64,000 nucleotides of DNA from a phage. The notes under the pieces are model-generated. The model was not told where the DNA came from. It did not search any database and saw only the letters and a program-made list of their open reading frames with translations. The position numbers and the translations under genes are program-made. Positions 1 through 64,000 of this stretch are shown here, one piece after another; within the stretch, counting starts at the first letter, position 1, and every line of letters starts with the position of its first letter. The stretch lies in the NCBI GenBank assembly GCA_024875585.1, contig GCA_024875585.1_4107.1. One strand, given 5' to 3'.

Positions 1-26
1 AATTGAATCATATAATGTACAAGAAC

Positions 27-55
27 TTGATGTGAACAGTATTAAGTAGTATAAT
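27..55 (+). promoter_or_regulatory. sigma70-type promoter
   Basis: TTGATG(27-32)-17nt-TATAAT(50-55) upstream of 93..1334. Confidence 0.45.
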
Positions 56-92
56 AAATAATAATATATTATATGTTAAAGGAGGGCACACG

Positions 93-1334
93 ATGCCTAG
101 TGATTATAATAATGGTGATATGAAGCACAGAAATGGTGCAATTGTTCAACATTCAAAACGCAAGTCGGAGTACCGCCCTGCTGGAAACTATCATAGTGGT
201 AGAAAAATGAGTCGTAACCAAAGCACTGGTGCACAAGGTGTAGAAAATGCAAAGCCAGGTGAAGTAACAGATACTTCCAAAATGAATCAACATGAAAAAT
301 TAAAATACATGAATGCTTTGGGATTACTTAATGCTCATCAAAAAGAGCAACTAGCTGCAATGGATAAAGCACAAGAACGACCAGAAGCAGCAGAAGCCCC
401 CGCACAATCAAAAGCGACTAACCCTGTCAAAGAACTGTCTGATAAGTTAGGTAAGATCTTTGCAAATAAACCCCAACTTATTCAAGGTATTGTCAAAGAA
501 TTGCAATCTGTACCTAAAGAAGAATTAAAAGTCAAAGCACAAGCTGTTCTGGATGCAATGAAAGGAAACACCAGTACTGAACCAACCGAAGTATTCAGTA
601 CTATTATGCGTGCACTGGAAGGTAAACAACAAGGTGAAGAACGTGGTGATGAAGTAAGTCTTGAACGTGTTCTTAAAACATTTGATAGTATTGGGAAAGA
701 AGACCGTGTTAATGCACAACAGGTTAAAAATGTACTAGCAAAATTGGAAAACCGTCTAGAAGGTAAAGATGATAAGATTAAATTGGTATCCGATGCAGTT
801 GAAAATGCACTTAAATCTTATGTACAAGGTGAAAAGAGTCGTTTTGTAACTGCTATGGATGCTGCATTCAATACTATGAAAAAGTACGAAGCGGATCATG
901 GAGAGAAGGTAACACGAGATGGTTATTTGATGCGTGATGATGAAGAAGGTGCAGTGGAACAGAATGATGTTCATTCTGACGAAGATATTGATGACATGGA
1001 AGCAGAACTGTCACAGGACCGCCAAATGACTGAAAAATCTCACAATGAACTAAAGAAATTAATGCAGTGGGTTGCAGACGTAGGTGAAAAGGCGGGTGCT
1101 GACAAGAAGAGTATCAACCGAAACCTAAGTTGGATTAAAGATAAGGTTGGTAATAACGCTCGTAAACTACAAAAAGCATGGACTGATGTAGTGAATGGTG
1201 CAGTAGATATTGACGTTGAATCTGGTGAAGCATATGATTATGCATTGATTACACTTGATGATTCTTTTCGTGACTACGAAAAAGGAAACGTGACTCCTTG
1301 GGAAAAAGACATAATGAGCAAATACGGTAAATGA
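93..1334 (+). CDS. hypothetical protein (413 aa; basic N-terminus, K/E-rich helical body)
   Basis: long ORF; SD aaaggaggg just upstream of ATG; hairpin terminator follows. Confidence 0.85.
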   Translation: MPSDYNNGDMKHRNGAIVQHSKRKSEYRPAGNYHSGRKMSRNQSTGAQGVENAKPGEVTDTSKMNQHEKLKYMNALGLLNAHQKEQLAAMDKAQERPEAAEAPAQSKATNPVKELSDKLGKIFANKPQLIQGIVKELQSVPKEELKVKAQAVLDAMKGNTSTEPTEVFSTIMRALEGKQQGEERGDEVSLERVLKTFDSIGKEDRVNAQQVKNVLAKLENRLEGKDDKIKLVSDAVENALKSYVQGEKSRFVTAMDAAFNTMKKYEADHGEKVTRDGYLMRDDEEGAVEQNDVHSDEDIDDMEAELSQDRQMTEKSHNELKKLMQWVADVGEKAGADKKSINRNLSWIKDKVGNNARKLQKAWTDVVNGAVDIDVESGEAYDYALITLDDSFRDYEKGNVTPWEKDIMSKYGK

Positions 1335-1339
1335 TAACA

Positions 1340-1375
1340 AAAAGGTTGACTTCGGTCAGCCTTTTTTGTTATCAT
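1340..1375 (+). promoter_or_regulatory. bifunctional terminator hairpin / promoter (TTGACT across loop)
   Basis: aaaaggttgac-ttcg-gtcagcctttttt stem-loop with T-run; TTGACT(1346-1351)-18nt-TATCAT. Confidence 0.55.
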
Positions 1376-1400
1376 AGCTTTCCTAACTACAAAGGATGAC

Positions 1401-2045
1401 GTGATGACTAAGCAAGAAATATTCAAAACATTAATTGACATTTTACGTTCATCTAAAACTCGTTGTGCAATGGAGTTTGATATTCCTTACGCTGAACGAG
1501 TCATCTTTCCACAAGTAAAAGAGGCAGGGCTTACTTTACTTGGTATGGGGATGTACTCTGTAGTAGTTGAACATAAAAACTATCCAGGTCGTGCATTTAA
1601 AGTAACCACGTCACGATGGGATGGTTTTCGTGCTTATGCAAAGTACTGTATTGATAACACAGGAACTAAGTTTCTTCCTGTAATATACAGTGCAAATGAA
1701 CAAGGAAACTTTGGATGGTATGAAATGGATAAGTACTACCCTATCATTAAACAAAAAAATAATTATGATGACTTTGTTAGTACTAAAATTGGAGATTTGT
1801 ATTCGTATGCACATGCTGGTCAGCACGTAACTTCAGTGAATGAACTGCGTGGAAATTCAGAAGAGATTGCAATTGCAACTGTTGTAGCTAACATAATGAA
1901 AGAGTTTCATGGTCGTTTTGTACCAGACATTCATTCCAGTAATGTAATGATGGATAAAGATGGAAATTTATTCATCACTGACCCTATTTCGTGTGATGTA
2001 CGTCGAGAAATACCAATCACTGAAGAAGACCCAATTTTTTATTGA
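1401..2045 (+). CDS. atypical minimal protein-kinase-fold protein (RIO/Bud32/Kdo-kinase-like)
   Basis: G-loop-like LGMGMYSVV, AFKV lysine, catalytic-loop-like PDIHSSNVMM, LFITD in DFG position; ATG at 1404 after aaagga (GTG at 1401 also possible). Confidence 0.6.
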   Translation: MMTKQEIFKTLIDILRSSKTRCAMEFDIPYAERVIFPQVKEAGLTLLGMGMYSVVVEHKNYPGRAFKVTTSRWDGFRAYAKYCIDNTGTKFLPVIYSANEQGNFGWYEMDKYYPIIKQKNNYDDFVSTKIGDLYSYAHAGQHVTSVNELRGNSEEIAIATVVANIMKEFHGRFVPDIHSSNVMMDKDGNLFITDPISCDVRREIPITEEDPIFY

Positions 2046-2108
2046 CAGAACTTGTGTTCTGGTGTATATTAAGTGAATTATAAACAAATTGTGACACAGG
2101 ATTAAATC

Positions 2109-2390
2109 ATGCGTTCATTTGAAAACTTAATAGGTAAACTTCTTTTATCTGAAATTAGTGAAGACGTTAAGGAATTATGCAAATCAAAAAGTTACATTCA
2201 TTTGGATGAACTGTTTGTTAAGTACGGAGAGATTAGTTTTAAATCATTATTTGTTTTTACTATGAAAGTACATAGTTTAAAGTACTTCGATTTAAGTTAT
2301 AAAAATGGTCAACCAAATCTATATCATATGTATTATCTCAAGAATATAGAAGAAGCTCATATCTTATTTTCTGAATATCTGAAGGTATAA
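2109..2390 (+). CDS. hypothetical protein (93 aa)
   Basis: ORF in + strand gene train, abuts next gene. Confidence 0.6.
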   Translation: MRSFENLIGKLLLSEISEDVKELCKSKSYIHLDELFVKYGEISFKSLFVFTMKVHSLKYFDLSYKNGQPNLYHMYYLKNIEEAHILFSEYLKV

Positions 2391-2391
2391 A

Positions 2392-2730
2392 ATGGAACAA
2401 TATTTTGAATTAGTTAATAAAGTGTCATTCTATGTAGTGTCATTGGTTTGGGTTTATTTCATGTTTTGCTACATTATTGCATTCTTCCGATATACTACTT
2501 TATATGAACGTATCTATTATGATGCACCAATATCATTCTTGGTGTTCTGTGCATGTACCTGGGGAATATTAGAAGTACTGATATGTGGATATAGTACTGA
2601 TGAATTAAATCTGGTATCGGTATTGACTGGGTTATCACTTGGTGTTATGATATCTTTCTTTCCAGTATGGTTGTTCTTTGAACTGATCCATCGCATTGAT
2701 GTATGGCGTTCTAATATCCCTGAAAAATAA
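2392..2730 (+). CDS. family D small multi-pass membrane protein
   Basis: hydrophobic helices; basic tail ...WRSNIPEK; tandem with two paralogs. Confidence 0.75.
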   Translation: MEQYFELVNKVSFYVVSLVWVYFMFCYIIAFFRYTTLYERIYYDAPISFLVFCACTWGILEVLICGYSTDELNLVSVLTGLSLGVMISFFPVWLFFELIHRIDVWRSNIPEK

Positions 2731-2739
2731 GGATTGATA

Positions 2740-3081
2740 ATGATTTATTACACTAACGTGTTTGCCTATGCTGTTGCTTGCATTTACATTGTTTACTTCT
2801 TATTTGGTGGAGTGCTTTGCTTCTTTAAGTACAAAACACTGTTTAATAGGATGTATCCAAATCATCCTATTGTAGTTGTACTTTTGATTCTTTCTCTTTC
2901 CCAAATAATCGTTGAAACTACATTGGGTATCAGTAGTGTACATTATAGTTTTGGCACTATAGTAATTATTACTATGCTTATTGCATACATTTTAGTACTT
3001 GGATATGGTATATTTGGTAATGTTGGAATGAAAATGTATCATCGAATTAAAACCTTACGTGATAATCTACCGGAGCGTTAA
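2740..3081 (+). CDS. family D small multi-pass membrane protein
   Basis: ATG 2740 after aagga (track start 2734 is TTG); tail ...LRDNLPER. Confidence 0.75.
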   Translation: MIYYTNVFAYAVACIYIVYFLFGGVLCFFKYKTLFNRMYPNHPIVVVLLILSLSQIIVETTLGISSVHYSFGTIVIITMLIAYILVLGYGIFGNVGMKMYHRIKTLRDNLPER

Positions 3082-3082
3082 G

Positions 3083-3427
3083 ATGTATAATTTAAACCTA
3101 ATCTCATATATTATAACAACCCTGTTTACATTTTATGTCTATGTTGGTATAATCCTACTGTACTTTAAATTTTATAAAGTGTTTAACCGTTTCTATCCTT
3201 CAATGGAGAATGAGTTCTTCTTTGTGTTGTACGTCTGCTACACGCTAATGGCTACTTGTTTCACTGTAGTTGATGGTATCATTGGTATTAAAGCAGATGG
3301 ACCAAATGGTAGTACGCTGGTTGCATTTATTCTTACCGGATTCTTGGCAACTTATATTACCTTCATTTCAACATGGTCAGTGGTTGAATTTCTCTTACGA
3401 CTACGAAAGAATATGCCGAATCGATAG
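3083..3427 (+). CDS. family D small multi-pass membrane protein
   Basis: ATG 3083 after ggag; tail ...LRKNMPNR; track start 3059 overlaps previous gene. Confidence 0.75.
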   Translation: MYNLNLISYIITTLFTFYVYVGIILLYFKFYKVFNRFYPSMENEFFFVLYVCYTLMATCFTVVDGIIGIKADGPNGSTLVAFILTGFLATYITFISTWSVVEFLLRLRKNMPNR

Positions 3428-3436
3428 GAGACATAT

Positions 3437-3694
3437 ATGTTTGCATTGCGTAACAAAAACACTAAAGAATTATTATGTATTGATACAGTATGGGATTGTG
3501 CGGGTTCAACTACTGTTCTTGAAGAAGGTACTGGATATTGCGTGTTTGTTGTTCATGATAGGAATGAACTCGAATCATTGCTTGCTGAGTTTAATGCTGG
3601 TGGTAATCCTAACAGTACTAAATTCCCTGTGATTGTTAATCCAGCACCACCTGGTTCTTATGAAATTCTAACACTATGTGAGATGGATAAGTAA
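3437..3694 (+). CDS. hypothetical protein (85 aa), paralog of 5579..5848
   Basis: SD aggag; MFALRNKNTKE.. / ..VVHDRNELESLL resembles MYALYNKEKKQ.. / ..YVHDDVSVLQRLL. Confidence 0.7.
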   Translation: MFALRNKNTKELLCIDTVWDCAGSTTVLEEGTGYCVFVVHDRNELESLLAEFNAGGNPNSTKFPVIVNPAPPGSYEILTLCEMDK

Positions 3695-4074
3695 TGCGTC
3701 AAATGTACAAAGTGACCGAGCTAAACAAGCGTCTAGTTAAACAATCAATGTTCGAGGATAAAGAGTCTTATTATAACTTTAAACGTGCTGTAGAGGCTGC
3801 TATCCACATTCAGAAGCTTAAAGAACGTGGTTGTATTATTTTGGAAAATGGATCGGAAGTTGTATCGGATGACTTTAGTGTAGCGTTTGATGTTTCACCT
3901 GATGGGACGCTATCAATGCCCCGCTTAGGAACTGGAAACATGACTGTTTGGGTTGGCTTCACTATGGGTAATGTACCAGGCACAGTGTATGTAGATGATA
4001 TGGAGTTGAAAGAAAGCTTCAAAAACTTATCTTATCTTGAACCACAATACGCACATGAAATGAATTTATTTTGA
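3694..4074 (+). CDS. hypothetical protein (126 aa)
   Basis: TAATG overlap with upstream gene. Confidence 0.7.
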   Translation: MRQMYKVTELNKRLVKQSMFEDKESYYNFKRAVEAAIHIQKLKERGCIILENGSEVVSDDFSVAFDVSPDGTLSMPRLGTGNMTVWVGFTMGNVPGTVYVDDMELKESFKNLSYLEPQYAHEMNLF

Positions 4075-4075
4075 G

Positions 4076-4132
4076 TTGACAAACACATTCAGTACTGTAT
4101 AATGCTTATCAAGGGGATGAACTTCTCATCCC
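4076..4132 (+). promoter_or_regulatory. sigma70-type promoter + leader hairpin
   Basis: TTGACA(4076-81)-16nt-TATAAT(4098-4103) with cagtacTG; hairpin GGGGATGA-acttc-TCATCCC 4113-4132. Confidence 0.6.
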
Positions 4133-4150
4133 TACAATCGAGGAACGACC

Positions 4151-4705
4151 ATGATTACTTTTAAGAAAACTGCTAACCACATCCATGAAATCTACATTAA
4201 CGGTCACAAAGCTGGCCTTCTTCGTTTACTCAGCCATCATCCTGATGTTATTGTATCTGATAATGAACCCAAAGATTGGCGTGTCTTTTTCTTTGGGAAG
4301 TACAGTGATTTTCAAGTATCAAATCTGAAGAACATTCGTTCAGTATGCACGTTAACTGAAATTAAAGAAAAGTTAGTAAAAGCATTGAAAACTAATCCAG
4401 ATGCAGTTCTTCCACCAGATAACTTTGTAGAGAAAGGTTATGCCTTAGCTCATTTCAAAGATGGCACTATTCAATCTATCAGCACTGCATATGAATATCA
4501 ATGGACTGAGTACTTCACTTATGGCTCCCGTGAAACTTTGATGGCTTCACGTAGTGAATTGGAAGAAGTAATAACTATTATAAATGAACGTGAACGTCAT
4601 TTATATGATAAACCTGAAATGTGGAGTTCAAATTACATTGACCGTATTGACTATGTTATTATGACTCCAATCTTTGACACTGCTTACTATGATTCTTTGA
4701 AATAA
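4151..4705 (+). CDS. hypothetical protein (184 aa)
   Basis: SD gaggaa; clean ORF. Confidence 0.8.
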   Translation: MITFKKTANHIHEIYINGHKAGLLRLLSHHPDVIVSDNEPKDWRVFFFGKYSDFQVSNLKNIRSVCTLTEIKEKLVKALKTNPDAVLPPDNFVEKGYALAHFKDGTIQSISTAYEYQWTEYFTYGSRETLMASRSELEEVITIINERERHLYDKPEMWSSNYIDRIDYVIMTPIFDTAYYDSLK

Positions 4706-4716
4706 GGATAACTTAT

Positions 4717-4893
4717 ATGAAACTACGTACTCGTAATCGTTTGATGGATGCACTGTACCACGAACAATGTACAATGAATGATGTAAAGCGTCAGTTAATG
4801 TATACATATCAGTTACCAGCCCGTGCTGCGAAACAACGTTCCAAAGAATTACTGAAAGAAGCTATCGAGTACTGGGAATCTGATTCGTACTAA
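4717..4893 (+). CDS. hypothetical small protein (58 aa; below ORF-track cutoff)
   Basis: ATG 4717 after taaggat; MKLRTRNRLMDALYHEQ...EYWESDSY; fills an otherwise empty gap. Confidence 0.5.
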   Translation: MKLRTRNRLMDALYHEQCTMNDVKRQLMYTYQLPARAAKQRSKELLKEAIEYWESDSY

Positions 4894-4932
4894 TATTACG
4901 TGATATGTCACGTTAATTAAGTGAGACTATAA

Positions 4933-5193
4933 ATGAAAATTTTATTAGTTCTAATACTACTAATACTACTAATTGTTTTACCATTTACTTTAGTATCTCC
5001 TGAACTTGCATGGAATGTGTTTGTGTACTTAGTATGTACTATTGCGGTAAATGGTATCTTGTTCTTAGTTCTATTCATAAATGGAATAGGACACGGGGGT
5101 GGGTGGACCAGTACTGCTGATATTGTACATAAAACCACTATGTCTTTATTTGTAGTGTGGAATTTATTCTGGACTTGGTTTGTGTTCTTCTAA
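4933..5193 (+). CDS. small membrane protein (86 aa)
   Basis: very hydrophobic, 3 predicted TM runs; stop directly abuts next ATG. Confidence 0.65.
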   Translation: MKILLVLILLILLIVLPFTLVSPELAWNVFVYLVCTIAVNGILFLVLFINGIGHGGGWTSTADIVHKTTMSLFVVWNLFWTWFVFF

Positions 5194-5577
5194 ATGAAAA
5201 AAAATATGAATATAGATTTGAAAGGTGCAACCAGAACTGTTATCCTCATTGGTGAATACGCTATCAAGATTCCAACCTTCAAAAGCTGGAAGTTATTCTT
5301 AACGGGAATGATAGCTAACCTAAATGAACGTTCGTGGATGCAGTACTCCAATCGTAGTGACAGTAGTATCTGTCCTACGTTGTGGTCATCATGTACTGGA
5401 CTAATAACTGTACAGAAACGTTGTAAGCCAGTACAACATAGGGGTTTATTTTGGGTGGAGTTGTGTGCTTTAGCATTGAATTCTGAGTTAAGTATTGACT
5501 TCTTCTATTCAGATGCGAAGCCAGAAAACTTTGGGTATCTGGGTGGTAAGTTAGTTAAACTTGATTATGGAGATTAA
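5194..5577 (+). CDS. minimal kinase-fold protein ending right after the DFG-like motif
   Basis: GATRTVILIGEYAIKIP (G-loop + Lys), SDAKPENFGY (D-x-K-P-x-N catalytic loop), KLDYGD (DFG-like) then stop. Confidence 0.55.
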   Translation: MKKNMNIDLKGATRTVILIGEYAIKIPTFKSWKLFLTGMIANLNERSWMQYSNRSDSSICPTLWSSCTGLITVQKRCKPVQHRGLFWVELCALALNSELSIDFFYSDAKPENFGYLGGKLVKLDYGD

Positions 5578-5578
5578 T

Positions 5579-5848
5579 ATGTACGCATTGTATAATAAAG
5601 AAAAGAAACAATTTGCTAAGGTTGAAATTTCGATTGATACATTTGATATGTTGGAGTACTGTATTGTAACGGACCCATGTGCTAACTTGTATTACGTTCA
5701 TGATGACGTATCAGTACTGCAACGATTGCTTGAGAGTTCAAAAAGTCAATGTCAGGGAATCCATGATGGTTCATCCTATGAAACTCCTGAGTGTTCATAT
5801 GGCTGTCTGGATGGATATGAGATTGTTAAGTTAGGGATCGTTGAATAA
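5579..5848 (+). CDS. hypothetical protein (89 aa), paralog of 3437..3694
   Basis: ATG 5579 after ggag; track start 5561 overlaps upstream gene. Confidence 0.65.
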   Translation: MYALYNKEKKQFAKVEISIDTFDMLEYCIVTDPCANLYYVHDDVSVLQRLLESSKSQCQGIHDGSSYETPECSYGCLDGYEIVKLGIVE

Positions 5849-5850
5849 AG

Positions 5851-5887
5851 AAAAGGGTTGACTTTAGTCAGCCCTTTTTTCTATAAT
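5851..5887 (+). promoter_or_regulatory. bifunctional terminator hairpin / promoter
   Basis: aaaagggttgac-ttta-gtcagcccttttt; TTGACT(5858-63)-18nt-TATAAT(5882-87); near-identical copy at 10530. Confidence 0.6.
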
Positions 5888-5915
5888 CATTTCATCGGAA
5901 CGGAAGGATGTTGAA

Positions 5916-6398
5916 ATGAACTATTTAGATTTAATTAATACGTATGTCATCAGCCCATATCTTAACGATGAAAGTATCAAATGTGTAGTATCTGTTGATA
6001 ATCATCCAAATGGTGCATTAGAACTATTCGGTGCAGGACAGATTAACAATCGTTGTGGGTATACTTTTGAGTACTTACCAGAAAGAGATGTATTTGGTTG
6101 TTATGACCACAAAATCAAAAAAGGTGCTATATGGGGTAATCACAAAGATATTGCACAATCTTCACTTTTCGAAGATCATAATGGATATATGTGGCGTTCT
6201 CTTGGTGCAGTCCTACTTGATATCGCCCGTAGATATAAAAAGCGTATAACTCTTACTTATACACATACAGTTGAATATAAAAATGAAGTACAAGTAGAAG
6301 ATGAAGAATTTTTTAAAAGTATCCCGTACATTGAATTCAACTTCCAAAACGGGTATGCTATATATCCTGATGATTTTATTGGTGAAAAATATTTTTAA
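5916..6398 (+). CDS. hypothetical protein (160 aa)
   Basis: SD ggaagga; clean ORF. Confidence 0.8.
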   Translation: MNYLDLINTYVISPYLNDESIKCVVSVDNHPNGALELFGAGQINNRCGYTFEYLPERDVFGCYDHKIKKGAIWGNHKDIAQSSLFEDHNGYMWRSLGAVLLDIARRYKKRITLTYTHTVEYKNEVQVEDEEFFKSIPYIEFNFQNGYAIYPDDFIGEKYF

Positions 6399-6405
6399 AA
6401 AATAT

Positions 6406-6433
6406 TTGAAAAGAAAAGAATAAGTGCTATAAT
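6406..6433 (+). promoter_or_regulatory. sigma70-type promoter
   Basis: TTGAAA(6406-11)-16nt-TATAAT(6428-33), then ttacatcaagacaac leader as at other promoters. Confidence 0.5.
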
Positions 6434-6489
6434 TATTACATCAAGACAACAAACACTAACATGTAAACGCTACTAATTAGGAGACACAC

Positions 6490-6900
6490 ATGATTAACAA
6501 ACATTTCGCAGTTTCTAAAACAGTAACCATCGATAACGAATGGGAAATTACTATTCTTAATGATCCTGCTCGTGGGTTGCTTGCAGAGAATCTTGTACAG
6601 AAATACATCGACTGTAAGTCTGAATTGATTATTCACGACCGTACCAAATTTCTTCTCATCAATGGCAAGAAGTGTAAAGTATTAGTATTCACGGATAAAA
6701 TGAGCCGTGCAGACATTATCACCAAATTGGTAAGTTCTTCACGTCACCGCCCAGGAGTTAACAAATCTATCGAAGAAGTTAAAGATATGAAGCCTGGTGA
6801 TTTATTCATTATTGCGGGTTTTGATTCTAAAACAAGAGAAATGTACATTTCAGAAATGTACACTAATGCTGAAATGCGTAACAAATTCTTCTCTAACTAA
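6490..6900 (+). CDS. hypothetical protein (136 aa)
   Basis: SD taggag; clean ORF. Confidence 0.75.
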   Translation: MINKHFAVSKTVTIDNEWEITILNDPARGLLAENLVQKYIDCKSELIIHDRTKFLLINGKKCKVLVFTDKMSRADIITKLVSSSRHRPGVNKSIEEVKDMKPGDLFIIAGFDSKTREMYISEMYTNAEMRNKFFSN

Positions 6901-6931
6901 TCAACCTAATTATGTATTATACAAATCTATA

Positions 6932-8149
6932 ATGGATAAAAATATGATCTTCGAAACAGAAAAAACTTTACTTGAAACTTATACTTTAGAAAATCTTGTA
7001 CAACTTAATCTGGCCCGTCCTGATATTCAACGAAACTGGCAATGGAAAAGTAATAATCAAAATAATCTTATAATTTCTATTCTAAAGAATTCACCAATTG
7101 GACAATTTTTGGTATGGAATGAAACTTCTTCAAATACAATGTACATTACTGATGGACGCCATCGTTATACTGTAATTTCAAACTTCATTAATAATAAGTT
7201 CCCAGTAACAGTTAAAACCGAAAGTGGAACCAAAGATTATTATTATGGTTCTGACGATCCAATCGAAGAAGAAAACATTTCACTAAAACTTGGTGGTAAA
7301 AGTAAGACTTGGAATTTCTTATCAAAAGAAGAGCGTAATGCTTTTCGCAATAAAGAAGTATCAGTAACATTTGTTCATACAGATGATGCTGAGAAGATTT
7401 CTGAAATGTTTATGGCTATCAACACTGCTTCATCTAATTTGTGTAAAGTAGACTTGCTGGTATGCAAGCACCACAAAAATGCATACATGAAACGTATTGA
7501 TAAACTATTTTCAATTGAGATTGAAAAAGATGACCAAATGGCAGTTCTAGTTAGCGATTTCTATCGTGCAATCGGACACTGTAATGTCAACGGTAATTAC
7601 GAGAAACATTTAGCTAAACTTAAAGCTAACCCAAAAGTTCAGAAGCGTGAATTTTTTGAGATGTATTTTATGGTACGAGCCTTCACCAAATTGTGTCGTG
7701 ATGCTTTAAACGATACATTGAATTCATATCGTATGCCTAAGATGAATAAACAAATTGAAGATGCTATTATTAGTACTGAATCACTGAGTGAACAGCAAGC
7801 TAACGCCGATTTTGTTCAGTTCGTGAATGCAGTTCGTGAGATGAACCTTGTATCTCCAATAAAAGATTTACAAAAGTTTCAATTCATCCACGAAGATATG
7901 AAGAATACCTTTAACAAGCGTCTTTTTTGTATCTTAATGGGATTATATTATGCTTACGGTACACGTTTACCATTGCATTTTCGTGATGTTTGGTGTGCCA
8001 TTTATAATGAAATGTCAGAAAAAAGTACTGAACTACCAACAAACGGGACTGATAGTTCTTCTGCTATTGTAGCTGGTATCCAATTGATTGAACCGTACTT
8101 TAGTTCAGCCTTTAATAATATTTCATTGAGTGCTCGCGTGGGAAAGTGA
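6932..8149 (+). CDS. DUF262 (ParB/Srx-fold, GmrSD N-terminal-like) domain protein
   Basis: PDIQRNWQW, LIISILKNSPIGQFLVW, ITDGRHRYTVISNFI match the DUF262 FQR..W / PIG / DGQQR pattern; start at first ATG after stop of 6490..6900. Confidence 0.7.
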   Translation: MDKNMIFETEKTLLETYTLENLVQLNLARPDIQRNWQWKSNNQNNLIISILKNSPIGQFLVWNETSSNTMYITDGRHRYTVISNFINNKFPVTVKTESGTKDYYYGSDDPIEEENISLKLGGKSKTWNFLSKEERNAFRNKEVSVTFVHTDDAEKISEMFMAINTASSNLCKVDLLVCKHHKNAYMKRIDKLFSIEIEKDDQMAVLVSDFYRAIGHCNVNGNYEKHLAKLKANPKVQKREFFEMYFMVRAFTKLCRDALNDTLNSYRMPKMNKQIEDAIISTESLSEQQANADFVQFVNAVREMNLVSPIKDLQKFQFIHEDMKNTFNKRLFCILMGLYYAYGTRLPLHFRDVWCAIYNEMSEKSTELPTNGTDSSSAIVAGIQLIEPYFSSAFNNISLSARVGK

Positions 8150-8358
8150 AAAATCGTGGAATACTAAATATTTCACAAAAACAATATATTTTGAAAAAAT
8201 ATCCCGTTTGTTATCTTTGTAAACAATTTATATTAGATACAGATAAACCACACTTTGATCATGTACAGTCATTGAAAAATGGTGGTAGTAATGACCTAGA
8301 AAATATTAGACCAACGCACCCCATTTGTAATTTACGCAAAGGTGCTAAAAGTATGTAG
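8146..8358 (+). CDS. HNH endonuclease (70 aa)
   Basis: CYLCKQ...HFDHVQSLKNGGSNDLENIRPTHPICNLRKG; GTGA start/stop overlap with DUF262 gene. Confidence 0.75.
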   Translation: MKNRGILNISQKQYILKKYPVCYLCKQFILDTDKPHFDHVQSLKNGGSNDLENIRPTHPICNLRKGAKSM

Positions 8359-8407
8359 AATAAAGACTCCCATTGACTGGGAGTCTTGTTATATTAAAAG
8401 GATTTAT

Positions 8408-9244
8408 ATGAGTATTAAAAATAAATTAGATCAGTATTATACAAAACCAGAGTATGCTGTAGATTGTTATACTAAATCATTAGAATTAATTTCTGAACGT
8501 ATGGATATTAGTTCATCGTATTTTATGGAACCATGTGTCGGTACTGGTTCATTTTATCTACAATTTCCTGAAGAACGTCGTTTTGGTTGTGATATCGAAC
8601 CAGTACATCTTGATGAAAATGTTATACATTCTGATTTTTTGCTTGAGTTCGGGATTAATGCAAGAAGTAAAGGTGAGCCAATAATTGTTATAAGTAATCC
8701 ACCATTTGGTAAGATTTCTTCTTTGGCTATCAAATTCTTTAATAAATGTGCATCTATGCCTGAAGTGAAATATATTTGTTTTATTGTACCTAAGACATTC
8801 CGTAAAGTTGCAACACAGAATAAACTAAACGAGATGTTCCATCTTGTTCTTGATGAAGATTCACCACATGATGCTTTTATTCTGCATGGCGAACCGCATC
8901 ATGTACCATGTGTATTTCAGATATGGGAGCGTAGAGATGAAGTTCGTGAACAACACGAAATTAAAAATAAATCAAACTACTTCCAGTTTTGTACTAAGGA
9001 TGAAGCGGATATTTACATTAAGCGTGTAGGAACTAAAGCTGGTGAGTATGCTGCACCTGGTAAAGAACACAAAGATGCAAGTATGTACTACATTAAAACT
9101 GATTATGTTGATGAAATTATTAGAATTTTGCAAAGTGAAGACTACATTGACGAGATTAAACGTATACGCAAAACCACCGCTGGTGTATTCTGTGTATCTA
9201 AATCTGAACTTGTACTGAACATTGAAAAACGTTTGAATTTTTAA
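8408..9244 (+). CDS. N6-adenine DNA methyltransferase (gamma-type motif order)
   Basis: YYTKPE (motif X-like), EPCVGTGSF (motif I), VISNPPFG (motif IV NPPF); ATG 8408 after aaagga. Confidence 0.75.
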   Translation: MSIKNKLDQYYTKPEYAVDCYTKSLELISERMDISSSYFMEPCVGTGSFYLQFPEERRFGCDIEPVHLDENVIHSDFLLEFGINARSKGEPIIVISNPPFGKISSLAIKFFNKCASMPEVKYICFIVPKTFRKVATQNKLNEMFHLVLDEDSPHDAFILHGEPHHVPCVFQIWERRDEVREQHEIKNKSNYFQFCTKDEADIYIKRVGTKAGEYAAPGKEHKDASMYYIKTDYVDEIIRILQSEDYIDEIKRIRKTTAGVFCVSKSELVLNIEKRLNF

Positions 9245-9250
9245 AATACA

Positions 9251-9283
9251 GGGTTGACTTAGGTCAGCCCTTTTTGCTAAAAT
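9251..9283 (+). promoter_or_regulatory. bifunctional terminator hairpin / promoter
   Basis: gggttgac-ttag-gtcagccc+ttttt; TTGACT(9254-59)-18nt-TAAAAT. Confidence 0.55.
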
Positions 9284-9311
9284 TCTTTCATCGAAACGTG
9301 AGGATGAATAC

Positions 9312-9827
9312 ATGACACGCATTAACTTAGTACACGTTAAAGAACTTGCAGACCAACATCTGATGGCTGAATATCGTGAACTACCACGTGTATTTGGTGC
9401 TGTACAAAAACACGTTCAAGCATGTAAGCGTGTACGTGATTTCAAAATTAACAGTACTTATCTGTTAGGTTCAGGTCATGTGACATTCTTTTACGACAAG
9501 TTGCTGTACTTACAGAAGCGTCATATCGATATTGTCAACGAATGTTTGCGTCGTGGTATGAAGATTCAAAATACTGAAGTAAACGACATTAGCAGCTTCC
9601 CTGCTGAGTTTTGTAATGACTATGTACCATCGGAGTCAGAGATTGAAATGTCTCGTAAGCGTTTGATTGAGAAGCTTCAGATGAAGCCTACGTGGTATAA
9701 GTTTACTGATGTTGAATGTCCACAGTACGTTACAGATATGCTGAACGTAAGTAGTAAGTTCGAATATAGTACGGCTATGTTAGACGAAATTGAAGAACAA
9801 ATCAAAGATGAAATGAATAATTATTAA
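9312..9827 (+). CDS. denV: endonuclease V, pyrimidine-dimer DNA glycosylase/AP lyase
   Basis: [50 protein letters not shown] is near-colinear with T4 DenV as I recall it; about 35 extra acidic C-terminal residues. Confidence 0.92.
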
Positions 9828-9865
9828 AGGAAAGGATTGACTTCGGTCACATAAAGGAACATAAC

Positions 9866-10060
9866 ATGTTATTAGTATATTCAAAGCGTTTCTGGATTTC
9901 TTTTATTGTACTATCGCTAATCGGCTTCGGTGTGAGTATACTCTTTTCGTGGGATGAATTGGGCACATGGTATTATGAAGTCCCGTGGTACATGAAGATA
10001 GCTCCTTGTTACGCGGCATTGTTCGTATCATTCCTTATTGTTGTCTTCAGCGAGGATTAG
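9866..10060 (+). CDS. small membrane protein (64 aa)
   Basis: two hydrophobic runs; SD aaagga. Confidence 0.6.
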   Translation: MLLVYSKRFWISFIVLSLIGFGVSILFSWDELGTWYYEVPWYMKIAPCYAALFVSFLIVVFSED

Positions 10061-10112
10061 TTGATGTAGTATGTTCTACATCAAAAGTATTTGGATATTT
10101 GAGATATAAACA

Positions 10113-10141
10113 TTGACACATGTTCTATCTTTCTGTATTAT
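10113..10141 (+). promoter_or_regulatory. sigma70-type promoter
   Basis: TTGACA(10113-18)-17nt-TATTAT(10136-41) with upstream TG. Confidence 0.6.
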
Positions 10142-10167
10142 GTACATCACCAAATGAGGAATACAAC

Positions 10168-10527
10168 ATGGCATCTTTAAGTGAAATCGCGGAATACAAT
10201 CCACTAACAATCTCAACAATTCAACGTACAAAAACTTTTTATTTCCGTCCTGTTGATGGATGGAAACGTGGAATGAATAGTGACTATCGAGTACTGGAAG
10301 ATTCACTCATCGAGCGTATCAACTCTGAACTACAGAAGTATGAAGGTGTTAAAGTTGTACGTTCAACTTCTCGTTATTTTGAGTACTATATTGAGTCTTT
10401 AACAGTAAATGAAAACTCATCATCATCTGTGGATAACACTGATATTCTTCGTAATGCAGTTGGTCTGTTATGCAACATTGCAGAAGAAATGGGATTAACT
10501 ATCACAACAATGAGTGAAATAGAATAA
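10168..10527 (+). CDS. hypothetical protein (119 aa)
   Basis: ATG 10168 after tgaggaa; the track start 10120 lies inside the promoter. Confidence 0.75.
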   Translation: MASLSEIAEYNPLTISTIQRTKTFYFRPVDGWKRGMNSDYRVLEDSLIERINSELQKYEGVKVVRSTSRYFEYYIESLTVNENSSSSVDNTDILRNAVGLLCNIAEEMGLTITTMSEIE

Positions 10528-10529
10528 CA

Positions 10530-10567
10530 AAAAAGGGTTGACTTTAGTCAGCCCTTTTTGCTATAAT
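10530..10567 (+). promoter_or_regulatory. bifunctional terminator hairpin / promoter
   Basis: aaaagggttgac-ttta-gtcagccctttt; TTGACT(10538-43)-18nt-TATAAT(10562-67). Confidence 0.6.
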
Positions 10568-10595
10568 CATTTCATCAACTGATGAGGATAACGAA

Positions 10596-11369
10596 ATGAA
10601 CCGTACAGAGAAAGCACTCCAAATTGAAAAGAACTTCAACTCCATGATGGCAGCACTGGAATGTCTTCTTGATACACAAACTAACTCGATCAACTCGCTG
10701 ATCGTTTCTGGTAAAGGTGGTGTTGGTAAAACTTACAATGTTGACCAACGGTTACAGAAAGCTGATGACAACTTTGAAATCGACTACAAGAAAATCAGTG
10801 GTAAAGTAACTACTGTAGGTCTGTACGAAGCACTGTATCGTTCACGTCATGCTGCTTCAGTACTGTTACTTGACGACGTTGATATCTTCTCTGATGAAAC
10901 GAATATTGATTTGCTTAAAGCTGTATTGGATACTTCTGAGAAGCGTGTAGTGTCTTATGCTACATCTGCGAAGTACCTGGAACAGCAGGGTATCCCTAAA
11001 CAGTTTGAATTCCGTGGTAAAGTAATCTTTCTGACTAACAAAAATCTGTCACAGATTGCTAAAGGTAAAAGCAGTTTAGCACCACACATTGATGCACTGA
11101 TTACTCGTAGTATCTTTGTTGACCTGCAACTGTTCACCAACGAAGAAGTTATGATTCACATTGAGAATATCATGAACAAAACTAACATCCTTGAGAACAA
11201 TGGTGTTAACAAAAATGGTTGTAAAGCAATTTTGAACTGGATGTTGAGTAATGAAGATCGTCTGCGTTCACCTTCACTGCGTATGCCAGTACTGATCGCT
11301 GGACTGTATAATAAATTCCCATATGATTGGGAGTCAATGGCAGAGAATATGTTCCTTGAGAAAAATTGA
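10596..11369 (+). CDS. AAA+ family P-loop ATPase
   Basis: Walker A SGKGGVGKT, Walker B VLLLDDVD, sensor-1-like VIFLTN. Confidence 0.7.
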   Translation: MNRTEKALQIEKNFNSMMAALECLLDTQTNSINSLIVSGKGGVGKTYNVDQRLQKADDNFEIDYKKISGKVTTVGLYEALYRSRHAASVLLLDDVDIFSDETNIDLLKAVLDTSEKRVVSYATSAKYLEQQGIPKQFEFRGKVIFLTNKNLSQIAKGKSSLAPHIDALITRSIFVDLQLFTNEEVMIHIENIMNKTNILENNGVNKNGCKAILNWMLSNEDRLRSPSLRMPVLIAGLYNKFPYDWESMAENMFLEKN

Positions 11370-11425
11370 TCACGAGCATTAACCGAACTAACAATGTGTA
11401 GTATTTAATTTACTGGAGACACCCA

Positions 11426-11767
11426 ATGTGTGAGTTTTTTGAATCTAATATAATGCTTGGTATTACATTGATATACATGTATGTATTCTTGTTTTATCAT
11501 TCAATTGTAATTAGTCTTTGGTATTTTAAAAGGAAAATGGTTTTTAAATTATATTCATATGATAATGTATTCTTAGTTATATATAGTATCATACAAGGTG
11601 GGTTTGTTCTATTTGGTATTATGACGTATGTGATTTATAGATTACAAATTGATAACACACCATACATTACACAATATGTTGTGTTTTCAGGACTAATCGT
11701 ATGGTTATTGGTGTGTATAATTTATTTTATAATTAAAGCTCGTGATAAAATTAAAGGGGATTTCTAA
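11426..11767 (+). CDS. family D small multi-pass membrane protein
   Basis: MCEFFESNIMLGITLIYM..; tail ARDKIKGDF; first of 8 tandem paralogs. Confidence 0.8.
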   Translation: MCEFFESNIMLGITLIYMYVFLFYHSIVISLWYFKRKMVFKLYSYDNVFLVIYSIIQGGFVLFGIMTYVIYRLQIDNTPYITQYVVFSGLIVWLLVCIIYFIIKARDKIKGDF

Positions 11768-12105
11768 TGTTAGAATTTTTTAAATCAGATGTGATGCTTA
11801 GTATTACATTGATTTATATGTTTGGTTTTTTATTTTATCATCTACTAGTTGTAGTTCTATGGTATTTTAAAAAGAAAATAGTTTTCAAACTGTATCCACC
11901 TAGTAACATTTTATTGTTTCTTTACACACTTATTCAAGGTATGTTTGTTATTATTGGTGTTATCACACACTTAATCTATTGTTATAATCCACATTTAAAA
12001 TCAATAACACAATATATTGTTTTCTTTGGGTTGTTCATTTGGTTAATTATATACTTAATTGAACTCATTATTCATAGTAGAGAAAAAATTCGTGGAGACT
12101 TCTAA
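11767..12105 (+). CDS. family D small multi-pass membrane protein
   Basis: MLEFFKSDVMLSITLIYM..; tail SREKIRGDF; TAATG junction. Confidence 0.8.
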   Translation: MLEFFKSDVMLSITLIYMFGFLFYHLLVVVLWYFKKKIVFKLYPPSNILLFLYTLIQGMFVIIGVITHLIYCYNPHLKSITQYIVFFGLFIWLIIYLIELIIHSREKIRGDF

Positions 12106-12452
12106 TGTTTGAAGCTTATCTTGATTTTTTAAGAAATAGTCCAGTTGCACATTCACTTGCAGGAATTATACTAACAACTTATATCACATTTTGGGGAGTT
12201 ATGTTTCTAGGATGGTATTTTAAACGACAATTCTATAAACGTAATGGCGAACATTTTATGAATTCTGTCATTAATCAATCGTTGTTTGCATCAACATTTA
12301 TAGCATCTATTTTAGCCATACTCACAGGAAAGGTTCTGCCAGCGTATTCAGTAACTTACGGAACACTTTGGATGATATGTTTAACTTTTATATTGACCAT
12401 TAAAATTTGTTGTGTTATGATTGAACTTCGAAATAAGATACCGGAGGAATGA
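12105..12452 (+). CDS. family D small multi-pass membrane protein
   Basis: tail LRNKIPEE; TAATG junction. Confidence 0.8.
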   Translation: MFEAYLDFLRNSPVAHSLAGIILTTYITFWGVMFLGWYFKRQFYKRNGEHFMNSVINQSLFASTFIASILAILTGKVLPAYSVTYGTLWMICLTFILTIKICCVMIELRNKIPEE

Positions 12453-12787
12453 TGGAGTATTTTATTGATTTACTGCCGTGGTATATGAAAGTGAGTATTT
12501 TATACTATATTATTAGTACTGGATTCTACTTCCTGATGTGGTTTTTTAAACGACCAATTTCAGTGTACATTGCTAATAACATGCTGCAATTAAAATTACA
12601 CGCATGGTTTTTTATGGCGATGTTTATGCCTATTATTCACTACTCAATGATTAGTATAGGTTTACGTTCTAATGGTGAACCAATTGTATTAGTATTCTAT
12701 TGGGGTTCAACTATAGTATATTTCGGTTTGCTATTGTTCCCCATCATTCATAAATTACGTGCTAAAGTTCCTGATGCGAGGTATTAA
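12449..12787 (+). CDS. family D small multi-pass membrane protein
   Basis: tail LRAKVPDARY; ATGA overlap. Confidence 0.8.
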   Translation: MMEYFIDLLPWYMKVSILYYIISTGFYFLMWFFKRPISVYIANNMLQLKLHAWFFMAMFMPIIHYSMISIGLRSNGEPIVLVFYWGSTIVYFGLLLFPIIHKLRAKVPDARY

Positions 12788-13101
12788 TGGATATCGTAAC
12801 ATTGATCTACACGTTGTATTCATTCTATTTCATTATGTGTTGGGTTGGATTTTTATTTGTACTCAAGATGTTTGATTATGTTGAAAAACAGATAAAAGAT
12901 TTTTGTATTCCTTTTATCGGTTCAACCATTATTAGTGTTTCTTGTGTTTATTTTTTAGTGTTTGATCCACCAGATAACACTGCGATGATTGACTTCATGT
13001 TACTACCAACCACTGTAATTTTTTTATGTAGTCTGATGCCACCTATTAGTCGTGGATTAACTGAATTTAGACGCAAACAAAAGCGTAAAAGAGGGATGTA
13101 A
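12787..13101 (+). CDS. family D small multi-pass membrane protein
   Basis: tail EFRRKQKRKRGM; TAATG junction. Confidence 0.75.
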   Translation: MDIVTLIYTLYSFYFIMCWVGFLFVLKMFDYVEKQIKDFCIPFIGSTIISVSCVYFLVFDPPDNTAMIDFMLLPTTVIFLCSLMPPISRGLTEFRRKQKRKRGM

Positions 13102-13469
13102 TGGAAATTGCTCTTATTATCTTAACTGCTATGCTGTTTATTAGTACATTGGTTATAATTGGCAAATTCTTTTGTGTATCATTTTTAGAAACGGTATACG
13201 ATGAAATTGCTGATGATTATGAATTACACGCCGGATTTTTCATTACGTATTGGCTTAGTTTATTTTGTCTAGTCATTGTTTGGATTTTACATATCTTTAA
13301 ATGGGGTATGGTGGACGGTGATCCTATCATGGCAATTATTGTTCTAGTGTTTGGTATCCTAGGTGGTGCAGTACATAATATGATGGTTATTTGGCAAACT
13401 GTTCAATGTGTATTGGTTCCTTATTTCGAAAAAATGCACAGTACAATTAAAAAACGTAAACGAGGTTAG
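13101..13469 (+). CDS. family D small multi-pass membrane protein
   Basis: tail HSTIKKRKRG; TAATG junction. Confidence 0.75.
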   Translation: MEIALIILTAMLFISTLVIIGKFFCVSFLETVYDEIADDYELHAGFFITYWLSLFCLVIVWILHIFKWGMVDGDPIMAIIVLVFGILGGAVHNMMVIWQTVQCVLVPYFEKMHSTIKKRKRG

Positions 13470-13470
13470 T

Positions 13471-13833
13471 ATGAACGGGATTGAATTATCTTTCATTGGT
13501 CAAATACTAGTAATGGTGAATACTTTCTTTTTCTCACTTATTGCATTAATGTGCATTGGAAAGTATTTTCATAAACAACCATTCTCAAATTTATATGATG
13601 TAATAAAAAAGAAATATAGTCCTGCACATAGTGTACTTATTTGCAGTTTCAATTTTGGTTTTGTTGTATTAATAATTGGATTGTTAACATCAACGTCAAA
13701 TGTAATGATCTTCGGTCTTATGATCTGTTCATTGGTATTAGCAGTAATTGTATGTTGTTTAGTACTGCACCTTGTAGTACTATTATATATAAAGCTCGTT
13801 GAAATCCATCAACGTTTAGGTATGAGGAAATAA
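13471..13833 (+). CDS. family D small multi-pass membrane protein
   Basis: ATG 13471 right after previous stop (track start 13408 overlaps); tail HQRLGMRK. Confidence 0.75.
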   Translation: MNGIELSFIGQILVMVNTFFFSLIALMCIGKYFHKQPFSNLYDVIKKKYSPAHSVLICSFNFGFVVLIIGLLTSTSNVMIFGLMICSLVLAVIVCCLVLHLVVLLYIKLVEIHQRLGMRK

Positions 13834-13834
13834 T

Positions 13835-14206
13835 ATGAGTTACCGTGAGATATTTTCCATTATTTCAATTATTATGTTCAGTGCTGGGACATTGGTGTGG
13901 GTATTATATTTTTTCTGTGTATCACCAGTGTATAATATGTTATGTAATATTAAATCAAGTTCTGGATATATGACTTTTATGATCTTTATGGGATATTATT
14001 GTCTAAGCATTTTAGGTGTTGTTTTGGTTGTTATATTTGATGTAGGGCCAAATAAGGATGGTCTGAAAATGTATGAGTTAATAACTATGTTTGGGTGTAT
14101 GATACCAACTGCACTAATGTTTGTAGCTATTGGTGCTGGATGTATAAAGTTATACAATTATTTAAAATCCATTCATCATTCCATTCATAATAAACGTATG
14201 TCATAA
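13835..14206 (+). CDS. family D small multi-pass membrane protein
   Basis: tail HHSIHNKRMS; last of the array; hairpin ccagtact-gaat-agtactgg follows (14214-14233). Confidence 0.75.
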   Translation: MSYREIFSIISIIMFSAGTLVWVLYFFCVSPVYNMLCNIKSSSGYMTFMIFMGYYCLSILGVVLVVIFDVGPNKDGLKMYELITMFGCMIPTALMFVAIGAGCIKLYNYLKSIHHSIHNKRMS

Positions 14207-14247
14207 TAAAAATCCAGTACTGAATAGTACTGGACTAATAAGGAGTT

Positions 14248-14898
14248 ATGATGAAATCAAAATTAGGTTTGTTTTATGGAAACTACTTCATTAAACAGCG
14301 TAAATTCATAAAAAAATACTTCTCCACAGAGAAATCTAGTCCTATAATTTTTAAAAGACCAAAATATAATTTTTACTTAGCAGGTGCTAAACAGTCTAAG
14401 AAATTCATTACATTTTTAAATAAAAACAAAATTAAAGCTTCTTATGTTGAAACTAGAAAGAACTCATCGATAATTCCTGGTGATTTCATTGAATACGGAT
14501 GTTTCAATATTAAGTACAATGATAGCACATACTGTATGGATATTGATTGCAATACATCAAATCTTTTTAACATTGTAATAAATCCATCGAAACAATATAA
14601 TGTTTATGGTGATTCAATTATCAAATTAATAAAAAACAAAGATTGGTTTGATTTTGAAATAAATGTTTTAGATGAAAATTATGATGAAGTTCCAGTTAAC
14701 CCTGAAATATGTGATATATTAAACAGTTTAAAAGGTAGTAGCTACAATATACCATCTGATTTAATGTTTCAGTACTCTTTAATACATAAAGATATTGAAC
14801 ATTATATTGTGTGTGCTAAAATCTTGAATTATCTGTATGATGAATTTAAAATGAGTTCTAAAATAACAGCATATACTCTTTATAATATTTCTATATAA
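14248..14898 (+). CDS. hypothetical protein (216 aa), distant family B member
   Basis: SD aaggag; C-terminal SDLMFQYSLIHKD matches the family B xxxFQxSL(I/V)xxD core. Confidence 0.75.
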   Translation: MMKSKLGLFYGNYFIKQRKFIKKYFSTEKSSPIIFKRPKYNFYLAGAKQSKKFITFLNKNKIKASYVETRKNSSIIPGDFIEYGCFNIKYNDSTYCMDIDCNTSNLFNIVINPSKQYNVYGDSIIKLIKNKDWFDFEINVLDENYDEVPVNPEICDILNSLKGSSYNIPSDLMFQYSLIHKDIEHYIVCAKILNYLYDEFKMSSKITAYTLYNISI

Positions 14899-14908
14899 TT
14901 TAAAATAT

Positions 14909-14936
14909 TAAAGCCAGTACGAGAGCACTGGCTTTA
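14909..14936. terminator. bidirectional terminator between convergent genes
   Basis: taaagccagt-acgagagc-actggcttta, A/T runs on both sides. Confidence 0.6.
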
Positions 14937-14939
14937 ATA

Positions 14940-16085
14940 TTATTTTTTCCAAGGAAGTAACGAAGTTGGAATCTTGATAGGTATATTTGATGCAACAACA
15001 TCAGGAAAATTTGCATCTCCACAAACATACAAATTATCGATTTCGTCTATCAATAATGTATAGTTGTAACTTCTACAAAAACCACTTAAGACTCTTCCCT
15101 CTAATGCAGATAAATTCATTTCAGTGAATTGAGTGATATATGTTTCATTTGAACCAACACCACATTGACCATTAGCATTTATACCACAAGTAAGCAATTT
15201 ATTATTGTTTTGAATTACACATGATGGTCCAGCAAGGTTCGTACCTAGTTCACCTACAACATTAACTTCACCTTTTAATGATAAATTTGGGATCACTGTA
15301 CTCATTGGGACTCGAGATGTATTTCCGACACCTGCTTGCCCTGAGCCATTAGTGGATGCTACTTTAACAGTACCGTCATTAAGAAAAATATAAGATGTTT
15401 CGATTGTATTAACTGCTTGAGTAGCTGATGTTATTGACGTATCCTGTTTGAATTTAAGTACATTTGTCGTTGTTGAACCAGAGATAAATGTAGCACCTGC
15501 GTACCAATATGTTCCATCCTGGAGTACTAAACCAGTACTTCTAATTGAACACCCAGCACTTCGAACATTTTCTATATGACTATATGTAAAGGTTGATACG
15601 ATTGAAGATTCACCATTACCGAACACCCCACCAGTACCTGCACCACAGAAAAACCATTTACCGTTTTTCAAAAATACACGCATACAAGCAGAAATAACCA
15701 CACTATCAATATCACTTGCAGTTACACCAAAATCGGTAAAGAAATGAGTTATATCAATCCAATTACCACCAGTATTTGATGGGAGATGTGGAATTACAAC
15801 TCTAGTCCCTGTGTACCAGATTGTATCATCATCTTTAATAACAAGCGTACCTTGAACACCACCCCAATACCTGGTTACATTAGTATTAACAAGTGTCCAC
15901 TCATTAGATGATTCCGTTGAGCCATTACCACCTTGACCATATGATGATGAACCGCACCAGTATAAATTGCCATTTTTATTTAAATAAAATTTTGCATCAG
16001 CCGAACATTGTAATCTGTATTTGAATACAGTTTTTGGTGCTGGTGCAATATTTGCATACTTAATCATTCTTCCAAAAGGTAACAT
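14940..16085 (-). CDS. RCC1-like repeat (beta-propeller) protein, paralog 1
   Basis: N-terminus MLPFGRMIKYAN; repeats LYWCGSSSYGQGGNGS, WFFCGAGTGGVFGNGES, LLTCGINANGQCGVGSNE. Confidence 0.75.
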   Translation of the reverse strand: MLPFGRMIKYANIAPAPKTVFKYRLQCSADAKFYLNKNGNLYWCGSSSYGQGGNGSTESSNEWTLVNTNVTRYWGGVQGTLVIKDDDTIWYTGTRVVIPHLPSNTGGNWIDITHFFTDFGVTASDIDSVVISACMRVFLKNGKWFFCGAGTGGVFGNGESSIVSTFTYSHIENVRSAGCSIRSTGLVLQDGTYWYAGATFISGSTTTNVLKFKQDTSITSATQAVNTIETSYIFLNDGTVKVASTNGSGQAGVGNTSRVPMSTVIPNLSLKGEVNVVGELGTNLAGPSCVIQNNNKLLTCGINANGQCGVGSNETYITQFTEMNLSALEGRVLSGFCRSYNYTLLIDEIDNLYVCGDANFPDVVASNIPIKIPTSLLPWKK

Positions 16086-16151
16086 ATTTTCCTCCTTTAT
16101 TCATTATACTGTATTTAACCCAATTAAGAAAAGCCAGTATCAAGTACTGGT
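16086..16151 (-). promoter_or_regulatory. conserved upstream cassette (SD + TATAAT) plus terminator hairpin of the gene above
   Basis: minus-strand reading: ccagtacttgatactgg hairpin, ...cagTATAATgaataaaggaggaaaatATG; -10 at 16103-16108. Confidence 0.5.
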
Positions 16152-16157
16152 ATTTTA

Positions 16158-17507
16158 TTATTGTAATGGAATTTCAGTGAGTGTTTTATATGTACTTCCG
16201 TTATACACCCCTCTCCAATATACTTTACCATCAGTACTAACCACTAATAATCCATATGTTGTAAACCCAAGAGTACCACCAACATACATAGCATCTTTGA
16301 TTCTAATACCAATGTCTTCATATGTAAATGACGCGACTGCACCCGCTTGCCATGACGGACTAGCGTAGTAATCACTATAAACACCATGTGCTTTATATAT
16401 TGATGTTGTTCCTGGTTCAAAAATTACAGTTCCACAGTAGTTCATTCGTATTTTAGTACTGGATGAAGTTGGTACATTTATACCCACGTCATCTTTTATC
16501 CCTGTGGTTAGAACGTTAAAACCCCCCGCCACACGGTTGACATCATTCTCACCGATTGAATACATACCAACGTTGTAGCCCATATAATACACACTAGAAC
16601 TTCCATTCCAGAAAGAAAAACCACCACCATTACCACAGCGATATAGTTGTGAATTTGAGCAGTACATCATACCTTCGTTTGTTGCATCAAATTCATCTGC
16701 TGTTCCGATCACAGCCACTGTAGTCCATGTTTTAATCACTTGGTTTGCACTAGCGGGTTTTTGAATACCATATCGTATATTATATCCTTTACCGACTATT
16801 GTACCATCTTCTAATTTGGCATAAAGTACAGGTCTATTACCAACAAAATACATATTATTGTGTGACATGTCTATTGTACGTCTTAATGAAACTACTTTTT
16901 TTGTCAATTGATTATCTTTAGTAAAAGACGTAAAGTAGTAATCCGATGTTGAATTGTTTATTAAACCTTGTATTGACAACCCCATATACCAGATTTCTCC
17001 CTTACTATTCAAAGATGCCAAAATACAACTATATTTTGAAGTGTATGTTGGGTTTACTGAAGTTGCTGGTCCTTTGTCATATCCACCACAGAATACCATC
17101 TCCACAACTTCACCTACGTTAGCAAAATAAGAAGATACATTGATAAAACCATTTGTTATAAAAGGTGCTGTATTTATACTTGAATGTGTGAATATCCCAT
17201 TTGCATATACACCACAAAAATGATATGAACCATCATTATCTTGGACTATTATTCCATTTGATAGTAACCAAAAATTGTTTACATTTTTTCTTACTAATTC
17301 GATTCCTGCCCCATTAGTTGGCGTTATACCAAAAGAAACATATTTTGTTTGACCAATTCCATATAAATTTCCATTTGATGCTAATATTGCACCAAACCAA
17401 TTACCACCACCATTCTTGTTATGACCCATACCTATAGAATCAAATTTCTTAACAGTAGGAGCTTGTACTTTGTTCCCATAATTCACCATTCTTCCAAAAG
17501 GTAACAT
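16158..17507 (-). CDS. RCC1-like repeat protein, paralog 2 (most diverged)
   Basis: N-terminus MLPFGRMVNYGN; LYGIGQTKYVSFG, LYRCGNGGGFSFWNGSS. Confidence 0.65.
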   Translation of the reverse strand: MLPFGRMVNYGNKVQAPTVKKFDSIGMGHNKNGGGNWFGAILASNGNLYGIGQTKYVSFGITPTNGAGIELVRKNVNNFWLLSNGIIVQDNDGSYHFCGVYANGIFTHSSINTAPFITNGFINVSSYFANVGEVVEMVFCGGYDKGPATSVNPTYTSKYSCILASLNSKGEIWYMGLSIQGLINNSTSDYYFTSFTKDNQLTKKVVSLRRTIDMSHNNMYFVGNRPVLYAKLEDGTIVGKGYNIRYGIQKPASANQVIKTWTTVAVIGTADEFDATNEGMMYCSNSQLYRCGNGGGFSFWNGSSSVYYMGYNVGMYSIGENDVNRVAGGFNVLTTGIKDDVGINVPTSSSTKIRMNYCGTVIFEPGTTSIYKAHGVYSDYYASPSWQAGAVASFTYEDIGIRIKDAMYVGGTLGFTTYGLLVVSTDGKVYWRGVYNGSTYKTLTEIPLQ

Positions 17508-17573
17508 ATTTCCCTCCTTTATTCATTATACTATATTTAATACTAAAAGAAAAAGCCAGTATCAAGTACTGGC
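17508..17573 (-). promoter_or_regulatory. conserved upstream cassette + terminator hairpin
   Basis: ...aaatatagTATAATgaataaaggagggaaatATG (minus); hairpin gccagtatcaagtactggc 17555-17573. Confidence 0.5.
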
Positions 17574-17579
17574 ATTATG

Positions 17580-18689
17580 TCATTTTGGTAAATTAATTTT
17601 AGTAAAGACTGCAACATCCTCGATTGCACCAGGAATTGCGTAATACGATCCAGTACTATATACATCTCCGTCTTTGGTTAATATTGATGTTAAACCATCA
17701 CTAAAAAGAACATCCCTAATCTCACTAACTTCAACGGGTAATTGTAAATTAGTAGCACTATATATTGCACCAGTTTGAGAATTGTTTAATCCCAAACCAC
17801 GGTTCGCCCCAACACCCTTCTGATATGTACTAGTAATTACCATTTGTGTAGCAGTATTTAAGGCAGGTGAATTCGTCATAAACAACGGTGAACTATTAGG
17901 CAAAGTACTTGCAGGAACTGCACGAAATGTAGTTGTATCTGAACTAAGAAAGTTTGGCGTTTGACCACATACGAAATATGATGTACCATTATAGTAATTA
18001 AATGCATTACCACCAATGACTGCATCGATTACACCAGAGCTACGTAATCCCCACGTGTTAATTTGTGTTCGGTTCCCCGTGCCATGCTGACCCCTGTCAT
18101 TCCACCCAGAACTATATAACTTATTATCTAATGTAATATACATACTGTCATTTGCATTCGTCATTACTTTACGCACATTAGTAGCACATTGAGTTAATGT
18201 GTAAATTGATGATGAACCAATACCTAAAGCACCACGATATCCATTAGCTCCTGCACCATAGAGTACTGAACTAGTGCTAAGTACAAATATTAAACCATAC
18301 GAACATACAATATTAGCAATTTCACTCACTGGTATAGCACTGGTAAACCAATTAGTTCTTTCAACTAATACTGTGCTGTAAGAAGTAGTTGTAGACGATG
18401 TGAACCAATATGTTTCCCCTGATGTCCATATAGTATTATCATTTTTAATAATAACAAGTGCACGATCACCTACGAAAAAATTAGAAACATCTGCACTTAC
18501 TAATATCCATGAAGATACCGTGTTTTTATTACCATTTCCAGATTCACCACCTTGATTTCTACCTATGTAATATAAATCATGTGAATCAGTTAATAAGAAT
18601 TGACCCTGTGTAGATGCACCAACTTTAATTATATTTTTAGGACCAGGTACAATATTCCCATAATCAAACATTCTTACAAAAGGTAACAT
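17580..18689 (-). CDS. RCC1-like repeat protein, paralog 3
   Basis: start at MLPFVRMFDYGN (18689) as in paralogs; LYYIGRNQGGESGNGNK, LYGAGANGYRGALGIGSS, LYSSGWNDRGQHGTGNRT. Confidence 0.75.
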   Translation of the reverse strand: MLPFVRMFDYGNIVPGPKNIIKVGASTQGQFLLTDSHDLYYIGRNQGGESGNGNKNTVSSWILVSADVSNFFVGDRALVIIKNDNTIWTSGETYWFTSSTTTSYSTVLVERTNWFTSAIPVSEIANIVCSYGLIFVLSTSSVLYGAGANGYRGALGIGSSSIYTLTQCATNVRKVMTNANDSMYITLDNKLYSSGWNDRGQHGTGNRTQINTWGLRSSGVIDAVIGGNAFNYYNGTSYFVCGQTPNFLSSDTTTFRAVPASTLPNSSPLFMTNSPALNTATQMVITSTYQKGVGANRGLGLNNSQTGAIYSATNLQLPVEVSEIRDVLFSDGLTSILTKDGDVYSTGSYYAIPGAIEDVAVFTKINLPK

Positions 18690-18760
18690 AACTAAAATCT
18701 CCATATAATAATTATAATGTATTTACAAAAAAATACCAGTACGTATTTCAGTACTGGTAT
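18690..18760 (-). promoter_or_regulatory. upstream cassette + terminator hairpin
   Basis: minus reading gtaaatacatTATAATtattatatggagattttagttATG; hairpin ataccagtac-gtatttca-gtactggtat 18734-18760. Confidence 0.45.
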
Positions 18761-18763
18761 CAT

Positions 18764-19945
18764 TTATGGTAAAATGATAGATTGTAACGAACTCATACCC
18801 AATGCTGGAACACTAGCCTGTGGTGCTGGAGAATTCAATTTTGGTGATGAAACCGCATATGACATTCCTGAACCCAAATCTGGATCAAAAACTACAGCAC
18901 AATAATTCCCACTATATATAAGTCCATTCTTGTATCCTTGTGCACTTTGAATGCATTTCGTGAACGTACCAATATCTGTCGTGGCATTTATTAAGTTCCT
19001 CCCACGATAACCGCAGGTGTATATGAAATTATCATCGCCTATGTACATACTAGAATCCCCAGAAGAACTACATAGATACGACATATAAGCACGCATGTTT
19101 TTAGGAGCAACTGACAATGTACCTGCATAGAATTTATTATTCGAACCCGTAATATCACCATCACCCAATGCACCAAAACTTCCCCAGCCAGTACCGTAAT
19201 ATCTCTTATCACTCAAAAATATAATACAGTTGTTATTACACATCTTGATTTGATATATCAATGAAGGATCAACCCCAGGGAATGATTCAGTGAATGTTAG
19301 AACAGCCGGATCAGTACTAGCATTACATTGATGATATGTATTAGTACCAGCGGACAAGATTGTTCCATTAGCTAACAGAATTCTCGCAGTACCAGTACCA
19401 GCAGTACAAGCAACTGCACTTCCTGCACTTCCGGTGTATATTTGTCTGAAAGTAAAGAAACCAACAGTTTTACTTCCCTGCCCACTCCAACCAGTATTAT
19501 CAACTCCACACGCCCATACTGAACCATCTTGCATGATCATCATTACACCAAAGCGTTCTATTGAAATATAAACAATCTTCGTTGTATCAACTGCACTAAA
19601 TCTAGAAGTTATATCAGTCCATACCTTAACACTTACCGCCGTCGCACTGGAAGTAGGATCTTCACCAGCTATCATTATCCTCCCATTGTTAGTAAGATAC
19701 ATTGTCTGACTATAACCAGTACTACAAAACTTAACACTATCAGTCTCTGGAACTTTTAACCACTCGTTGTAACGTGTTACGTTAGTGTTATTACCTAACT
19801 GATAATAGTTATTCATCCCAGATACATATAACACACCATCCTTTATTAAACTATAAGTCGCACTATAGTCACTACAGGTATAACGTGTACCCACAGGTCG
19901 CTCAACGACGTTCCCGTACTTAACCATTCTCCCAAAAGGTAACAT
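18764..19945 (-). CDS. RCC1-like repeat protein, paralog 4
   Basis: MLPFGRMVKYGN; LYVSGMNNYYQLGNNTN, VWACGVDNTGWSGQGSK, YYGTGWGSFGALGDGD. Confidence 0.75.
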   Translation of the reverse strand: MLPFGRMVKYGNVVERPVGTRYTCSDYSATYSLIKDGVLYVSGMNNYYQLGNNTNVTRYNEWLKVPETDSVKFCSTGYSQTMYLTNNGRIMIAGEDPTSSATAVSVKVWTDITSRFSAVDTTKIVYISIERFGVMMIMQDGSVWACGVDNTGWSGQGSKTVGFFTFRQIYTGSAGSAVACTAGTGTARILLANGTILSAGTNTYHQCNASTDPAVLTFTESFPGVDPSLIYQIKMCNNNCIIFLSDKRYYGTGWGSFGALGDGDITGSNNKFYAGTLSVAPKNMRAYMSYLCSSSGDSSMYIGDDNFIYTCGYRGRNLINATTDIGTFTKCIQSAQGYKNGLIYSGNYCAVVFDPDLGSGMSYAVSSPKLNSPAPQASVPALGMSSLQSIILP

Positions 19946-20011
19946 ATTTTCCTCCTTTATTCATTATACTATATTTAATACAAAAAGAAATGCCAGTATC
20001 AAGTACTGGCA
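19946..20011 (-). promoter_or_regulatory. conserved upstream cassette + terminator hairpin
   Basis: ...aaatatagTATAATgaataaaggaggaaaatATG (minus); hairpin tgccagtatcaagtactggca 19991-20011. Confidence 0.5.
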
Positions 20012-20018
20012 TATTAAT

Positions 20019-21167
20019 TCATTGTATAAATGACATATCTACTTCTGTATAATTAAGAACGTTCTGTCCAGAAATACCACCCATTACTACTATTGCAAGG
20101 CCACAATAATATAATTTTCCAGTATCCGTAAGTATAAGTGATCCAGATGGACTGCGTACCAAATCACACGAACTATTAAAAGAAGTATAAGAAGGAGTAT
20201 AGGAGTACTGATTATTATTATTACCAACACCTAATTGCCCAAACCCATTCGATCCAGAAGCATATAGAACTTCATCTGCTTTGACAATATGTGATGCCAT
20301 GTTACCAACACAAGTATATAGAGTATAAACTCCTGAACTCAATAATGTCGGAGTTTTATATTGTATATCTGTAGATGTAGAAGTACCACCTGTACCAAAT
20401 TCGTTCCCATATTGTGCACCGAACTGTTTACCACAAGCGTACAAATTATTATCCGATTTGATAAAAAATGTACTCTGATAACTTACATTAAAATCTATAA
20501 CATCCGAAGAAATCATCGTCACCCCAGTAATAGAAGTTTGATTACCCGTGCCCAACTGGTAGTAATAGTTAAAACCACAACCCCATAAAGTATTATCTTC
20601 TCGCAAATAAATGTTACCAACTGCCTTTTTAACCGAAGTTATAGTATCTACTCTTTTGAATGTGTTAAAAGAATTAATGTTTGTACCATCACCAAATGAT
20701 GATATGTTCGATATATTGTTAACTCCACAACAATACAATGTACCATCTTTTGTTATCAAATTCACCTTCATATCATAAAAACTACTCATGTATTTTATAT
20801 CAGAAACATTAACACCACTTGATGTTATCCACGTAGTACAGTCCGTCCACAAAGTTTTTCTATCAGTTACACCAGTGAATGCCTTCGTGTTACCAGTGAT
20901 AAAAACTTTTCCAGTACCTTTCTCTTCATACAATTGACAATCACTACTGTTATCTTCCAATAGAACTCGTTTAACATTCTCCGCACAAAGAATAAATTTA
21001 CTCGATGCTACACCTGTACCAGTACCCCAATTCGTCGCAGAAGATGCATACAACTTATCAGTATAAGTATCATGAAGATACATAGAATCACTGGAATATA
21101 TTTTAAAACGCCCTTCTTTCTCAGGTATAATATTCCCGTACTTAACCATTCTCCCAAAAGGTAACAT
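20019..21167 (-). CDS. RCC1-like repeat protein, paralog 5
   Basis: MLPFGRMVKYGN; LWGCGFNYYYQLGTGNQT, LYACGKQFGAQYGNEFGTG, LYASGSNGFGQLGVGNNN. Confidence 0.8.
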   Translation of the reverse strand: MLPFGRMVKYGNIIPEKEGRFKIYSSDSMYLHDTYTDKLYASSATNWGTGTGVASSKFILCAENVKRVLLEDNSSDCQLYEEKGTGKVFITGNTKAFTGVTDRKTLWTDCTTWITSSGVNVSDIKYMSSFYDMKVNLITKDGTLYCCGVNNISNISSFGDGTNINSFNTFKRVDTITSVKKAVGNIYLREDNTLWGCGFNYYYQLGTGNQTSITGVTMISSDVIDFNVSYQSTFFIKSDNNLYACGKQFGAQYGNEFGTGGTSTSTDIQYKTPTLLSSGVYTLYTCVGNMASHIVKADEVLYASGSNGFGQLGVGNNNNQYSYTPSYTSFNSSCDLVRSPSGSLILTDTGKLYYCGLAIVVMGGISGQNVLNYTEVDMSFIQ

Positions 21168-21200
21168 ATCCCCTCCTTATTCATTATATCATATTTACCC
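21168..21200 (-). promoter_or_regulatory. conserved upstream cassette
   Basis: minus reading gggtaaatatgaTATAATgaataaggaggggatATG. Confidence 0.45.
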
Positions 21201-21209
21201 AAAAAACAC

Positions 21210-21238
21210 TTGACACCCTTTCAGTACTGTTGTACGAT
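21210..21238 (+). promoter_or_regulatory. sigma70-type promoter of the family C array (divergent from RCC1 island)
   Basis: TTGACA(21210-15)-17nt-TACGAT(21233-38); spacer contains cagtactg. Confidence 0.55.
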
Positions 21239-21263
21239 AGAAGGAATATTAGGAGAACTACAC

Positions 21264-21491
21264 ATGACAAATACCCTTAAGTACTACCTCAATACTCTGC
21301 CCGACCTAGAGTACGGGAAGTTTCTCGCAGATAGTTCGTGGCTGATTGAGCTAAAAACACATAACAGCCCTGGATGCACCCTTATGATGAACAATGCAAT
21401 TGATACCCTTATAGTGAGTATTTTACATAGCAATATCTACGAGGATAACAATAAACAATTAACAAAAATCTTAGTACTGCTATCTCTATGA
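21264..21491 (+). CDS. family C small protein (diverged member)
   Basis: ATG 21264 after aggag; LKYYLNTL.., MNNAIDTLI.., tail ILVLLSL. Confidence 0.65.
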   Translation: MTNTLKYYLNTLPDLEYGKFLADSSWLIELKTHNSPGCTLMMNNAIDTLIVSILHSNIYEDNNKQLTKILVLLSL

Positions 21492-21700
21492 ACACTATGA
21501 GCACTGAACAGTTCTACATCAATGCACTACCAACTAAAAGTCTTCAAGAAAGCTTACTGTATACACAAAAGAATTTTAAAAACTTCAAACGTTGCCCTAA
21601 ACTACTGAACTCGTACAGGAATAATATTATAAGAAATGTTTTACAAGGAGAAGAAAGTATGCAATACTATCACATCCTTATCCTTATATTGGAGTACTAA
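21488..21700 (+). CDS. family C small protein
   Basis: ATGA overlap; EQFYINAL.., tail ILILILEY. Confidence 0.65.
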   Translation: MNTMSTEQFYINALPTKSLQESLLYTQKNFKNFKRCPKLLNSYRNNIIRNVLQGEESMQYYHILILILEY

Positions 21701-21701
21701 T

Positions 21702-21911
21702 ATGAATACTGAACATAAAGAATTCTACACCAAATACCTCAGTAACGAAGAACAATTGTTTCTAAGAAGTGTATCACCTGTAAGTACCAATACTCAATTC
21801 GGTAGAGATTGCTTTAATAATTGTATACGTAGTACCCTAGAAGCTATCGAATACAATAACAAAAATATTATGTACTCAGGTTTAATAGGACTAATATTCT
21901 TCTATGAATAA
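21702..21911 (+). CDS. family C small protein
   Basis: MNTEHKEFYTKYL.., FNNCIRSTLEAI, tail LIGLIFFYE. Confidence 0.7.
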   Translation: MNTEHKEFYTKYLSNEEQLFLRSVSPVSTNTQFGRDCFNNCIRSTLEAIEYNNKNIMYSGLIGLIFFYE

Positions 21912-22098
21912 TCATAAAGATTTCTATGGTAGTAAACTACACAAACATGAACAGCTATCATTCTCTTTAGCACCACCTATGAGAAAGGATAATCTATATT
22001 ATAATTACGATTTCAGGATGGCGACACGTTATGCAATAGAACATCAGTTCCCTGAAACTAAGTACCGCTCTATCCTGAACCTCATCTTTAAGTTCTAA
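21904..22098 (+). CDS. family C small protein
   Basis: MNNHKDFYGSKL.., tail ILNLIFKF. Confidence 0.7.
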   Translation: MNNHKDFYGSKLHKHEQLSFSLAPPMRKDNLYYNYDFRMATRYAIEHQFPETKYRSILNLIFKF

Positions 22099-22145
22099 AA
22101 ACCGCACCAGGGTCCGAGTACTTTAACATAGTAAGGCTAATTACA

Positions 22146-22331
22146 ATGAATCACATAAGCTACTACTACCAACAACTATCCGACAGAGACAAGTACAGCC
22201 ACAATTCCCATGTATGGTACTACAAACGCGGCAGTATAAGAGACAAACAACATTACTTCTGTATTTCTATTAAAGAAGCACTAACAACTAAGTACACGTA
22301 CAGAGCAGTACTTAAACTAATCTCTATCTAA
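22146..22331 (+). CDS. family C small protein
   Basis: MNHISYYYQQL.., tail VLKLISI. Confidence 0.6.
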   Translation: MNHISYYYQQLSDRDKYSHNSHVWYYKRGSIRDKQHYFCISIKEALTTKYTYRAVLKLISI

Positions 22332-22339
22332 GGAATACT

Positions 22340-22519
22340 ATGCAAGAATTCTATATAGAACATATAACCATAAAAGACCGTTTCATGTACGACACCTTCG
22401 TGAAATACTACAAACTGGGAACAAAAAGTACTAAAAATATAAATCTCAATAGCTGCATTCATTCTGCACTAACAAAAGAAAATCCCTTCAGGGAAATCCT
22501 TGCACTTGCATCTGTATAA
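22340..22519 (+). CDS. family C small protein (59 aa; below ORF-track cutoff)
   Basis: MQEFYIEHI...NSCIHSALTKEN...ILALASV; SD aagga. Confidence 0.6.
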   Translation: MQEFYIEHITIKDRFMYDTFVKYYKLGTKSTKNINLNSCIHSALTKENPFREILALASV

Positions 22520-22529
22520 AGGAATTCAA

Positions 22530-23189
22530 ATGAAACTTAATCCACACAGTAAACAATACCTTAAGCACTTTAAATACCTCAACAGTATTCAAGCAGAATC
22601 AGTTACATCATCTTATACGTATCACCCGAATATACTAAAGAAACGAAATAAAAAGAAAAAATCCAGACCTGTTCTCGTATCTAAGAACCTCAAATCGTAC
22701 TTGAAGAAAAATAATATAGCTCTTGCTTTTATTAGTATCTATAATACTGATTTAAAAGTATTGAGTACTAATACCAGCACAAAAGCACTAAAGAATGCAT
22801 CTATCTATATACACATGGATAATATCCCGTGCACTATAATTCTATCTTTCGGGAATGTATACTTCTTCGGGAATTGTAATAGCACCCATGATATCAGTAC
22901 TGCACAATTCCAAATCGGAGATATGTACTGCATGGGTTCAGAAAAAATACACGATAACATGCACTTCTTCCAAAAGCAACGTACTAACGAAACTGATACA
23001 GTACTGCAATTCCTCAAAGAATTACAAAACAAAGAATTATCCGAGGAAGAAGAATTCATGTACAGTACTGTAATCGATAATCCAGGACTCTATAAAAACG
23101 CGTACAAACTAACAAAACATGTACAGGAACTTATCAGTACTGATAAGAAATTCCATCACCTCATTACGTATATTTCAAACTATGTATAA
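22530..23189 (+). CDS. hypothetical protein (219 aa) embedded in family C array; family B-like core
   Basis: ATG 22530 after aaagga; LSEEEEFMYSTVIDN resembles family B LSDESLFQYSTMYDN (Q replaced by M). Confidence 0.7.
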   Translation: MKLNPHSKQYLKHFKYLNSIQAESVTSSYTYHPNILKKRNKKKKSRPVLVSKNLKSYLKKNNIALAFISIYNTDLKVLSTNTSTKALKNASIYIHMDNIPCTIILSFGNVYFFGNCNSTHDISTAQFQIGDMYCMGSEKIHDNMHFFQKQRTNETDTVLQFLKELQNKELSEEEEFMYSTVIDNPGLYKNAYKLTKHVQELISTDKKFHHLITYISNYV

Positions 23190-23364
23190 AGAATTCTACA
23201 AAGATAAAATCCCAATGCATCTACAACACCATATACCAAACGTTGCATTGGGCATAAAAGATCACGCAAAGATAATGTTCCAACAATGTACTAAGTACAC
23301 GCTCATATACGATGATAATCCATATATGCTGTACTACGTAGTAATGCTAACATTCAGGTACTAA
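23182..23364 (+). CDS. family C small protein
   Basis: MYKEFYKDKI.., tail VVMLTFRY. Confidence 0.7.
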   Translation: MYKEFYKDKIPMHLQHHIPNVALGIKDHAKIMFQQCTKYTLIYDDNPYMLYYVVMLTFRY

Positions 23365-23365
23365 T

Positions 23366-23545
23366 ATGCACAAATATAAAGAATTCTACCTCTCGTACCT
23401 TAATTCCGATATAGTAACATCCAATACCTTCAGTACTAAAATTATCTATAATGAAGTAATGAAAGAATGTATTAAAGGTGCTATTAACCCTAAAGATACG
23501 TATGACTTGTACTATGCAGTACTAACCCTTGTTTTCACGAAATAA
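23366..23545 (+). CDS. family C small protein (59 aa; below ORF-track cutoff)
   Basis: MHKYKEFYLSYL...MKECIKGAINPK...VLTLVFTK; ggtactaatATG junction. Confidence 0.6.
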   Translation: MHKYKEFYLSYLNSDIVTSNTFSTKIIYNEVMKECIKGAINPKDTYDLYYAVLTLVFTK

Positions 23546-23553
23546 CACATAAT

Positions 23554-23742
23554 ATGAATAACCACAAAGAATACTACATACAATTTCTCCCCAGTATTTT
23601 TGAACACTACGCCAGATATAAAGTCCCCCTGGATAACGATTTGGCAGTACTGGGATTCAATCACTGCATAGAACGAAGTATAGAAAATAGTAATAGCTAT
23701 GAACAATTATATAACACTATCCTACTTATATTCAGGTACTAA
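23554..23742 (+). CDS. family C small protein
   Basis: MNNHKEYYIQFL.., FNHCIERSIENS, tail ILLIFRY. Confidence 0.75.
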   Translation: MNNHKEYYIQFLPSIFEHYARYKVPLDNDLAVLGFNHCIERSIENSNSYEQLYNTILLIFRY

Positions 23743-23743
23743 T

Positions 23744-23932
23744 ATGCACAAAGAATACTACGCAAAATATTTCCCAATGTATCTCAGAACTAATCTATTA
23801 GATAAACCTCGCGATATCAATGCACAAAACGATAAAGTGTACTTTATTATGTGCACTAAAGCATGTATACTAGATCATGACAGCTACCATCGAGTACTGT
23901 ATCATACACTGTACCTAGCTTTCGTATTCTAA
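23744..23932 (+). CDS. family C small protein
   Basis: MHKEYYAKYF.., tail LYLAFVF; ggtactaatATG junction. Confidence 0.75.
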   Translation: MHKEYYAKYFPMYLRTNLLDKPRDINAQNDKVYFIMCTKACILDHDSYHRVLYHTLYLAFVF

Positions 23933-23941
23933 GAGAACAAT

Positions 23942-24127
23942 ATGCATAAAGAATTCTACTTAAGCCATCTGGATCTAAACTCCCAAATGCTTATACCACT
24001 AATCCCAATAGATATCAAGGATAAGAAAAATACCGAACAATTCATTTACCATACACAGTGTGCGATCACCCCAAATTACATTCCATATGAATTGTACTAC
24101 ATTCTCGCCCTAATATATAGGTACTAA
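23942..24127 (+). CDS. family C small protein
   Basis: MHKEFYLSHL.., tail LALIYRY. Confidence 0.75.
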   Translation: MHKEFYLSHLDLNSQMLIPLIPIDIKDKKNTEQFIYHTQCAITPNYIPYELYYILALIYRY

Positions 24128-24128
24128 T

Positions 24129-24314
24129 ATGCATAGAGAATACTACACACAATTTGTTAAAGGGAACTACAAACATGCCGTACCCAGAACCCCTTTAAAT
24201 TCTCATGACCCAAGTACTATATTCCTGTTTAATGACGCAATACGTACAGTACTCAATACTAAAGATGAACAAGTGCAGTACGTATTCTTACTTTTACTTA
24301 TATACAGACACTAA
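24129..24314 (+). CDS. family C small protein
   Basis: MHREYYTQFV.., FNDAIRTVLNTK, tail LLLIYRH; 18-bp tandem duplication (atacagacactaactaat x2, 24302-24337) at its 3' junction. Confidence 0.75.
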   Translation: MHREYYTQFVKGNYKHAVPRTPLNSHDPSTIFLFNDAIRTVLNTKDEQVQYVFLLLLIYRH

Positions 24315-24337
24315 CTAATATACAGACACTAACTAAT

Positions 24338-24520
24338 ATGAATAAAGAACATAAAGACTTCTACATAAGAAAACTAACATTCGTCCCCGTAAGAATATAC
24401 AAAGAATGCGACCCAAGATTATACCTATGGCACTTCAATGAGTGCATAAAAGATTCTATATACCCTAAGAACTATAAAGAACAATTGTGCTCAGTACTAA
24501 CACTAGTACTATCATATTAA
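24338..24520 (+). CDS. family C small protein
   Basis: MNKEHKDFYIRKL.., FNECIKDSIYPK, tail LTLVLSY. Confidence 0.75.
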   Translation: MNKEHKDFYIRKLTFVPVRIYKECDPRLYLWHFNECIKDSIYPKNYKEQLCSVLTLVLSY

Positions 24521-24533
24521 TAGAGATAATACT

Positions 24534-24725
24534 ATGTATAAAGAGTACTATATAAGTAAACTCAAAGAGAATGAACAAGCATGGATTAAATCTATAATAG
24601 CACTTGCATTTAATAGATATGCATTTAACAGATGCACAGAGATTGCTATAGAACCTTGTCCTATTAAAGAGAAGGCACAGTACAATCAGTACTACTATAT
24701 GTTAATGCTTATATATAGAAAGTAA
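24534..24725 (+). CDS. family C small protein
   Basis: MYKEYYISKL.., FNRCTEIAIEPC, tail LMLIYRK. Confidence 0.75.
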   Translation: MYKEYYISKLKENEQAWIKSIIALAFNRYAFNRCTEIAIEPCPIKEKAQYNQYYYMLMLIYRK

Positions 24726-25381
24726 TTCAACATAGAGACAGGGGAAGCTCCGCAGGGTAAGCATTGGACAGGCTTTAACATATGTTATATATGTTAAAAT
24801 TCAGCCTGGACAAATGCGATCACTAGGATTCTCCCCAGGCTAAACCCCGTAATCATATATAAACATTTAAGTAATCATTTATAATCATTGTGGTGATCAG
24901 TAGTGATTAGTATTGAGTACTAGAGTGTAATAGAGTACAGGAATGTGCACGTTTAATCAAGAACGTAGCAGTACTGATATGCCACTAAGTAGGCAGAGGA
25001 AGTCTGCCGTACTTTGTAGTTTCCAAGCTCCTTTTCCATTTTGCAAATTACATCAAATGTAATCAAAAGTAATCACGTAATGATTAGTACTGAAATATTA
25101 GTTTCATCTTTTTTCAAATACCTTTTTACCCTTCGGGATAAATGTATTTTTATCCATTTACCTTTGGGGTAAAATCCCATTACCCCTTGAGGCTCCAGCA
25201 AAAAGTTGGAAAGTACTCCATCGTAAATATGGATCGTAAAAATTTTGGAGTACCTATGAAATAAAAGTTGGATCTTCGAAAGTTGAAATTTACGTTGGGA
25301 CATTGATGTTTTTTGGGATATAATGAGTTTTGTAGTGATGAAGTTTGTACGATTACAGTACTGAATAATGAAAGAAAGCTA

Positions 25382-25409
25382 TTGACATTATGATTCAGTA
25401 CTGTATAAT
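25382..25409 (+). promoter_or_regulatory. orphan sigma70-type promoter (no ORF downstream)
   Basis: TTGACA(25382-87)-16nt-TATAAT(25404-09) with cagtacTG extended -10. Confidence 0.55.
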
Positions 25410-25811
25410 GTTCTACATAGAGAGATGAGTTGCCGCAAACAATTCATTCACTCTACCTCCTGTCGTGAGACAGTACAGAAAAGATAGTTCCTCCTATGCG
25501 TGGTACATCTTTTTATAACCTCTTTTTTAGTAATATAAACAGTACTGGTATTAACAGAATGGTATCAGTACTGACTTTAATCTAATACATTATACCACCA
25601 GCACAAGCTGGTGGATTCCCTCTAACAGTATTCAGTACTACATGATAGTCTTCATCCTCCTAGGGTAACATAGTGAGGGCTATTGTGGGAGTACTGAATA
25701 CTCCTTTCAAAAGATAGAATAATGGTATAGTACCGACGGATTTTGGGCGTAGTTACCCTGGGTGGATTTTGGACGTAGATATGTCTAGCCCTCCAGAAGT
25801 CTGGAAGTAAA

Positions 25812-25923
25812 GATGGCTATCCATCTAGACGGCTAAACGGATAGATTTCTAGATGGCTGTATGGCTAGACGTTTGGATGGCTAAACGGCTAGATGGTTAC
25901 ACGTCTGGAAGTATAGACGGCTA
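25812..25923. repeat. 8-bp-periodic iteron-like array (about 14 units, consensus GAYGGCTA)
   Basis: gatggcta tccatcta gacggcta aacggata gatttcta gatggctg tatggcta gacgtttg gatggcta aacggcta gatggtta cacgtctg gaagtata gacggcta; flanked by gtctggaagta at 25797 and 25901. Confidence 0.7.
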
Positions 25924-26084
25924 AATCAAAATTTTTATTTTGTTTTTCCAATAGTTCCCCTACCGCGTGAGGATATTTTTCCCCGCAGTATCTGGAGTTA
26001 GATTTTTCTGAATCTGGAATCATTATCTAATAAACTGGGGGCAATGTCAACCGCCTGGATGAATATTTTTAAAAATAATCTAGT

Positions 26085-26174
26085 ACTGAATTTTGGGCGT
26101 AACTATGCACCCGGTGGGCTTGAGTCTTTCTCGACTTGATGAAACTATTATACAGTACTAGAAAAATAAAGCAA
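26085..26174 (-). ncRNA. candidate small-RNA unit (own promoter + CCCAC-core transcript)
   Basis: minus reading TTGCTT(26174-69)-16nt-TATAAT(26152-47), then agtttcatcaagtcgagaaagactcaagCCCACCGGGTGCatagttacgcccaaaattc; no ORF. Confidence 0.35.
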
Positions 26175-26261
26175 TACCCTAAACGCAAAAAAATTTAATT
26201 AATTTGCTTGCTATCCTGGGCCGTAATATGGTACTATTAGTTCAGTACTGAGAAAGTGCTT

Positions 26262-26290
26262 TAACCTGCTAGGGTGCGGGAGTGTATCCT
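26262..26290 (+). repeat. partial plus-orientation copy of the CCCAC-N-GGGTGCGGGAGTGTATC element
   Basis: ctgctAGGGTGCGGGAGTGTATCc; faces the reverse copy at 26313-26324. Confidence 0.5.
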
Positions 26291-26294
26291 TTTT

Positions 26295-26391
26295 AAATTA
26301 TATGAATTTTGGGCGGATCTCGGCACCCTGTGGGTCAGTGCCTTGTGTCCGGCTTATGTAGTAATTATACGCTTTTTCAGTACTGAGTCAA
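26295..26391 (-). ncRNA. candidate small-RNA unit (own promoter + CCCAC-core transcript)
   Basis: minus reading TTGACT(26391-86)-16nt-TATAAT(26369-64), then tactacataagccggacacaaggcactgaCCCACAGGGTGCcgagatccgcccaaaattc; GGCAC/GUGCC can close an 11-nt loop. Confidence 0.35.
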
Positions 26392-26628
26392 TAGCTAAAA
26401 ACAAAAATAATTGAAAATAATTTAACGCGTTTAAACGGCCCGTAAAGCCCTGGAGTGATTGGAATGGTACAAATGTATAGCTTAGGTGTATTAATGCGTT
26501 AGAATGCGATTGAGGCCGTTTTATGGGGTGTAGTGGTGATTTGATTGATTCAGTACTGAATAATAGTACTGAAAGATAGTTCCCCTATATAGAAAGAAAA
26601 CTATTTTAAAAGTACATGTAGAAAGTAC

Positions 26629-26687
26629 TTGCAAACTATCTCAATTGGCGTATAATGTTTTACATCGAGAGCGGGAACACTTCCCGC
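26629..26687 (+). promoter_or_regulatory. early-type promoter + GGGAA/TTCCC leader hairpin
   Basis: aaAGTACTTGCAA-16nt-TATAAT(26651-56); hairpin gcgggaa-cac-ttcccgc 26671-87. Confidence 0.65.
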
Positions 26688-26711
26688 TGCACATAAAGAG
26701 AGATTAAAACG

Positions 26712-27074
26712 ATGGCTACTCAAATCAATAAAATTATTGCTAACCTGGTTAACTTCCGCGACGAGATGAAAGGTCTTCCGGCTGAAACGGTAAAAATTCA
26801 CATTTCAGCTTATCGGGAACTTATTGCAATGTTACCGCTTAAGCGTGAACAATACGCCGCTACCGTGATGCTTGATGCGATGATCCATAAGATGATCGCC
26901 AGTGATTTAACGATGGTTTATCAGTACATGGGCGAAAATTTCGCGGTGTCTGGTAAGCCAGTACCAGGGATGGCAACTACTGAGGAATTGCACGGTTTAA
27001 ATTTAAAACAAGATGCATGGGATAATATGCCTCGTTTCCTGGTATGGGCTGACAGTGGCAAAATTTACAAATAA
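26712..27074 (+). CDS. hypothetical protein (120 aa)
   Basis: clean ORF after promoter/hairpin; purine-rich SD agagag. Confidence 0.8.
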   Translation: MATQINKIIANLVNFRDEMKGLPAETVKIHISAYRELIAMLPLKREQYAATVMLDAMIHKMIASDLTMVYQYMGENFAVSGKPVPGMATTEELHGLNLKQDAWDNMPRFLVWADSGKIYK

Positions 27075-27088
27075 GTTTAATAAAGTAC

Positions 27089-27174
27089 TTGCATACTAAG
27101 TTAAAACAAGTATAATACTTTCTATCAGGTGCAACGGGAAGTTTTTAAACTTCCCTATAGGGGAATAGTTCCCC
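27089..27174 (+). promoter_or_regulatory. early-type promoter + tandem leader hairpins
   Basis: TTGCAT-16nt-TATAAT(27111-16); hairpin A gggaagtttttaaacttccc 27136-55; hairpin B ggggaa-tag-ttcccc 27160-74. Confidence 0.65.
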
Positions 27175-27195
27175 ACTATATAAGAGGATTAAAAA

Positions 27196-27435
27196 ATGGC
27201 TAAATCAAAAATGTTCTTAGGTCACAAAAACAAAACTCATTGGAATGTAAGCCTTTGGATTAATAACGATGAGTCATTGTACCGGTTGGCCCAGGACTTT
27301 ATTGCCGCCAACACTAATCGCAATGATGCGGCCCGTCATATGATGTTATTTTTAGAACAGACTGGACAAGATAAAACACCGGACGGATTCAAATATAGCA
27401 CTACTGCGATCCGTGCGGCGATGGTTGGAATGTAA
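27196..27435 (+). CDS. hypothetical small protein, paralog of 29228..29467
   Basis: GHKNKTHWNVSLWINNDESLYR...TPDGFKYSTTAIRAAMVGM shared with paralog. Confidence 0.85.
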   Translation: MAKSKMFLGHKNKTHWNVSLWINNDESLYRLAQDFIAANTNRNDAARHMMLFLEQTGQDKTPDGFKYSTTAIRAAMVGM

Positions 27436-27447
27436 TAGAATTTATTT

Positions 27448-27483
27448 AAAGTACTATCGCAAAAAATGATAGTACTTTATAAT
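27448..27483 (+). promoter_or_regulatory. promoter embedded in 11-bp inverted repeat
   Basis: AAAGTACTATC(27448-58)...GATAGTACTTT(27468-78) overlapping TATAAT(27478-83); weak -35 ATCGCA. Confidence 0.5.
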
Positions 27484-27520
27484 AGTGTTTTATTCATACA
27501 CCAACGATAAGGGCAACAGC

Positions 27521-27787
27521 ATGAATATTAAGTATTTTGCGACGCGTGAACAAGCTCGGAAGGCGGCGAAAGTGGAAGGTGCAACGTTTAAAGATATGGG
27601 CATACAATCGGAACGTGGTAAACGTTGGGCCATTGTAAAGCGTAGTACAGCCAGATCATTACAGTACTGGCTATCAGCTTTAAAAAGTCCTGATAGTGTA
27701 TCGCGTCGAGTGGTAGAAATAAAGCTCGACCGTAAGGGGAATCGTGTTACCGTGTACCGTACTAAAAAGATTGCAGTGCTTGAATAA
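27521..27787 (+). CDS. hypothetical small protein, paralog of 39641..40036
   Basis: MNIKYFATREQARKAAKVEGATFKDMG...DRKGNRVTVYRTKK shared pattern; ATG 27521. Confidence 0.8.
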   Translation: MNIKYFATREQARKAAKVEGATFKDMGIQSERGKRWAIVKRSTARSLQYWLSALKSPDSVSRRVVEIKLDRKGNRVTVYRTKKIAVLE

Positions 27788-27794
27788 AAAGTAC

Positions 27795-27853
27795 TTGCAA
27801 ACTATGTTTAATGGCGTATAATGTTTTACATCGAGAGCGGGAACACTTCCCGC
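27795..27853 (+). promoter_or_regulatory. early-type promoter + leader hairpin
   Basis: TTGCAA(27795-800)-16nt-TATAAT(27817-22); gcgggaa-cac-ttcccgc 27837-53. Confidence 0.65.
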
Positions 27854-27873
27854 CTATAACCTGGAGTAATAAA

Positions 27874-28104
27874 ATGACTAATATGTATATGACTGAAGTT
27901 AAAACCGTAAAAGATACTACCACTAATAAAACTACTTACTTACAGCGGATCTGTGGTGTATGGCAACGTATCAGCAAATCAAAGTACTTTAAATTAACAT
28001 CATATGCCAATCGTTCGGATTCATTCAGTACTGAAATAAAAGGTAATAAAGTACACCAATACGGCACTTATTATTATTATAGCCTGGCCGCGATTGCAGT
28101 ATAA
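27874..28104 (+). CDS. hypothetical small protein (76 aa)
   Basis: ATG 27874 after ctggag; the track start 27811 lies in the promoter. Confidence 0.7.
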   Translation: MTNMYMTEVKTVKDTTTNKTTYLQRICGVWQRISKSKYFKLTSYANRSDSFSTEIKGNKVHQYGTYYYYSLAAIAV

Positions 28105-28134
28105 GTAGTTTACAAATCTTTACAATTGCCGGTA

Positions 28135-28225
28135 TTGACTTAAAATGTCAGTACTGGCATAATGTATCTATTGAAACGAACAATTTGGCCCACGGGGTGC
28201 GGGAGTGTATCTATAGAAAAAGTAG
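28135..28225 (+). ncRNA. candidate small-RNA unit, rightward member of a convergent pair
   Basis: TTGACT(28135-40)-17nt-CATAAT(28158-63), then gtatctattgaaacgaacaatttggCCCACGGGGTGCGGGAGTGTATCtatag; no ORF. Confidence 0.35.
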
Positions 28226-28308
28226 TTTAGTACAGTTACAATTGTGCACCCGGTGGGTTAGCTGTTGTCATGGGATATATTATACCAGTACTGGATAGTG
28301 CTGTCAAT
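28226..28308 (-). ncRNA. candidate small-RNA unit, leftward member of a convergent pair
   Basis: minus reading TTGACA(28308-03)-18nt-TATAAT(28284-79), then atatcccatgacaacagctaaCCCACCGGGTGCacaattg. Confidence 0.35.
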
Positions 28309-28352
28309 ACCTTTTTACTATTCAGTACTGAAAACTATTTGATAAAAAGTAC

Positions 28353-28380
28353 TTGCAAACTATGTTTAAAGGCGTATAAT
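28353..28380 (+). promoter_or_regulatory. early-type promoter driving structured leader
   Basis: TTGCAA(28353-58)-16nt-TATAAT(28375-80); upstream ttcagtactgaa palindrome. Confidence 0.6.
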
Positions 28381-28386
28381 GTTTTA

Positions 28387-28466
28387 CATCAGGACGGGGA
28401 ATGAAATAAGTAACTTCCCGTTAAGTAGCCCAGGAGTAAGGCATACGAAAAACTCCCCTGATAAAA
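28387..28466 (+). ncRNA. structured leader / candidate RNA motif (three-way junction), copy 1
   Basis: P1 atcagg/cctgat, P2 acgggga/ttcccgt, P3 ggagt/actcc, helices abutting; near-identical copy at 38447. Confidence 0.45.
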
Positions 28467-28470
28467 TAGT

Positions 28471-28498
28471 TTGACAATTGTTTTTAAAAGCGTATAAT
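28471..28498 (+). promoter_or_regulatory. second sigma70-type promoter after the structured leader
   Basis: TTGACA(28471-76)-16nt-TATAAT(28493-98). Confidence 0.55.
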
Positions 28499-28530
28499 AC
28501 TTACATCAACTACTGAATGAGGGTTACAAA

Positions 28531-29142
28531 ATGAAAACTATCACTACTACTACTTATGTTATGGATTTTTCTGAATTGAACGCAGAACAAAAAACGTCAG
28601 CTATCGAACTGGTTCGGGAACGTGAAAAAAACTTAAACGACGATTATTTTTCTGAAAGTGAAATTGAATACTATAAAGAAACAGTATTGCCGGAATATGG
28701 CATTAATGAAGCTGAAATACAATTCAGTGGTTTTTGGTCGCAGGGTGACGGTGCATCAATTAGTACTGACCACGTTGACGCAGTGAAGTTTTTACGTAAG
28801 GTAAGAGCATTAACTAAGTATCGCTCAATCCGTCACCTGCTGAATGAAGATGATTTGGCGATGAGTGTAAAGCGTTCTCACTCCCGCTACTCACATGAGA
28901 ACACTGTAAGCGGGTACATTGAATCGGCTTACACTGATTTAACCGCAAAACAAGAAACGTTAGTTAATGAGCTTGAGGAACTACTCACTGATACTATTCG
29001 TGAATTATCCCGCAAGTTGTACCGTGATTTAGAAAATGCATATGAGGATCAATTCACTACTGAAAACATCGTATCACTGATTGAGGGTAACGAATATCAA
29101 TTCAATGTTATTGATGGCGTAGTAGAATCAATTGCATATTAA
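28531..29142 (+). CDS. hypothetical acidic protein (203 aa)
   Basis: SD tgaggg; contains FSGFWSQGDGASISTD motif that I cannot place in a family. Confidence 0.85.
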   Translation: MKTITTTTYVMDFSELNAEQKTSAIELVREREKNLNDDYFSESEIEYYKETVLPEYGINEAEIQFSGFWSQGDGASISTDHVDAVKFLRKVRALTKYRSIRHLLNEDDLAMSVKRSHSRYSHENTVSGYIESAYTDLTAKQETLVNELEELLTDTIRELSRKLYRDLENAYEDQFTTENIVSLIEGNEYQFNVIDGVVESIAY

Positions 29143-29149
29143 AAAGTAC

Positions 29150-29209
29150 TTGCAAACTAAGTTTAAAAGCGTATAATACTTTATATCGAGGCGGGGAATG
29201 GTTCCCCGC
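29150..29209 (+). promoter_or_regulatory. early-type promoter + leader hairpin
   Basis: TTGCAA(29150-55)-16nt-TATAAT(29172-77); gcggggaa-tgg-ttccccgc 29191-209. Confidence 0.65.
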
Positions 29210-29227
29210 TCAAACGAGGATTTAAAA

Positions 29228-29467
29228 ATGGCTAGTACTAAAACTTACAACGGACACAAAAACAAAACTCATTGGAATGTAAGCCTTTGGATCAATAACG
29301 ATGAATCATTGTACCGGATTGCTCAAAATTGCATCGCTCAAAGTAAAACGAAAGATATTGCAGCGGAATTTATGTACCGCAGATTAAAAGCCAACGGTAT
29401 TACTACAACGCCGGACGGATTCAAGTATAGCACTACGGCGATCCGTGCTGCAATGGTTGGAATGTAA
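29228..29467 (+). CDS. hypothetical small protein, paralog of 27196..27435
   Basis: ATG 29228 after cgagga; NGHKNKTHWNVSLWINNDESLYR...AIRAAMVGM. Confidence 0.85.
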   Translation: MASTKTYNGHKNKTHWNVSLWINNDESLYRIAQNCIAQSKTKDIAAEFMYRRLKANGITTTPDGFKYSTTAIRAAMVGM

Positions 29468-29486
29468 TATTCAGTACTATAACAAT

Positions 29487-29506
29487 GGCGGGGAATAGTT
29501 CCCGCC
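29487..29506 (+). promoter_or_regulatory. GGGAA/TTCCC hairpin between genes
   Basis: ggcggggaa-tag-ttcccgcc followed by ttta. Confidence 0.45.
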
Positions 29507-29524
29507 TTTACTAAGGGTTATCTA

Positions 29525-29806
29525 ATGAGTAAAGTAATAAAGTACAATGTGTTAAGCAAATCATTGTCTATCAGTGAATGCACCGATGGTTTTTGGCTGT
29601 ACGATGAAACGCGTGGCATGAATTTAGCTATGCAGGAGAAAACTGCTGATGCGGCATATCTTAAAGCACTGGAATACTACCAGAAGCGTTTAACGGAAGT
29701 AGAAAACGATTATAATAACCTTAAAGCGAAAGTGGATAATTTCGTTGGTCAATTCGTTGACGATGACGAGGGGCACTACTGCGACCGTTGTGGATCTTAC
29801 AGTTAA
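29525..29806 (+). CDS. hypothetical protein (93 aa)
   Basis: SD taaggg; C-terminal HYCDRCGSYS. Confidence 0.75.
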   Translation: MSKVIKYNVLSKSLSISECTDGFWLYDETRGMNLAMQEKTADAAYLKALEYYQKRLTEVENDYNNLKAKVDNFVGQFVDDDEGHYCDRCGSYS

Positions 29807-29823
29807 GTACTAAGGATTATATA

Positions 29824-30027
29824 ATGAGTGATTTAATTGAACGTATCAAAGAGCTTGAAGAAAAAGAATTGCAGTTGATCGGTTTACAGAATAAAATCTA
29901 TCATGATTTGGGGAGTTTTATCAATGCGTGGGATAATGGCGATCCTGATGCGTTACCTGCTAACCGCCAGGCAATGATCAATGATGTGCGTGGTGTCTTT
30001 GAGTATGTTTTAAAGCAATTAAATTAA
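29824..30027 (+). CDS. hypothetical small protein (67 aa, coiled-coil-like)
   Basis: ATG 29824 after taagga. Confidence 0.7.
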   Translation: MSDLIERIKELEEKELQLIGLQNKIYHDLGSFINAWDNGDPDALPANRQAMINDVRGVFEYVLKQLN

Positions 30028-30036
30028 AAAAAGTAC

Positions 30037-30096
30037 TTGCAATTAGTTTTTAGTACTGTATAATGTTTTACATAGAGGGGAGAAATGGTTCTCCCT
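30037..30096 (+). promoter_or_regulatory. early-type promoter + leader hairpin
   Basis: AGTACTTGCAA-16nt-tAGTACTGTATAAT(30059-64); aggggagaa-atgg-ttctccct 30076-96. Confidence 0.65.
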
Positions 30097-30114
30097 GGTA
30101 ATGAGGAAAATACA

Positions 30115-30336
30115 ATGGCTAATATCACTACTCTTTCTCAACTGGAAGCACTGGTTAAATCTATGCGGGAACATGCCGACAAAATCGGCGTAAAAGATCC
30201 AGCCGTTTGCTTCTGCGACGAAATGAATGATGATACATTGGTAATAGCAGAAGTTCAGGACGTTTCTAACTATTCATCGCGTTACACTGGCGGCGTAGCA
30301 AATAAAGGTGACTTCTGTTTATACCTTACAAAATAA
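30115..30336 (+). CDS. hypothetical small protein (73 aa)
   Basis: ATG 30115 after tgaggaa. Confidence 0.75.
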   Translation: MANITTLSQLEALVKSMREHADKIGVKDPAVCFCDEMNDDTLVIAEVQDVSNYSSRYTGGVANKGDFCLYLTK

Positions 30337-30341
30337 CAACG

Positions 30342-30368
30342 AGGGGATCAATTGATCCCCTTTCTTTT
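30342..30368 (+). terminator. intrinsic terminator
   Basis: aggggatca-at-tgatcccct + tttcttttt. Confidence 0.7.
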
Positions 30369-30371
30369 TCA

Positions 30372-30469
30372 GTACTGAATAATTTAATAGACGGATCTAT
30401 GCACCCGGTGGGTTAGTGACTGTTTCGTCTTTATGTAGTAATTATGCCAGTACTGGATGCACTTGTCAA
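30372..30469 (-). ncRNA. candidate small-RNA unit (own leftward promoter + CCCAC-core transcript)
   Basis: minus reading TTGACA(30469-64)-17nt-CATAAT(30446-41), then tactacataaagacgaaacagtcactaaCCCACCGGGTGCatagatccgtcta...; runs into the palindromic terminator at 30342. Confidence 0.35.
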
Positions 30470-30502
30470 CAACTATTTTTCAAATACTTTTTATTAAAAT
30501 AC

Positions 30503-30556
30503 TTGCAATTAGTTTTTAAACGCGTATAATGTTTTGCATAGGGGGAGCGGTTCCCC
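30503..30556 (+). promoter_or_regulatory. early-type promoter + leader hairpin
   Basis: TTGCAA(30503-08)-16nt-TATAAT(30525-30); gggga-gcggt-tcccc 30541-56. Confidence 0.6.
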
Positions 30557-30577
30557 TGGTAACTAAGGAATAAGAAA

Positions 30578-30814
30578 ATGGTCGAACAAATCAAATCAAC
30601 GTCTTCGAATGTAACGGGAACGGTAGCACACTTTACTTGTGATGAATCGCGGGGCGTTCCCTATTGTGCTGTACATGTAAACACTGAGGGTAACTACTGG
30701 TTTACGGTTTACGGATCATATTCATTTGGACGGCCAGGGCATCAAAAAATTCTGGATAAAGTACAACCAACGGGTAAAAATATCACTGCCGAAATGTTTT
30801 ATAAAAACAAATAA
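30578..30814 (+). CDS. hypothetical small protein (78 aa)
   Basis: SD taagga. Confidence 0.8.
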   Translation: MVEQIKSTSSNVTGTVAHFTCDESRGVPYCAVHVNTEGNYWFTVYGSYSFGRPGHQKILDKVQPTGKNITAEMFYKNK

Positions 30815-30831
30815 AAGTACTTGATAATAGT

Positions 30832-30888
30832 TTGACTATGTATTACAGTACTGTATAATAGATACATAAGGGGCGAATAGTTTGCCCC
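30832..30888 (+). promoter_or_regulatory. sigma70-type promoter + leader hairpin
   Basis: TTGACT(30832-37)-16nt-TATAAT(30854-59); ggggcgaa-tag-tttgcccc 30870-88. Confidence 0.6.
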
Positions 30889-30908
30889 TAGTACAAAGGG
30901 GAAACATT

Positions 30909-31139
30909 ATGCCAGGCCGAATAGTTTTACTTAACGCTGGAAGTACTACACAACTCCTTAACGCCGTGTATTATGATATTGAAACGAGCGTCAATCTTAT
31001 CAGTACTGTAGTATTGTTGGACACTGGAAAGGTCGCAAATGATAAAGCGATTGCAGGTATACTAACGGATCTTAAACCAGGTTGCAGTACTCCAATAACT
31101 TTAAATGATAAAGTGTTTAATATTTTACTAACTGATTAA
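30909..31139 (+). CDS. hypothetical small protein (76 aa)
   Basis: ATG 30909 after aaagggga. Confidence 0.7.
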   Translation: MPGRIVLLNAGSTTQLLNAVYYDIETSVNLISTVVLLDTGKVANDKAIAGILTDLKPGCSTPITLNDKVFNILLTD

Positions 31140-31145
31140 GTACAT

Positions 31146-31168
31146 AGCCCACCTGGTGGGCTTTTTTG
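31146..31168 (+). terminator. intrinsic terminator
   Basis: agcccac-ctg-gtgggct + tttttt. Confidence 0.75.
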
Positions 31169-31211
31169 TTTTTGTAGTACTGCATACTTTGAAAATAGTT
31201 TTAAAAAAGTA

Positions 31212-31239
31212 GTTGACATTACCGCAAAAAGGCGTAGAA
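31212..31239 (+). promoter_or_regulatory. sigma70-type promoter
   Basis: TTGACA(31212-17)-16nt-TAGAAT(31234-39). Confidence 0.55.
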
Positions 31240-31245
31240 TGTATT

Positions 31246-31330
31246 ACATCAAGACGGGGAGCACTAAGTAGACCGCCAGTAAGTCGAACGAAAAACTGGA
31301 CACGTCGAGAAAACTTTGATACACTAACTA
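31246..31330 (+). ncRNA. structured leader, diverged third copy of the 28387/38447 motif
   Basis: keeps ctaagtagacc and acgaaaaa; P3 is ccagt/actgg instead of ggagt/actcc; P1 atcaag/ctttgat. Confidence 0.35.
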
Positions 31331-31363
31331 ACATAAACTAAACTTTAATTGAGGATTTATAAA

Positions 31364-31846
31364 ATGGCTAATGTAAAATCATTTCTGAAAGCACTGATTT
31401 CTAACGATACTGCTATTGCTGCTGAATTGCTGGCGGATCTGGATAGCGATACCATGAAAGCGGTACGCAACAATTTTAACATTGCGTACAGTGAAGCTAA
31501 AGAACTGCAAGCCAAAAAGATAGCAGAACTGGAAGAACAGAAAAAAGCCCGTGAAGAAGAATTACAAGCAACTATTGAAAGTATTCAGGCGGCGGTTGCA
31601 GGGTTGGATCTGGATGTAGTTGTAGAAATGGCACATAAAGCCCTGGCAGTTAAGTACGGTGAAGATAAGCCAGTATCTAAACCTAAAAAATGGATTCAGG
31701 AACGCGTAACGGTTGTTCTTGATAATGGCGAGGAACATTTAATTCCCGTGCGTGGTAACTGCATTGCGGTAGTTCTGGATGCTATCAAAGAAAGCGGATT
31801 GACTCGCGAGGAATGGATCGAAGCTCACCGCAAGATTGAAGCATAA
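31364..31846 (+). CDS. hypothetical protein (160 aa, helical/coiled-coil middle)
   Basis: ATG 31364 after tgagga. Confidence 0.8.
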   Translation: MANVKSFLKALISNDTAIAAELLADLDSDTMKAVRNNFNIAYSEAKELQAKKIAELEEQKKAREEELQATIESIQAAVAGLDLDVVVEMAHKALAVKYGEDKPVSKPKKWIQERVTVVLDNGEEHLIPVRGNCIAVVLDAIKESGLTREEWIEAHRKIEA

Positions 31847-31867
31847 CAATTAAAGTACTGAATCAAT

Positions 31868-31895
31868 AGCCCACTTTTTATAGTGGGCTTTTTTG
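31868..31895 (+). terminator. intrinsic terminator
   Basis: agcccact-ttttat-agtgggct + tttttt. Confidence 0.75.
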
Positions 31896-32049
31896 TGCTT
31901 ATCGTTTACCATGCCACCAGCACCGCCTAGAATCGATTCTAACGCATTAAACTGATTATCTGATGAATCGCCCTAGCTGGTGGCGTTAATGCCGTTAGAA
32001 CGCGATTGAGGATGTTTAAAGTATTTTTGCAAAAAGTAATAAAAAGTAC

Positions 32050-32077
32050 TTGCACGATTAAGAGATTAGAGTATAAT
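32050..32077 (+). promoter_or_regulatory. early-type promoter
   Basis: AGTACTTGCAC-16nt-TATAAT(32072-77). Confidence 0.6.
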
Positions 32078-32122
32078 TAATTACATCAAGACAAGACACC
32101 TTAACTAACTGAGGATATAAAG

Positions 32123-32275
32123 ATGAATACTTATGAACTGGATTGTTTTACTTTACAAGTAATGTCAGTATGCAGTAAAAAAGATTGGTCATCAAAGGAA
32201 TTTAAAGCAGTTATTGCGTGTGCAAAACACGGCAAGACTATCAATGAAACGGCATCAATCATTGATAAACTTTAA
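32123..32275 (+). CDS. hypothetical small protein (50 aa; below cutoff), paralog of 36122..36265
   Basis: ATG 32123 after tgagga; ...HGKTINETASIIDKL resembles ...DGKSVKDTVKIIRKM. Confidence 0.55.
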   Translation: MNTYELDCFTLQVMSVCSKKDWSSKEFKAVIACAKHGKTINETASIIDKL

Positions 32276-32283
32276 AAAATAGT

Positions 32284-32312
32284 TTGACAATAGTTTTAAG
32301 TACTGCGATAAT
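32284..32312 (+). promoter_or_regulatory. sigma70-type promoter
   Basis: TTGACA(32284-89)-17nt-GATAAT(32307-12). Confidence 0.55.
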
Positions 32313-32345
32313 ACATACATCAACTACTGAATAGGAATAAAAACA

Positions 32346-32573
32346 ATGGCTATCGTAATCACTCGCGTAACTGGTACTACTGGCACTGCTTCAACTGTTG
32401 CTGTAATTACTAATAAGAAAGGTGCAGAATTACATTTTGCAATGGATAAATGGGCCGTTAATGAGTTTGGTCAGTGGGCAAGTGTAGAATACATTGAAAC
32501 CTATCAAGTGCCATCGATTAGCTTAACTGATTTAGGTGTAGAACGTATCCTTTGTCTGGATGAATTAAATTAA
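32346..32573 (+). CDS. hypothetical small protein (75 aa)
   Basis: SD tagga; MAIVITR.. N-terminus like 32886 and 35841. Confidence 0.75.
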   Translation: MAIVITRVTGTTGTASTVAVITNKKGAELHFAMDKWAVNEFGQWASVEYIETYQVPSISLTDLGVERILCLDELN

Positions 32574-32581
32574 AAAAGTAC

Positions 32582-32642
32582 TTGCAAAGTAAATCGAATA
32601 AAGTATAATACATTACATCAAGGGGAGAAAATGGTTCTCCCC
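32582..32642 (+). promoter_or_regulatory. early-type promoter + leader hairpin
   Basis: TTGCAA(32582-87)-16nt-TATAAT(32604-09); ggggagaa-aatgg-ttctcccc 32622-42. Confidence 0.65.
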
Positions 32643-32660
32643 ACTAAGAGGAAACTAAAA

Positions 32661-32804
32661 ATGAAAACTTGTCAATGTGGTAAAAAATCTATTACTGGTT
32701 TGAAACGGGGCGTTTCACTTTGCCAGTACCATTATAATTTACAAGTATGGGGTAAAGAATGGGCCGACCAGGTTGAAGCATCAAAGAAAGCAAAAAGTAA
32801 GTAA
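32661..32804 (+). CDS. hypothetical Cys-rich small protein (47 aa; below cutoff)
   Basis: ATG 32661 after aagagga; MKTCQCGKK...SLCQYHYN. Confidence 0.55.
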   Translation: MKTCQCGKKSITGLKRGVSLCQYHYNLQVWGKEWADQVEASKKAKSK

Positions 32805-32805
32805 A

Positions 32806-32885
32806 ATTATTATCACAGTACTATTGACATAGATTGATAGTACTGGCATAATAGATTTTATCAAGACAACTAAGAGGAAATTAAA
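32806..32885 (+). repeat. about 80-bp promoter cassette, copy 1 of 4
   Basis: tatcaCAGTACTATTGACAtagattgATAGTACTGgCATAATagattttatcaagacaactaagaggaaattaaa; TTGACA 32824-29, CATAAT 32847-52; 9-bp inverted arms 32816-24 / 32837-45. Confidence 0.7.
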
Positions 32886-33098
32886 ATGGCTATCATTATT
32901 AAAAACAAAGTTAATAAGACTATCGTTAAACTGGCAGAAGTGAAAGAAGGTTATAAAGTATCTTGGGAGGGTTTTTATCGGACGTTTACTGATATTGACG
33001 ATGCAATCAATTACTACACTGATACGGTTAAAAACTTTGTTCGTGCTGATGTGGTTATGGCAGTGGCAACATATAAAGCATCAAAAGAAAGTAAGTAA
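32886..33098 (+). CDS. hypothetical small protein (70 aa), paralog of 35841..36020
   Basis: MAIIIKNK...FYRTFTDIDDAINYYTDTVKNF vs MAIIAKTE...YVREYETVDEAFESYIRQVNKA. Confidence 0.8.
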   Translation: MAIIIKNKVNKTIVKLAEVKEGYKVSWEGFYRTFTDIDDAINYYTDTVKNFVRADVVMAVATYKASKESK

Positions 33099-33100
33099 AA

Positions 33101-33180
33101 AATATTATCACAGTACTATTGACATAGATTGATAGTACTGGCATAATAGATTTTATCAAGACAACTAAGAGGAAATTAAA
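33101..33180 (+). repeat. promoter cassette, copy 2 of 4
   Basis: near-identical to 32806-32885; TTGACA 33119-24, CATAAT 33142-47. Confidence 0.7.
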
Positions 33181-33525
33181 ATGGCTAACATCAATACTAT
33201 AGCAGCACAAAATATCAACCTGTCTTCTGTTGAAGTTGTACACATTGCCGCCCGGCGTTGGTTCCAGGCGTCTTATGGTAATACGTATTTCTCTTTAACG
33301 GTAGATGTTGAAATCAATGGCGAATTTATTGAAGTAGTAAACGTGCCGTTCCAATATGGCTACGGGGATCATTTTGACACTGTAGCAATGGAAGAATTAA
33401 GCAAGGTTATTAATATGGAAGGTAAAGAGTTTTTACGCGGTTCTTATCTTTCCCGTTTTTGCCGTGATAATAATATTACTGTTTATAGTTCTGTTAGTGA
33501 TGTTAAACGCAAAAAAGATCTTTAA
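33181..33525 (+). CDS. hypothetical protein (114 aa), paralog of 39222..39545
   Basis: YGNTYFSL..V..FQYGYGDHF...DVKRKKDL vs NGNTYHSC..FTYGYGTQG...DVKRKKDM. Confidence 0.85.
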   Translation: MANINTIAAQNINLSSVEVVHIAARRWFQASYGNTYFSLTVDVEINGEFIEVVNVPFQYGYGDHFDTVAMEELSKVINMEGKEFLRGSYLSRFCRDNNITVYSSVSDVKRKKDL

Positions 33526-33605
33526 TTAGCTTTACTTTATGCAGATACTTTGATACAGTGTCTGCATAGGGGAAAGAAATTAAATCAACTTAAGAGGATA
33601 GTAAA

Positions 33606-33875
33606 ATGAAAAATATCAGTACTTTAATCGATGCAGGTACACATGTTCGTCGGTCTATGGTTGCAACCAGTTCTACAAAACAAGTAGCGAGCGGTTATCT
33701 TGTATTTGTGCACGATGGTAAACTCCTGGAACGTTCAATCAATTTTGATGTTAAAAACAATTGCCGTTTTATTATCTTTAAGCGTGAGCAATATAAAATT
33801 GATTTACCAGCGAAGCCCATTAGTGGGGCGTACAACGTTCAATCATTGTTTGAGCGTCAACCATACACCTATTAA
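33606..33875 (+). CDS. hypothetical protein (89 aa)
   Basis: SD taagagga. Confidence 0.75.
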   Translation: MKNISTLIDAGTHVRRSMVATSSTKQVASGYLVFVHDGKLLERSINFDVKNNCRFIIFKREQYKIDLPAKPISGAYNVQSLFERQPYTY

Positions 33876-33926
33876 TCAAAACAACGTTAGCGGTCGATTT
33901 AGGCCGCTTATACTGGGGATTATATA

Positions 33927-34199
33927 ATGAATACTAATCAAGTACTGAATGAGATTGAAAGCATCATTAAACCGATGAAGCGTACTGATGCTATGTTAAC
34001 ACCGGAAGAATGCCGCCTTTATGAGCGTTACAGCGTCGAACAAGTCCAGGCAATGGCTATGGCTACCCCAGCCGTTAAACAGCCTGAGAACGCGTTACAG
34101 GACGTTACAGGGGATTATATCATCAATCCAGTACTAGGGAAGATGGAAGCAATCACCGAAGAACAAAAAGACTACTTAAGCCAGTACTTAAAAGGTTAA
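33927..34199 (+). CDS. hypothetical protein (90 aa)
   Basis: SD tgggga. Confidence 0.7.
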   Translation: MNTNQVLNEIESIIKPMKRTDAMLTPEECRLYERYSVEQVQAMAMATPAVKQPENALQDVTGDYIINPVLGKMEAITEEQKDYLSQYLKG

Positions 34200-34204
34200 T
34201 TAAT

Positions 34205-34414
34205 ATGCTTACTGTACAGGATAAGATCGACATCTTAAAGGTTAATATGTATGTGATTGATGCAGATCCTGAAAAAGTATTTGCATACGATGATTCTAAT
34301 CGTAGTCCTTTTTATTGTAGTCATGTAGTTGGATATGTGCCGTTATCGTATGTTATCGAAAGAGTGGTTGATTCAGCATACAAACATTTTTTAGAAAATA
34401 GTACTTGCAATTAG
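34205..34414 (+). CDS. hypothetical protein (69 aa)
   Basis: in-train ORF; its 3' end overlaps the next promoter. Confidence 0.65.
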   Translation: MLTVQDKIDILKVNMYVIDADPEKVFAYDDSNRSPFYCSHVVGYVPLSYVIERVVDSAYKHFLENSTCN

Positions 34415-34464
34415 TTTTTAGTACTGTATAATGTTTTACATGAAGGGGGGAAATGATTCTCCCC
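34405..34464 (+). promoter_or_regulatory. early-type promoter + leader hairpin
   Basis: TTGCAA(34405-10)-16nt-TATAAT(34427-32); gggggaaa-tga-ttctcccc 34445-64. Confidence 0.6.
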
Positions 34465-34482
34465 AATAACAGGAGAAACAAA

Positions 34483-34635
34483 ATGAAACAATACAACGCT
34501 CGGTTTGATGTTACTATCGGCAACGGCAAAGGTCAATTCTCTTTCAGTACTCGTAAGAGTTATACAGAAAACTTCTTGCGTAATTGTGCACTGACCGCCG
34601 CACAAATTAAACATTATTTTCAGGCTAAAAAATGA
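34483..34635 (+). CDS. hypothetical small protein (50 aa)
   Basis: ATG 34483 after caggag. Confidence 0.6.
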   Translation: MKQYNARFDVTIGNGKGQFSFSTRKSYTENFLRNCALTAAQIKHYFQAKK

Positions 34636-34721
34636 AATCATTAGCTTATTATAGCTCGGCCCTGGTCGGTGCATTGATCGCGGCATTGTTAGTAGCTTAT
34701 CTATTCTTTATGGTGATTTAA
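34632..34721 (+). CDS. 29-aa hydrophobic single-TM peptide (below cutoff)
   Basis: ATGA overlap; MKSLAYYSSALVGALIAALLVAYLFFMVI. Confidence 0.45.
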   Translation: MKSLAYYSSALVGALIAALLVAYLFFMVI

Positions 34722-34859
34722 ATGAATCCTAACGGTATAATTTACAGTACTCCTAAAACGAAAGCAGATAAAGCGGAAGCACGTAAAGCGAAAGTAAAGG
34801 AGTACATCAAGCAAGGTATGACACGAAAGGCGGCGATTCTAAAAGCTAAAAATAAATGA
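34722..34859 (+). CDS. 45-aa basic peptide (below cutoff)
   Basis: ATG directly abuts previous stop; MNPNGIIYSTPKTKADKAEARKAKVKEYIKQGMTRKAAILKAKNK. Confidence 0.45.
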   Translation: MNPNGIIYSTPKTKADKAEARKAKVKEYIKQGMTRKAAILKAKNK

Positions 34860-34866
34860 AAAAAAG

Positions 34867-34898
34867 TGGTTGACTTCGGTCAGCCATTTTGCTATTAT
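34867..34898 (+). promoter_or_regulatory. bifunctional terminator hairpin / promoter
   Basis: tggttgac-ttcg-gtcagcca+tttt; TTGACT(34870-75)-17nt-TATTAT(34893-98). Confidence 0.6.
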
Positions 34899-34904
34899 AT
34901 ATTC

Positions 34905-34960
34905 ATTGAGAGATAGCTCACTAGCCCACAGGGTGCGGGAGTGTATCTATTATATAAGTA
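34905..34960 (+). ncRNA. candidate short transcript with CCCAC-N-GGGTGCGGGAGTGTATC core
   Basis: attcattgagagatagctcactagCCCACAGGGTGCGGGAGTGTATCtattatataag; core 34925-36; no ORF. Confidence 0.35.
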
Positions 34961-35002
34961 TTGAGTACTGAAAACTATTTTAAAAGTACATGTAGAAAGT
35001 AC

Positions 35003-35061
35003 TTGTAAACTATGTTTAAAGGCGTATAATGTTTTACATCGAGAGCGGGAAACGGTTTCCC
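35003..35061 (+). promoter_or_regulatory. early-type promoter + leader hairpin
   Basis: TTGTAA(35003-08)-16nt-TATAAT(35025-30); gggaaa-cgg-tttccc 35047-61. Confidence 0.6.
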
Positions 35062-35082
35062 CTAGTAATAAGGAATAAAATC

Positions 35083-35424
35083 ATGACTATTGCAATTGTA
35101 CAATCTAACTTTGAAAACGAAATCATCGCCCAAGCACTGCGTTTAAATGATGGTCGGGCCGAAATTAATTACGGTTTCAATTCAGGCGGTTGTGAAAAAT
35201 ATCAGTACTTTATAACTGCTGATGGCGGTGTCCTGGGTATTAATACAGTTATTGTAAACATTCAGAAAATTAATTTCAATGATCCAGACGATAGCCAGTT
35301 TTACATTGTAGGCGTAGACGTGAACTATGAGGATGACTCACTAACTGATGATTACACTGGCGAGAAGTTAGAAAGTGCATACGGTGAAGATGATTATCAG
35401 TCAGTACCGGAAGATTTTGAATAA
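35083..35424 (+). CDS. hypothetical acidic protein (113 aa)
   Basis: ATG 35083 after taagga. Confidence 0.8.
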   Translation: MTIAIVQSNFENEIIAQALRLNDGRAEINYGFNSGGCEKYQYFITADGGVLGINTVIVNIQKINFNDPDDSQFYIVGVDVNYEDDSLTDDYTGEKLESAYGEDDYQSVPEDFE

Positions 35425-35438
35425 TATTAAAAAATAGT

Positions 35439-35528
35439 TTGACAATAGATTATAGTACTGTATAATAGTTTACATCAAGGGCGACGGGAAGTTTTAAAAA
35501 CTTCCCTATAGGGAGAATAGTTCTCCCC
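35439..35528 (+). promoter_or_regulatory. sigma70-type promoter + tandem leader hairpins
   Basis: TTGACA(35439-44)-16nt-TATAAT(35461-66); hairpin A 35486-506, hairpin B gggagaa-tag-ttctcccc 35511-28. Confidence 0.65.
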
Positions 35529-35548
35529 ACTAACAGAGAGAAAACAAA

Positions 35549-35761
35549 ATGGCTAATATCTGCACTGTACTGAAAAATGCAAAACAAGTTTTATTTTCTG
35601 ATCACGATCATTTAAACAAGGATATTACTGGCGTTCGGAATATCAAAGATGTAAAACGTGTTATGGGTATCTATTGCAATATGAAACGTGTCGGCACGTT
35701 CGGTAATAAATTTCTATACCAGGCGGGGGATTACAATTTTACACTGACTATCATTAACTAA
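35549..35761 (+). CDS. hypothetical small protein (70 aa)
   Basis: SD agagag. Confidence 0.75.
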   Translation: MANICTVLKNAKQVLFSDHDHLNKDITGVRNIKDVKRVMGIYCNMKRVGTFGNKFLYQAGDYNFTLTIIN

Positions 35762-35840
35762 AAATATTATCACAGTACTATTGACATAGATTGATAGTAC
35801 TGGCATAATAGATTTTATTAAAACAACTGAGGAAATTAAA
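35762..35840 (+). repeat. promoter cassette, copy 3 of 4
   Basis: TTGACA 35781-86, CATAAT 35804-09; near-identical to 32806-32885. Confidence 0.7.
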
Positions 35841-36020
35841 ATGGCTATCATCGCAAAAACTGAAATCATCGGCCTGGATTCTATCATCATGACGTTTGAA
35901 GATCAAAAAGGTATGTATGTAGTTTCCTATGGTGATTATGTTCGGGAGTATGAAACGGTAGACGAAGCCTTTGAAAGTTACATTCGCCAGGTGAATAAAG
36001 CATACGACGATTACCGCTAA
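35841..36020 (+). CDS. hypothetical small protein (59 aa; below cutoff), paralog of 32886..33098
   Basis: MAIIAKTEIIGLDSII... Confidence 0.65.
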   Translation: MAIIAKTEIIGLDSIIMTFEDQKGMYVVSYGDYVREYETVDEAFESYIRQVNKAYDDYR

Positions 36021-36030
36021 AATATATTAC

Positions 36031-36075
36031 CAGTACTATCAAAGCTATTGACAACGTTTGATAGTACTGTATAAT
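36031..36075 (+). promoter_or_regulatory. promoter enclosed by 13-bp inverted repeat
   Basis: CAGTACTATCAAA(36031-43)...TTTGATAGTACTG(36057-69); TTGACA 36048-53, TATAAT 36070-75. Confidence 0.6.
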
Positions 36076-36121
36076 AAGTTTTATCAACTGTAGTTAACTT
36101 AACAAAAGAGAGAGAAACAAA

Positions 36122-36265
36122 ATGATCGCACTGGATTCATTCATCGATGCAGTTCTGGCAAAAACTGGCGAGGATCTGACCGCAGAACAATACGCAATGA
36201 TCGAGCAATGCCAGCAAGACGGTAAATCGGTGAAAGATACTGTTAAGATTATCCGCAAGATGTAA
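36122..36265 (+). CDS. hypothetical small protein (47 aa; below cutoff)
   Basis: SD agagagag; MIALDSFIDAVLAKTGEDL... Confidence 0.55.
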   Translation: MIALDSFIDAVLAKTGEDLTAEQYAMIEQCQQDGKSVKDTVKIIRKM

Positions 36266-36272
36266 GATTATA

Positions 36273-36300
36273 AGCCCATTAGTTAACGCTGGTGGGCTTT
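36273..36300 (+). terminator. terminator-like hairpin
   Basis: agcccat-tagttaacgctg-gtgggct + tt. Confidence 0.5.
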
Positions 36301-36371
36301 AATCATTTACCCTATACAATGCCAGTACTAAACCGTTTATCTCGTTAGAATGCATTACAGGACGTTTGACA

Positions 36372-36569
36372 ATGATTAGCATGAAATCAGTACAAAAACA
36401 AATAGAAACATTATCAAAAATTAAACGTAAACAGTACTCATTAGAATATAATATCAATGGTAACTATCATCTAATGAAAGAGAATAATTTTATCGTCATT
36501 GATGAATCATTGCAAATTATTAGTATAGTACTGAAAGCATTAATTAATGATAGAAAAAGGTTAAAATAA
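36372..36569 (+). CDS. hypothetical small protein (about 65 aa)
   Basis: first ATG of the ORF (track start 36366 is TTG); weak SD. Confidence 0.5.
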   Translation: MISMKSVQKQIETLSKIKRKQYSLEYNINGNYHLMKENNFIVIDESLQIISIVLKALINDRKRLK

Positions 36570-36826
36570 TGGCAGTAGGATTCGCGAAAGATGGAGCCGA
36601 GCAAGATGAGATTAACGCAGTTATTCAAGCCGCCGTTAACCACGCTAGAAAGCAAATTAACGCACAAATAGAATCACTGATACATTGCCTCGACTGCGGC
36701 GATAAAATCCCTGAGAATCGCCGACAGGCTGTTAAGGGATGTAAGTACTGCATAACCTGCCAGGAAGATCATGATAGTACTTTTAAAAGAGATCCGCGTA
36801 ATTGTTGGCATAGATCTATGAGATAA
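36569..36826 (+). CDS. TraR/DksA-family C4 zinc-finger protein
   Basis: CLDCGDKIPENRRQAVKGCKYCITCQ matches C-x2-C-G-x2-IP-x2-RR...C-x2-C. Confidence 0.75.
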   Translation: MAVGFAKDGAEQDEINAVIQAAVNHARKQINAQIESLIHCLDCGDKIPENRRQAVKGCKYCITCQEDHDSTFKRDPRNCWHRSMR

Positions 36827-36833
36827 AAAGTAA

Positions 36834-36861
36834 TTGACAGTACTGAAAGATAGTGTATAAT
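36834..36861 (+). promoter_or_regulatory. sigma70-type promoter
   Basis: TTGACA(36834-39)-16nt-TATAAT(36856-61). Confidence 0.6.
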
Positions 36862-36890
36862 GTTTTATATCTTAACTGAGGATAGAAATC

Positions 36891-37247
36891 ATGGGAATAC
36901 AACATATCACGCGGACCACTGACAATGGCGAGATCACTGGTTATCAAGTACAGGGCAAAGTAGCACAATTGCAGTACTGGTTTGTTAAACGTGGAATCAT
37001 TGCACCGGATCTTGATTATGACCGTGTAGCGTTTATTGATTCTCTTTATGTTGATCCTGATAGTCGGGGCAATGGTGAAGGTAACGAATTAATGAATGCC
37101 TTTATTGATGCTGCCGATGATTCAGATTGTATCATTTTAGAATGCGATACGGGAGAAGATAACGCCTTCAATCTTAAAGAATGGTACGAAGGTTTCGGAT
37201 TCGAAGTACTGATCGATAGTGAATATCCTATCATGATTTTATCATAG
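36891..37247 (+). CDS. GNAT-family N-acetyltransferase
   Basis: LYVDPDSRGNGEGNELMNAF (R-G-x-G-x-G motif A) and WYEGFGFE. Confidence 0.6.
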   Translation: MGIQHITRTTDNGEITGYQVQGKVAQLQYWFVKRGIIAPDLDYDRVAFIDSLYVDPDSRGNGEGNELMNAFIDAADDSDCIILECDTGEDNAFNLKEWYEGFGFEVLIDSEYPIMILS

Positions 37248-37261
37248 TACTAAAAAAGTAA

Positions 37262-37318
37262 TTGACAGTACTATCAGATAGTGTATAATGTTTTACATAG
37301 AGGGGAAACATCTTCCCC
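37262..37318 (+). promoter_or_regulatory. sigma70-type promoter + leader hairpin
   Basis: TTGACA(37262-67)-16nt-TATAAT(37284-89); ggggaa-acatc-ttcccc 37302-18. Confidence 0.65.
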
Positions 37319-37336
37319 TACTAAGAGGAAATGAAA

Positions 37337-37525
37337 ATGGAAAAATTATCAAGTATTTTAGTACAAGATGATTTTGGTAATCCTGGAAGTGCTATCATTG
37401 TTCGGGGTAATAAAGCAACGTTTGTTATTGCTGGTGGACCTGTACAGCGTAGCATTAAAAACAATGCTGTTACTATTAATAATGTACGCTATCGCTTAGA
37501 TAAAGAATTGATTCATAAACTTTAA
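37337..37525 (+). CDS. hypothetical small protein (62 aa)
   Basis: ATG 37337 has better SD spacing (aagagga) than 37331. Confidence 0.7.
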   Translation: MEKLSSILVQDDFGNPGSAIIVRGNKATFVIAGGPVQRSIKNNAVTINNVRYRLDKELIHKL

Positions 37526-37532
37526 AAAGTAC

Positions 37533-37622
37533 TTGCAATTAGTTTTTAGTACTGTATAATAGTTTACATGAAAGGCAACGGGAAGTTTAAAAACTTCCCT
37601 AAAGGGGGAAATGATTCTCCCC
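37533..37622 (+). promoter_or_regulatory. early-type promoter + tandem leader hairpins
   Basis: TTGCAA(37533-38)-16nt-TATAAT(37555-60); hairpin A 37580-99; hairpin B 37604-22. Confidence 0.65.
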
Positions 37623-37640
37623 ACTAAGAGGAAAGAAAAA

Positions 37641-37853
37641 ATGCAAGGTCAACTAATCGTTCGTAAATGGTCTGATACTAATGAAAAACCGTGGGATGTA
37701 CAATACATCGGACCGGATGGGGTATCACGTTATCAGCCAGGCGTAACGCATAGTACTGAGCAATATGCCGCCGCTCATCGTGAACGCCTGTTAGAATCTA
37801 TGCAACAGGGTTTAGGTGAAAAATTCATTCAAGATCATTGGCTGAAAGATTAA
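37641..37853 (+). CDS. hypothetical small protein (70 aa)
   Basis: ATG 37641 after aagagga. Confidence 0.75.
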   Translation: MQGQLIVRKWSDTNEKPWDVQYIGPDGVSRYQPGVTHSTEQYAAAHRERLLESMQQGLGEKFIQDHWLKD

Positions 37854-37860
37854 AAAGTAC

Positions 37861-37920
37861 TTGTGTAGTATAGAAAATAAAGTATAATGTTTAATACAGG
37901 AAGGGGAATAGTTCCCCTCC
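37861..37920 (+). promoter_or_regulatory. early-type promoter + leader hairpin
   Basis: TTGTGT(37861-66)-16nt-TATAAT(37883-88); ggaaggggaa-tag-ttcccctcc 37899-920. Confidence 0.6.
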
Positions 37921-37939
37921 TAACAAAAAGGAAAGTAAC

Positions 37940-38113
37940 ATGATTCATGTAGAATTGTCAGTACTGAGAGATTTGTTTTATCGGATGGGTACTACTGGCG
38001 AATATCCGAAGGGTGATACTGCAAAACTTTTTGTATCTCTCGACTTATGGCAACGCGAACAATTAGTAATGTCGTGGCGTAAAGGTAAAGCAGATCGCGA
38101 GGTGAAAGCATGA
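37940..38113 (+). CDS. hypothetical small protein (57 aa; below cutoff)
   Basis: ATG 37940 after aaagga; MIHVELSVLRDLFYRMG... Confidence 0.55.
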   Translation: MIHVELSVLRDLFYRMGTTGEYPKGDTAKLFVSLDLWQREQLVMSWRKGKADREVKA

Positions 38114-38259
38114 AAGAATTTTTATTCGAAGTAGTTTTTATTGGTGTAAGTAGTCACCAATTGATTCGCTCAAGTGGTTATAATGTTTGCCAGGCATGGA
38201 ATAACATTAAACAAATGTACCCGAACGCTATCACATATCGCAACCCAAAACAAGTTTAA
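38110..38259 (+). CDS. hypothetical small protein (49 aa; below cutoff)
   Basis: ATGA overlap with 37940..38113; MKEFLFEVVFIGVSSHQ... Confidence 0.5.
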   Translation: MKEFLFEVVFIGVSSHQLIRSSGYNVCQAWNNIKQMYPNAITYRNPKQV

Positions 38260-38270
38260 AAATAATTAAA

Positions 38271-38307
38271 AAAAGGATTGACTTCGGTCAGTCCTTTTTG
38301 CTATTAT
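38271..38307 (+). promoter_or_regulatory. bifunctional terminator hairpin / promoter
   Basis: aaaaggattgac-ttcg-gtcagtcctttt; TTGACT(38278-83)-18nt-TATTAT(38302-07). Confidence 0.6.
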
Positions 38308-38313
38308 ATATTC

Positions 38314-38370
38314 ATTGAGAGATAGCTCACTGACCCATAGGGTGCGGAAGTGTATCTATTATATGCTGGT
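38314..38370 (+). ncRNA. candidate short transcript with CCCAC-type core
   Basis: attcattgagagatagctcactgaCCCATAGGGTGCGGAAGTGTATCtattatatgc; core 38334-45. Confidence 0.35.
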
Positions 38371-38412
38371 GGGTGTATTATCTAGTACTGAAAACTATTT
38401 GATAAAAAGTAC

Positions 38413-38440
38413 TTGCATTGTACTTAGAATCAAGTATAAT
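38413..38440 (+). promoter_or_regulatory. early-type promoter driving structured leader
   Basis: TTGCAT(38413-18)-16nt-TATAAT(38435-40). Confidence 0.6.
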
Positions 38441-38446
38441 GTTTTA

Positions 38447-38526
38447 CATCAGGACGGGGAACGAAATAAGTAAATCCCTGTTAAGTAGCCCAGGAGTAAG
38501 GCATACGAAAAACTCCCCTGATAAAA
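38447..38526 (+). ncRNA. structured leader / candidate RNA motif (three-way junction), copy 2
   Basis: same P1/P3 as copy 1; P2 acgggga/tccctgt re-pairs with a shifted G-U. Confidence 0.45.
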
Positions 38527-38530
38527 TAGT

Positions 38531-38559
38531 TTGACAATAATTTTAAGTACTGATAAAAT
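38531..38559 (+). promoter_or_regulatory. second promoter after structured leader
   Basis: TTGACA(38531-36)-17nt-TAAAAT(38554-59). Confidence 0.45.
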
Positions 38560-38591
38560 AATCACATCAACTACTGATAAGGAAACATAAA

Positions 38592-38867
38592 ATGCGGGTT
38601 CTTCTGACAGCTAACGAAATCGAGCAAGTACTTACTACTAACCTGGAACAATGGAAACGTGAAGCAGATATCCAGGCGGTTCAATTGTTAAATGAGAAGT
38701 TAACGCCGGATGATTTAAGTAAGATTGTAGATCCTCAATTCTACGAAGATATTCACGACACCGCGTTAAGCGTCGAGGATGTACTAGATAAGCACTACAT
38801 TGATACTAATTTACAGGGTTACGGTCGTAAAAATTTTATTACTATTCACGACATTTACAATAATTAA
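38592..38867 (+). CDS. hypothetical protein (91 aa)
   Basis: SD taagga. Confidence 0.8.
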   Translation: MRVLLTANEIEQVLTTNLEQWKREADIQAVQLLNEKLTPDDLSKIVDPQFYEDIHDTALSVEDVLDKHYIDTNLQGYGRKNFITIHDIYNN

Positions 38868-38870
38868 GTA

Positions 38871-38931
38871 TTGACAAAGTATCTTAGTACTGTATAATAG
38901 TTTACATCAAGTGAGGGGAATGGTTCCCCTC
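38871..38931 (+). promoter_or_regulatory. sigma70-type promoter + leader hairpin (cassette copy 1 of 3)
   Basis: TTGACA(38871-76)-16nt-TATAAT(38893-98); gaggggaa-tgg-ttcccctc 38913-31. Confidence 0.65.
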
Positions 38932-38952
38932 CTAACAAAGAGAGAAATAAAA

Positions 38953-39135
38953 ATGGCTAAGTGCACTATCTGTAAGAAAGAAATCGTATTAGTTCCAAGT
39001 GCCCGTGAGCGTGCCGCTCGGTTCGGTGGCAAAGCGTCAGACTATACAAAAATGTTTACTACTCATGCAAATTGCCAGGTAGCAAAACGTTCACAAGAAA
39101 GCGTAGAATTAATGCGTAAACTTTCCAAAAAATAA
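38953..39135 (+). CDS. hypothetical basic Cys-containing small protein (60 aa)
   Basis: ATG 38953 after agagag; MAKCTICKKEIVL...HANCQVAKR. Confidence 0.7.
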   Translation: MAKCTICKKEIVLVPSARERAARFGGKASDYTKMFTTHANCQVAKRSQESVELMRKLSKK

Positions 39136-39138
39136 GTA

Positions 39139-39200
39139 TTGACAAAGTATCTTAGTACTGTATAATAGTTTACATCAAGTGAGGGGAAACGGTTCCCCTC
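39139..39200 (+). promoter_or_regulatory. sigma70-type promoter + leader hairpin (cassette copy 2 of 3)
   Basis: TTGACA(39139-44)-16nt-TATAAT(39161-66); gaggggaa-acgg-ttcccctc 39181-200. Confidence 0.65.
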
Positions 39201-39221
39201 CTAACAAAGAGAGAAATAAAA

Positions 39222-39545
39222 ATGACTATGATCCTTGCCCAGAAAGTAGAACTGAAAATTGTAACTTCCTTTGACATTAAAGTTAATCGCTGGACTGATC
39301 GGAACGGTAATACTTACCACTCTTGCTACGTGTCTGCATTGATTGGTGATCGTTGGGAAGACTTGGGACACGAAACCTTTACATACGGTTATGGTACGCA
39401 AGGCGAATACACTGGTTTGGAGATCATTAAAGAAACCGTTATAGGTTTCAACCCGAAAGAAAAAGTTATTCACCGCATCGAAAAAGAGATTAACAAAGAA
39501 ATAACAGTTCGCTACTACGATGTAAAACGTAAGAAAGACATGTAA
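39222..39545 (+). CDS. hypothetical protein (107 aa), paralog of 33181..33525
   Basis: see 33181; shared tail DVKRKKD(L/M). Confidence 0.85.
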   Translation: MTMILAQKVELKIVTSFDIKVNRWTDRNGNTYHSCYVSALIGDRWEDLGHETFTYGYGTQGEYTGLEIIKETVIGFNPKEKVIHRIEKEINKEITVRYYDVKRKKDM

Positions 39546-39557
39546 TAGAATCCATTT

Positions 39558-39596
39558 AAAGTACTATTTGACATTACACAGATAGTACTTTATAAT
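39558..39596 (+). promoter_or_regulatory. promoter embedded in 10-bp inverted repeat
   Basis: AAAGTACTAT(39558-67)...ATAGTACTTT(39582-91); TTGACA 39568-73 -17nt- TATAAT 39591-96. Confidence 0.6.
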
Positions 39597-39640
39597 AGAC
39601 TCTAACTTGTAGTACTAACTTAACTAATAGGATGTATACC

Positions 39641-40036
39641 ATGATTACTAAATTCTACGCTACCCGTGAAGCTGCCCGTATTGTTGCACGCGAGGAAGGA
39701 GCGGCATTTAAAGACATGGGCAAAGATGCACCGAAAGGCCAACGCTGGAGCGTACAGTTCAAAGAAATCTCTGATATTGTGAATTCACCTGAACCAGTAC
39801 TGACAGCAGCAGAACAGAAGAAAGCTGATGAACTGGCGGCAATTCTTAACGCTCAAGATGAATTCGTCGAGGGTGCTGATATCCAGGTTGTAGTAAATTC
39901 GAATGCATGGACTCACGCGGATCATCTGGCTAACCTGAAGCGTCCAAGCGTACTGATTCGCAACCAGAAAGAGATCCGTCATGACCGTAAGGGTAATCGT
40001 GTAACAGTATACAGTAAACGCCGCCAGGTTATCTAA
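39641..40036 (+). CDS. hypothetical protein (131 aa), paralog of 27521..27787
   Basis: MITKFYATREAARIVAREEGAAFKDMG...HDRKGNRVTVYSKRR. Confidence 0.8.
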   Translation: MITKFYATREAARIVAREEGAAFKDMGKDAPKGQRWSVQFKEISDIVNSPEPVLTAAEQKKADELAAILNAQDEFVEGADIQVVVNSNAWTHADHLANLKRPSVLIRNQKEIRHDRKGNRVTVYSKRRQVI

Positions 40037-40058
40037 TAACTTGCAGTTCTAACAACAC

Positions 40059-40083
40059 GGCGGGATCTGTTCCCGCCTTTTTT
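40059..40083 (+). terminator. intrinsic terminator
   Basis: ggcggga-tctgt-tcccgcc + tttttt. Confidence 0.7.
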
Positions 40084-40098
40084 ACAGGATAAACTAAA

Positions 40099-40353
40099 AT
40101 GATTAAGGTAAAACTATCTAAAGATAATATCTTGCGGGTACACTATAAAGCCCCTCAGAGAATCATCACAAAGGCCGTACAGCTTGCGAATGAGTTTATT
40201 AATGGTAATCTATTACCTAGGAAGTTAAGCAACGGAAAACTGCGTGTAATCGATGTAGACACTAACAACAGAATAGTAATAGAGAATACCGGAAAGATAA
40301 ACCTATATGAACACCAACAATATAATAAGAAAATAAAACTAATTAGTCGTTGA
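40099..40353 (+). CDS. hypothetical protein (84 aa)
   Basis: SD cagga. Confidence 0.7.
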   Translation: MIKVKLSKDNILRVHYKAPQRIITKAVQLANEFINGNLLPRKLSNGKLRVIDVDTNNRIVIENTGKINLYEHQQYNKKIKLISR

Positions 40354-40378
40354 CAGTACTCAAATGTTTTAGTACTAT
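40350..40378 (+). promoter_or_regulatory. sigma70-type promoter
   Basis: TTGACAGTACTcaaatgttttAGTACTAT; -10 TACTAT 40373-78; duplicated at 40627. Confidence 0.5.
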
Positions 40379-40407
40379 ATATCTATACCAACACGGAGAG
40401 AAACAAA

Positions 40408-40626
40408 ATGAAATTATCTAAAATCGAAAAGAAAACTATTGACGTAGCTATCCAACATGGTTACACATTTCGTAATGATTTACATTTTACCAATTTTCAA
40501 CAAGGGTATCGTACTATTAAAAAACTAATTGACAAAGGTTTATTAGTTAAAGTAGACAACGGCAACGGCGTTGAATATCAACCAACACAGGACGCATTTA
40601 ATTTTAAGAAATATAATATTATCTAA
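40408..40626 (+). CDS. possible winged-helix DNA-binding protein (72 aa)
   Basis: ...YRTIKKLIDKGLLVKVDNGNG... resembles a wHTH recognition helix plus wing; weak. Confidence 0.7.
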   Translation: MKLSKIEKKTIDVAIQHGYTFRNDLHFTNFQQGYRTIKKLIDKGLLVKVDNGNGVEYQPTQDAFNFKKYNII

Positions 40627-40655
40627 TTGACAGTACTCAAATATTTTAGTACTAT
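40627..40655 (+). promoter_or_regulatory. sigma70-type promoter (duplicate of 40350)
   Basis: TTGACA(40627-32)-17nt-TACTAT(40650-55). Confidence 0.5.
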
Positions 40656-40682
40656 ATCTATACCAACACAGGAAAAAACAAA

Positions 40683-41267
40683 ATGCGTAATTATACTAAA
40701 TTCATCCGTACACTGTCAGAAATGGAAACCAACAAAGAGATCTTGACAGCTTGTCGGTTAGCTGGTCTGGAGATCATCGGTGCGGGGTCTTCCCGTATTG
40801 TATTCGCTTTAAATGATCGGTTAGTGATTAAGGTCGCGAATTGTGATGCAGGTGTAGAACAAAATGAAACAGAATGTAAAGTATGGAATTTTTTAGATTA
40901 TGACCGCCCTCAGTTGAAACAGTTCTTTGCTAAAGTACATATGCATTTAAGCGATCCTGATAATATGTTTATTGTTATGGATCGGTTGAGTACTGCAAGT
41001 AAAGGCAGTGTAAAGCACGTTAATGCGTGCAACGAATTAAAGTACAATATTAAACGTAATGCCATTGAACGCCAACACCGCTTTGCTGATGCACTACAAC
41101 ACGTAGATGATACATTATCAACACTAACGATTAGAGATATCAGAAAACAGAATATCGGCCAGGATCGAAATGGACTGATTAAAGTACTTGATTATGGTTT
41201 AACCCGCAATATCTGGAATCAGTACTATAAAAAGCGTGATGTAGCAGCAAGTAAGGTAACACGATAA
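40683..41267 (+). CDS. atypical minimal protein-kinase-fold protein
   Basis: GAGSSRIVFALNDRLVIKVAN (G-loop + VIK Lys), IRDIRKQNIG (D-x-x-x-x-N), KVLDYGL (DFG-like). Confidence 0.65.
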   Translation: MRNYTKFIRTLSEMETNKEILTACRLAGLEIIGAGSSRIVFALNDRLVIKVANCDAGVEQNETECKVWNFLDYDRPQLKQFFAKVHMHLSDPDNMFIVMDRLSTASKGSVKHVNACNELKYNIKRNAIERQHRFADALQHVDDTLSTLTIRDIRKQNIGQDRNGLIKVLDYGLTRNIWNQYYKKRDVAASKVTR

Positions 41268-41280
41268 AAAAGATTAAAAA

Positions 41281-41314
41281 AGGGATTGACTCCGGTCAGT
41301 CCCTTTGCTATTAT
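41281..41314 (+). promoter_or_regulatory. bifunctional terminator hairpin / promoter
   Basis: agggattgac-tccg-gtcagtccct; TTGACT(41286-91)-17nt-TATTAT(41309-14). Confidence 0.6.
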
Positions 41315-41320
41315 ATATTC

Positions 41321-41375
41321 ATTGAGAGATAACTCACTGACCCATAGGGTGCGGGAGTGTATCTATTATATAAGT
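41321..41375 (+). ncRNA. candidate short transcript with CCCAC-type core
   Basis: attcattgagagataactcactgaCCCATAGGGTGCGGGAGTGTATCtattatataag; core 41341-52. Confidence 0.35.
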
Positions 41376-41407
41376 ATTGAGTACTGAAAACTATTTTTAA
41401 AAAGTAC

Positions 41408-41468
41408 TTGCAATGTACTTAGAATCAAGTATAATGTTTTATATCGAGAGGGGGAAATGGTTCTCCCC
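41408..41468 (+). promoter_or_regulatory. early-type promoter + leader hairpin
   Basis: TTGCAA(41408-13)-16nt-TATAAT(41430-35); gggggaaa-tgg-ttctcccc 41450-68. Confidence 0.6.
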
Positions 41469-41489
41469 AATACAATAAGGAATAAAATC

Positions 41490-41711
41490 ATGACTACAAT
41501 GACTTGCATTTACGCTTCCAATCTTCTGAATGATGCGGCCTTTAATGTTGATTCAGAATATCAATGTTATCGGGATGAAAATAAAAAAGTTTTTGTAGTT
41601 GATAATAATGGTTTCCATATTGAATTGCAATCCGGCTTCACTGGCGTTGATGGTAAATCAGTATGGGGCGTACAGGATGATAAAGGTACATATCATTTTA
41701 AACGTAATTAA
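41490..41711 (+). CDS. hypothetical small protein (73 aa)
   Basis: ATG 41490 after taagga. Confidence 0.75.
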   Translation: MTTMTCIYASNLLNDAAFNVDSEYQCYRDENKKVFVVDNNGFHIELQSGFTGVDGKSVWGVQDDKGTYHFKRN

Positions 41712-41714
41712 GTA

Positions 41715-41804
41715 TTGACAAAGTATCTTAGTACTGTATAATAGTTTACATCAAGGGCAACGGGAAGTTTTTAAAACTTCCCTATAGGGAGAATAGATCT
41801 CCCC
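41715..41804 (+). promoter_or_regulatory. sigma70-type promoter + tandem leader hairpins (cassette copy 3 of 3)
   Basis: TTGACA(41715-20)-16nt-TATAAT(41737-42); hairpin A 41762-82; hairpin B 41787-804. Confidence 0.65.
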
Positions 41805-41826
41805 GATACTAAAAGGAAACAAAAAT

Positions 41827-42099
41827 ATGTCTAGCTACTCCGCTACTATGATCATTAAAGATATGAACGGTAATCCTACTGCTGCTGGTGGATCATTTGG
41901 AAACATTAACTTAGATGGTCGGTTAACCATGCAATCAGCCATCAATGCAGCGAAAGAAGTTTTTAAGAATGAATGCACTGTAAGTAAGCTGGATTATATG
42001 GGATTCGCTATCGAGAAAACTAATCGTTTTGTGAACTACAAAAATCCACTGATGATTGATACCAACCTGAAAGCTAACGAAGTGGAATACTTATTATGA
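41827..42099 (+). CDS. hypothetical protein (90 aa)
   Basis: SD aaagga. Confidence 0.8.
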   Translation: MSSYSATMIIKDMNGNPTAAGGSFGNINLDGRLTMQSAINAAKEVFKNECTVSKLDYMGFAIEKTNRFVNYKNPLMIDTNLKANEVEYLL

Positions 42100-42287
42100 C
42101 AGTTGAAGAAGTTAAAAAAGTACTGGCAGTTCTACGCTATCATAATCATTGCAAGGTGAAGAATGATCCTGATTATCTTGATTCATCCCTTGAGGAAGAC
42201 ACATTAAACGCAATAAGCTATATGCAAACATTATTAAAACGTATGACCGAAAAGAATAGACCGGACTATATCGGAAATAAAATTTAA
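42096..42287 (+). CDS. hypothetical small protein (63 aa)
   Basis: ATGA overlap with upstream gene. Confidence 0.7.
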   Translation: MTVEEVKKVLAVLRYHNHCKVKNDPDYLDSSLEEDTLNAISYMQTLLKRMTEKNRPDYIGNKI

Positions 42288-42294
42288 AAAGTAC

Positions 42295-42355
42295 TTGCAT
42301 TGTAGTTAGATTAACGTATAATGTTTTATATCGAGAGGGGAAATGGTTTCCCCTC
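42295..42355 (+). promoter_or_regulatory. early-type promoter + leader hairpin
   Basis: TTGCAT(42295-300)-16nt-TATAAT(42317-22); gaggggaaa-tgg-tttcccctc 42335-55. Confidence 0.65.
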
Positions 42356-42373
42356 AAGTCCAGGAGATACACA

Positions 42374-42637
42374 ATGAACACTATCGAAATCACTATCAAT
42401 GCTCACGTATACGACAACGTAGTACTGCAAACTACTATGACCGCTAATGATACCAGAACTTTGCGGAATACTGTTATAAGTGCCGTATGTGCTGCAATTG
42501 GTGATGTATCCCTGGAAAATGCAGAACATATCAACAACGGTTTCACTATGTGCAAACGTGATAACGCAAAACATATCATCGTAGAAGGTTACGGCGGTGT
42601 AGAATATAATCTTTATATGAAAAAAGTACTTGCATAG
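42374..42637 (+). CDS. hypothetical protein (87 aa)
   Basis: SD caggag; 3' end overlaps next promoter. Confidence 0.8.
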   Translation: MNTIEITINAHVYDNVVLQTTMTANDTRTLRNTVISAVCAAIGDVSLENAEHINNGFTMCKRDNAKHIIVEGYGGVEYNLYMKKVLA

Positions 42638-42686
42638 TAACTAAAACAAAGTATAATGTTTTGCATAGGGGGAGATATCCTCCCCC
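42629..42686 (+). promoter_or_regulatory. early-type promoter + leader hairpin
   Basis: TTGCAT(42629-34)-17nt-TATAAT(42652-57); gggggag-atatc-ctccccc 42668-86. Confidence 0.6.
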
Positions 42687-42704
42687 ACTAAAAGGAGTAC
42701 TAAA

Positions 42705-42929
42705 ATGGCTAACTTTGATGAACTGATGCGGGAAGTAGCTACCCTGGCAGAAGAGAAGAAATCATTTGATTCTATCTATAACACCTCTTACCGTGATTCA
42801 GTACTGGCATGTAACCAGGATCAAAAAGATGAACTAATCGCCACCTATCATGAAGCGTGGAAGTATTACCGCCAATGGGAGAAAGAAGAAAGTGAGTCTA
42901 CCATTGACGGCCTCAATAATCTAATCTAA
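42705..42929 (+). CDS. hypothetical acidic small protein (74 aa)
   Basis: SD aaaggag. Confidence 0.8.
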   Translation: MANFDELMREVATLAEEKKSFDSIYNTSYRDSVLACNQDQKDELIATYHEAWKYYRQWEKEESESTIDGLNNLI

Positions 42930-42934
42930 AGTTT

Positions 42935-42976
42935 TATTTCAGTACTATTGACATAGATTGATAGTACTGATATGAT
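42935..42976 (+). repeat. promoter cassette, partial copy 4 of 4
   Basis: tttCAGTACTATTGACAtagattgATAGTACTGatatgat; TTGACA 42948-53 -17nt- TATGAT 42971-76. Confidence 0.55.
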
Positions 42977-43004
42977 AACTTTACTAACTACAAGGGGAAA
43001 CATC

Positions 43005-43262
43005 ATGGAACAATTCACACAATATCGGGTAAATCCTCAAGCTATGGCATACGTAGAAGACCATAAAACGTTACCAGTACAAACACCAATTAAAGGCCAT
43101 ATCTATCGTGCAATGTCATGGAATCCGGCCCAGGATGGCTATAAAACCGTAGCCGTGGGTATGTACTGCGGTAATGGTGAATGGTTTGATCCTAACAATC
43201 CGATTGCACTTGATAGTACTGAAAAAATGAAATGGGCCGACTACATCGAAGATATTTCATAA
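43005..43262 (+). CDS. hypothetical protein (85 aa)
   Basis: ATG 43005 after aagggga. Confidence 0.75.
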   Translation: MEQFTQYRVNPQAMAYVEDHKTLPVQTPIKGHIYRAMSWNPAQDGYKTVAVGMYCGNGEWFDPNNPIALDSTEKMKWADYIEDIS

Positions 43263-43269
43263 AAATTAT

Positions 43270-43330
43270 TTGACAGTACTAACCAGTAATGTATAATGTT
43301 TTACATAGAGCGGGGGAATAGTTCTCCCGC
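43270..43330 (+). promoter_or_regulatory. sigma70-type promoter + leader hairpin
   Basis: TTGACA(43270-75)-16nt-TATAAT(43292-97); gcgggggaa-tag-ttctcccgc 43310-30. Confidence 0.65.
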
Positions 43331-43352
43331 CAATAGTTTGGAGTAAAACATT

Positions 43353-43553
43353 ATGTCTATCGCTATCGCCCTGGTCGAAGTACTGAAAGAAGCTAAAGCC
43401 AACCTTATCGATGTACAGATTAAGGAATTGCAAAATGGCTTAATCGGCTGTACTTGTACCGCTGGTGGCCCGTCAGACTATCGGGAATTCGAATCACTTG
43501 AATCGATGGTCCGTTATCTTACAATCATCGTAGAAGATTGGAGAATCATCTAA
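43353..43553 (+). CDS. hypothetical small protein (66 aa)
   Basis: SD tggag. Confidence 0.75.
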   Translation: MSIAIALVEVLKEAKANLIDVQIKELQNGLIGCTCTAGGPSDYREFESLESMVRYLTIIVEDWRII

Positions 43554-43571
43554 CAAAAAAAAAGAATAAAA

Positions 43572-43605
43572 AGGGATTGACTCCGGTCAGTCCCTTTGCT
43601 ATTAT
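43572..43605 (+). promoter_or_regulatory. bifunctional terminator hairpin / promoter
   Basis: agggattgac-tccg-gtcagtccct; TTGACT(43577-82)-17nt-TATTAT(43600-05). Confidence 0.6.
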
Positions 43606-43611
43606 ATACGC

Positions 43612-43670
43612 ATAGACAAAAACTAGCCCACAGGGTGCATAGGTGTATCTAAAATATATAGTTAATAACG
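43612..43670 (+). ncRNA. candidate short transcript with CCCAC-type core (diverged 3' half)
   Basis: cgcatagacaaaaactagCCCACAGGGTGCATAGGTGTATCtaaaatat; core 43627-38. Confidence 0.3.
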
Positions 43671-43716
43671 GTGAGTAACCATCTGCTGGTGGAGTGAAAA
43701 CTATTAATAAAAAGTA

Positions 43717-43745
43717 TTGACAAAGTATATCAGTACTGCAATAAT
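43717..43745 (+). promoter_or_regulatory. sigma70-type promoter
   Basis: TTGACA(43717-22)-17nt-AATAAT(43740-45), cagtactg in spacer. Confidence 0.5.
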
Positions 43746-43799
43746 GTATCTCGTAGGGCGGCAATGGTGCGACGGCCCACAAAGTTAGGAGATACACAA

Positions 43800-44132
43800 A
43801 TGAGTACTTCAATCGCTATCGTTAAAGCTTTCATCCGTACCAACGTTTCATCTGTATTCATTGACGGATTGGATCGGGAAGTAGAATACTCAATCATTAT
43901 CGCACAAACGGCAAACGGTGCTCGGTACATCCTTAATGATAGTGAAGCAAATCACTACTACTTCACTAAAGCCACTGGCTTTAAACGCATCGATGCTGAT
44001 GTAGTATACGCTAAGATGAATAAGCTGGTAGATAAGATTAACACTAAAGGTACTATCGATTTACAGTACTGGACCGAAACCGATCCAGAATATGGATCTC
44101 ACCGCTACCTGAATCCAGGTATTAAAATGTAA
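43800..44132 (+). CDS. hypothetical protein (110 aa)
   Basis: ATG 43800 after taggag. Confidence 0.8.
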   Translation: MSTSIAIVKAFIRTNVSSVFIDGLDREVEYSIIIAQTANGARYILNDSEANHYYFTKATGFKRIDADVVYAKMNKLVDKINTKGTIDLQYWTETDPEYGSHRYLNPGIKM

Positions 44133-44139
44133 AAAGTAC

Positions 44140-44201
44140 TTGTGTAGCACTTAGATTTAAGTATAATGTTTTTCATAGAGAGGGGGAAATGGTTCTCCCT
44201 C
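44140..44201 (+). promoter_or_regulatory. early-type promoter + leader hairpin
   Basis: TTGTGT(44140-45)-16nt-TATAAT(44162-67); gagggggaaa-tgg-ttctccctc 44180-201. Confidence 0.6.
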
Positions 44202-44221
44202 ATAAATTAAGGAGTTTTATC

Positions 44222-44623
44222 ATGACCTTCTCAATCACTTCCTTCGCTGACGTTTTAGTACTGGCTCGGACTTTTGGCAAAGCTGGCCTTGAGCACGCTG
44301 TAAGTAATGGTTATATGCACCCGGAATATTGCCGCATTATCGGTAGCTGCAAACGTTGGGCCGTGTCCCGTAATATTGAGATTGAAAACTTCAATGATGG
44401 TAACAACGAATATACAGTTGATGCAGTATTCGAATCCGTTGATCTCGGCGGTATCTATAACACTAACCTGAATGATGTGCGTATCGTTCGCACGGGGTTC
44501 GGTGCTTATGATGTATCTATCCGTGAAGCGATGGACAAGGGATACATTAGCAAGGATCAGTTAGCTTACATTATGCAGCAGACTAAAGAGCGTAATGAAG
44601 CACGCACTATCTTAGGTCTGTAA
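44222..44623 (+). CDS. hypothetical protein (133 aa)
   Basis: ATG 44222 after aaggag. Confidence 0.85.
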   Translation: MTFSITSFADVLVLARTFGKAGLEHAVSNGYMHPEYCRIIGSCKRWAVSRNIEIENFNDGNNEYTVDAVFESVDLGGIYNTNLNDVRIVRTGFGAYDVSIREAMDKGYISKDQLAYIMQQTKERNEARTILGL

Positions 44624-44647
44624 GCATTACACATCACTAAACATCAT

Positions 44648-44667
44648 AGGCCGCTCTCTAGCGGCCT
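44648..44667 (+). terminator. GC-rich hairpin (terminator-like, no clear T-run)
   Basis: aggccgct-ctct-agcggcct. Confidence 0.4.
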
Positions 44668-44691
44668 TAACTATATCAGGAGTACATACAC

Positions 44692-44901
44692 ATGATCTAT
44701 ACAGTATACAGCGTTCTAGGCACTATTGCAGGTGTACACGATAACGTCGATGATACTATGAGTACAGTACTGCAACAGGTTCCACTAAAGCCTAAGACAG
44801 TTAAGAAGATGACCGCACGACTAACCAGGGCGACGGCTGGCGTGGAAGTATGGCAGGACTACGGGGATACACAGGTAATCGTAAGCGTAACGAGGGATTA
44901 A
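44692..44901 (+). CDS. hypothetical small protein (69 aa)
   Basis: SD caggag. Confidence 0.75.
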   Translation: MIYTVYSVLGTIAGVHDNVDDTMSTVLQQVPLKPKTVKKMTARLTRATAGVEVWQDYGDTQVIVSVTRD

Positions 44902-44926
44902 TACGTAAAATGATTTAGTACTGATT

Positions 44927-45010
44927 CAGAAAAAAGTCAAGGCGTTTTTAAAATTATGCGTTAAAAAAATGCATAGGTAATCCCTTGACTTTTTTGAAAT
45001 AAAAGGGATT
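44927..45010 (+). promoter_or_regulatory. overlapping alternative hairpins at the module boundary
   Basis: aaaaaagtcaagg(44930-42)/ccttgactttttt(44983-95) versus aatccctt(44979-86)/aagggatt(45003-10); the two share 44983-86. Confidence 0.35.
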
Positions 45011-45150
45011 GGACTATGGCAAAATGCGTAGGGGGGCTAAAGTGCGGGTAACTTAGCGGCTTCGATAAAGGGGTATTACGAATAAAATGTTATTGACTTT
45101 TTATATAAATCGTATAAAATATGATTGATAATAATTTTAAGGGAGTCCCT

Positions 45151-45348
45151 GTGCGTATTTTAACTCAAGCAGAACACCACGAAAGACTTATCAATAACAT
45201 GGCTATGATAATGTATAAGTCCCATGACCGTGGTATTGCCTATAAGCGTGAATTAGTACTGGAACTATTCATTGGAACTAACTTTCAGGAAAGGTATGTC
45301 AACGATTGGATTTGGTATTTAATTGAAGATATAACGAGTAAACTATGA
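45151..45348 (+). CDS. family A small protein (LGTNYQE-motif paralog) A1
   Basis: GTG 45151 after aagggag gives family-like N-terminus VRILTQAEHHERL; IGTNFQERYV...ITSKL. Confidence 0.7.
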   Translation: MRILTQAEHHERLINNMAMIMYKSHDRGIAYKRELVLELFIGTNFQERYVNDWIWYLIEDITSKL

Positions 45349-45539
45349 TCATTTTAAATAAAGAAGAATATCAAGAACTGTTACGTAAAAACTTTGTAAA
45401 GATTTATAATACAGACACACACGTAGAACGAATGGAGTTATACCTTTTGATTACATTGGGAACTAACTATCAGGAAAGATGGGTGATTCAATATATGGAT
45501 ACATTGAAAAATAAAATATTGTCCACGAGGAAACAATGA
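45345..45539 (+). CDS. family A small protein A2
   Basis: ATGA overlap; MIILNKEEYQELL; LGTNYQERWV. Confidence 0.85.
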   Translation: MIILNKEEYQELLRKNFVKIYNTDTHVERMELYLLITLGTNYQERWVIQYMDTLKNKILSTRKQ

Positions 45540-45745
45540 AAACTATAACACGAACCCAATCATACGGACTTATCTTGAAATACATGGACTTAATGGTGGA
45601 TATCAGCAAAGACCTGCCTAAAACTGCAATTGAAGTTGCAAGAGCAGAGATCCGCATGTTGGCTGTACTGAACACAAACCATCAGGAAGAGTATGTTGAC
45701 GATTGGATTCGATTTTTAATAGAAGATATTAAGAGTAAACTATGA
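45536..45745 (+). CDS. family A small protein A3
   Basis: ATGA overlap; LNTNHQEEYV...IKSKL. Confidence 0.85.
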   Translation: MKTITRTQSYGLILKYMDLMVDISKDLPKTAIEVARAEIRMLAVLNTNHQEEYVDDWIRFLIEDIKSKL

Positions 45746-45954
45746 TTATATTAACACCTGAAGAATATAAGAAACGTTTTAATTCTGTCCAGACTGAAAT
45801 ATTACTTATATACCTTTCAAATGCAGATCTTAACTTATCAAGGGTAATGGAGAAGGATTTACTTATGGGTGCATTTTTGGATACAGACTTTCAGGAGTAT
45901 TATGTAGGGGAATACTTTATTGCACTTCAGAACCACATTAAGAGTAAACTATGA
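45742..45954 (+). CDS. family A small protein A4
   Basis: ATGA overlap; MIILTPEEYKKRF; LDTDFQEYYV. Confidence 0.85.
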   Translation: MIILTPEEYKKRFNSVQTEILLIYLSNADLNLSRVMEKDLLMGAFLDTDFQEYYVGEYFIALQNHIKSKL

Positions 45955-46166
45955 TTATTCTAGAAAAATCATATCAATATACTGAACGCATCGCTGCCAG
46001 ACAACTTGAAATCCTCATAATATACGAAGAGACTTCTGATTTAAACTTAGCCGAGGTATTGGAAAATGAAATACTTTTGGGTGCATTCTTGGGAACAGAC
46101 TATCAGGAGTATTATGAGGAAAAGTATTTGTCATCTCTTGAGAAATACGTCAGGAGCAAACTATGA
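45951..46166 (+). CDS. family A small protein A5
   Basis: ATGA overlap; LGTDYQEYYE. Confidence 0.85.
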   Translation: MIILEKSYQYTERIAARQLEILIIYEETSDLNLAEVLENEILLGAFLGTDYQEYYEEKYLSSLEKYVRSKL

Positions 46167-46390
46167 AACATTTAAGTAATATAGAGAAGAATAAAATTAT
46201 CATTGCTGTAATAAACAAATATTTTACACTTCCACAAAAAGAATGTTTATCTATAAGGGAACACAGGATAAACACCACCGAGATTCGCATGTTGGCTGTA
46301 CTGGGGACTAACTTCCAAGAAGGCTATGTTCATGAGCACATCGTTGCACTCACTAATTACATAATGGACAAATGTAATGAACATCATTAA
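46163..46390 (+). CDS. family A small protein A6
   Basis: ATGA overlap; LGTNFQEGYVHEHIVALTNYIMDKC. Confidence 0.85.
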   Translation: MKHLSNIEKNKIIIAVINKYFTLPQKECLSIREHRINTTEIRMLAVLGTNFQEGYVHEHIVALTNYIMDKCNEHH

Positions 46391-46601
46391 TAACTTTGAA
46401 TACGAGGCCCGTGCTAAGAGTGCCAGAAAAAAAGAGAACACCATTTACTTCACTATGATGTACTTACAATGGACTGAAATTGAAGAAAAGGTTGCTGAAG
46501 TATGGATGTTGGAATTCATGGGGACGCAGTATCAGAATAGGTTTGCGGGTGAGTATATCAATGTTCTTATGAAACAAATAGAAAGGAAGGAAAAGAACTA
46601 A
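46377..46601 (+). CDS. family A small protein A7
   Basis: MGTQYQNRFA. Confidence 0.8.
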   Translation: MNIINNFEYEARAKSARKKENTIYFTMMYLQWTEIEEKVAEVWMLEFMGTQYQNRFAGEYINVLMKQIERKEKN

Positions 46602-46690
46602 TGGAGGGATGCTGTACTTTATTGGAACTTTTATATATTCATGAACACATAGTTGCCCTCACAAATCTAATAAAGGATAAATGTAAATGA
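46601..46690 (+). pseudogene. truncated family A remnant (C-terminal half only, 29 codons)
   Basis: MEGCCTLLELLYIHEHIVALTNLIKDKCK aligns with the 3' half of A6 (..VHEHIVALTNYIMDKC); GTNxQE region degraded. Confidence 0.55.
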
Positions 46691-46944
46691 AACACTTGAC
46701 TGATGATGAACATGAAACTATAATTCGTAAACTAACCCCCATCACAAGGATAGTCTACGGTGATCCCAGCCTCACATGGAACCAAATGCGAGCTAAAGTT
46801 AATGAGCTATGGTTGCTGTACTTTATGGGGACTCAATATCAAGATAAGTTTTGCACAGAATATATCGAACAATTAACGAATGTTATACAGGATAAACTAA
46901 ATGAACGAATTGTGGAAAAATATGAAAACTTTATCAAGCATTGA
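46687..46944 (+). CDS. family A small protein A8 (3'-extended)
   Basis: MGTQYQDKFC; usual ..aaactATGA junction reads aaactaaATGA here, so the ORF runs 18 extra codons. Confidence 0.8.
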   Translation: MKHLTDDEHETIIRKLTPITRIVYGDPSLTWNQMRAKVNELWLLYFMGTQYQDKFCTEYIEQLTNVIQDKLNERIVEKYENFIKH

Positions 46945-47173
46945 GTATCAGACTGCCCTCTTCTCTCTTCTAAACACCCTCCGCACGAACAATAAACTTT
47001 ATAATTCCCGTGAAGCTGATATTGTCAACGCTGATGTATATCTTAATAAATTTATAGGGACTAACTATCAAGAACTGTTTGTTTTACGATATATCTCTGC
47101 ACTAAGAAACGAAATATCAGATAAAACCCGCCAAGCCAGAAGAGAATGGAAGAGACAATGCAACAAAGACTAA
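46901..47173 (+). CDS. family A small protein A9
   Basis: IGTNYQELFV; start at junction ATG 46901 or at 46922 (MKTLSSIEY, more family-like). Confidence 0.75.
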   Translation: MNELWKNMKTLSSIEYQTALFSLLNTLRTNNKLYNSREADIVNADVYLNKFIGTNYQELFVLRYISALRNEISDKTRQARREWKRQCNKD

Positions 47174-47409
47174 ATCACAAAATGTATTGTAAACTATTAC
47201 AGAATCTAGGACAAAAACACTATGATACAGTATCTGAAATATTACCCTATGATATCATGCGTTTAATTCATAGTGAGGCAGAGATGCTTGTACTGATGAC
47301 CGGTACTGATAAAACAGCAATCACCAGATCGATAGAGCAATATATTGATGCACACTGTCAATGTATTAGAACTGAGATATGGAGGCGAGTAAATGAAAGT
47401 ACTGAATGA
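47146..47409 (+). CDS. family A small protein A10 (diverged)
   Basis: MTGTDKTAITRSIEQYI in the motif position. Confidence 0.65.
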   Translation: MEETMQQRLNHKMYCKLLQNLGQKHYDTVSEILPYDIMRLIHSEAEMLVLMTGTDKTAITRSIEQYIDAHCQCIRTEIWRRVNESTE

Positions 47410-47608
47410 GTATCAGTATCATTGGAGGTTACAAACTATAAGAGGGAAAGTTGTTAGTATTTCTTTAGATAAGTCTATTGCACAAGAGGACAAATGTGTT
47501 ATAATAGCTGAAATGAAGTTGGGTGTATTTGTAGGAACAAACTATCAAAACATCTACACTGACGTATTATTAAGTGCCTTACGCAACAAGGTGTTATCCA
47601 GAGAATGA
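47393..47608 (+). CDS. family A small protein A11
   Basis: VGTNYQNIYT. Confidence 0.85.
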   Translation: MKVLNEYQYHWRLQTIRGKVVSISLDKSIAQEDKCVIIAEMKLGVFVGTNYQNIYTDVLLSALRNKVLSRE

Positions 47609-47823
47609 GAAAATTAATAGGTTACGAATATGTTAAGCTTCTGAAAACCTGTAGTATTAGCAGGGTAAAGATTCAATCTGATAAGAGTATTCCTGTTGAA
47701 CTAAAGTACGCAATGATGGCTGAACTTTATGTAGGTGCACTATTGGGGACAAACTATCAACAAATGTATGTAGACCTATGGGTTGACGCACTACTGAAAG
47801 AGGTCCAAAGTAAATGCAAATGA
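47605..47823 (+). CDS. family A small protein A12
   Basis: ATGA overlap; LGTNYQQMYV. Confidence 0.85.
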   Translation: MRKLIGYEYVKLLKTCSISRVKIQSDKSIPVELKYAMMAELYVGALLGTNYQQMYVDLWVDALLKEVQSKCK

Positions 47824-48035
47824 TTCATTTATCTTACTATGAATATCAAAAACGTTTAAATGCATCAAGGGATATAAGGATTAAAATCTACAATAACAAA
47901 AGATTGAAATCTGAAGCCAAAAAAATCAAAATGATAGAAGCTGAATTATGCAACTTCCTTGGGACGAACTATCAGGATGATAAGGTAACAAACTATCTTA
48001 GAGAACTAATGATTAGTATCAAGAGTAAATGTTAG
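47814..48035 (+). CDS. family A small protein A13
   Basis: LGTNYQDDKV. Confidence 0.85.
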   Translation: MQMIHLSYYEYQKRLNASRDIRIKIYNNKRLKSEAKKIKMIEAELCNFLGTNYQDDKVTNYLRELMISIKSKC

Positions 48036-48045
48036 GCAGATGTAC

Positions 48046-48297
48046 ATGAAAATGATTAAATTATCTCAAGCAAAATATAAAGAACGCCTGGTGAAAATTG
48101 CACCTAGACTTAATGAAATCCATCACGGAGAAGTCATTAAACACGGAAATAAGATGATTATGAAACTTGAGTTAAAGGTGGGTGCATTCATAGGAACAAA
48201 CTATCAGGAGTATTATGTAGATGAATACATAATCGCACTTAAGAGATACATTGGAAGAAAACTATATCTACAAACTAAAGAATTGTATTGCAAATAA
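48046..48297 (+). CDS. family A small protein A14
   Basis: IGTNYQEYYV; three candidate ATGs (48040/48046/48052). Confidence 0.8.
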   Translation: MKMIKLSQAKYKERLVKIAPRLNEIHHGEVIKHGNKMIMKLELKVGAFIGTNYQEYYVDEYIIALKRYIGRKLYLQTKELYCK

Positions 48298-48314
48298 ATG
48301 CAAGGATAATGAAT

Positions 48315-48578
48315 ATGAAAATGATCAATTTAAGTAAAGATGAATATACCGAGCGTATGACAAAAATTACGCACAAACGTAATACAATCTATCACAACCC
48401 AGAAATTCAACACAGTAAGAAAATGATTATGATGCGTGAGTTAAAGATGGGTGTATTCTTAGGAACAAACTATCAAGATACAGAAGTAAATCGCTTAATC
48501 GCGGAGTTACTACTGGAAATCAGAGGTAAGCTGTACTTTCATCAAATGACCCAACCACTGAGGTGTACTAAGAAATGA
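48315..48578 (+). CDS. family A small protein A15
   Basis: LGTNYQDTEV; ATG 48315 has best spacing to aagga. Confidence 0.8.
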   Translation: MKMINLSKDEYTERMTKITHKRNTIYHNPEIQHSKKMIMMRELKMGVFLGTNYQDTEVNRLIAELLLEIRGKLYFHQMTQPLRCTKK

Positions 48579-48790
48579 TCAACATCACATTGCAAGAAAG
48601 ATTCATCCGAATCAACTATGCAATTACCAAATTAGATGCTACTATAGGATTCCAAAGTCTACCGTTCCAAACAAGAATGATATTAGAGTGCGAAGCTAAA
48701 TTGGGTGTACTGTTAGGAACGCAACACCAACAACGATATGTGGAAATCTGGATTGATCTTTTAACCCAAAATGTACATGAGAAAATGTAA
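48575..48790 (+). CDS. family A small protein A16
   Basis: ATGA overlap; LGTQHQQRYV. Confidence 0.85.
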   Translation: MINITLQERFIRINYAITKLDATIGFQSLPFQTRMILECEAKLGVLLGTQHQQRYVEIWIDLLTQNVHEKM

Positions 48791-49027
48791 ATGAAAAATG
48801 AAATGATATACTTAACGAATGAAGAGTTTCAAGAGAAGATGTTAAAAATCTATGATAATACTCTTGAGTACGTTCCAAATCAATCAATATATGAAGTGTC
48901 TGCGAATGTATTATTTCAGAAGCTACCATACGTTCTTGGAACGGATAAACAAGAATTTATGGTCAAAAATATGATTGAACATCTTATGATGAGTATTAAG
49001 GAAAAAGTGAATGCAAAAGAAAAATGA
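48791..49027 (+). CDS. family A small protein A17
   Basis: MKNEMIYLTNEEF; LGTDKQEFMV. Confidence 0.8.
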   Translation: MKNEMIYLTNEEFQEKMLKIYDNTLEYVPNQSIYEVSANVLFQKLPYVLGTDKQEFMVKNMIEHLMMSIKEKVNAKEK

Positions 49028-49274
49028 AATGATATACTTAACACCTGCTGAGTTAACAGAAAGACTAGTTAAATCCAGAAGATATACAAATCAACTTCCT
49101 CACAACCCAAATCAAACCCCAGCGGAAAGGAGTGCAGAAGTTTTATTCCAATCACTACCATACCTTCTTGGAACTAATAGACAAGAGTATCATATCGAAC
49201 GTATAATTAAATATCTTAAAATTACTATTAAGGAAAAAGTAAATGCTCAAGAATTTAAAAATCCTAACAGTTAA
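49011..49274 (+). CDS. family A small protein A18
   Basis: MQKKNEMIYLTPAEL; LGTNRQEYHI. Confidence 0.8.
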   Translation: MQKKNEMIYLTPAELTERLVKSRRYTNQLPHNPNQTPAERSAEVLFQSLPYLLGTNRQEYHIERIIKYLKITIKEKVNAQEFKNPNS

Positions 49275-49485
49275 TGAATATCATAAGATTGTAATGAAAA
49301 CTAATAGTGCAATTTCTAAAAAATCAAACCCAAAGTACATACTGGAACACACATTTGAAGAACGTCAATTAGCTTTAGTTGAAGCAAAACTTCTTGCACT
49401 ATTAGGAACAAACTATCAGGAAGAATACATCAGAAAACTAATATACCTTTTAACTAAACACATCAGGAAAAGAAAAAAAGCATGA
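49243..49485 (+). CDS. family A small protein A19
   Basis: LGTNYQEEYI. Confidence 0.85.
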   Translation: MLKNLKILTVNEYHKIVMKTNSAISKKSNPKYILEHTFEERQLALVEAKLLALLGTNYQEEYIRKLIYLLTKHIRKRKKA

Positions 49486-49712
49486 AGCACTTGACAGATG
49501 ATGAACATGGGCTTATAGTAATGGATGTAATCAACATCGAATACAAAAAGTTGATACGCTATCGTTGTTATGAAGATAAGCAACTAGTTCTAGCAGAACA
49601 GAAGTTGTTTCGACTCTTAAACACAAACTTCCAAGCACAATACGAAGAATCGTATATGTACCTTTTGGCGAGGAAAGCAAAAAGAGATTATGAAAATTTT
49701 AAGCAAAGGTGA
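49482..49712 (+). CDS. family A small protein A20
   Basis: ATGA overlap; LNTNFQAQYE. Confidence 0.8.
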   Translation: MKHLTDDEHGLIVMDVINIEYKKLIRYRCYEDKQLVLAEQKLFRLLNTNFQAQYEESYMYLLARKAKRDYENFKQR

Positions 49713-49911
49713 TTCAGTAATATTACTTATAGAGAGTTCAAATAAATTCTTAAACATAACACTGTCTGATATAGATGAAGATGATAAAGAAGTACTGAGA
49801 GCAGATTTAAGAGTACTGTTACATCTCGGAACAAACCTACAAGAAGAATATGTAGAGTACTACATTGATGAACTTAAAGAATCAGTACTGAGAAGATGCA
49901 AATGCGAATGA
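49690..49911 (+). CDS. family A small protein A21
   Basis: LGTNLQEEYV. Confidence 0.85.
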   Translation: MKILSKGDSVILLIESSNKFLNITLSDIDEDDKEVLRADLRVLLHLGTNLQEEYVEYYIDELKESVLRRCKCE

Positions 49912-50123
49912 TTACCGACGAAGAATACCTAACAATTATAAATGGATTGTTTTTGAAGTTGTTTGTTATTAACACATCAGATATACCAGATATGGATAAA
50001 ATTATTAAGAGAAATGAAATCTATGTTCTAGCTACCCTGGGAACTAACTATCAAGAATGCAATATTAATGATTATATTAATACACTTAAAGGAGCGATTG
50101 AACTAAAATGCCAAAACCACTAG
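49896..50123 (+). CDS. family A small protein A22
   Basis: LGTNYQECNI. Confidence 0.85.
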   Translation: MQMRMITDEEYLTIINGLFLKLFVINTSDIPDMDKIIKRNEIYVLATLGTNYQECNINDYINTLKGAIELKCQNH

Positions 50124-50323
50124 GAACAGCAGAATACATTGAACTCATGGGATTACACTTCTCATCCTTTCAGAAACTTATGCGAGAATCAAAGAATGAT
50201 TTAGAATATACCATCAGAGGTTCAGATTTAAGAATGCTTCTCACCCTAGACACAGATTCCCAAGAGAGATTTGTCAATGAGCATATTAGAGCACTTTTAA
50301 TGGAAATTAAAAGTAAACTATGA
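50108..50323 (+). CDS. family A small protein A23
   Basis: LDTDSQERFV...IKSKL. Confidence 0.8.
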   Translation: MPKPLGTAEYIELMGLHFSSFQKLMRESKNDLEYTIRGSDLRMLLTLDTDSQERFVNEHIRALLMEIKSKL

Positions 50324-50535
50324 AGGTAATATCAAACCAAGAGTACTTGGCACTATTCAGGAAGAATAATCACAAATATATGGCACTTGATTCAAGAACT
50401 GATATAGGGGAACTTGAAAAAAATCTTTTGCGTTCAGAGATGATAGTACTGACACTCTTAGGAACACAACATCAAGAGAGAACTGTTGATTCATATATTG
50501 AGATTCTTAAGAAGCTTATACAGGAAAAACTATGA
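50320..50535 (+). CDS. family A small protein A24
   Basis: ATGA overlap; LGTQHQERTV. Confidence 0.85.
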   Translation: MKVISNQEYLALFRKNNHKYMALDSRTDIGELEKNLLRSEMIVLTLLGTQHQERTVDSYIEILKKLIQEKL

Positions 50536-50762
50536 GAATCATAACACAAACAGACATATTTAAGTTAGCAAGGGAACATACATCTGAAATTGATGCTATA
50601 GTATCAAAAAGTTACAATGACCCTTATACACAAGATGTGCACTACAATGAATTATGGGTGTATATACTTTTAGGTACAAATTATCAAGAGCAAGCAGTAC
50701 AGAAGTATTTGGCAGCTTTAAGTACTGCTACTGCTAATAGTATAGGTATTAAAAAATGCTAG
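50532..50762 (+). CDS. family A small protein A25
   Basis: ATGA overlap; LGTNYQEQAV. Confidence 0.85.
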   Translation: MRIITQTDIFKLAREHTSEIDAIVSKSYNDPYTQDVHYNELWVYILLGTNYQEQAVQKYLAALSTATANSIGIKKC

Positions 50763-50992
50763 TACTGACAGAACTAGAAATGTATCATAGATTTAATAAG
50801 TACTATCATTTACTTAAGCCTATACAGAGGATTAAATGTCCATTTGAAGAGAAACAGGTATTAATTTATGAGCATAAGTTATTTGTATCATTAGGTACGA
50901 ATGAACAAGAGTATTATTTGAAGTTGTACTTAATTACTTTAATTGAATTGATTAATCACAAAACACAGAAAGCTAAGAAATCTAAAAAATGA
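50756..50992 (+). CDS. family A small protein A26
   Basis: LGTNEQEYYL. Confidence 0.8.
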   Translation: MLVLTELEMYHRFNKYYHLLKPIQRIKCPFEEKQVLIYEHKLFVSLGTNEQEYYLKLYLITLIELINHKTQKAKKSKK

Positions 50993-51327
50993 AAACTAAT
51001 ATTCAACTCAAGGTATACATATCTTATGAATCTATATACATCAAATGCAGTCTATGTAAAGATGTAATGGATTATAAAGGTAAGCCATTCACAATTACTT
51101 ACAGTCTAACAGGAGGCTTTTATATATCTTTTGTTGATTACGAAAATAAAATATACAAGCACATTGATATTAAAGATTTAAGTACCTTGTCAGATGAGGA
51201 ATACTTTCAAGAATCATTAGTATGGGATTTAGAGTTTCCTATGACATTAGTACACAAAATGATAGTACTAATGAAAGAAACTAAACCTGAGCCGAGTGGT
51301 TATGAAGAATTCATTATTGAGTATTAA
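50989..51327 (+). CDS. family B protein B1 (short form, core domain only)
   Basis: ATGA overlap; LSDEEYFQESLVWDLEF. Confidence 0.8.
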   Translation: MKTNIQLKVYISYESIYIKCSLCKDVMDYKGKPFTITYSLTGGFYISFVDYENKIYKHIDIKDLSTLSDEEYFQESLVWDLEFPMTLVHKMIVLMKETKPEPSGYEEFIIEY

Positions 51328-51339
51328 GAGTACTGATAT

Positions 51340-51555
51340 ATGAAAAGATTATCATACAAAGATTACAGTAAACTTATCAGTACTTTACAACCAGAAATTA
51401 GAAGAATTAATTATCTTCCTATACCCAACGAAGAACGTGTAGTACTGAAAAATGAGTTAATATTAAAACGCACAGTAGGTACTAACTATCAAGATAATAG
51501 TGTTTGCGATTTAATTAGAGGGTTAATGATCACAATAAAGGCCAAGTGCTATTGA
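51340..51555 (+). CDS. family A small protein A27
   Basis: VGTNYQDNSV. Confidence 0.85.
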   Translation: MKRLSYKDYSKLISTLQPEIRRINYLPIPNEERVVLKNELILKRTVGTNYQDNSVCDLIRGLMITIKAKCY

Positions 51556-51561
51556 CAGTAC

Positions 51562-51591
51562 TTGACGGAGCTTTTCATTACTGATATAGTA
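51562..51591 (+). promoter_or_regulatory. possible sigma70-type promoter
   Basis: TTGACG(51562-67)-18nt-TATAGT(51586-91). Confidence 0.4.
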
Positions 51592-51619
51592 CACTAACGT
51601 TAATCATAGGGTAGAAATT

Positions 51620-51865
51620 ATGTTAAAATTTTTAAATTTCCTTATCGTCTTGTGTATTGTTCTTGGGATTGCACCGTTTGTACTGGTGTATATGGATTCA
51701 GATGAAATGCAAAAGATGAATTGCACAAAGACGGGACAGAGTAGAGAAGAGACGATTCTTATGCCTGTTACTGTTATTGTTAATAATATGCCCATTACAA
51801 ACATGGTCCCTACCCTAACGACAACGTACCAGTACTCTTGTACAGACGGGGAGAGGTGGAGATGA
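51620..51865 (+). CDS. small membrane/secreted protein (81 aa)
   Basis: N-terminal hydrophobic MLKFLNFLIVLCIVLGIAPFVLV. Confidence 0.65.
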   Translation: MLKFLNFLIVLCIVLGIAPFVLVYMDSDEMQKMNCTKTGQSREETILMPVTVIVNNMPITNMVPTLTTTYQYSCTDGERWR

Positions 51866-52182
51866 AATTTAATATAGCAAAAACATCGAATGTATGTATA
51901 TTTGGTTATGCAGAAGAGTTAGGTGATATTGACATTCTTTTGTACAAAAAGGATGGTGTTATGCATTTCAAGTACCAGGATGAAGAGGCAGACAATTATC
52001 TTTTGCCTAATTTAGTACAAATGCAGGAAGAGGAATTATTCCAGTACAGCTTAGTATATGACATTGATATTTGCACGATGCCAGTACTAATTAATATTCA
52101 AAAAGTGATGCTCGATGTGTTTGATAGGCTAATACAAGGCACACAAGGAAGAACCATATATGTCAATGTACAAGACAATTAA
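51862..52182 (+). CDS. family B protein B2 (short form)
   Basis: ATG 51862 after ggtggag; MQEEELFQYSLVYDIDI. Confidence 0.8.
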   Translation: MKFNIAKTSNVCIFGYAEELGDIDILLYKKDGVMHFKYQDEEADNYLLPNLVQMQEEELFQYSLVYDIDICTMPVLINIQKVMLDVFDRLIQGTQGRTIYVNVQDN

Positions 52183-52375
52183 TCAAGAATGGAAGAATCA
52201 AAAGTACAGAGAATTCAATAGGAATTTTACAAAAGACGAATTGAATATAAAAACAACAGAATTTGATATGTTTATTTTTCTCGGAACACGTTCTCAGGAG
52301 CAATTTGTTCATTATTATATAAATTCGTTGCGAGCGGAGATAGTATGCAAAACAAAGGGTATTATAAAAAGGTAA
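52160..52375 (+). CDS. family A small protein A28 (diverged)
   Basis: LGTRSQEQFVHYYINSL. Confidence 0.75.
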   Translation: MSMYKTINQEWKNQKYREFNRNFTKDELNIKTTEFDMFIFLGTRSQEQFVHYYINSLRAEIVCKTKGIIKR

Positions 52376-52611
52376 ACCAACATTTGTACGCTACAAAGTA
52401 CAGGGATTTTTGTTTAAAGGGTGGTGATGAAGATTTTTCTTTGCGATTATCAGAATTTAATCTGTTATTTTATCTTGGTACATCGGAACAAGAAGAAATG
52501 GCACAGAAATTTCTCAATCACCTTGTACAAAAAATTAATATGCAAATTTTGATGCTTAAGTTACAGGATGAGATAAATGAATATGAACCCAACAATAGTA
52601 CAGGATCTTAA
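52345..52611 (+). CDS. family A small protein A29 (diverged)
   Basis: LGTSEQEEMAQKFLNHL. Confidence 0.75.
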   Translation: MQNKGYYKKVNQHLYATKYRDFCLKGGDEDFSLRLSEFNLLFYLGTSEQEEMAQKFLNHLVQKINMQILMLKLQDEINEYEPNNSTGS

Positions 52612-52972
52612 ACAAGTAATATTCCTTTTGAATACAAGAAGTGAATTGTATACAGAGTTTAAAGAGATTAATGCATTTTATCAGAATTTTGTAATTCAAG
52701 AGTTCAGTGATTTAATTACAGATGCATTATTTGAATTATCGGAAAAATACAAAGGAACAGAGTTCAGTGTTAAAAATGTATTACGTTCTTTATCAACGCG
52801 TATAATAAAATTAGATCATTTCAAATTTGAAAATAAAGATTTATTCAGTCACAATCCAAGTACAGCTTTATATTTTATTCCTGATTCAGACAAAAATCAT
52901 CCTATTCATTACGGATGGATTTTGTCGTACATAGTACAAGGAAAGGAGTATCCTATTAAATGGAACGATTAG
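52577..52972 (+). CDS. hypothetical protein (131 aa)
   Basis: SD cagga; in-train ORF. Confidence 0.7.
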   Translation: MNMNPTIVQDLKQVIFLLNTRSELYTEFKEINAFYQNFVIQEFSDLITDALFELSEKYKGTEFSVKNVLRSLSTRIIKLDHFKFENKDLFSHNPSTALYFIPDSDKNHPIHYGWILSYIVQGKEYPIKWND

Positions 52973-53121
52973 GGCGATTAGATTATTACACAATTAATAC
53001 AAATTATTTGTTGCGTAATATAAAATCCGATTACAAAATATGGATAAAGAACAGAGATAGCATGTGTTATGAATTTTATTTAGATTATGCTATCAAACGA
53101 TTTTTAAGAGAAGAACATTAG
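52960..53121 (+). CDS. hypothetical small protein (53 aa; below cutoff)
   Basis: MERLGRLDYYTINTNYLLRN...; bridges the gap between neighbours with short overlaps. Confidence 0.45.
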   Translation: MERLGRLDYYTINTNYLLRNIKSDYKIWIKNRDSMCYEFYLDYAIKRFLREEH

Positions 53122-53324
53122 TGCAAAATAGTAATACGATAACATTAAATGCATTACAGGATTCATTATTAGATAGTATTAAGATGTATTACAATATACA
53201 TTTGAGGGGTGGCATTGATGATTATAATTATTATTTGAGTTTAATTGTAATTGAGCACCTTTCAGTACAGGACAGGATTTTACATCCTACAAATCCTAGG
53301 TATCCATCGATAGGTAAATTATGA
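53121..53324 (+). CDS. hypothetical small protein (67 aa)
   Basis: GTG start overlapping the previous stop (taGTG). Confidence 0.55.
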   Translation: MQNSNTITLNALQDSLLDSIKMYYNIHLRGGIDDYNYYLSLIVIEHLSVQDRILHPTNPRYPSIGKL

Positions 53325-53878
53325 ATGAGATAGAGTTATTAGCACACAAGATAAGTACAATAATGCTTATCCTCAATAACAACCATCCTATATCGCAGAT
53401 AGATGGAATCCTGAGTCAGAGGACAGGTGGTAGTTTATATTTGTCCCTAAACGCAAATATCGCAAGGAAATACATTGACATTGGTGATGTTGATGCTGAA
53501 ATCGAATGTGATACAACTGGAATTGTTGATGTAGGTGCATTAATCAGTTCAAATCCTGTATCAGTATCCCCGTTGACCAAAGGTGTTAGTACAGGATTCG
53601 AAGGATATTTGTGGTATAATGCTAATGATAATTATTTTATATATCAGCATTCTAATACAAATTATGATGAAGATAAATTTGAGTTCATTGACCCTTATGA
53701 TGAAGCTGGAGTATTTCAACAATCATTAATCACAAAACCACATCAAATGATGTATCTAATGTTATTCAGTACAATGAATTTGAATCCATTAATTAATGGT
53801 TTAAAGTTTTATATTCAATTGAATTTGGTTCATGTAGTTTATGATTTATTAATGCAAGGATATAGTTATGAAGTATAA
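53321..53878 (+). CDS. family B protein B3
   Basis: ATGA overlap; YDEAGVFQQSLITKP. Confidence 0.8.
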   Translation: MNEIELLAHKISTIMLILNNNHPISQIDGILSQRTGGSLYLSLNANIARKYIDIGDVDAEIECDTTGIVDVGALISSNPVSVSPLTKGVSTGFEGYLWYNANDNYFIYQHSNTNYDEDKFEFIDPYDEAGVFQQSLITKPHQMMYLMLFSTMNLNPLINGLKFYIQLNLVHVVYDLLMQGYSYEV

Positions 53879-54170
53879 AATGATGTATACTCCAGATATG
53901 ATTTATGTTGAATTAGAAGACGATGACGACGGCTGGAATTTGATTTATTCAATTAGTTCAGGTTGGTACATGGCACATTTAAATGATAACAAAGTTACAG
54001 ATTATTTTGTAGATTTCAACACCTTATCCGATGAAGAATTGTTTCAACAACAATTAGTGATTGATACAGGTGGTTATGATGTGTTATTATTAAAAAAGAT
54101 ACAGAAAGCTGTTATTGATTTTAAGCCCAATATGTTGCAAAGGAAATATTATGACATCGAAGTACAATAA
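53868..54170 (+). CDS. family B protein B4 (short form)
   Basis: SD caagga; LSDEELFQQQLVIDTG. Confidence 0.8.
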   Translation: MKYKMMYTPDMIYVELEDDDDGWNLIYSISSGWYMAHLNDNKVTDYFVDFNTLSDEELFQQQLVIDTGGYDVLLLKKIQKAVIDFKPNMLQRKYYDIEVQ

Positions 54171-54504
54171 TGTATTTGATATTAAGAAATTAAAAGAATG
54201 GGTTTATAGTATTGAAATTGAAGCAATTCCTTATCATAGATACAAACAATATGATTTATGTAATATAGATATTCGTGAGTTGTACGCATATTATCAGAGT
54301 GCATTAGAGATGCATAAGATATTTTTGAGTTCAAATTACATGACACGTTGTAATGATGCTTTTAAAGAATTTAATAATTATAATTTAGTACAAAAATATG
54401 TCGTATCAAAGTACATGTACAATCAAGGAATTAAAGGTTGTATTGAATTCAATTCGGTCTTTGCTTTAGTTGAGATAATTTTATGCAGTACATGTCTGAT
54501 TTAG
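54151..54504 (+). CDS. hypothetical protein (117 aa)
   Basis: ATG 54151 after aaagga. Confidence 0.7.
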   Translation: MTSKYNNVFDIKKLKEWVYSIEIEAIPYHRYKQYDLCNIDIRELYAYYQSALEMHKIFLSSNYMTRCNDAFKEFNNYNLVQKYVVSKYMYNQGIKGCIEFNSVFALVEIILCSTCLI

Positions 54505-54980
54505 AGTTTAGTTTAGATGCTGCTTTTAAATTTGTACACAAGATAGAAACAATATATCGTACATTATGTGCAATACGATTAGTAACATCTGAACTTGATG
54601 TTGGTAAAAGGTATCAGGTATGGAATAACACATTTCTAGACAAAGAGCGTTGTTCAACTGGGTTTAATATTTTATCATTTAATCCAAGTAATTGTTACCC
54701 AGAGAAGCATGAGCGTTATCCGAATGATGACATGTGGTTTGAGTACAAAGAAGATGGTGATATGTCGTTCATTGAAGTTCCTGATGATTTTAATGCACAA
54801 GATTTAACAGAAGAATGGTGGTTCCAGCAGAATTTAGTCCACGATGATATTGATTTATTTTTTTATGTAGTATTTAAAATGCTTTATCACAACAAGATAG
54901 TACAAGATAGTGTATTTTTTTCATGTCTATATATTGATGATTTGTACAATGAAATTCAAATCAACATGCCTGTATCGTAA
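54483..54980 (+). CDS. family B protein B5
   Basis: LTEEWWFQQNLVHDDID. Confidence 0.8.
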   Translation: MQYMSDLEFSLDAAFKFVHKIETIYRTLCAIRLVTSELDVGKRYQVWNNTFLDKERCSTGFNILSFNPSNCYPEKHERYPNDDMWFEYKEDGDMSFIEVPDDFNAQDLTEEWWFQQNLVHDDIDLFFYVVFKMLYHNKIVQDSVFFSCLYIDDLYNEIQINMPVS

Positions 54981-55005
54981 GATATGGGCTTTTTTTGTTT
55001 TGGTA

Positions 55006-55034
55006 TTGACATAGAAGTACAAAACTGTTATCAT
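55006..55034 (+). promoter_or_regulatory. sigma70-type promoter
   Basis: TTGACA(55006-11)-17nt-TATCAT(55029-34); preceded by a T-run. Confidence 0.5.
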
Positions 55035-55060
55035 GGGTAATCATTTTAAAGGAGGAATTT

Positions 55061-55594
55061 ATGGCGAGTTTTATGGTTCCAAGTACATACGAAGATGCAT
55101 CAAGTGCAGTGCATAAGGTTCATCATATTTTTAATTTAATTATTAATGCATCAAAAAATAAAATGTATGCACCTCTAGTGAAATTTAATAAAAATGAGGA
55201 AATTTTTGTTAGTACAGAACAAACGATTTTTCCATATTTCAATAAAGATAGATTATGGTTCATGCATTCAGTTGCATTACAAAGATATAATATAACAAGA
55301 TCCAACGAAAATCATAATCCAGGATATTTGCATATATCGTTATACCATCCCGATATTGGAGAGGATGTATATTTTCAGTACAGCACAGTACACTGCCATG
55401 AAGATATCTTTGCTGCTATGCTTATTGCTAAACTGAACACCGTTGATTTGGAGTACCACAAATACAATAATAAATCATTTAAGATCATAATCCCTGCATT
55501 CATAGCTCTTTATGATTATGTGGTGCATAACAAAAAAGATGATACATATGCTTTCAATGAAGAGTATTTGGATTTTTTTAAGGAGAACATATGA
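55061..55594 (+). CDS. family B protein B6
   Basis: SD aaaggagg; GEDVYFQYSTVHCHED. Confidence 0.85.
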   Translation: MASFMVPSTYEDASSAVHKVHHIFNLIINASKNKMYAPLVKFNKNEEIFVSTEQTIFPYFNKDRLWFMHSVALQRYNITRSNENHNPGYLHISLYHPDIGEDVYFQYSTVHCHEDIFAAMLIAKLNTVDLEYHKYNNKSFKIIIPAFIALYDYVVHNKKDDTYAFNEEYLDFFKENI

Positions 55595-56136
55595 GCAGTA
55601 CAACAGTACAGAAAGCAATGACATTCAATGAAATTGGTGCATTTAAAGATAAGATTATTGATAGTATTGAATATTTGATTTGTTGTAACATCAATAAGAT
55701 AGATGTATATAACAAGGTAAATGGTTCATATCACACAATGTACATGACAAACAACAATGGAACTATTCCATTTATTTCGGATAGTACAATATGGTACGCA
55801 TGTGATACAACAAAATACACAGCAGGTTCGTATGTGTTAGGGACACATAAGGAATTAATTATTCCTGAGCATTGTATACAAGAAGAAGAATATTTTCAAA
55901 TGCAGTTAGTACACGCACCATTAGAGATGGTTGCTTTATATATGATACCTTATATCTCTAAATGTGTTCATGAGAATAAAGCTCCATGGAATCATGAATT
56001 TGGTTCGTTGAAGTTATTGTATAATGTTTTAGCACAATATTATGATTACAGACACGAGGGTACAATCAGCGATGTATGGGATTTTGAATCACTAAGGGTG
56101 AAAACATACACAGGTGAATTATATGTCCAGAATTAA
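55591..56136 (+). CDS. family B protein B7
   Basis: ATGA overlap; IQEEEYFQMQLVHAP. Confidence 0.85.
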   Translation: MSSTTVQKAMTFNEIGAFKDKIIDSIEYLICCNINKIDVYNKVNGSYHTMYMTNNNGTIPFISDSTIWYACDTTKYTAGSYVLGTHKELIIPEHCIQEEEYFQMQLVHAPLEMVALYMIPYISKCVHENKAPWNHEFGSLKLLYNVLAQYYDYRHEGTISDVWDFESLRVKTYTGELYVQN

Positions 56137-56737
56137 AATGTGTGATTTGATGCAGTACAGTAAAATTGCAATTCCAGTACTTAATAAAGTTCTTGATGCA
56201 TTCATTGCAAAATACCCTGAGAATTCAGAATTACGTATTCCGTTTCGTGTACCAGACATAGATGATACATTCTATGTAAATGTCAGTACACGTGGTATTA
56301 CATTGCAGCAGAAATACAGGGATACAGAATACTATGGAATAAAGTTGGATTCGGGGCAGGGTTCTAAATCATCCTATGATTTTTTTGTTCCTAATAATAT
56401 AGAGTCATGGGAAACAAACATTTCAAAGAAAGATGAAAATGATGTTCCTATTAGTGGTGAATTAAGCAATAAAGTTTTTTATTATTACGAAACTGATAAA
56501 TTCCCTGAAGAGTTATATTACAATTCAGAAATGAGTGAAGATGTAGATGCATTCATGTTTCAATTATCTTTAGTACAGGATATAATTAATGTTCAAGAGT
56601 TAAGAGCAGAAATCAATTTAGCTAAAGAGTTGTCGGACATGTTGCCACCGTTTAGTATGATTTTTTGTGAAGGAGGTTATTTTACAAAAGAAGTGTTTGA
56701 ACATTTCGTAGATGTTGTAAAAGGGTTGGATATATAG
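56123..56737 (+). CDS. family B protein B8
   Basis: ATG 56123 after aggtg; DVDAFMFQLSLVQDI. Confidence 0.8.
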   Translation: MSRIKMCDLMQYSKIAIPVLNKVLDAFIAKYPENSELRIPFRVPDIDDTFYVNVSTRGITLQQKYRDTEYYGIKLDSGQGSKSSYDFFVPNNIESWETNISKKDENDVPISGELSNKVFYYYETDKFPEELYYNSEMSEDVDAFMFQLSLVQDIINVQELRAEINLAKELSDMLPPFSMIFCEGGYFTKEVFEHFVDVVKGLDI

Positions 56738-56738
56738 T

Positions 56739-56969
56739 ATGCTTACTGATGATATTAAACAAAAATACCGTAAGTTTGATTGGTTCACCGACAGTTTCCA
56801 GCTTGAATTACTGTATTTGAATATAAGTGAGACATTATGTGCAGAAACACAAGATGAATTTGATGACAGAGTTCTTAACATAGTAATGCTTTCTTGCTTT
56901 AAACACTTTGGTTATTTTTCGAACAGGATTAAGGTACAAAATGCATCAACACAAGCATCATTCATATGA
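56739..56969 (+). CDS. hypothetical small protein (76 aa)
   Basis: in-train ORF. Confidence 0.6.
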   Translation: MLTDDIKQKYRKFDWFTDSFQLELLYLNISETLCAETQDEFDDRVLNIVMLSCFKHFGYFSNRIKVQNASTQASFI

Positions 56970-57456
56970 TTTTGCAATTAACATTATGAAGTTCATTCGA
57001 GCGTTGGAGGATGGGAAGCTTAGTCATAAGTACAGGAAAGAGGGTAACAATTGGTTCAGAAATGATTCCGAGTTCAGGAGTCATAACATCGTGTATAGCA
57101 ATCAGTACAGTGCTAATTACCTACAAGATGTAGTGATGTGTTTTGAATATGTATTGCAGTTCAGGGGTACAATCCAGAATGAATTAATGGATCACATGTA
57201 CATCCGATACCTTCCAATGCATAAAGATGAAAATGCATTATTAGGTTCAATATACCAACGAGTAAGGGAAATTGAGTGCAGGGATATATTAGATACAGAA
57301 GAATCGTATTTCCAGCAATCTCTTATTACTGCACCTGATTCATTACAGGCACATAATTTGTTTAATACATTACGTCAGAACATCAGTACAGACATATTTT
57401 TGTCATTATTGGATTATGATACATTTGTCAAAGATTTAGAGGAAATAGGTTTATGA
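56941..57456 (+). CDS. family B protein B9
   Basis: ATG 56941 after aagg; DTEESYFQQSLITAP. Confidence 0.8.
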   Translation: MHQHKHHSYDFAINIMKFIRALEDGKLSHKYRKEGNNWFRNDSEFRSHNIVYSNQYSANYLQDVVMCFEYVLQFRGTIQNELMDHMYIRYLPMHKDENALLGSIYQRVREIECRDILDTEESYFQQSLITAPDSLQAHNLFNTLRQNISTDIFLSLLDYDTFVKDLEEIGL

Positions 57457-57809
57457 GTATATTTTCGGTTTATATAGTAAACGTCCACAACGATGGTAGT
57501 TTAATTGAATTTGATCTAGTTGATAACGATGATAATGCATATGGTATTAAAGTGCAGGGAGATGAAGTGCAGTTCACTACAAGAACAAATTTTGAAAATC
57601 CAGTCCAAGTTCCTAATTTCATAGAAGATGAAGCTGCACGATTCCAATACGAAACGATATACGAGAATGTACATATGCATACTGTTATGCAACAAAGTTT
57701 AGTTCAATTAGTTCCTTTGTTTAAACAAAATATATATGTACATGAATTGTCGATTAATGACGTTCGCAGTTCCGTTTTGTTCGGTTCCAGGGATACCGAT
57801 GATATGTAA
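57453..57809 (+). CDS. family B protein B10 (short form)
   Basis: ATGA overlap; EDEAARFQYETIYEN. Confidence 0.75.
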   Translation: MSIFSVYIVNVHNDGSLIEFDLVDNDDNAYGIKVQGDEVQFTTRTNFENPVQVPNFIEDEAARFQYETIYENVHMHTVMQQSLVQLVPLFKQNIYVHELSINDVRSSVLFGSRDTDDM

Positions 57810-57818
57810 GGAAGTGTT

Positions 57819-58367
57819 ATGAGTTTATTAGATACATTAGAAAAAGACCGAAGTGCAATTAAACGATTAAAAAAGCAAATTCAAAAGATTGTATACAACG
57901 TTGATAAGTTTGAGGTTCCTGGGAGAGTAGGTGATATTTCCCATACTGAGATCAAATCCCTTAAGTCAGATTTGTTGGTTAAAAATAAAAATGAGTTGAT
58001 TTTAGTTTTGAGTTCAGATATGATGGGGGTAAGATATGGTTTTAATTCAGTATCAGTGCATCCTAAGAGTGAAGGGATATATCTATCACAGGGTTTCAAT
58101 AGCAACGAGCAGAAGTGTTTTTACGATGCTGTACATGAACCTTTGAAGTTTACGAGAAGTGAAGCTCAAGCGTTATTAGAGCTATCAGACGAGAGTTTGT
58201 TTCAGTACAGTACAATGTACGACAATGACAAGCTTCGTTGTATGTACGCAGTGAAGCATTATGCACATGAGTTCTCTGGATTTGAATACCTTTTAGTTAG
58301 AACCAATACAATGTATCTTGATATGTTAGAAGAATACATCGATAAAGTTGTTAATGAGTATCACTAA
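57819..58367 (+). CDS. family B protein B11
   Basis: SD aagga; LSDESLFQYSTMYDND. Confidence 0.85.
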   Translation: MSLLDTLEKDRSAIKRLKKQIQKIVYNVDKFEVPGRVGDISHTEIKSLKSDLLVKNKNELILVLSSDMMGVRYGFNSVSVHPKSEGIYLSQGFNSNEQKCFYDAVHEPLKFTRSEAQALLELSDESLFQYSTMYDNDKLRCMYAVKHYAHEFSGFEYLLVRTNTMYLDMLEEYIDKVVNEYH

Positions 58368-58528
58368 TGAAAGAGTTATTTGAAGATCAGTTCAATACCT
58401 ATGTGGATAATATTCTTTATTCCAATCGTGCCAGTCAACGAGGAAATCGTGCTTACAATATTGATTACCTATTAGTGGTACTGAGTTCACAGTACACACA
58501 CGCTGTACAGAGGATGTATTATGAATAG
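58367..58528 (+). CDS. hypothetical small protein (53 aa; below cutoff)
   Basis: TAATG junction; MKELFEDQFNTYVDNILYSN... Confidence 0.45.
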   Translation: MKELFEDQFNTYVDNILYSNRASQRGNRAYNIDYLLVVLSSQYTHAVQRMYYE

Positions 58529-58724
58529 TTATCACGATATTGCAAAGGAGAAGTTGGAGTGTAGTTTAGATTACGGTTTAAATAATTTTCTTACATGCAC
58601 AATGTACAGGGATGAAGATTATGAACAATCCGTAATTTCGTTGCATAGATATTTCGAAATAATTTACGCAAGATATCTTAGAAGGTTAAACGGGATAGGG
58701 GATTGGAATTATGATTACGTTTGA
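58521..58724 (+). CDS. hypothetical small protein (67 aa)
   Basis: SD gagga. Confidence 0.6.
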   Translation: MNSYHDIAKEKLECSLDYGLNNFLTCTMYRDEDYEQSVISLHRYFEIIYARYLRRLNGIGDWNYDYV

Positions 58725-58965
58725 AGAACCAGAAACAATGAGTCCATATACGATGAAAGGTTTTGAATTCATGATGGATTCGATTTTGAAGAATTCGTGT
58801 TTAGTACACAATCCTGGATGTGCTACAGTGAGGGAATATCAGGACAATGCATTGCATCGTGTAATGAATATGTACAGGAATACGAGCCGTAAGCTTTGTG
58901 CGATTAAAAGGATTAAAGAAATCAAGGCTTCTAAGATGAATAAAATCAATCCGTGTGATTTTTGA
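58711..58965 (+). CDS. hypothetical small protein (84 aa)
   Basis: in-train ORF. Confidence 0.6.
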   Translation: MITFEEPETMSPYTMKGFEFMMDSILKNSCLVHNPGCATVREYQDNALHRVMNMYRNTSRKLCAIKRIKEIKASKMNKINPCDF

Positions 58966-59001
58966 AATCTTCGTATTCATATATCATAAGGTTTAATAAA
59001 A

Positions 59002-59730
59002 ATGAAATATAAAGAATTTTGTATAAAAACATGGATGTACACTGGTGAATTGCTTACGTGCTGTAATTTGTACAAGCGTGATGTAAACTTCACAAAGGAC
59101 AAAGTTATCAAGTATGAAAATTCTCAATTTTATTTGATGGATTTTAGTACTGGGTTTCATGGTAAATCAACCGAGATGCTGGATTATACATTAATGGATG
59201 AGGCGGCACTATTTCAAGAATCATTAGTATTTGATAAGAAGTACATCTGTACATTAGAAGAGATGATTGAAATTCAGAATAAAATTAAATGTGTTCACAG
59301 GGAATGTATTGATAAATGGTGTAAAACGGGTGAAACTGATTTTAGTAATCATTTTAATCTAGGAGAAAGAGTGATGGAATTTGATTTTTTAATATCAGTG
59401 CATACATTCAAGAATACACATCAGTACTTTTGTAATTTAAACAAAGGTGATTTAATGCACAGTGCGAATGAGTATATTCATTTTATGGATGGTAAATTCA
59501 CATTCATTGATTACAGTTCATTACAATATCCACATCAAGATATGCCGGACTATACAATAATGAATGAGGCTGAACTATTTCAAGCTTCATTAGTATTTGA
59601 CAAGAAGTACATCTGTACATTTGAAGAAGTAATTACTATACAAAATGAAATGAAGGAGTATGCATCTTTGAATAAACCCAATGAAGGTATTAATCAAGAA
59701 TACAAATTCAATATAGAGATTCCAAAATGA
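59002..59730 (+). CDS. family B protein B12 (two fused core domains)
   Basis: MDEAALFQESLVFDKKYICTLEEM and MNEAELFQASLVFDKKYICTFEEV in one ORF; second unit begins near MEFDF (about 59375). Confidence 0.85.
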   Translation: MKYKEFCIKTWMYTGELLTCCNLYKRDVNFTKDKVIKYENSQFYLMDFSTGFHGKSTEMLDYTLMDEAALFQESLVFDKKYICTLEEMIEIQNKIKCVHRECIDKWCKTGETDFSNHFNLGERVMEFDFLISVHTFKNTHQYFCNLNKGDLMHSANEYIHFMDGKFTFIDYSSLQYPHQDMPDYTIMNEAELFQASLVFDKKYICTFEEVITIQNEMKEYASLNKPNEGINQEYKFNIEIPK

Positions 59731-60086
59731 CATATGATTACTCTATGTACTATTATAAGTTACCTAAAGGATGGGACTTGTGCTGTAATCTTATTAAGGG
59801 AGACTCGGAACATGAGTTGAATTTATATATGCACTACAAAGATTCTTGTTTTAAATTTATTCATGTATCACATGATGACTATGACTATGAATCTGAGAGT
59901 CTTATAGATTATACAGTACTGGACGATGGCGAACTATTTCAGGAAGCATTAGTGTTTGATAAGAATAAGTACTCCTGTACATTTGAAGAAATGGTTTCTT
60001 TGCAAACTGAAATGAAGAGATTTGAAAAAGAAAACGTATTTAATCCATCCCCATCAAGAACGAATAATTATTATTTCAATATATGA
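59727..60086 (+). CDS. family B protein B13 (short form)
   Basis: ATGA overlap; LDDGELFQEALVFDKNKYSCTFEEM. Confidence 0.85.
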   Translation: MTYDYSMYYYKLPKGWDLCCNLIKGDSEHELNLYMHYKDSCFKFIHVSHDDYDYESESLIDYTVLDDGELFQEALVFDKNKYSCTFEEMVSLQTEMKRFEKENVFNPSPSRTNNYYFNI

Positions 60087-60095
60087 GATTATAAA

Positions 60096-60578
60096 ATGAC
60101 ATTACAGAGTTCATTGGAAAAAGCAAAGAAGATCCATGAGTACATGAATATGGCAAAAGAAGGTTCAGTTTACGGTGTTTTCAAAGACACAAGTACTCAA
60201 TATTTTGTGCCGGATAACCTCCTTTATAATGACTACTCAGATACAGAAACGTGCGTACTGGATACCGACCCTAAAGATTATGAATGTTTCATTGATATGC
60301 ATTATGAGTACATGGTCTATATTAATGATGCAGATATTACCATCTACAGTACTGACTGCAATTCCGATGATATTATAATTCCTAGTGAAGTTCTGAATGG
60401 CCCGTGGGATAGTGAAGAGTATTACTTCCAACAAAGTACTGTATACAATGAAGAAGTACTTGATGTTATTATAATTATGTGGTACTTTAAAAATATTGGT
60501 TCTGATAACTTCTATTTCGATTACAGATACGTAAAGAAAGCTATAGATAACGATATTAATAAACCACACGGGGGTTGA
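60096..60578 (+). CDS. family B protein B14 (MSLQSALEKAKKIH subfamily)
   Basis: WDSEEYYFQQSTVYNEEVLDVIIIMWYFKN. Confidence 0.85.
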   Translation: MTLQSSLEKAKKIHEYMNMAKEGSVYGVFKDTSTQYFVPDNLLYNDYSDTETCVLDTDPKDYECFIDMHYEYMVYINDADITIYSTDCNSDDIIIPSEVLNGPWDSEEYYFQQSTVYNEEVLDVIIIMWYFKNIGSDNFYFDYRYVKKAIDNDINKPHGG

Positions 60579-60579
60579 A

Positions 60580-61050
60580 ATGAGTTTAGAAAGAGCATTA
60601 GAGATTGCGAAGTTAATTGATTTATGCAGCAAAGAAATTGTATCAAATTGTCTCAATGGATATCTATTCAAGGAAGGTAAATCATATTGTCGAATGAGAT
60701 ACGATGACAGTAGTGAGTATATTCACATGTATGAAGAAGACCTTGATGATTCCGAAATAACACTGAATGGGTGTGATGTTAATCTGGAAGATAATTACAT
60801 TTACTTCAGTCGTGGTGCTGATATTTTAATACAAGAAACATCAATTCAACATGTGAATCCAGATGTATATCTTCCATATTCAGTACTGGATAATGACTGG
60901 GGAAGTGAAGAGGTTTACTTTCAGCATAATACTATCTACGATGAAGATGTGCTTGACAAGCTTGTCATTCTGTGGTACTTTAAGAACACTGATACTCCCA
61001 ACTTCTATATGGATTTGGATCTACTACGAGTTATAAAAGAGGATATATGA
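60580..61050 (+). CDS. family B protein B15 (same subfamily)
   Basis: MSLERALEIAKLI; WGSEEVYFQHNTIYDEDVLD. Confidence 0.85.
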   Translation: MSLERALEIAKLIDLCSKEIVSNCLNGYLFKEGKSYCRMRYDDSSEYIHMYEEDLDDSEITLNGCDVNLEDNYIYFSRGADILIQETSIQHVNPDVYLPYSVLDNDWGSEEVYFQHNTIYDEDVLDKLVILWYFKNTDTPNFYMDLDLLRVIKEDI

Positions 61051-61490
61051 GTTTAGCAAGTGCACTTAAACTGGCACACAAAATACATCACTTCCACGAT
61101 AACATAAAAAGTGGGTTCTATGGTGATAAAGTAAGTGCATTGGGTAATGAGTATTATCTATCAGGTATAAAGACATACTCTGATGATATTTTACTTATGG
61201 GACATGATAAAGACAATACTATACAGTACTCTTCATGTAGTCAATATACTAGTTTTATGGTATATATTCCAGGTACTAAGATTACGTTTGACACATCAAA
61301 TTCACCTGTTGACTTCGGGGTACTTGATGGCCCGTGGGGTACTGAAGAGTATTACTTCCAACAGAGTCTTATTTTCAACCAAGAAATTCTTGATTCCTTG
61401 GTTGTTTTGTGGTACTTTAAGGAATTGAATTTTGAACCATTCTTTCTTGACTGGGGAGCATGTGAGTATTTAAGTACAGGGGATTTGTAA
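61047..61490 (+). CDS. family B protein B16 (same subfamily)
   Basis: ATGA overlap; MSLASALKLAHKIH; WGTEEYYFQQSLIFNQEILD. Confidence 0.85.
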   Translation: MSLASALKLAHKIHHFHDNIKSGFYGDKVSALGNEYYLSGIKTYSDDILLMGHDKDNTIQYSSCSQYTSFMVYIPGTKITFDTSNSPVDFGVLDGPWGTEEYYFQQSLIFNQEILDSLVVLWYFKELNFEPFFLDWGACEYLSTGDL

Positions 61491-61978
61491 TGTCGTTACA
61501 AAGTGCATTAAAAGAAGCAAAGAAAATCCATGAGTACATGATTATGGTACAAGAAGGTTCAGTCCCAGGTGTGTATAAAACATCTGATACTGAATTTTTT
61601 GTAAAAGACCGTGACGATTATGATGAGTCAGAGATATGTGCAGAAACGTTAGTACTGCACACTGATACTGGTGATAGTGATAACTGTGAATATCATATGT
61701 ACAATCAGTACATTAGTTATTGCCGTAATGAAGATATTACCATCTACAACACAGATATTGATGCTGATGACACTATCATTCCGTATTCAGTACTGGAAGG
61801 TCCGTGGGATAGTGAAGGGTATTACTTTCAGAATAGTACTATCTACAATGAAGAAGAACTGGATGTTATTGTGATTATGTGGTACTTTAAAAGTATTGAC
61901 TCCAGTAGTTTCTATTTTGATTATGAATATGTAGAGAATACAGTAGGAGAAGGTAATGTCATTACAAAGTGCTCTTGA
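61490..61978 (+). CDS. family B protein B17 (same subfamily)
   Basis: TAATG junction; MSLQSALKEAKKIH; WDSEGYYFQNSTIYNEEELD. Confidence 0.85.
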   Translation: MSLQSALKEAKKIHEYMIMVQEGSVPGVYKTSDTEFFVKDRDDYDESEICAETLVLHTDTGDSDNCEYHMYNQYISYCRNEDITIYNTDIDADDTIIPYSVLEGPWDSEGYYFQNSTIYNEEELDVIVIMWYFKSIDSSSFYFDYEYVENTVGEGNVITKCS

Positions 61979-62402
61979 AAAAGCAAAAGAAATACATGGA
62001 TACTTTGAAGATATAAAGGCAGGAAAGTTCAAAGAAGTATACAAAGCCGAGAACGGTAACTACTACAAAGATGAAATATATAATAATTCCGTTGGTGTAA
62101 GGGTTATTCTTGAGTTGAATTCCAATAGTCCTGTGTCGTTTTCTGAATACAATAGAGATGCAGAATTCATTAGTTATGTTGAAAATGGTAGCATTCGTTT
62201 TATTAATAGACAAAAACCATTAATTTTGAATTATGAAGTTCTGGATGGTCAGTGGGATAATGAAGAGTATTACTTCCAAAACAGTACTGTATACGACGAT
62301 GAAGTACTTGAAGCATTAGTTATTATGTGGTACTTCAAGAGTATTAACTGTCCTCGATTTTATTTGGATTTCGAAGAACTTGGTAAAGATCCAGAGGTAT
62401 AG
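61956..62402 (+). CDS. family B protein B18 (same subfamily)
   Basis: MSLQSALEKAKEIH; WDNEEYYFQNSTVYDDEVLE. Confidence 0.85.
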   Translation: MSLQSALEKAKEIHGYFEDIKAGKFKEVYKAENGNYYKDEIYNNSVGVRVILELNSNSPVSFSEYNRDAEFISYVENGSIRFINRQKPLILNYEVLDGQWDNEEYYFQNSTVYDDEVLEALVIMWYFKSINCPRFYLDFEELGKDPEV

Positions 62403-62403
62403 A

Positions 62404-62718
62404 ATGAAAAACTTATTCAGTGTTCAGTACGTTCCAGGTGAAATTAGTTTATTGTATCTCTTTGACCATGATAATTCATTATTACTAGTAGTAAAGAAAT
62501 GTCAAGCTAGTTCGTTTGTTGAATACATTCACGATAATGAATATATACCTGATTTTTTAGAGTGCGATTATTACGATGATCATGAATCATTTATTTTTCA
62601 GGAATCGCTAGTATGGGACAAATCGATTAACTTCTTTACGTTAATTGAATTACAAAAGCAAGTGAAGTATCATTGGGATTATTTAATTACACAGGATTAC
62701 ATTGAGATAGAAATATAA
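62404..62718 (+). CDS. family B protein B19 (short form)
   Basis: ATG 62404 after agagg; DDHESFIFQESLVWDKS. Confidence 0.8.
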   Translation: MKNLFSVQYVPGEISLLYLFDHDNSLLLVVKKCQASSFVEYIHDNEYIPDFLECDYYDDHESFIFQESLVWDKSINFFTLIELQKQVKYHWDYLITQDYIEIEI

Positions 62719-62960
62719 TGACTAAAAATGAATTTGATTCACTTTGTACTGTTTATAATTCATTAACAGAAATACCTAACTTTATTAGTTATATTTCAGC
62801 TTTAAATCACATTATGCATAGTTTTGAACAATCGTTTGAAGAGAAATATGCTGGAAGAAAAGTTCTATGTCATATGCCAATGTACTTAGGAGATGGTGAG
62901 CCTTACACTACAAGTACTACATGTGAAATAAAAAATATAATATATTATTGGGTACTATAG
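62718..62960 (+). CDS. hypothetical small protein (80 aa)
   Basis: TAATG junction. Confidence 0.6.
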   Translation: MTKNEFDSLCTVYNSLTEIPNFISYISALNHIMHSFEQSFEEKYAGRKVLCHMPMYLGDGEPYTTSTTCEIKNIIYYWVL

Positions 62961-63021
62961 AATTCACAGTATCCAATGGCGGTAGTTATATGTACTTTAG
63001 AGATGGAGTGGTTGAATTATT

Positions 63022-63471
63022 ATGAGTTACGAAAGTGCAATCAAGAAAGCAAATGATATTCTACGCGTCGTTCAATTCTTCAAAGAAAATCCTGAATACG
63101 TAGATGATAAAAACCAAGAGCACGATGAGAGATTGAGACGAAAAATTATCTCTTTATTTGACACTAATAAAGATAATTGGAGTCTAATTGAGTTAGCATA
63201 CGATTATATTTCATTGAACCGAAATGATGATGTAGTTAAGATAGAAAGGCATGAGTCAGAAGAATCTTTTAGAATTTCAGATATTTTATCCCTGAGTACT
63301 GAAGAAGGGTACTTCCAGGGTAGCACTCTTTATAATGAAGAAACACTTGACAATCTATGCACATTCAGTGTAATATATCAGAAATCTGTACTAGATATAT
63401 TTTATCTTGACACTGCTGAACTGCATACCCTAACCAATTTTGTTACTACCGAAGAGGCTACATTCGAGTGA
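63022..63471 (+). CDS. family B protein B20
   Basis: MSYESAIKKANDIL; LSTEEGYFQGSTLYNEETLD. Confidence 0.85.
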   Translation: MSYESAIKKANDILRVVQFFKENPEYVDDKNQEHDERLRRKIISLFDTNKDNWSLIELAYDYISLNRNDDVVKIERHESEESFRISDILSLSTEEGYFQGSTLYNEETLDNLCTFSVIYQKSVLDIFYLDTAELHTLTNFVTTEEATFE

Positions 63472-64000
63472 TGAAAGTTAACATTAATGACTTTGATGCA
63501 TTACAAGATTTATCAAAAAAGATTCGCACCATCGTACCAGTACTTAAAAAATGCAGTACTGGTTTAATCGATCCTAGTTCTGTTGTCAATGAGAAGTACA
63601 ATTTTCATCGTGTATTACAGGGGACAGGTGCATTTCAGAAGTGTGAGGTACGTGAGAAACATGTAATTGATACATCGTTGTTTTCTATTGGTGCACCTGT
63701 GTCAAACAATACTATTTTCCTGGATGCCGCTGGAAATATTCAACAATTAACATTTAAGAAAAGGAAAAAGAATAATAACATTGGTGTGTACGAGATGAAG
63801 TGGGGACAGCCAGAGTTGATGCGTGACATTCACATTCCTAAGTACAATTTCAATGCATTTGAAGAACAGTGTTTTCAACTTTCTTGTACTGACCCTGACT
63901 ATGCTATCATTCAATTCTATATGGAATTGCAGATTGCATTTAATAGTAATTTGTATATTAACTTATTGGCAATGAACATAGATGAAGTATTCAAAAACAT
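63471..64000 (+). CDS. family B protein B21 (3'-partial, runs off window)
   Basis: ATGA-type overlap with B20; open to the window end; AFEEQCFQLSCTDPDY. Confidence 0.7.
   Translation, partial: MKVNINDFDALQDLSKKIRTIVPVLKKCSTGLIDPSSVVNEKYNFHRVLQGTGAFQKCEVREKHVIDTSLFSIGAPVSNNTIFLDAAGNIQQLTFKKRKKNNNIGVYEMKWGQPELMRDIHIPKYNFNAFEEQCFQLSCTDPDYAIIQFYMELQIAFNSNLYINLLAMNIDEVFKN

What the first reader, a model, noticed from the sequence alone, without database searches (positions are those of the whole stretch)
45151..52611. Family A: 29 tandem, translationally coupled paralogs of an about 70-aa LGTNYQE-motif protein
Over 7.5 kb there are 29 intact genes and one truncated remnant, all encoding 64-90 aa proteins with the same architecture:
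- N-terminus M(I/K)xL(T/S)xxEY
- a central amphipathic segment
- a near-invariant (L/I/M)GT(N/D/Q)xQ(E/D)xx(V/I) box
- a tail of the form ..YIxxLxxxIxSKL

Most junctions are ATGA or TAATG overlaps, so the array looks like one long translationally coupled operon.

Outside the motif the copies are strongly diverged by eye. This implies old duplications kept under diversifying selection, not a recent amplification.

I do not recognise the motif from any characterised family.

A plausible reading is a diversified arsenal of small binders, for example against variable host defence or host-takeover targets. That interpretation is speculative.
Basis: partly seen in the sequence, partly recalled or inferred. 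Interest (0 to 1): 0.75.

Follow-up and report, generated by a model that had tools for sequence, protein, structure and literature searches.

The report
Tandem early-gene family in jumbo coliphage
A giant E. coli virus carries about 29 old, individually conserved copies of a small helical protein of unknown function, packed into overlapping genes right next to its terminal repeat; they are most plausibly a set of early-made proteins that each bind a different target, but no function was shown.

Summary
The window comes from an Asteriusvirus jumbo coliphage (PBECO4/121Q group). Positions 45151-52611 hold 28 secure family members, one very divergent probable member, and one frameshifted remnant.

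- **Protein:** AlphaFold gives a confident compact four-helix domain (pLDDT 97). It has no informative match in Pfam, NCBIfam, PADLOC, PDB or BFVD. PHROGs lists it as phrog_4148, function unknown.
- **Distribution:** only 87 clusters exist among 1.84 billion representatives, all traced ones from Asteriusvirus (23-31 copies) or Klebsiella Alcyoneusvirus (about 8-13 copies).
- **Position:** the array starts about 50-100 bp inside the left terminal-repeat boundary, behind a sigma-70-like promoter. It has overlapping genes and no terminators.
- **Evolution:** the duplications are old. Mean paralog identity is 24%, and 14-15 ortholog groups occur in all ten genomes.
- **Selection:** it is purifying (dN/dS 0.13-0.76; no alignment column above 1), so "diversifying selection" is not supported. 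Variation comes from whole-gene gain, loss and replacement at gene junctions.
- **Motif:** LGTNxQE looks like a structural helix cap.
- **Function:** unknown. An early, surface-diversified binder repertoire is the best inference.
- **Prior report:** Hua et al. 2017 mentioned the array in one sentence.

The parts
45030..45054 (.). Approximate inner end of the left direct terminal repeat (DTR). The DTR spans about 24,988-45,050 in this window.
   Evidence: fEgEco12 position 1 aligns to window 24,988, and its 17677-22325 aligns colinearly to window 41710-46381. The fEgEco12 DTR of 20,993 bp was confirmed by PhageTerm and restriction digests (PMC13070987). The vB_Ec-M-J DTR is annotated 1..21525 and its array starts at 21594/21624.
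45093..45120 (+). Sigma-70-like promoter (TTGACT-16-TAAAAT) at the head of the array.
   Evidence: The site is conserved in 7 of 9 phages aligned. In A4 and PBECO4 it is replaced by TTGACA-17-TATGAT behind an inserted gene. Function is inferred, not shown.
45151..45348 (+). Family A copy 1 (GTG start, MRILTQAEH..).
45345..45539 (+). Family A copy 2 (ATGA overlap with copy 1).
45536..45745 (+). Family A copy 3 (ATGA overlap).
45742..45954 (+). Family A copy 4 (ATGA overlap).
45951..46166 (+). Family A copy 5 (ATGA overlap).
46163..46390 (+). Family A copy 6 (ATGA overlap).
46377..46601 (+). Family A copy 7.
46553..46689 (+). Frameshifted remnant (pseudogene) of a family A copy.
   Evidence: matches profile positions 55-72 with E 2e-4. 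An intact 52-aa ORF sits at the same place in G17 and SD-15_S21.
46687..46944 (+). Family A copy 8. Its C-terminal tail reads into the next gene after loss of the ancestral stop.
46901..47173 (+). Family A copy 9 (conserved start probably 46922).
47146..47409 (+). Divergent probable family A copy 10 (TGTDKT plus a 6-residue insertion).
   Evidence: Leave-one-out E 0.9. hhalign gives P 0.0026 in the correct register. Same size and same slot as the other copies; orthologs present in all the phages compared.
47393..47608 (+). Family A copy 11.
47605..47823 (+). Family A copy 12 (ATGA overlap).
47814..48035 (+). Family A copy 13 (conserved start 47820 gives an ATGA overlap). This is the protein modelled.
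48040..48297 (+). Family A copy 14 (conserved start 48052).
48288..48578 (+). Family A copy 15 (conserved start 48321; the TTG at 48288 is doubtful).
48575..48790 (+). Family A copy 16 (ATGA overlap).
48791..49027 (+). Family A copy 17 (conserved start 48803).
49011..49274 (+). Family A copy 18 (conserved start 49029).
49243..49485 (+). Family A copy 19.
49482..49712 (+). Family A copy 20 (ATGA overlap).
49690..49911 (+). Family A copy 21.
49896..50123 (+). Family A copy 22 (alternative start 49908 gives an ATGA overlap).
50108..50323 (+). Family A copy 23.
50320..50535 (+). Family A copy 24 (ATGA overlap).
50532..50762 (+). Family A copy 25 (ATGA overlap).
50756..50992 (+). Family A copy 26.
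50989..51327 (+). Family B gene (112 aa, EEYFQESLVWD motif) overlapping copy 26 by ATGA. It is part of the same gene string but is not family A.
51340..51555 (+). Family A copy 27.
   Evidence: Absent from G17, phAPEC6, PBECO4, 121Q and SD-15.
51562..51590 (+). Second promoter-like site (TTGACG-17-TATAGT, with TACTG before the -10). It probably heads a second transcription unit.
51620..51865 (+). 81-aa ORF with a hydrophobic N-terminus (phrog_8826, unknown function). Interrupts the array.
51838..52182 (+). Family B gene (114 aa, phrog_13866). Interrupts the array.
52160..52375 (+). Family A copy 28.
52345..52611 (+). Family A copy 29.
   Evidence: leave-one-out E 6e-7.

Best explanation
The array is a lineage-specific expansion of one small, soluble, four-helix protein family in the early region of an Asteriusvirus jumbo coliphage.

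**Proposed mechanism**
- Host RNA polymerase starts at a sigma-70-type promoter about 40-60 bp inside the left terminal-repeat boundary. It transcribes a terminator-free string of about 27 overlapping genes. A second promoter serves the last two copies.
- Ribosomes re-initiate from gene to gene (ATGA overlaps, or Shine-Dalgarno-like AAGAG/AGGAG sequences embedded in the ..K/R-S-K-L codons of the upstream gene). The cell therefore receives all variants together, early in infection.
- All variants share the same hydrophobic core and one conserved pole: the N-terminal strand, E42 and the G-T-N-x-Q-E helix cap. Their helix surfaces differ radically, with net charge from -7.5 to +9.8.
- Each variant would bind a different macromolecular target. 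Host proteins involved in defence or host takeover are the most likely targets.
- The repertoire changes between phages by gain, loss and replacement of whole gene cassettes, with recombination boundaries at the conserved gene junctions.

**Shown:** the genes, fold model, distribution, position, selection regime and cassette mosaicism.

**Inferred:** early expression, translational coupling, and above all the binding function and its targets.
For: **Family and fold**
- 29 copies are specific to this stretch.
- The model is confident, pLDDT 97.1 and pTM 0.80.
- Conserved columns are hydrophobic core positions plus T/Q/G/E around the helix cap. Variable columns are polar.
- pI ranges 4.4-10.0, there is no TM segment and no conserved Cys or His.

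**Each copy is maintained**
- dN/dS is 0.13-0.76 for all 29.
- 14-15 clusters are present in all 10 genomes.

**Accessory-type dynamics**
- Copy number is 23-31 in Asteriusvirus and about 8-13 in Klebsiella phages.
- The same slot can be 99% identical in one phage and 49% in another.
- 24 of 45 unique identity breakpoints fall at gene junctions against 10 expected, chi-square p = 1e-5.

**Early-region context**
- The array begins just after the DTR end in this window, in vB_Ec-M-J and in fEgEco12. The first family members in Klebsiella phage Muenster sit at the same place.
- The head promoter is conserved.
- No plus-strand terminator-like site lies inside the array.
- DTR genes of the relative PA5oct are highly transcribed early (PMC7318152).
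- RpoD-like promoters mark the presumed early region of CBB (PMC5259590).

**Not virion proteins**
- None of phAPEC6 gp462c-gp489c appears in the virion mass-spectrometry list.

**Coupling signals**
Against: - There is no direct evidence of any binding partner, and no similarity to any known anti-defence or takeover protein.
- About half of the ortholog groups are conserved in all ten phages, and selection is purifying with no site class above 1. That fits fixed housekeeping-like roles as well as an arms race.
- Near-equimolar coupled expression and a conserved polar pole would also suit subunits or partners of a common complex.
- The promoter scan as a whole finds no more sites than shuffled sequence does (57 against 57.9). 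The promoter call therefore rests on position and conservation only.
- No transcriptome or proteome exists for any Asteriusvirus in the library searched.
- Small proteins are easily missed by virion mass spectrometry.
Confidence: 0.42

Rival explanations
1. Families A and B work together. Family A proteins would be adaptors, inhibitors or chaperone-like partners of the second expanded family (family B, EEYFQxSLVxD motif), forming matched pairs or modules. The conserved pole of A would contact a conserved part of B.
For: - A and B are physically interleaved in this window: A x26, B, A, B, A, A, then B x16.
- They are interleaved repeatedly in Klebsiella phages Muenster and RaK2.
- One B gene overlaps an A gene by ATGA.
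- Both families sit right after the DTR.
Against: - The numbers do not match: 29 A against 19 B here, and 12-13 A against 18 B in Muenster.
- 25 consecutive A genes have no B between them.
- fENko-Kae01 has at least 11 B genes and no detectable A, so B does not need A.
- No co-folding test could be run.
Confidence: 0.15
2. The copies are subunits of one hetero-oligomeric or polymeric intracellular assembly made early in infection, such as a scaffold or coat. Translational coupling would serve to set stoichiometry.
For: - The genes overlap tightly in a coupled layout.
- Each paralog is conserved as a distinct gene, and about half are core to the genus.
- A conserved pole could be a homotypic interface.
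Against: - Copy number varies from 23 to 31 between close relatives, and slots are lost or swapped freely. That is hard to reconcile with a fixed assembly.
- Surfaces range from strongly acidic to strongly basic.
- Klebsiella relatives manage with about 8-13 scattered copies.
Confidence: 0.12
3. The proteins are small nucleic-acid-binding or RNA-polymerase-binding regulators, a family of transcription modulators comparable in idea to the roughly 35-copy zinc-ribbon expansion of phage G.
For: - About half of the copies are basic, with pI 9-10.
- They lie in the early region next to many promoters.
- There is an analogy with phage G (PMC7824862).
Against: - The other half are acidic or neutral, with pI down to 4.4.
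- There are no conserved basic positions apart from K72.
Confidence: 0.08
4. The array is largely dispensable ballast. Tandem duplication filled spare capsid capacity, as Hua et al. proposed for genome growth, and the copies have little individual function.
For: - Hua et al. 2017 interpret the 121Q array simply as tandem duplication contributing to genome expansion (PMC5646251).
- One copy is a pseudogene, and several have lost their stop codons.
Against: - All 29 genes show dN/dS below 1, and core positions are strongly constrained (pN/pS 0.00-0.2).
- The paralogs are ancient yet intact in ten genomes.
- The family is retained across two genera.
Confidence: 0.05

Closest known systems
phrog_4148 (and phrog_28039), PHROGs families of unknown function
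   Same: It is the same protein family. 28 of 29 copies match phrog_4148 (best E 6e-27) and 14 also match phrog_28039.
   Different: PHROGs records only a sequence cluster. It has no function, structure, copy-number or context description.
The '>30 very similar genes' tandem array noted in phage 121Q (and another in phage G) by Hua et al. 2017, mBio (PMC5646251)
   Same: It is almost certainly the same locus in a sister phage. My profile finds 25 family A copies in 121Q, with family B genes adjacent.
   Different: The paper gives one sentence and calls the genes 'very similar'. Here they are shown to be deeply diverged (24% identity), individually conserved, placed at the DTR boundary and shared with Klebsiella phages. 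No function was proposed there.
Roughly 35-copy zinc-ribbon expansion of Bacillus phage G (Iyer et al. 2021, PMC7824862)
   Same: Both are lineage-specific expansions of a small protein in a jumbo phage, suggested to diversify a binding function.
   Different: The fold is different. Family A is all-helical with no conserved Cys or His. No DNA-binding signature was found and there is no homology.
Multigene families near the genome ends of large eukaryotic DNA viruses (ASFV MGF110/360/505; poxvirus host-range genes and 'genomic accordions'); comparison from general knowledge
   Same: Both are terminal-repeat-proximal tandem paralog arrays whose copy number and content vary between strains. In those viruses they serve host range and immune evasion.
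   Different: The viruses and hosts are unrelated, and so are the proteins. Here the duplications are ancient rather than recent accordion-like amplifications, and a role in host range is untested.
Hyperplastic early regions of T4-type phages with promoter/stem-loop cassettes (PeSLs), and T5 pre-early genes in the terminal repeat; comparison from general knowledge
   Same: These too are blocks of small early genes of unknown function behind host-type promoters, near or inside terminal repeats, shuffled between relatives by recombination at conserved short sequences. The adjacent DTR in this window has just such promoter cassettes.
   Different: Those regions hold unrelated genes, each with its own promoter. 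Here one family is repeated 29 times as overlapping genes behind a single promoter, and the recombination boundaries are the gene junctions themselves.
Anti-CRISPR and other anti-defence loci of small early phage proteins
   Same: The proteins are similarly small (about 70 aa), soluble, helical and early-placed, with rapid turnover between related phages.
   Different: Family A has no sequence or fold match to any solved Acr or anti-defence protein in the searches run. No adjacent HTH regulator was identified. A 29-fold paralogy is not typical of such loci.

Membership tests
phrog_4148 (PHROGs, unknown function) | Significant match to the family HMM over the full length | tested here: met
   28 of 29 copies match. 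The best E is 5.7e-27, and the first member matches residues 3-73 to profile positions 1-71 of 74.
Any Pfam-A / NCBIfam / PADLOC family | Match at or near the curated threshold | tested here: not met
   The only hits are scattered single-member matches with E >= 5e-4, all far below the cut-offs, and no family is hit by more than one copy.
Any protein with a solved structure (sequence level) | Profile match to a PDB chain | tested here: not met
   The best E is 0.34 with the 29-sequence profile and 4 with the 116-sequence profile.
[not shown]
   [not shown]
T4-type internal proteins (capsid-targeted, injected anti-defence proteins) | Presence in the virion; cleavable N-terminal capsid-targeting sequence | tested here: not met
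   No phAPEC6 gp462c-gp489c appears in the published virion mass-spectrometry list. In the model the N-terminus is part of the fold, with a beta-bridge from residue 4 to residue 51. This evidence is indirect.
Zinc-ribbon type expansions (phage G) | Conserved Cys/His metal-binding pattern | tested here: not met
   Each copy has 0-3 Cys, and none sits in a conserved column.
Translationally coupled operon | Overlapping or abutting stop/start codons, no internal terminators, a single upstream promoter | tested here: met
   - 24 of 25 junctions in the first block overlap or are <= 23 nt apart, and 10-12 of them are ATGA.
- Shine-Dalgarno-like sequences lie inside the upstream coding sequence.
- There is no plus-strand terminator-like site inside the array.
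- A promoter-like site lies at 45093.
- Actual coupling and transcript structure cannot be tested here.
Gene family under diversifying (positive) selection | dN/dS > 1 for genes or for a class of sites | tested here: not met
   Per-gene dN/dS is 0.13-0.76. The pooled per-column pN/pS has a maximum of 0.89. Codon site models on phylogenies were not run.

The most novel reading that the evidence does not exclude
Families A and B, both expanded directly inside the terminal-repeat boundary in at least two or three jumbo-phage genera, would together form a phage equivalent of the terminal multigene families of poxviruses and ASFV. This would be a recombination-driven, cassette-swapping repertoire of early proteins built on a previously unseen four-helix scaffold. 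Each copy would neutralise a different host defence or host factor, and the conserved gene junctions would double as translational re-initiation sites and as recombination joints.
Probability: 0.2. Interest if true: 0.85.

Novelty: new variant of a known kind. Interest (0 to 1): 0.6.

Why it matters
Jumbo phages are mostly genes of unknown function. This is a clean, experimentally tractable block in E. coli phages: about 8% of the window and roughly 5% of the phage's genes belong to one unknown scaffold that has been kept in about 25-30 distinct versions across a genus.

If the copies are target-specific binders, the array would be a ready-made library of inhibitors of host defence or physiology, built on a new small fold. 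It would also be a phage counterpart of the multigene families that set host range in large eukaryotic viruses.

If instead they form one assembly or regulate transcription, that would be a new component of jumbo-phage early infection. Either way the result turns an ignored 'hypothetical protein x30' stretch into specific testable hypotheses.

Tried and rejected
**Database homology.** Pfam, NCBIfam, PADLOC and PDB sequence searches (with 29- and 116-sequence profiles) returned nothing.

**Fold searches.**
- BFVD returned only the family itself.
- afdb50 was not available.

**Recent amplification or assembly artefact.** Rejected. There is no DNA-level tandem repeat, paralog identity is 24%, and the array is present with 23-31 copies in nine other complete genomes.

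**Diversifying selection.** Rejected at the level testable here.

**GT-motif DNA as the recombination joint.** Raw breakpoints looked enriched there. After collapsing breakpoints shared between phages the enrichment vanished (9 observed, 10.1 expected). Only gene junctions stayed enriched.

**Virion or internal protein.** No support.

**RNA elements and tRNAs in the window.** None found.

**Literature.** Searches found no functional or transcriptomic data on the array or motif.

**P0061.** The 1771-aa protein hit by the profile is a spurious eukaryotic repeat protein.

Full report
**Where the window comes from**

The 8 kb around the finding matches 36 phage records, all Escherichia or Salmonella jumbo phages of the genus Asteriusvirus (PBECO4, 121Q, G17, phAPEC6 and others). 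The best match is UE-S1 at 95.5% identity, and every gene under the match is annotated 'hypothetical protein'. The window has no tRNA and no Rfam match.

**Checking the observation**

Plus-strand ORFs of 64-96 aa with an (L/I/M)GT(N/D/Q)xQ box fill 45121-52611.
- A profile built from the 29 ORFs recovers all of them (E 1e-17 to 5e-27). No other ORF among the 412 in the window matches; the next best has E 0.011.
- In a leave-one-out test 28 copies stay strongly supported. The copy at 47146-47409 does not (E 0.9).
- That copy has a 6-residue insertion after GTD and lacks the conserved Q. A profile of its orthologs aligns to the other 28 in the correct register with P = 0.0026, against 0.18 for a family B control. 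I count it as a probable, very divergent member.
- The 'truncated remnant' is real. The segment 46553-46687 matches profile positions 55-72. It is the frameshifted relic of a 52-aa ORF that is still open in G17 and SD-15_S21.
- Mean pairwise identity is 24% and the maximum is 53%. TRF finds no gene-sized DNA repeat.

**Gene organisation**

- The first gene starts at the conserved (A/G)TG at 45151 (MRILT..), preceded by AGGGAG. The longer ORF from 45121 begins inside the -10 hexamer.
- Within the uninterrupted block of 26 genes (45151-50992), 10 junctions are ATGA overlaps. The count rises to 12 if conserved internal ATGs are taken as starts.
- Nine further junctions overlap by 7-44 nt, a few are 0-23 nt apart, and one 85-nt gap holds the remnant.
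- The conserved tail ..(K/R)-S-K-L is encoded as A(A/G)GAG(T/C)AAACTATGA. The upstream gene's last codons therefore supply a Shine-Dalgarno-like AAGAG/AGGAG about 11 nt before the next ATG.
- Longer copies arose when the ancestral stop was lost and translation runs on into the next gene.
- No plus-strand terminator-like site lies within the array.
- A sigma-70-like site (TTGACT-16-TAAAAT, 45093-45120) sits at its head. It is conserved in seven of nine phages aligned. A4 and PBECO4 have an extra gene there, followed by TTGACA-17-TATGAT.
- A family B gene (50989-51327) overlaps copy 26 by ATGA, and copy 27 follows.
- Next comes a second promoter-like site (51562-51590), which precedes a small hydrophobic-N-terminus ORF, another family B gene and the last two family A copies.
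- The layout is best read as two transcription units. Transcription and coupling are inferred from sequence only.

**Position in the genome**

- Its position 1 aligns to window 24,988 and its DTR end to about window 45,030-45,050.
- In vB_Ec-M-J the annotated DTR ends at 21,525 and the first family A ORF begins at 21,594/21,624.
- In Klebsiella phage Muenster the PhageTerm repeat ends at 20,030 and the first family members lie at 20,246 and 20,524.
- The family therefore occupies the first positions of the unique region next to the left DTR in two genera.
- The DTR itself is packed with small genes. Each has its own near-consensus promoter of the form TTGACA-N9-AGTACTG-TATAAT.
- In the related phage PA5oct, DTR genes are highly transcribed early (PMC7318152). 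The corresponding region of CBB was proposed to be early on the basis of RpoD-like promoters (PMC5259590).
- Early expression of the array is thus a reasonable inference but is not shown.

**The protein**

- AlphaFold2, using only the 29 paralogs as the alignment, gives a very confident model (pLDDT 97.1, pTM 0.80). It has four helices (8-17, 19-26, 33-47, 54-72) and a one-residue beta-bridge between residue 4 and T51.
- The invariant T and Q sit three residues apart at the N-terminus of the last helix, preceded by G. That is the pattern of a helix N-capping box (general protein-structure knowledge).
- Together with the bridge to the conserved N-terminus, this makes the 'LGTNYQE box' most economically a fold element (inference).
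- The other conserved columns are hydrophobic core positions plus E8, E42, E55 and K72. The remaining columns are polar and highly variable.
- pI ranges from 4.4 to 10.0 and net charge from -7.5 to +9.8. No copy has a TM segment or a conserved Cys or His.

**Homology searches**

| Search | Result |
|---|---|
| Pfam, NCBIfam, PADLOC | only scattered sub-threshold single-copy hits |
| PHROGs | phrog_4148 and phrog_28039, unknown function |
| PDB sequences, 29- and 116-sequence profiles | nothing |
| BFVD | only family members from other Asteriusvirus phages |
| Exhaustive profile search of 1.84 billion representatives | 88 hits, one a spurious eukaryotic repeat protein |
| Word-indexed search of 5.8 billion proteins | 132 hits; every source-given name is E. 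coli or an Escherichia or Salmonella phage, many on contigs of about 340-380 kb |

Divergent representatives trace to Klebsiella phages RaK2, K64-1 and Muenster (Alcyoneusvirus). Two others have no match among sequenced phages.

**Comparative genomics**

The profile counts the following family A copies:

| Phage | Copies |
|---|---|
| UE-S1 | 28 |
| vB_Ec-M-J | 29 |
| G17 | 31 |
| phAPEC6 | 30 |
| Turkey3 | 31 |
| A4 | 23 |
| PBECO4 | 31 |
| 121Q | 25 |
| SD-15_S21 | 27 |
| Muenster (Klebsiella) | 12-13 |
| RaK2 (Klebsiella, in the stretch fetched) | 8-9 |
| fENko-Kae01 | 0 |

- In the Klebsiella phages the copies are scattered in small groups and interleaved with family B.
- The 284 proteins from ten Asteriusvirus genomes form 28 clusters at 50% identity, 15 of them present in all ten genomes, and 106 clusters at 90% identity.
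- Positional orthologs are mostly retained, but identity is mosaic. For example, slot 48040 is 99% identical in G17 and 49% in vB_Ec-M-J. Slot 45536 is 64% in the otherwise closest phage UE-S1 and 100% in 121Q.
- Sliding identity profiles give 127 high/low transitions, which collapse to 52 unique ones.
- Of the 45 that fall inside family A units, 24 lie within 25 nt of a gene junction against 10.1 expected. Only 9 lie at the GT motif against 10.1 expected (chi-square p = 1e-5).
- The unit of exchange is therefore the whole gene. The conserved junction sequence is a plausible recombination joint (inference).

**Selection**

- Pooled Nei-Gojobori dN/dS between this window and nine phages is 0.34-0.41 for family A. 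It is 0.15-0.25 for nine upstream DTR genes and 0.20-0.48 for downstream genes.
- Per gene it ranges from 0.13 to 0.76, with a median of 0.34 and none above 1.
- Pooling 170 ortholog pairs by alignment column, no column exceeds pN/pS = 1. The maximum is 0.89, at exposed positions of helices 1 and 4. Core and motif columns are at 0.00-0.2.
- Column variability among paralogs correlates with the ortholog replacement rate (Spearman 0.64).
- Each paralog is thus a functional gene under purifying selection with relaxed surfaces. 'Diversifying selection' is not supported by these tests, although proper site models were not run.

**Literature**

- Hua et al. [quoted passage not shown] That is the only mention found.
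- Genome papers on UE-S1, Sharanji, fEgEco12, G17, phAPEC6 and CBB do not analyse the array.
- The phAPEC6 virion proteome lists none of gp462c-gp489c.
- The motif string occurs in no relevant paper of the library.

**Interpretation**

The data best fit an early-expressed, co-translated repertoire of about 25-30 variants of one small scaffold, with surface-diversified members that each bind a different target. Cassette turnover between phages reshapes the repertoire. Host defence or takeover targets are the likeliest, but this is inference (confidence about 0.4).

The alternatives are partnership with family B, a hetero-oligomeric assembly, nucleic-acid or RNA-polymerase regulators, and near-neutral ballast. 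Copy-number mismatch and the A-free fENko-Kae01, copy-number plasticity, charge heterogeneity, and pervasive purifying selection respectively weaken but do not exclude the first four. The last is the least likely.

**Verdict**

The array's existence was already noted once, and PHROGs clusters the family. Its anatomy, fold prediction, position at the DTR boundary, two-genus distribution and mode of evolution are, as far as the searches show, new descriptions.

Noticed in passing
[not shown]
   Followed up: partly
window about 25,380-43,600 (e.g. 35439, 36048, 38871, 39139, 41715, 43270): About 20 near-consensus early-type promoters of the form TTGACA-N9-(T)AGTACTG-TATAAT occur, roughly one per small gene of the terminal repeat. 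Some sit in stem-loops (AAAGGGATTGACTCCGGTCAGTCCCTTT at 43570, 41280, 38270, 34865). The intergenic cassettes of 60-200 bp recur at 75-98% identity. They resemble the promoter/stem-loop cassettes of T4-type hyperplastic regions, a comparison made from memory.
   Followed up: partly
window about 24,988: The physical left end of the genome (position 1 of fEgEco12) maps here, close to where GC skew changes sign. The window therefore spans the junction of the right-hand unique region, one collapsed copy of the roughly 20 kb terminal repeat, and the left unique region.
   Followed up: partly
window 11426-14206: Eight back-to-back plus-strand ORFs of similar size (104-141 aa), several abutting or overlapping, look like another tandem block. 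Paralogy was not tested.
   Followed up: no
window 14940-21167, minus strand: Five consecutive minus-strand ORFs of similar length (381, 449, 374, 393, 382 aa) form the only large minus-strand block in the window. They may be another paralogous set, but this was not examined.
   Followed up: no
L012 14980-15366 (RaK2 gp173), L011 23347-23694 (Muenster gp059): In the Klebsiella phages some family A domains are fused to an extra C-terminal domain of about 50 residues (115-128 aa proteins). The two extensions resemble each other. No counterpart exists in this window.
   Followed up: no
L006 3120-3938 (A4_316), L007 3611-3976 (PBECO4 gp231): Phages A4 and PBECO4 carry an extra gene inserted exactly between the terminal-repeat end and the first family A gene. 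It is followed by a different, near-consensus promoter. This suggests that the repeat boundary is an insertion hot spot.
   Followed up: no
window 48233-48334: In a third reading frame across the junction of copies 14 and 15, a stop-to-stop segment weakly matches the C-terminal part of the family profile (positions 56-72, E 0.003). It may be a second buried remnant.
   Followed up: no
window 46696-46724 and 49491-49519: Two strong promoter-like matches (11 of 12 positions) lie inside the coding sequence of copies 8 and 20. Both arise from the shared N-terminal codons for MKHLTDDEH. They could be internal promoters or a coincidence of coding.
   Followed up: no

What the first reader, a model, noticed from the sequence alone, without database searches (positions are those of the whole stretch)
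50989..64000. Family B: 21 tandem genes (22 domains) built around an invariant F-Q core, (D/E)-E-x-x-F-Q-x-S-L-V-x-D
Genes B1-B21 share a core of about 100 aa whose hallmark is an acidic run followed by F-Q.

Examples: SDEEYFQESLVWD, QEEELFQYSLVYD, TEESYFQQSLITA, WDSEEYYFQQSTVYNEEVLD, STEEGYFQGSTLYNEETLD.

Variation within the family:
- Short forms (B1, B2, B4, B10, B13, B19) are the core alone.
- Long forms add an N-terminal helical extension. The subfamily B14-B18 and B20 starts MSLQSALEKAKKIH.
- B12 is a fusion of two cores.

Two distant members lie elsewhere in the window:
- 14248..14898 (SDLMFQYSLIHKD)
- 22530..23189 (EEEEFMYSTVIDN)

The first B genes are interleaved with the last family A genes (A26-B1-A27-membrane-B2-A28-A29). 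This hints that the two families work together.

One curiosity: the motif resembles the potyviral NIa (TEV) protease site E-x-x-Y-x-Q-(G/S). B20 reads EEGYFQG and B14 reads EEYYFQQ. A shared cleavage or recognition site after Q is conceivable. The motif may just as well be a buried structural strand.
Basis: partly seen in the sequence, partly recalled or inferred. Interest (0 to 1): 0.75.

Follow-up and report, generated by a model that had tools for sequence, protein, structure and literature searches.

The report
Jumbo-phage tandem array of FQ-domain proteins
The region is the first two-thirds of a roughly 33-gene tandem array of one uncharacterised family of small acidic proteins in a giant E. 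coli phage; its invariant Phe-Gln motif lies in a predicted helix inside the fold and is not a protease site.

Summary
All 21 genes (22 domains) in 50989-64000 carry an invariant F-Q in the same context. Twenty complete genes (21 domains) join one HMM family. The window comes from an Asteriusvirus (121Q/PBECO4/UE-S1-like jumbo coliphage). The array runs about 7 kb past the window end, giving about 33 members over about 20 kb in UE-S1.

Comparable arrays occur in Erwinia phage Hallingskeid and in a 249-kb metagenomic contig. Single structural relatives occur in Klebsiella RaK2 and Yersinia fHe-Yen9-04.

The proteins are acidic (pI 4.1-6.1), under purifying selection (dN/dS about 0.3) and absent from the published phAPEC6 virion proteome. 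They are encoded just inside the 21.5-kb left terminal repeat, which is dense with consensus sigma-70 promoters.

The TEV-site idea is not supported: the motif is helical and only 1 of 22 domains fits E-x-x-Y-x-Q-[G/S]. The two "distant members" share only the motif. An A-B partnership is not supported outside Asteriusvirus.

Best guess (inferred, about 0.4): an early-expressed, diversified set of host-takeover or counter-defence binding proteins.

The parts
50989..51327 (+). B1, short form, 112 aa, motif LSDEEYFQESLVWD
   Evidence: HMM E 4e-27; motif; 121Q ortholog 82% aa identity, dN/dS 0.24
51862..52182 (+). B2, short form, 106 aa from the ATG (the ORF opens at TTG 51838), motif QEEELFQYSLVYD
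   Evidence: HMM E 7e-27
53321..53878 (+). B3, long form, 185 aa, motif DEAGVFQQSLITK
   Evidence: Weak with window-only HMM (E 0.003-0.03); joins in the wider iteration; phrog_19795
53868..54170 (+). B4, short form, 100 aa, motif SDEELFQQQLVID
   Evidence: HMM E 3e-24; 121Q ortholog only 53% identical
54483..54980 (+). B5, long form, 165 aa, motif TEEWWFQQNLVHD
   Evidence: Joins; PHROG cross-hit to phrog_12674 at E 0.0055
54968..55034 (+). Terminator-like hairpin (54968-54989) followed by a sigma-70-like promoter TTGACA-17-TATCAT with TG (55006-55034), in one of only four intergenic gaps of the array
   Evidence: consensus match only
55061..55594 (+). B6, long form, 177 aa, motif GEDVYFQYSTVHC
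   Evidence: Joins; phrog_12674 cross-hit at E 0.0072
55591..56136 (+). B7, long form, 181 aa, motif QEEEYFQMQLVHA
   Evidence: A3 HMM E 5e-4; joins
56123..56737 (+). B8, long form, 204 aa from the ATG (the ORF opens at GTG 56114), motif DAFMFQLSLVQD
   Evidence: HMM E 3e-15; phrog_31297
56941..57456 (+). B9, long form, 171 aa from the ATG (the ORF opens at TTG 56908), motif TEESYFQQSLITA
   Evidence: Joins; cross-hits to phrog_9317 and phrog_12674 at E 3e-4 and 5e-4
57453..57809 (+). B10, short form, 118 aa, motif DEAARFQYETIYE (most divergent member)
   Evidence: E 0.015-0.07 with window-only HMMs; joins
57819..58367 (+). B11, long form, 182 aa, motif SDESLFQYSTMYD
   Evidence: HMM E 1e-20
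59002..59730 (+). B12, two FQ domains in one 242-aa protein. The same stretch is two separate genes in 121Q (genes 367 and 368); phAPEC6 also has separate single-domain genes there.
   Evidence: Two HMM domains, E 3e-29 and 1e-30
59727..60086 (+). B13, short form, 119 aa, motif DDGELFQEALVFD; the modelled protein
   Evidence: AF2 pLDDT 86.6, pTM 0.83; strands at 5-59, helix 67-76 carrying F71-Q72, helices 79-82 and 86-102, strand 113-117
60096..60578 (+). B14, long form with N-terminal helix (MTLQSSLEKAKKIH), 160 aa, motif SEEYYFQQSTVYN
   Evidence: HMM E 8e-29; phrog_9317
60580..61050 (+). B15, long form, 156 aa, motif SEEVYFQHNTIYD
   Evidence: HMM E 2e-24
61047..61490 (+). B16, long form, 147 aa, motif TEEYYFQQSLIFN
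   Evidence: HMM E 2e-25
61490..61978 (+). B17, long form, 162 aa, motif SEGYYFQNSTIYN
   Evidence: HMM E 3e-29; dN/dS 0.04 against 121Q
61956..62402 (+). B18, long form, 148 aa, motif NEEYYFQNSTVYD; the second modelled protein
   Evidence: AF2 pLDDT 91.5, pTM 0.87; helix 3-21, seven strands at 28-91, helix 103-109 (EEYYFQN), helix 115-129, strand 135-138
62404..62718 (+). B19, short form, 104 aa from the ATG (the ORF opens at TTG 62380), motif HESFIFQESLVWD
   Evidence: HMM E 3e-24
63022..63471 (+). B20, long form, 149 aa, motif TEEGYFQGSTLYN. This is the only domain that fits E-x-x-Y-x-Q-[G/S].
   Evidence: HMM E 7e-19
63471..64000 (+). B21, cut by the window end (177 aa in UE-S1), motif FEEQCFQLSCTD; candidate member
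   Evidence: Motif present; HMM E only 0.17; own phrog_18780
45121..52611 (+). Family A array: 28 genes of about 70 aa with an LGTNYQE motif. The last four interleave with B1 and B2. Context, not part of family B.
   Evidence: BLAST cluster of 28; HMM
24988..45000 (+). Region equivalent to the 21.5-kb direct terminal repeat of related records. It is dense with consensus sigma-70 promoters and lies immediately upstream of the A and B arrays.

Best explanation
What it is. The region holds the first 21 genes (22 domains) of a roughly 33-gene, 20-kb tandem array. It encodes one very divergent protein family, called here the FQ domain, found in RaK2-like jumbo phages of Enterobacterales.

Predicted structure. 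Each domain is an alpha/beta unit of about 100 aa:
- a sequence-variable antiparallel beta-sheet;
- a short acidic helix that carries the invariant Phe-Gln;
- a second, long helix;
- a closing beta-strand.
Long forms add an N-terminal helix and extra strands. The F-Q motif is a fold-defining element of the conserved C-terminal half. The Phe anchors the helix on the sheet, and the Gln is flanked by hydrophobic positions. It is not a cleavage site.

Properties. The proteins are cytoplasmic, acidic and non-virion. Each paralogue is old and kept under purifying selection, while copy number differs between close strains.

Expression (inferred). The genes lie just inside the left terminal repeat and read inward. 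They follow a bank of consensus sigma-70 promoters and are almost without intergenic gaps. They are therefore most likely made early, by host RNA polymerase, as long polycistronic transcripts.

Function (inferred). The most likely function is a diversified set of stoichiometric binding or inhibitor proteins for host takeover or counter-defence. The conserved helical half would be the scaffold. The variable sheet and N-terminal extensions would give each paralogue its own target.

Shown here: the family, the motif, the array extent, the predicted fold, the acidity, the selection, the position relative to the terminal repeat, the absence from the virion proteome, and the lack of any known relative. 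Inferred: early timing, burial of F and Q, binder function, and a counter-defence role.
For: Family and motif.

Array extent. The array continues to about L001 27947 in UE-S1, with about 12 more members.

Other phages. In Erwinia phage Hallingskeid, about 33 of 40 consecutive genes carry the motif. A 249-kb ENA contig has about 16 members. BFVD structural hits come from RaK2 and Yersinia fHe-Yen9-04.

Fold. AF2 gives pLDDT 86.6 and 91.5, with F-Q in helices 67-76 and 103-109.

Acidity. pI is 4.05-6.09 and net charge is -4 to -25, against a window median pI of 6.4.

Real, maintained genes. All 20 have intact 121Q orthologues, with pooled dN/dS 0.30.

Dynamic content. phAPEC6 has three extra members and carries the B12 region as separate single-domain genes. 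Only 11 of 36 related records cover at least 80% of the region.

Non-virion. None of gp436c-gp470c is among the 62 phAPEC6 virion proteins (PMC7247149 Table 1).

Position. In vB_Ec-M-J the DTR is 1-21525, family A starts at 21624 and B at 27350 (H12).

Promoters. The DTR-equivalent region has 104 sigma-70-like sites against 71.9 +/- 9.3 expected, eleven of them perfect 12/12 on the + strand. The array has no enrichment. Two of its four gaps carry extended -10 sigma-70-like promoters, and no T4-late-like or CBB-type motif is present.

Literature. The authors of the related phage CBB proposed that its promoter-rich region of short hypothetical genes is the early, host-takeover region (PMC5259590).
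Against: There is no direct functional evidence of any kind.

- No expression data exist for this phage group, so early timing rests on promoter consensus matches and gene position.
- Which genome end enters the cell first is unknown.
- The UE-S1 paper reports an 8.3-kb DTR, and that record is numbered differently.
- Divergence between orthologues is nearly uniform along the protein: N-terminal part 14.1%, motif 10.4%, C-terminal part 11.4%. dN/dS is below 1 for every gene. So there is no signature of an arms race focused on the variable sheet.
- Acidity alone is weak evidence.
- The virion proteome lists only 62 proteins and could miss low-copy components.
Confidence: 0.4

Rival explanations
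1. Cognate A-B modules. Each acidic B protein works with one small family A protein, many of which are basic, as a two-component unit such as an inhibitor with its regulator or a heterodimer.
For: The arrays are adjacent and interleaved at the junction. Two more A genes sit inside the B array downstream in UE-S1 (L001 20987-21374). Copy numbers are similar: about 30 A and about 33 B. About half of the A proteins have pI 9-10, whereas all B proteins are acidic.
Against: The B arrays in Erwinia phage Hallingskeid (21 kb examined) and in the 249-kb contig (16 kb examined) have no family A member. The small genes upstream in that contig are unrelated to A. Apart from the junction, A and B are segregated into two blocks rather than paired. 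The other half of the A proteins are acidic or neutral.
Confidence: 0.12
2. Phage-internal role. The family serves phage development rather than host interaction. Examples would be assembly chaperones or adaptors for the many hair-like and tail fibres of these phages, or components of a replication or packaging structure.
For: The family is restricted to the RaK2-like clade, which shares unusual 'hairy' virions (PMC5259590; PMC7247149). Every paralogue is retained under purifying selection. Divergence is uniform along the protein.
Against: The genes are not located with structural genes. They sit in the promoter-rich terminal region of short accessory genes. None was detected in virions. Copy number varies between close strains. 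Thirty-plus chaperones would be unprecedented.
Confidence: 0.13
3. The F-Q motif is a shared proteolytic processing site, resembling potyviral NIa/TEV E-x-x-Y-x-Q-(G/S), cleaved after Q by a phage or host protease.
For: Nine of 22 domains read E-x-x-Y-x-Q, and B20 reads EEGYFQG.
Against: The motif is in a high-confidence alpha-helix inside the folded domain. Cleavage there would split the fold about 40-55 residues before the C-terminus in most members. P1' is G or S in only 1 of 22 domains, and Tyr at P3 is present in 10 of 22. What is invariant is F at P2, a position the E-x-x-Y-x-Q-(G/S) consensus leaves free. A TPR-like protein was picked up through the same motif in a helical repeat (P0078). 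The only protease in the phAPEC6 virion proteome is the prohead core scaffold and protease, gp227c.
Confidence: 0.02
4. The array is evolutionary debris: selfish or neutral tandem duplicates with no individual function.
For: All members are unannotated. Paralogues are very divergent, at 11-40% identity.
Against: All 20 ORFs are intact in 121Q, with dN/dS 0.30. F-Q is invariant across genera with varied codons. AF2 folds both forms confidently.
Confidence: 0.03

Closest known systems
PHROG families phrog_15629, 13866, 9317, 12674, 31297, 30243, 33775, 19795, 34516, 30978, 28680, 33448, 18780
   Same: The window proteins are members, with E from 1e-46 to 1e-128 to their own PHROG and weak cross-hits between PHROGs.
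   Different: All are labelled 'unknown function'. The family is split over at least 13 PHROGs. The shared FQ domain and the array organisation are not recorded there.
Terminal multigene families of large eukaryotic DNA viruses (ASFV MGF110/360/505; poxvirus terminal host-range families); from general knowledge
   Same: Tens of divergent paralogues sit in tandem next to the genome terminal repeat. Copy number varies between strains. The products are non-structural.
   Different: There is no sequence or fold relationship. The host is a bacterium, and the function here is untested. This is an analogy of organisation only.
Lineage-specific expansion of a zinc ribbon (about 35 copies) in Bacillus jumbo phage G (PMC7824862)
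   Same: A jumbo phage carries some 30 or more copies of one small domain.
   Different: It is an unrelated domain. That one is a recognisable nucleic-acid-binding fold, whereas the FQ domain has no recognisable relative.
Small acidic early anti-restriction / DNA-mimic proteins (T7 Ocr, ArdA, T4 Arn); from general knowledge
   Same: They are small, strongly acidic, non-virion and encoded near the leading end of the genome.
p32 / MAM33 / gC1qBP acidic fold
Potyviral NIa (TEV) cleavage site E-x-x-Y-x-Q-(G/S)
   Same: There is a superficial string resemblance in the long-form subfamily.
   Different: The motif is helical and internal, P1' is not conserved, and no cognate protease is known.

Membership tests
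FQ-domain family (this array) | Invariant F-Q in the context (D/E)(D/E)xxFQx(S)(L/T)(V/I), usually 40-55 (up to about 80) residues before the C-terminus | tested here: met
   22 of 22 domains. It is also invariant in all true hits of the exhaustive search.
FQ-domain family (this array) | Significant profile match over the roughly 100-aa domain | tested here: met
   20 complete genes (21 domains) at E<1e-3. B21 (truncated) reaches only E 0.17. ORFs 14248-14898 and 22500-23189 are not met.
NIa/TEV protease substrate site | Consensus E-x-x-Y-x-Q-(G/S) | tested here: not met
   1 of 22 domains fits. P1' reads EYQQQYMLQYYEAEQHQNNEGL across the 22 domains.
NIa/TEV protease substrate site | The site lies in an extended, accessible linker | tested here: not met
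   Predicted alpha-helix 67-76 / 103-109 with pLDDT 95-98, inside the domain. This is model-based.
NIa/TEV protease substrate site | A cognate 3C/NIa-like chymotrypsin-fold cysteine protease is encoded by the genome | not tested
   Only the window and array flanks were examined, so the full genome was not scanned. Only a prohead protease appears in the phAPEC6 virion list.
Any Pfam-A family (including immunity-protein families such as SUKH/SMI1_KNR4 and Imm, and T4_MRH) | Score above the gathering threshold, or a consistent weak hit across members | tested here: not met
   64 members were scanned. No family was hit by more than 2 members, and all hits were below cut-off. T4_MRH was hit by 1 member at E 0.024.
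Virion structural proteins | Detected in the purified-virion proteome | tested here: not met
   phAPEC6 gp436c-gp470c are absent from Table 1 of PMC7247149. This is indirect, from a related phage.
Early (host RNA polymerase-transcribed) genes | Sigma-70 promoters upstream, and transcripts in the first minutes of infection | tested here: inconclusive
   Dense consensus promoters lie immediately upstream, in the DTR-equivalent region. Two promoter-like sites lie in array gaps. There is no enrichment inside the array, and no RNA data.
Anti-defence / host-takeover proteins | Binding to or inhibition of a host factor, or a host-range phenotype on deletion | not testable with these tools
   Requires experiments.

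The most novel reading that the evidence does not exclude
The FQ-domain array is a phage counterpart of the terminal multigene families of large eukaryotic DNA viruses. On this reading it is a repertoire of about 33 early proteins built on a previously unseen fold. Each would neutralise a different host defence effector or host factor, so that array content sets host range in RaK2-like jumbo phages.
Probability: 0.3. Interest if true: 0.8.

Novelty: new variant of a known kind. Interest (0 to 1): 0.55.

Why it matters
RaK2-like jumbo phages give about 6% of a 350-kb genome to this one family, yet no paper found here describes it and every member is annotated 'hypothetical'.

Three results make the family experimentally tractable. 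More than 13 orphan PHROGs are unified into one domain. That domain has a confident predicted fold with no solved relative. Its position is now defined: just inside the terminal repeat, downstream of a bank of consensus host promoters.

If the members are target-specific inhibitors, the array would be a rich source of new anti-defence or host-takeover proteins. It could also be a determinant of host range in phages being developed for therapy against E. coli, Klebsiella and Erwinia.

If the function turns out to be developmental, the array is still an unusual case of massive paralogue retention in a phage.

Tried and rejected
- Pfam on 10 window proteins and on 64 family members: only scattered sub-threshold noise.
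- PDB sequence-profile search: 0 hits at E<=10.
- Foldseek against AFDB50: the library was unavailable.
- BFVD: only uncharacterised proteins of the same phage group.
- Exhaustive HMMER search of 1.84 billion representatives: 43 hits, all small proteins with the motif. One is a TPR-like false positive matched through the motif alone.
- IMG/VR scans with a back-translated motif and with a sub-family alignment: nothing confirmed. One alignment was too divergent for the tool, and one pattern was rejected.
- Distant members 14248-14898 and 22500-23189: HMM, hhalign and PHROG tests show motif-only similarity. Each motif match is individually unlikely by chance (P about 0.03 and 0.001, post hoc). 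Homology is therefore left open rather than refuted.
- Localised diversification: divergence between orthologues is uniform along the protein.
- Late or middle promoter motifs known from phage CBB and T4: none in the array.
- Literature on Asteriusvirus, RaK2, CBB, phAPEC6, UE-S1, Sharanji and JP4: there are only generic remarks that paralogues exist. One search was wasted on loose terms.

Full report
**Source and setting**

The region 50989-64000 is 96.4% identical to Escherichia phage UE-S1. It is 88-91% identical to 121Q, PBECO4, slurp01, phAPEC6 and other Asteriusvirus jumbo coliphages. Every gene under the match is annotated 'hypothetical protein'.

**Checking the observation**

There are 22 occurrences, because 59002-59730 has two.

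- The F usually lies 40-55 residues before the C-terminus; in B6 and B7 it is up to about 80.
- FQ.S[LT][IVM] occurs 14 times in the array ORFs. Composition-preserving shuffles predict 0.028 per 15,285 aa of ORFs outside the array.
- Both Phe codons, both Gln codons and both Ser codon families are used. Mean nucleotide identity across the motif is 53%. Selection is therefore on the protein, not on a DNA repeat.

*Homology.* BLAST alone gives two clusters, one of six long forms and one of five short forms.

- An HMM iterated on window ORFs unites 14 genes (15 domains). The other six B genes come next, as the best sub-threshold hits.
- When the iteration also sees the rest of the UE-S1 array and a second phage's array, all 20 complete genes (21 domains) join at E<1e-3.
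- PHROG cross-hits independently link B5, B6 and B9 to the long-form families.
- F and Q are the only invariant columns among the 15 window domains.
- B21 is cut by the window end. It has the motif but scores only E=0.17.

*The two 'distant members'.* Neither is established as a homologue.

| ORF | HMM E-value | hhalign | PHROG |
|---|---|---|---|
| 14248-14898 | 0.2-0.8 | 10 columns, probability 1% | own PHROG only |
| 22500-23189 | 0.004-0.04 | 22 columns, probability 6% | own PHROG only |

Their motif matches are individually unlikely by chance, so very distant membership stays possible.

**The array is larger than the window**

- In UE-S1 the family continues for another 7 kb or so, with 12 more members. 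That gives about 33 members over about 20 kb.
- phAPEC6 has three extra members in the homologous stretch. One of them, gp447c, is annotated 'amidohydrolase 3'.
- The two-domain B12 region holds separate single-domain genes in 121Q (genes 367 and 368) and in phAPEC6.
- Only 11 of 36 related records cover at least 80% of the region.

**Distribution**

An exhaustive HMMER search of 1.84 billion representative proteins finds only 43 hits. All are 65-241 aa. All carry F-Q except for one TPR-like false positive, which matched through the motif within its own helical repeats. Named hits are hypothetical proteins of coliphage genomes, some deposited as 'Escherichia coli' on contigs of about 350 kb.

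Outside Asteriusvirus:

- Erwinia phage Hallingskeid (366 kb) has about 33 motif-bearing genes among 40 consecutive genes at one end of its record.
- A 249-kb ENA contig has about 16 members, starting 4 kb from its end.
- Foldseek against BFVD recovers uncharacterised proteins of Klebsiella phage RaK2 and Yersinia phage fHe-Yen9-04.
- Two scans of IMG/VR confirmed nothing.

**Structure**

AlphaFold2 with family alignments gives confident models.

| Model | Quality | Elements in order |
|---|---|---|
| Short form B13 | pLDDT 86.6, pTM 0.83 | five strands (5-59); helix 67-76 (DGELFQEALV); helices 79-82 and 86-102; strand 113-117 |
| Long form B18 | pLDDT 91.5, pTM 0.87 | helix 3-21; seven strands (28-91); helix 103-109 (EEYYFQN); helix 115-129; strand 135-138 |

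The motif region has pLDDT 95-98.

No known relative was found.

- Pfam gives only scattered sub-threshold noise across 64 members.
- A profile search of all PDB sequences returns nothing at E<=10.
- The short form gave a weak run of p32/MAM33 hits. I took this as a lead and dropped it, because the long form does not reproduce it.

From helix geometry, Q at +1 lies between the conserved hydrophobic positions 0, +4 and +5. I therefore infer that Q is at least partly buried. This is inference, not a result.

**Properties of the proteins**

- All 20 are acidic: pI 4.05-6.09 and net charge -4 to -25, against a window median pI of 6.4.
- All have intact orthologues in 121Q, at 53-97% amino-acid identity. 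Pooled dN is 0.078, dS 0.263 and dN/dS 0.30, with a range of 0.04-0.93.
- Paralogues are far more divergent than orthologues (11-40% identity). The duplications therefore predate the Asteriusvirus radiation, and each copy has been kept.
- Divergence between orthologues is almost uniform along the protein, so there is no localised arms-race signal.
- None of the phAPEC6 homologues (gp436c-gp470c) is among the 62 virion proteins found by mass spectrometry (PMC7247149 Table 1).

**Genomic position and likely timing**

Window 25001 onward aligns from position 14 of six Asteriusvirus records. In vB_Ec-M-J the direct terminal repeat is annotated at 1-21525. Family A begins at 21624 and family B at 27350 (H12). 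Window position ~24,988 therefore corresponds to the left genome end of those records. This fits the GC-skew minimum at 24-26 kb. The A and B arrays follow the repeat directly and read inward.

| Region | Sigma-70-like sites found | Expected from shuffles | Perfect 12/12 sites |
|---|---|---|---|
| DTR-equivalent, 25-45 kb | 104 | 71.9 +/- 9.3 | eleven on the + strand, TTGACA-16/17-TATAAT |
| A/B arrays, 44.5-64 kb | 102 | 114.6 +/- 9.8 | none |

- The B array has only four gaps longer than 20 nt.
- Two of those gaps carry sigma-70-like promoters with an extended -10. One of them, at 55006-55034, follows the single + strand terminator-like hairpin at 54968-54989.
- No T4-late-like or CBB-type divergent promoter motif is present.
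- For the related phage CBB, the authors proposed that the RpoD-promoter-rich region of short hypothetical genes is the early host-takeover region (PMC5259590).

I infer early, host-polymerase-driven, largely polycistronic expression. This is not shown. The UE-S1 paper reports a shorter DTR of 8.3 kb and uses different numbering.

*TEV-like cleavage: not supported.*

- The motif is helical and internal.
- E-x-x-Y-x-Q occurs in 9 of 22 domains, and the full site with G or S at P1' in 1 of 22.
- The conserved Ser is at Q+2. The invariant residue besides Q is F at P2, which the viral consensus leaves free.
- A whole-genome scan for a 3C-like protease was not done.

*'Buried structural' reading: favoured.* The element is a helix, not a strand.

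*A-B cooperation.*

- In favour: adjacency; interleaving at the junction; two more A genes inside the downstream B array; similar copy numbers (about 30 and 33); and the basic character of about half the A proteins.
- Against: the B arrays of Hallingskeid and of the 249-kb contig have no A genes in the 16-21 kb examined.

**Most likely mechanism**

I commit, at about 0.4, to an early-expressed, diversified set of small acidic binding or inhibitor proteins for host takeover or counter-defence. The scaffold would be the conserved helix-helix-strand half, held together by the F-Q helix. The variable sheet and N-terminal extensions would supply target specificity.

The closest organisational analogy is the terminal multigene families of ASFV and poxviruses. 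That comparison comes from general knowledge, was not tested here, and implies no homology.

Rivals are:
- cognate A-B modules (0.12);
- a phage-internal developmental or assembly role (0.13);
- neutral duplicates (0.03);
- a cleavage site (0.02).

**Novelty**

The members are catalogued in at least 13 PHROGs, all labelled 'unknown function'. I found no paper describing the family. The RaK2 and CBB papers only remark that paralogues exist.

Lineage-specific expansions in jumbo phages are a known phenomenon; one example is the zinc ribbon of phage G (PMC7824862). I therefore rate this as a new variant of a known kind. It has an apparently new fold and an unknown function.

Noticed in passing
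window 24,988-45,000: This stretch corresponds to the 21.5-kb direct terminal repeat of related Asteriusvirus records; window ~24,988 equals their position 1. It is packed with sigma-70-like promoters: 104 against 71.9 +/- 9.3 expected, including eleven perfect TTGACA-16/17-TATAAT sites on the + strand. Terminator-like hairpins number 20 against 10.8 expected. It looks like an immediate-early region of short genes, each with its own promoter.
   Followed up: partly
window + strand 34863-34890, 38270-38299, 41279-41306, 43570-43597: A near-identical 28-30 nt hairpin, AAAGGGATTGACTCCGGTCAGTCCCTTT followed by GCTATTATAT, recurs four times. It contains a -35-like TTGACT and is followed by TG-TATTAT. 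The -35 box of a promoter-like site is embedded in a stem-loop, which suggests a repeated regulatory element.
   Followed up: no
window 45121-52611 (+): Family A: 28 tandem genes of about 70 aa with an LGTNYQE motif (phrog_4148, unknown function). Two more copies lie inside the B array downstream in UE-S1 (L001 20987-21374). pI is bimodal, at about 4.4-6 and about 9-10. The family is absent from the B arrays of Erwinia phage Hallingskeid and of the 249-kb contig.
   Followed up: partly
window 14940-21167 (-): Five paralogous genes of 374-449 aa on the minus strand. The first matches RCC1-like repeat domains in Pfam. Homologues are annotated 'DNA condensation protein' or 'regulator of chromosome condensation', and proteins with that annotation were detected in phAPEC6 virions.
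   Followed up: partly
window 6797-8149 (+): A 450-aa protein with a GmrSD_N (DUF262) restriction-endonuclease N-terminal domain (E 1.4e-17). This is a defence-type nuclease domain carried by the phage.
   Followed up: no
window 59002-59730; L006 18097-18821; L005 10357-11084: The two-domain gene B12 of this phage and UE-S1 corresponds to two adjacent single-domain genes in 121Q, and phAPEC6 also has separate single-domain genes there. This is a recent fusion or split within the array.
   Followed up: yes
L005 9714-10199 (phAPEC6 gp447c): This gene is annotated 'amidohydrolase 3' in GenBank, but it is an FQ-family member (HMM E 7e-12). The annotation is probably spurious. phAPEC6 also has two further members (gp465c, gp458c) with no counterpart in the window.
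   Followed up: partly
window 51620-51865 (+): An 81-aa ORF between A27 and B2 has a strongly hydrophobic N-terminal segment (MLKFLNFLIVLCIVLGIAPFVLVY). It is probably a small membrane protein, and it is preceded by a sigma-70-like promoter at 51562-51590.
   Followed up: no
window 21636-24725, 2392-3427, 11426-12105 (+): Several further small paralogue groups (2-3 members each, 60-120 aa) appear in the all-against-all BLAST. Tandem duplication of short genes is pervasive in this window.
   Followed up: no
window 52577-53324, 54151-54504, 56739-56969, 58367-58965, 62718-62960 (+): About nine short ORFs (53-131 aa) are interspersed in the B array. They lack the F-Q motif and do not match the family HMM. 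Their relation to the array is unknown.
   Followed up: no
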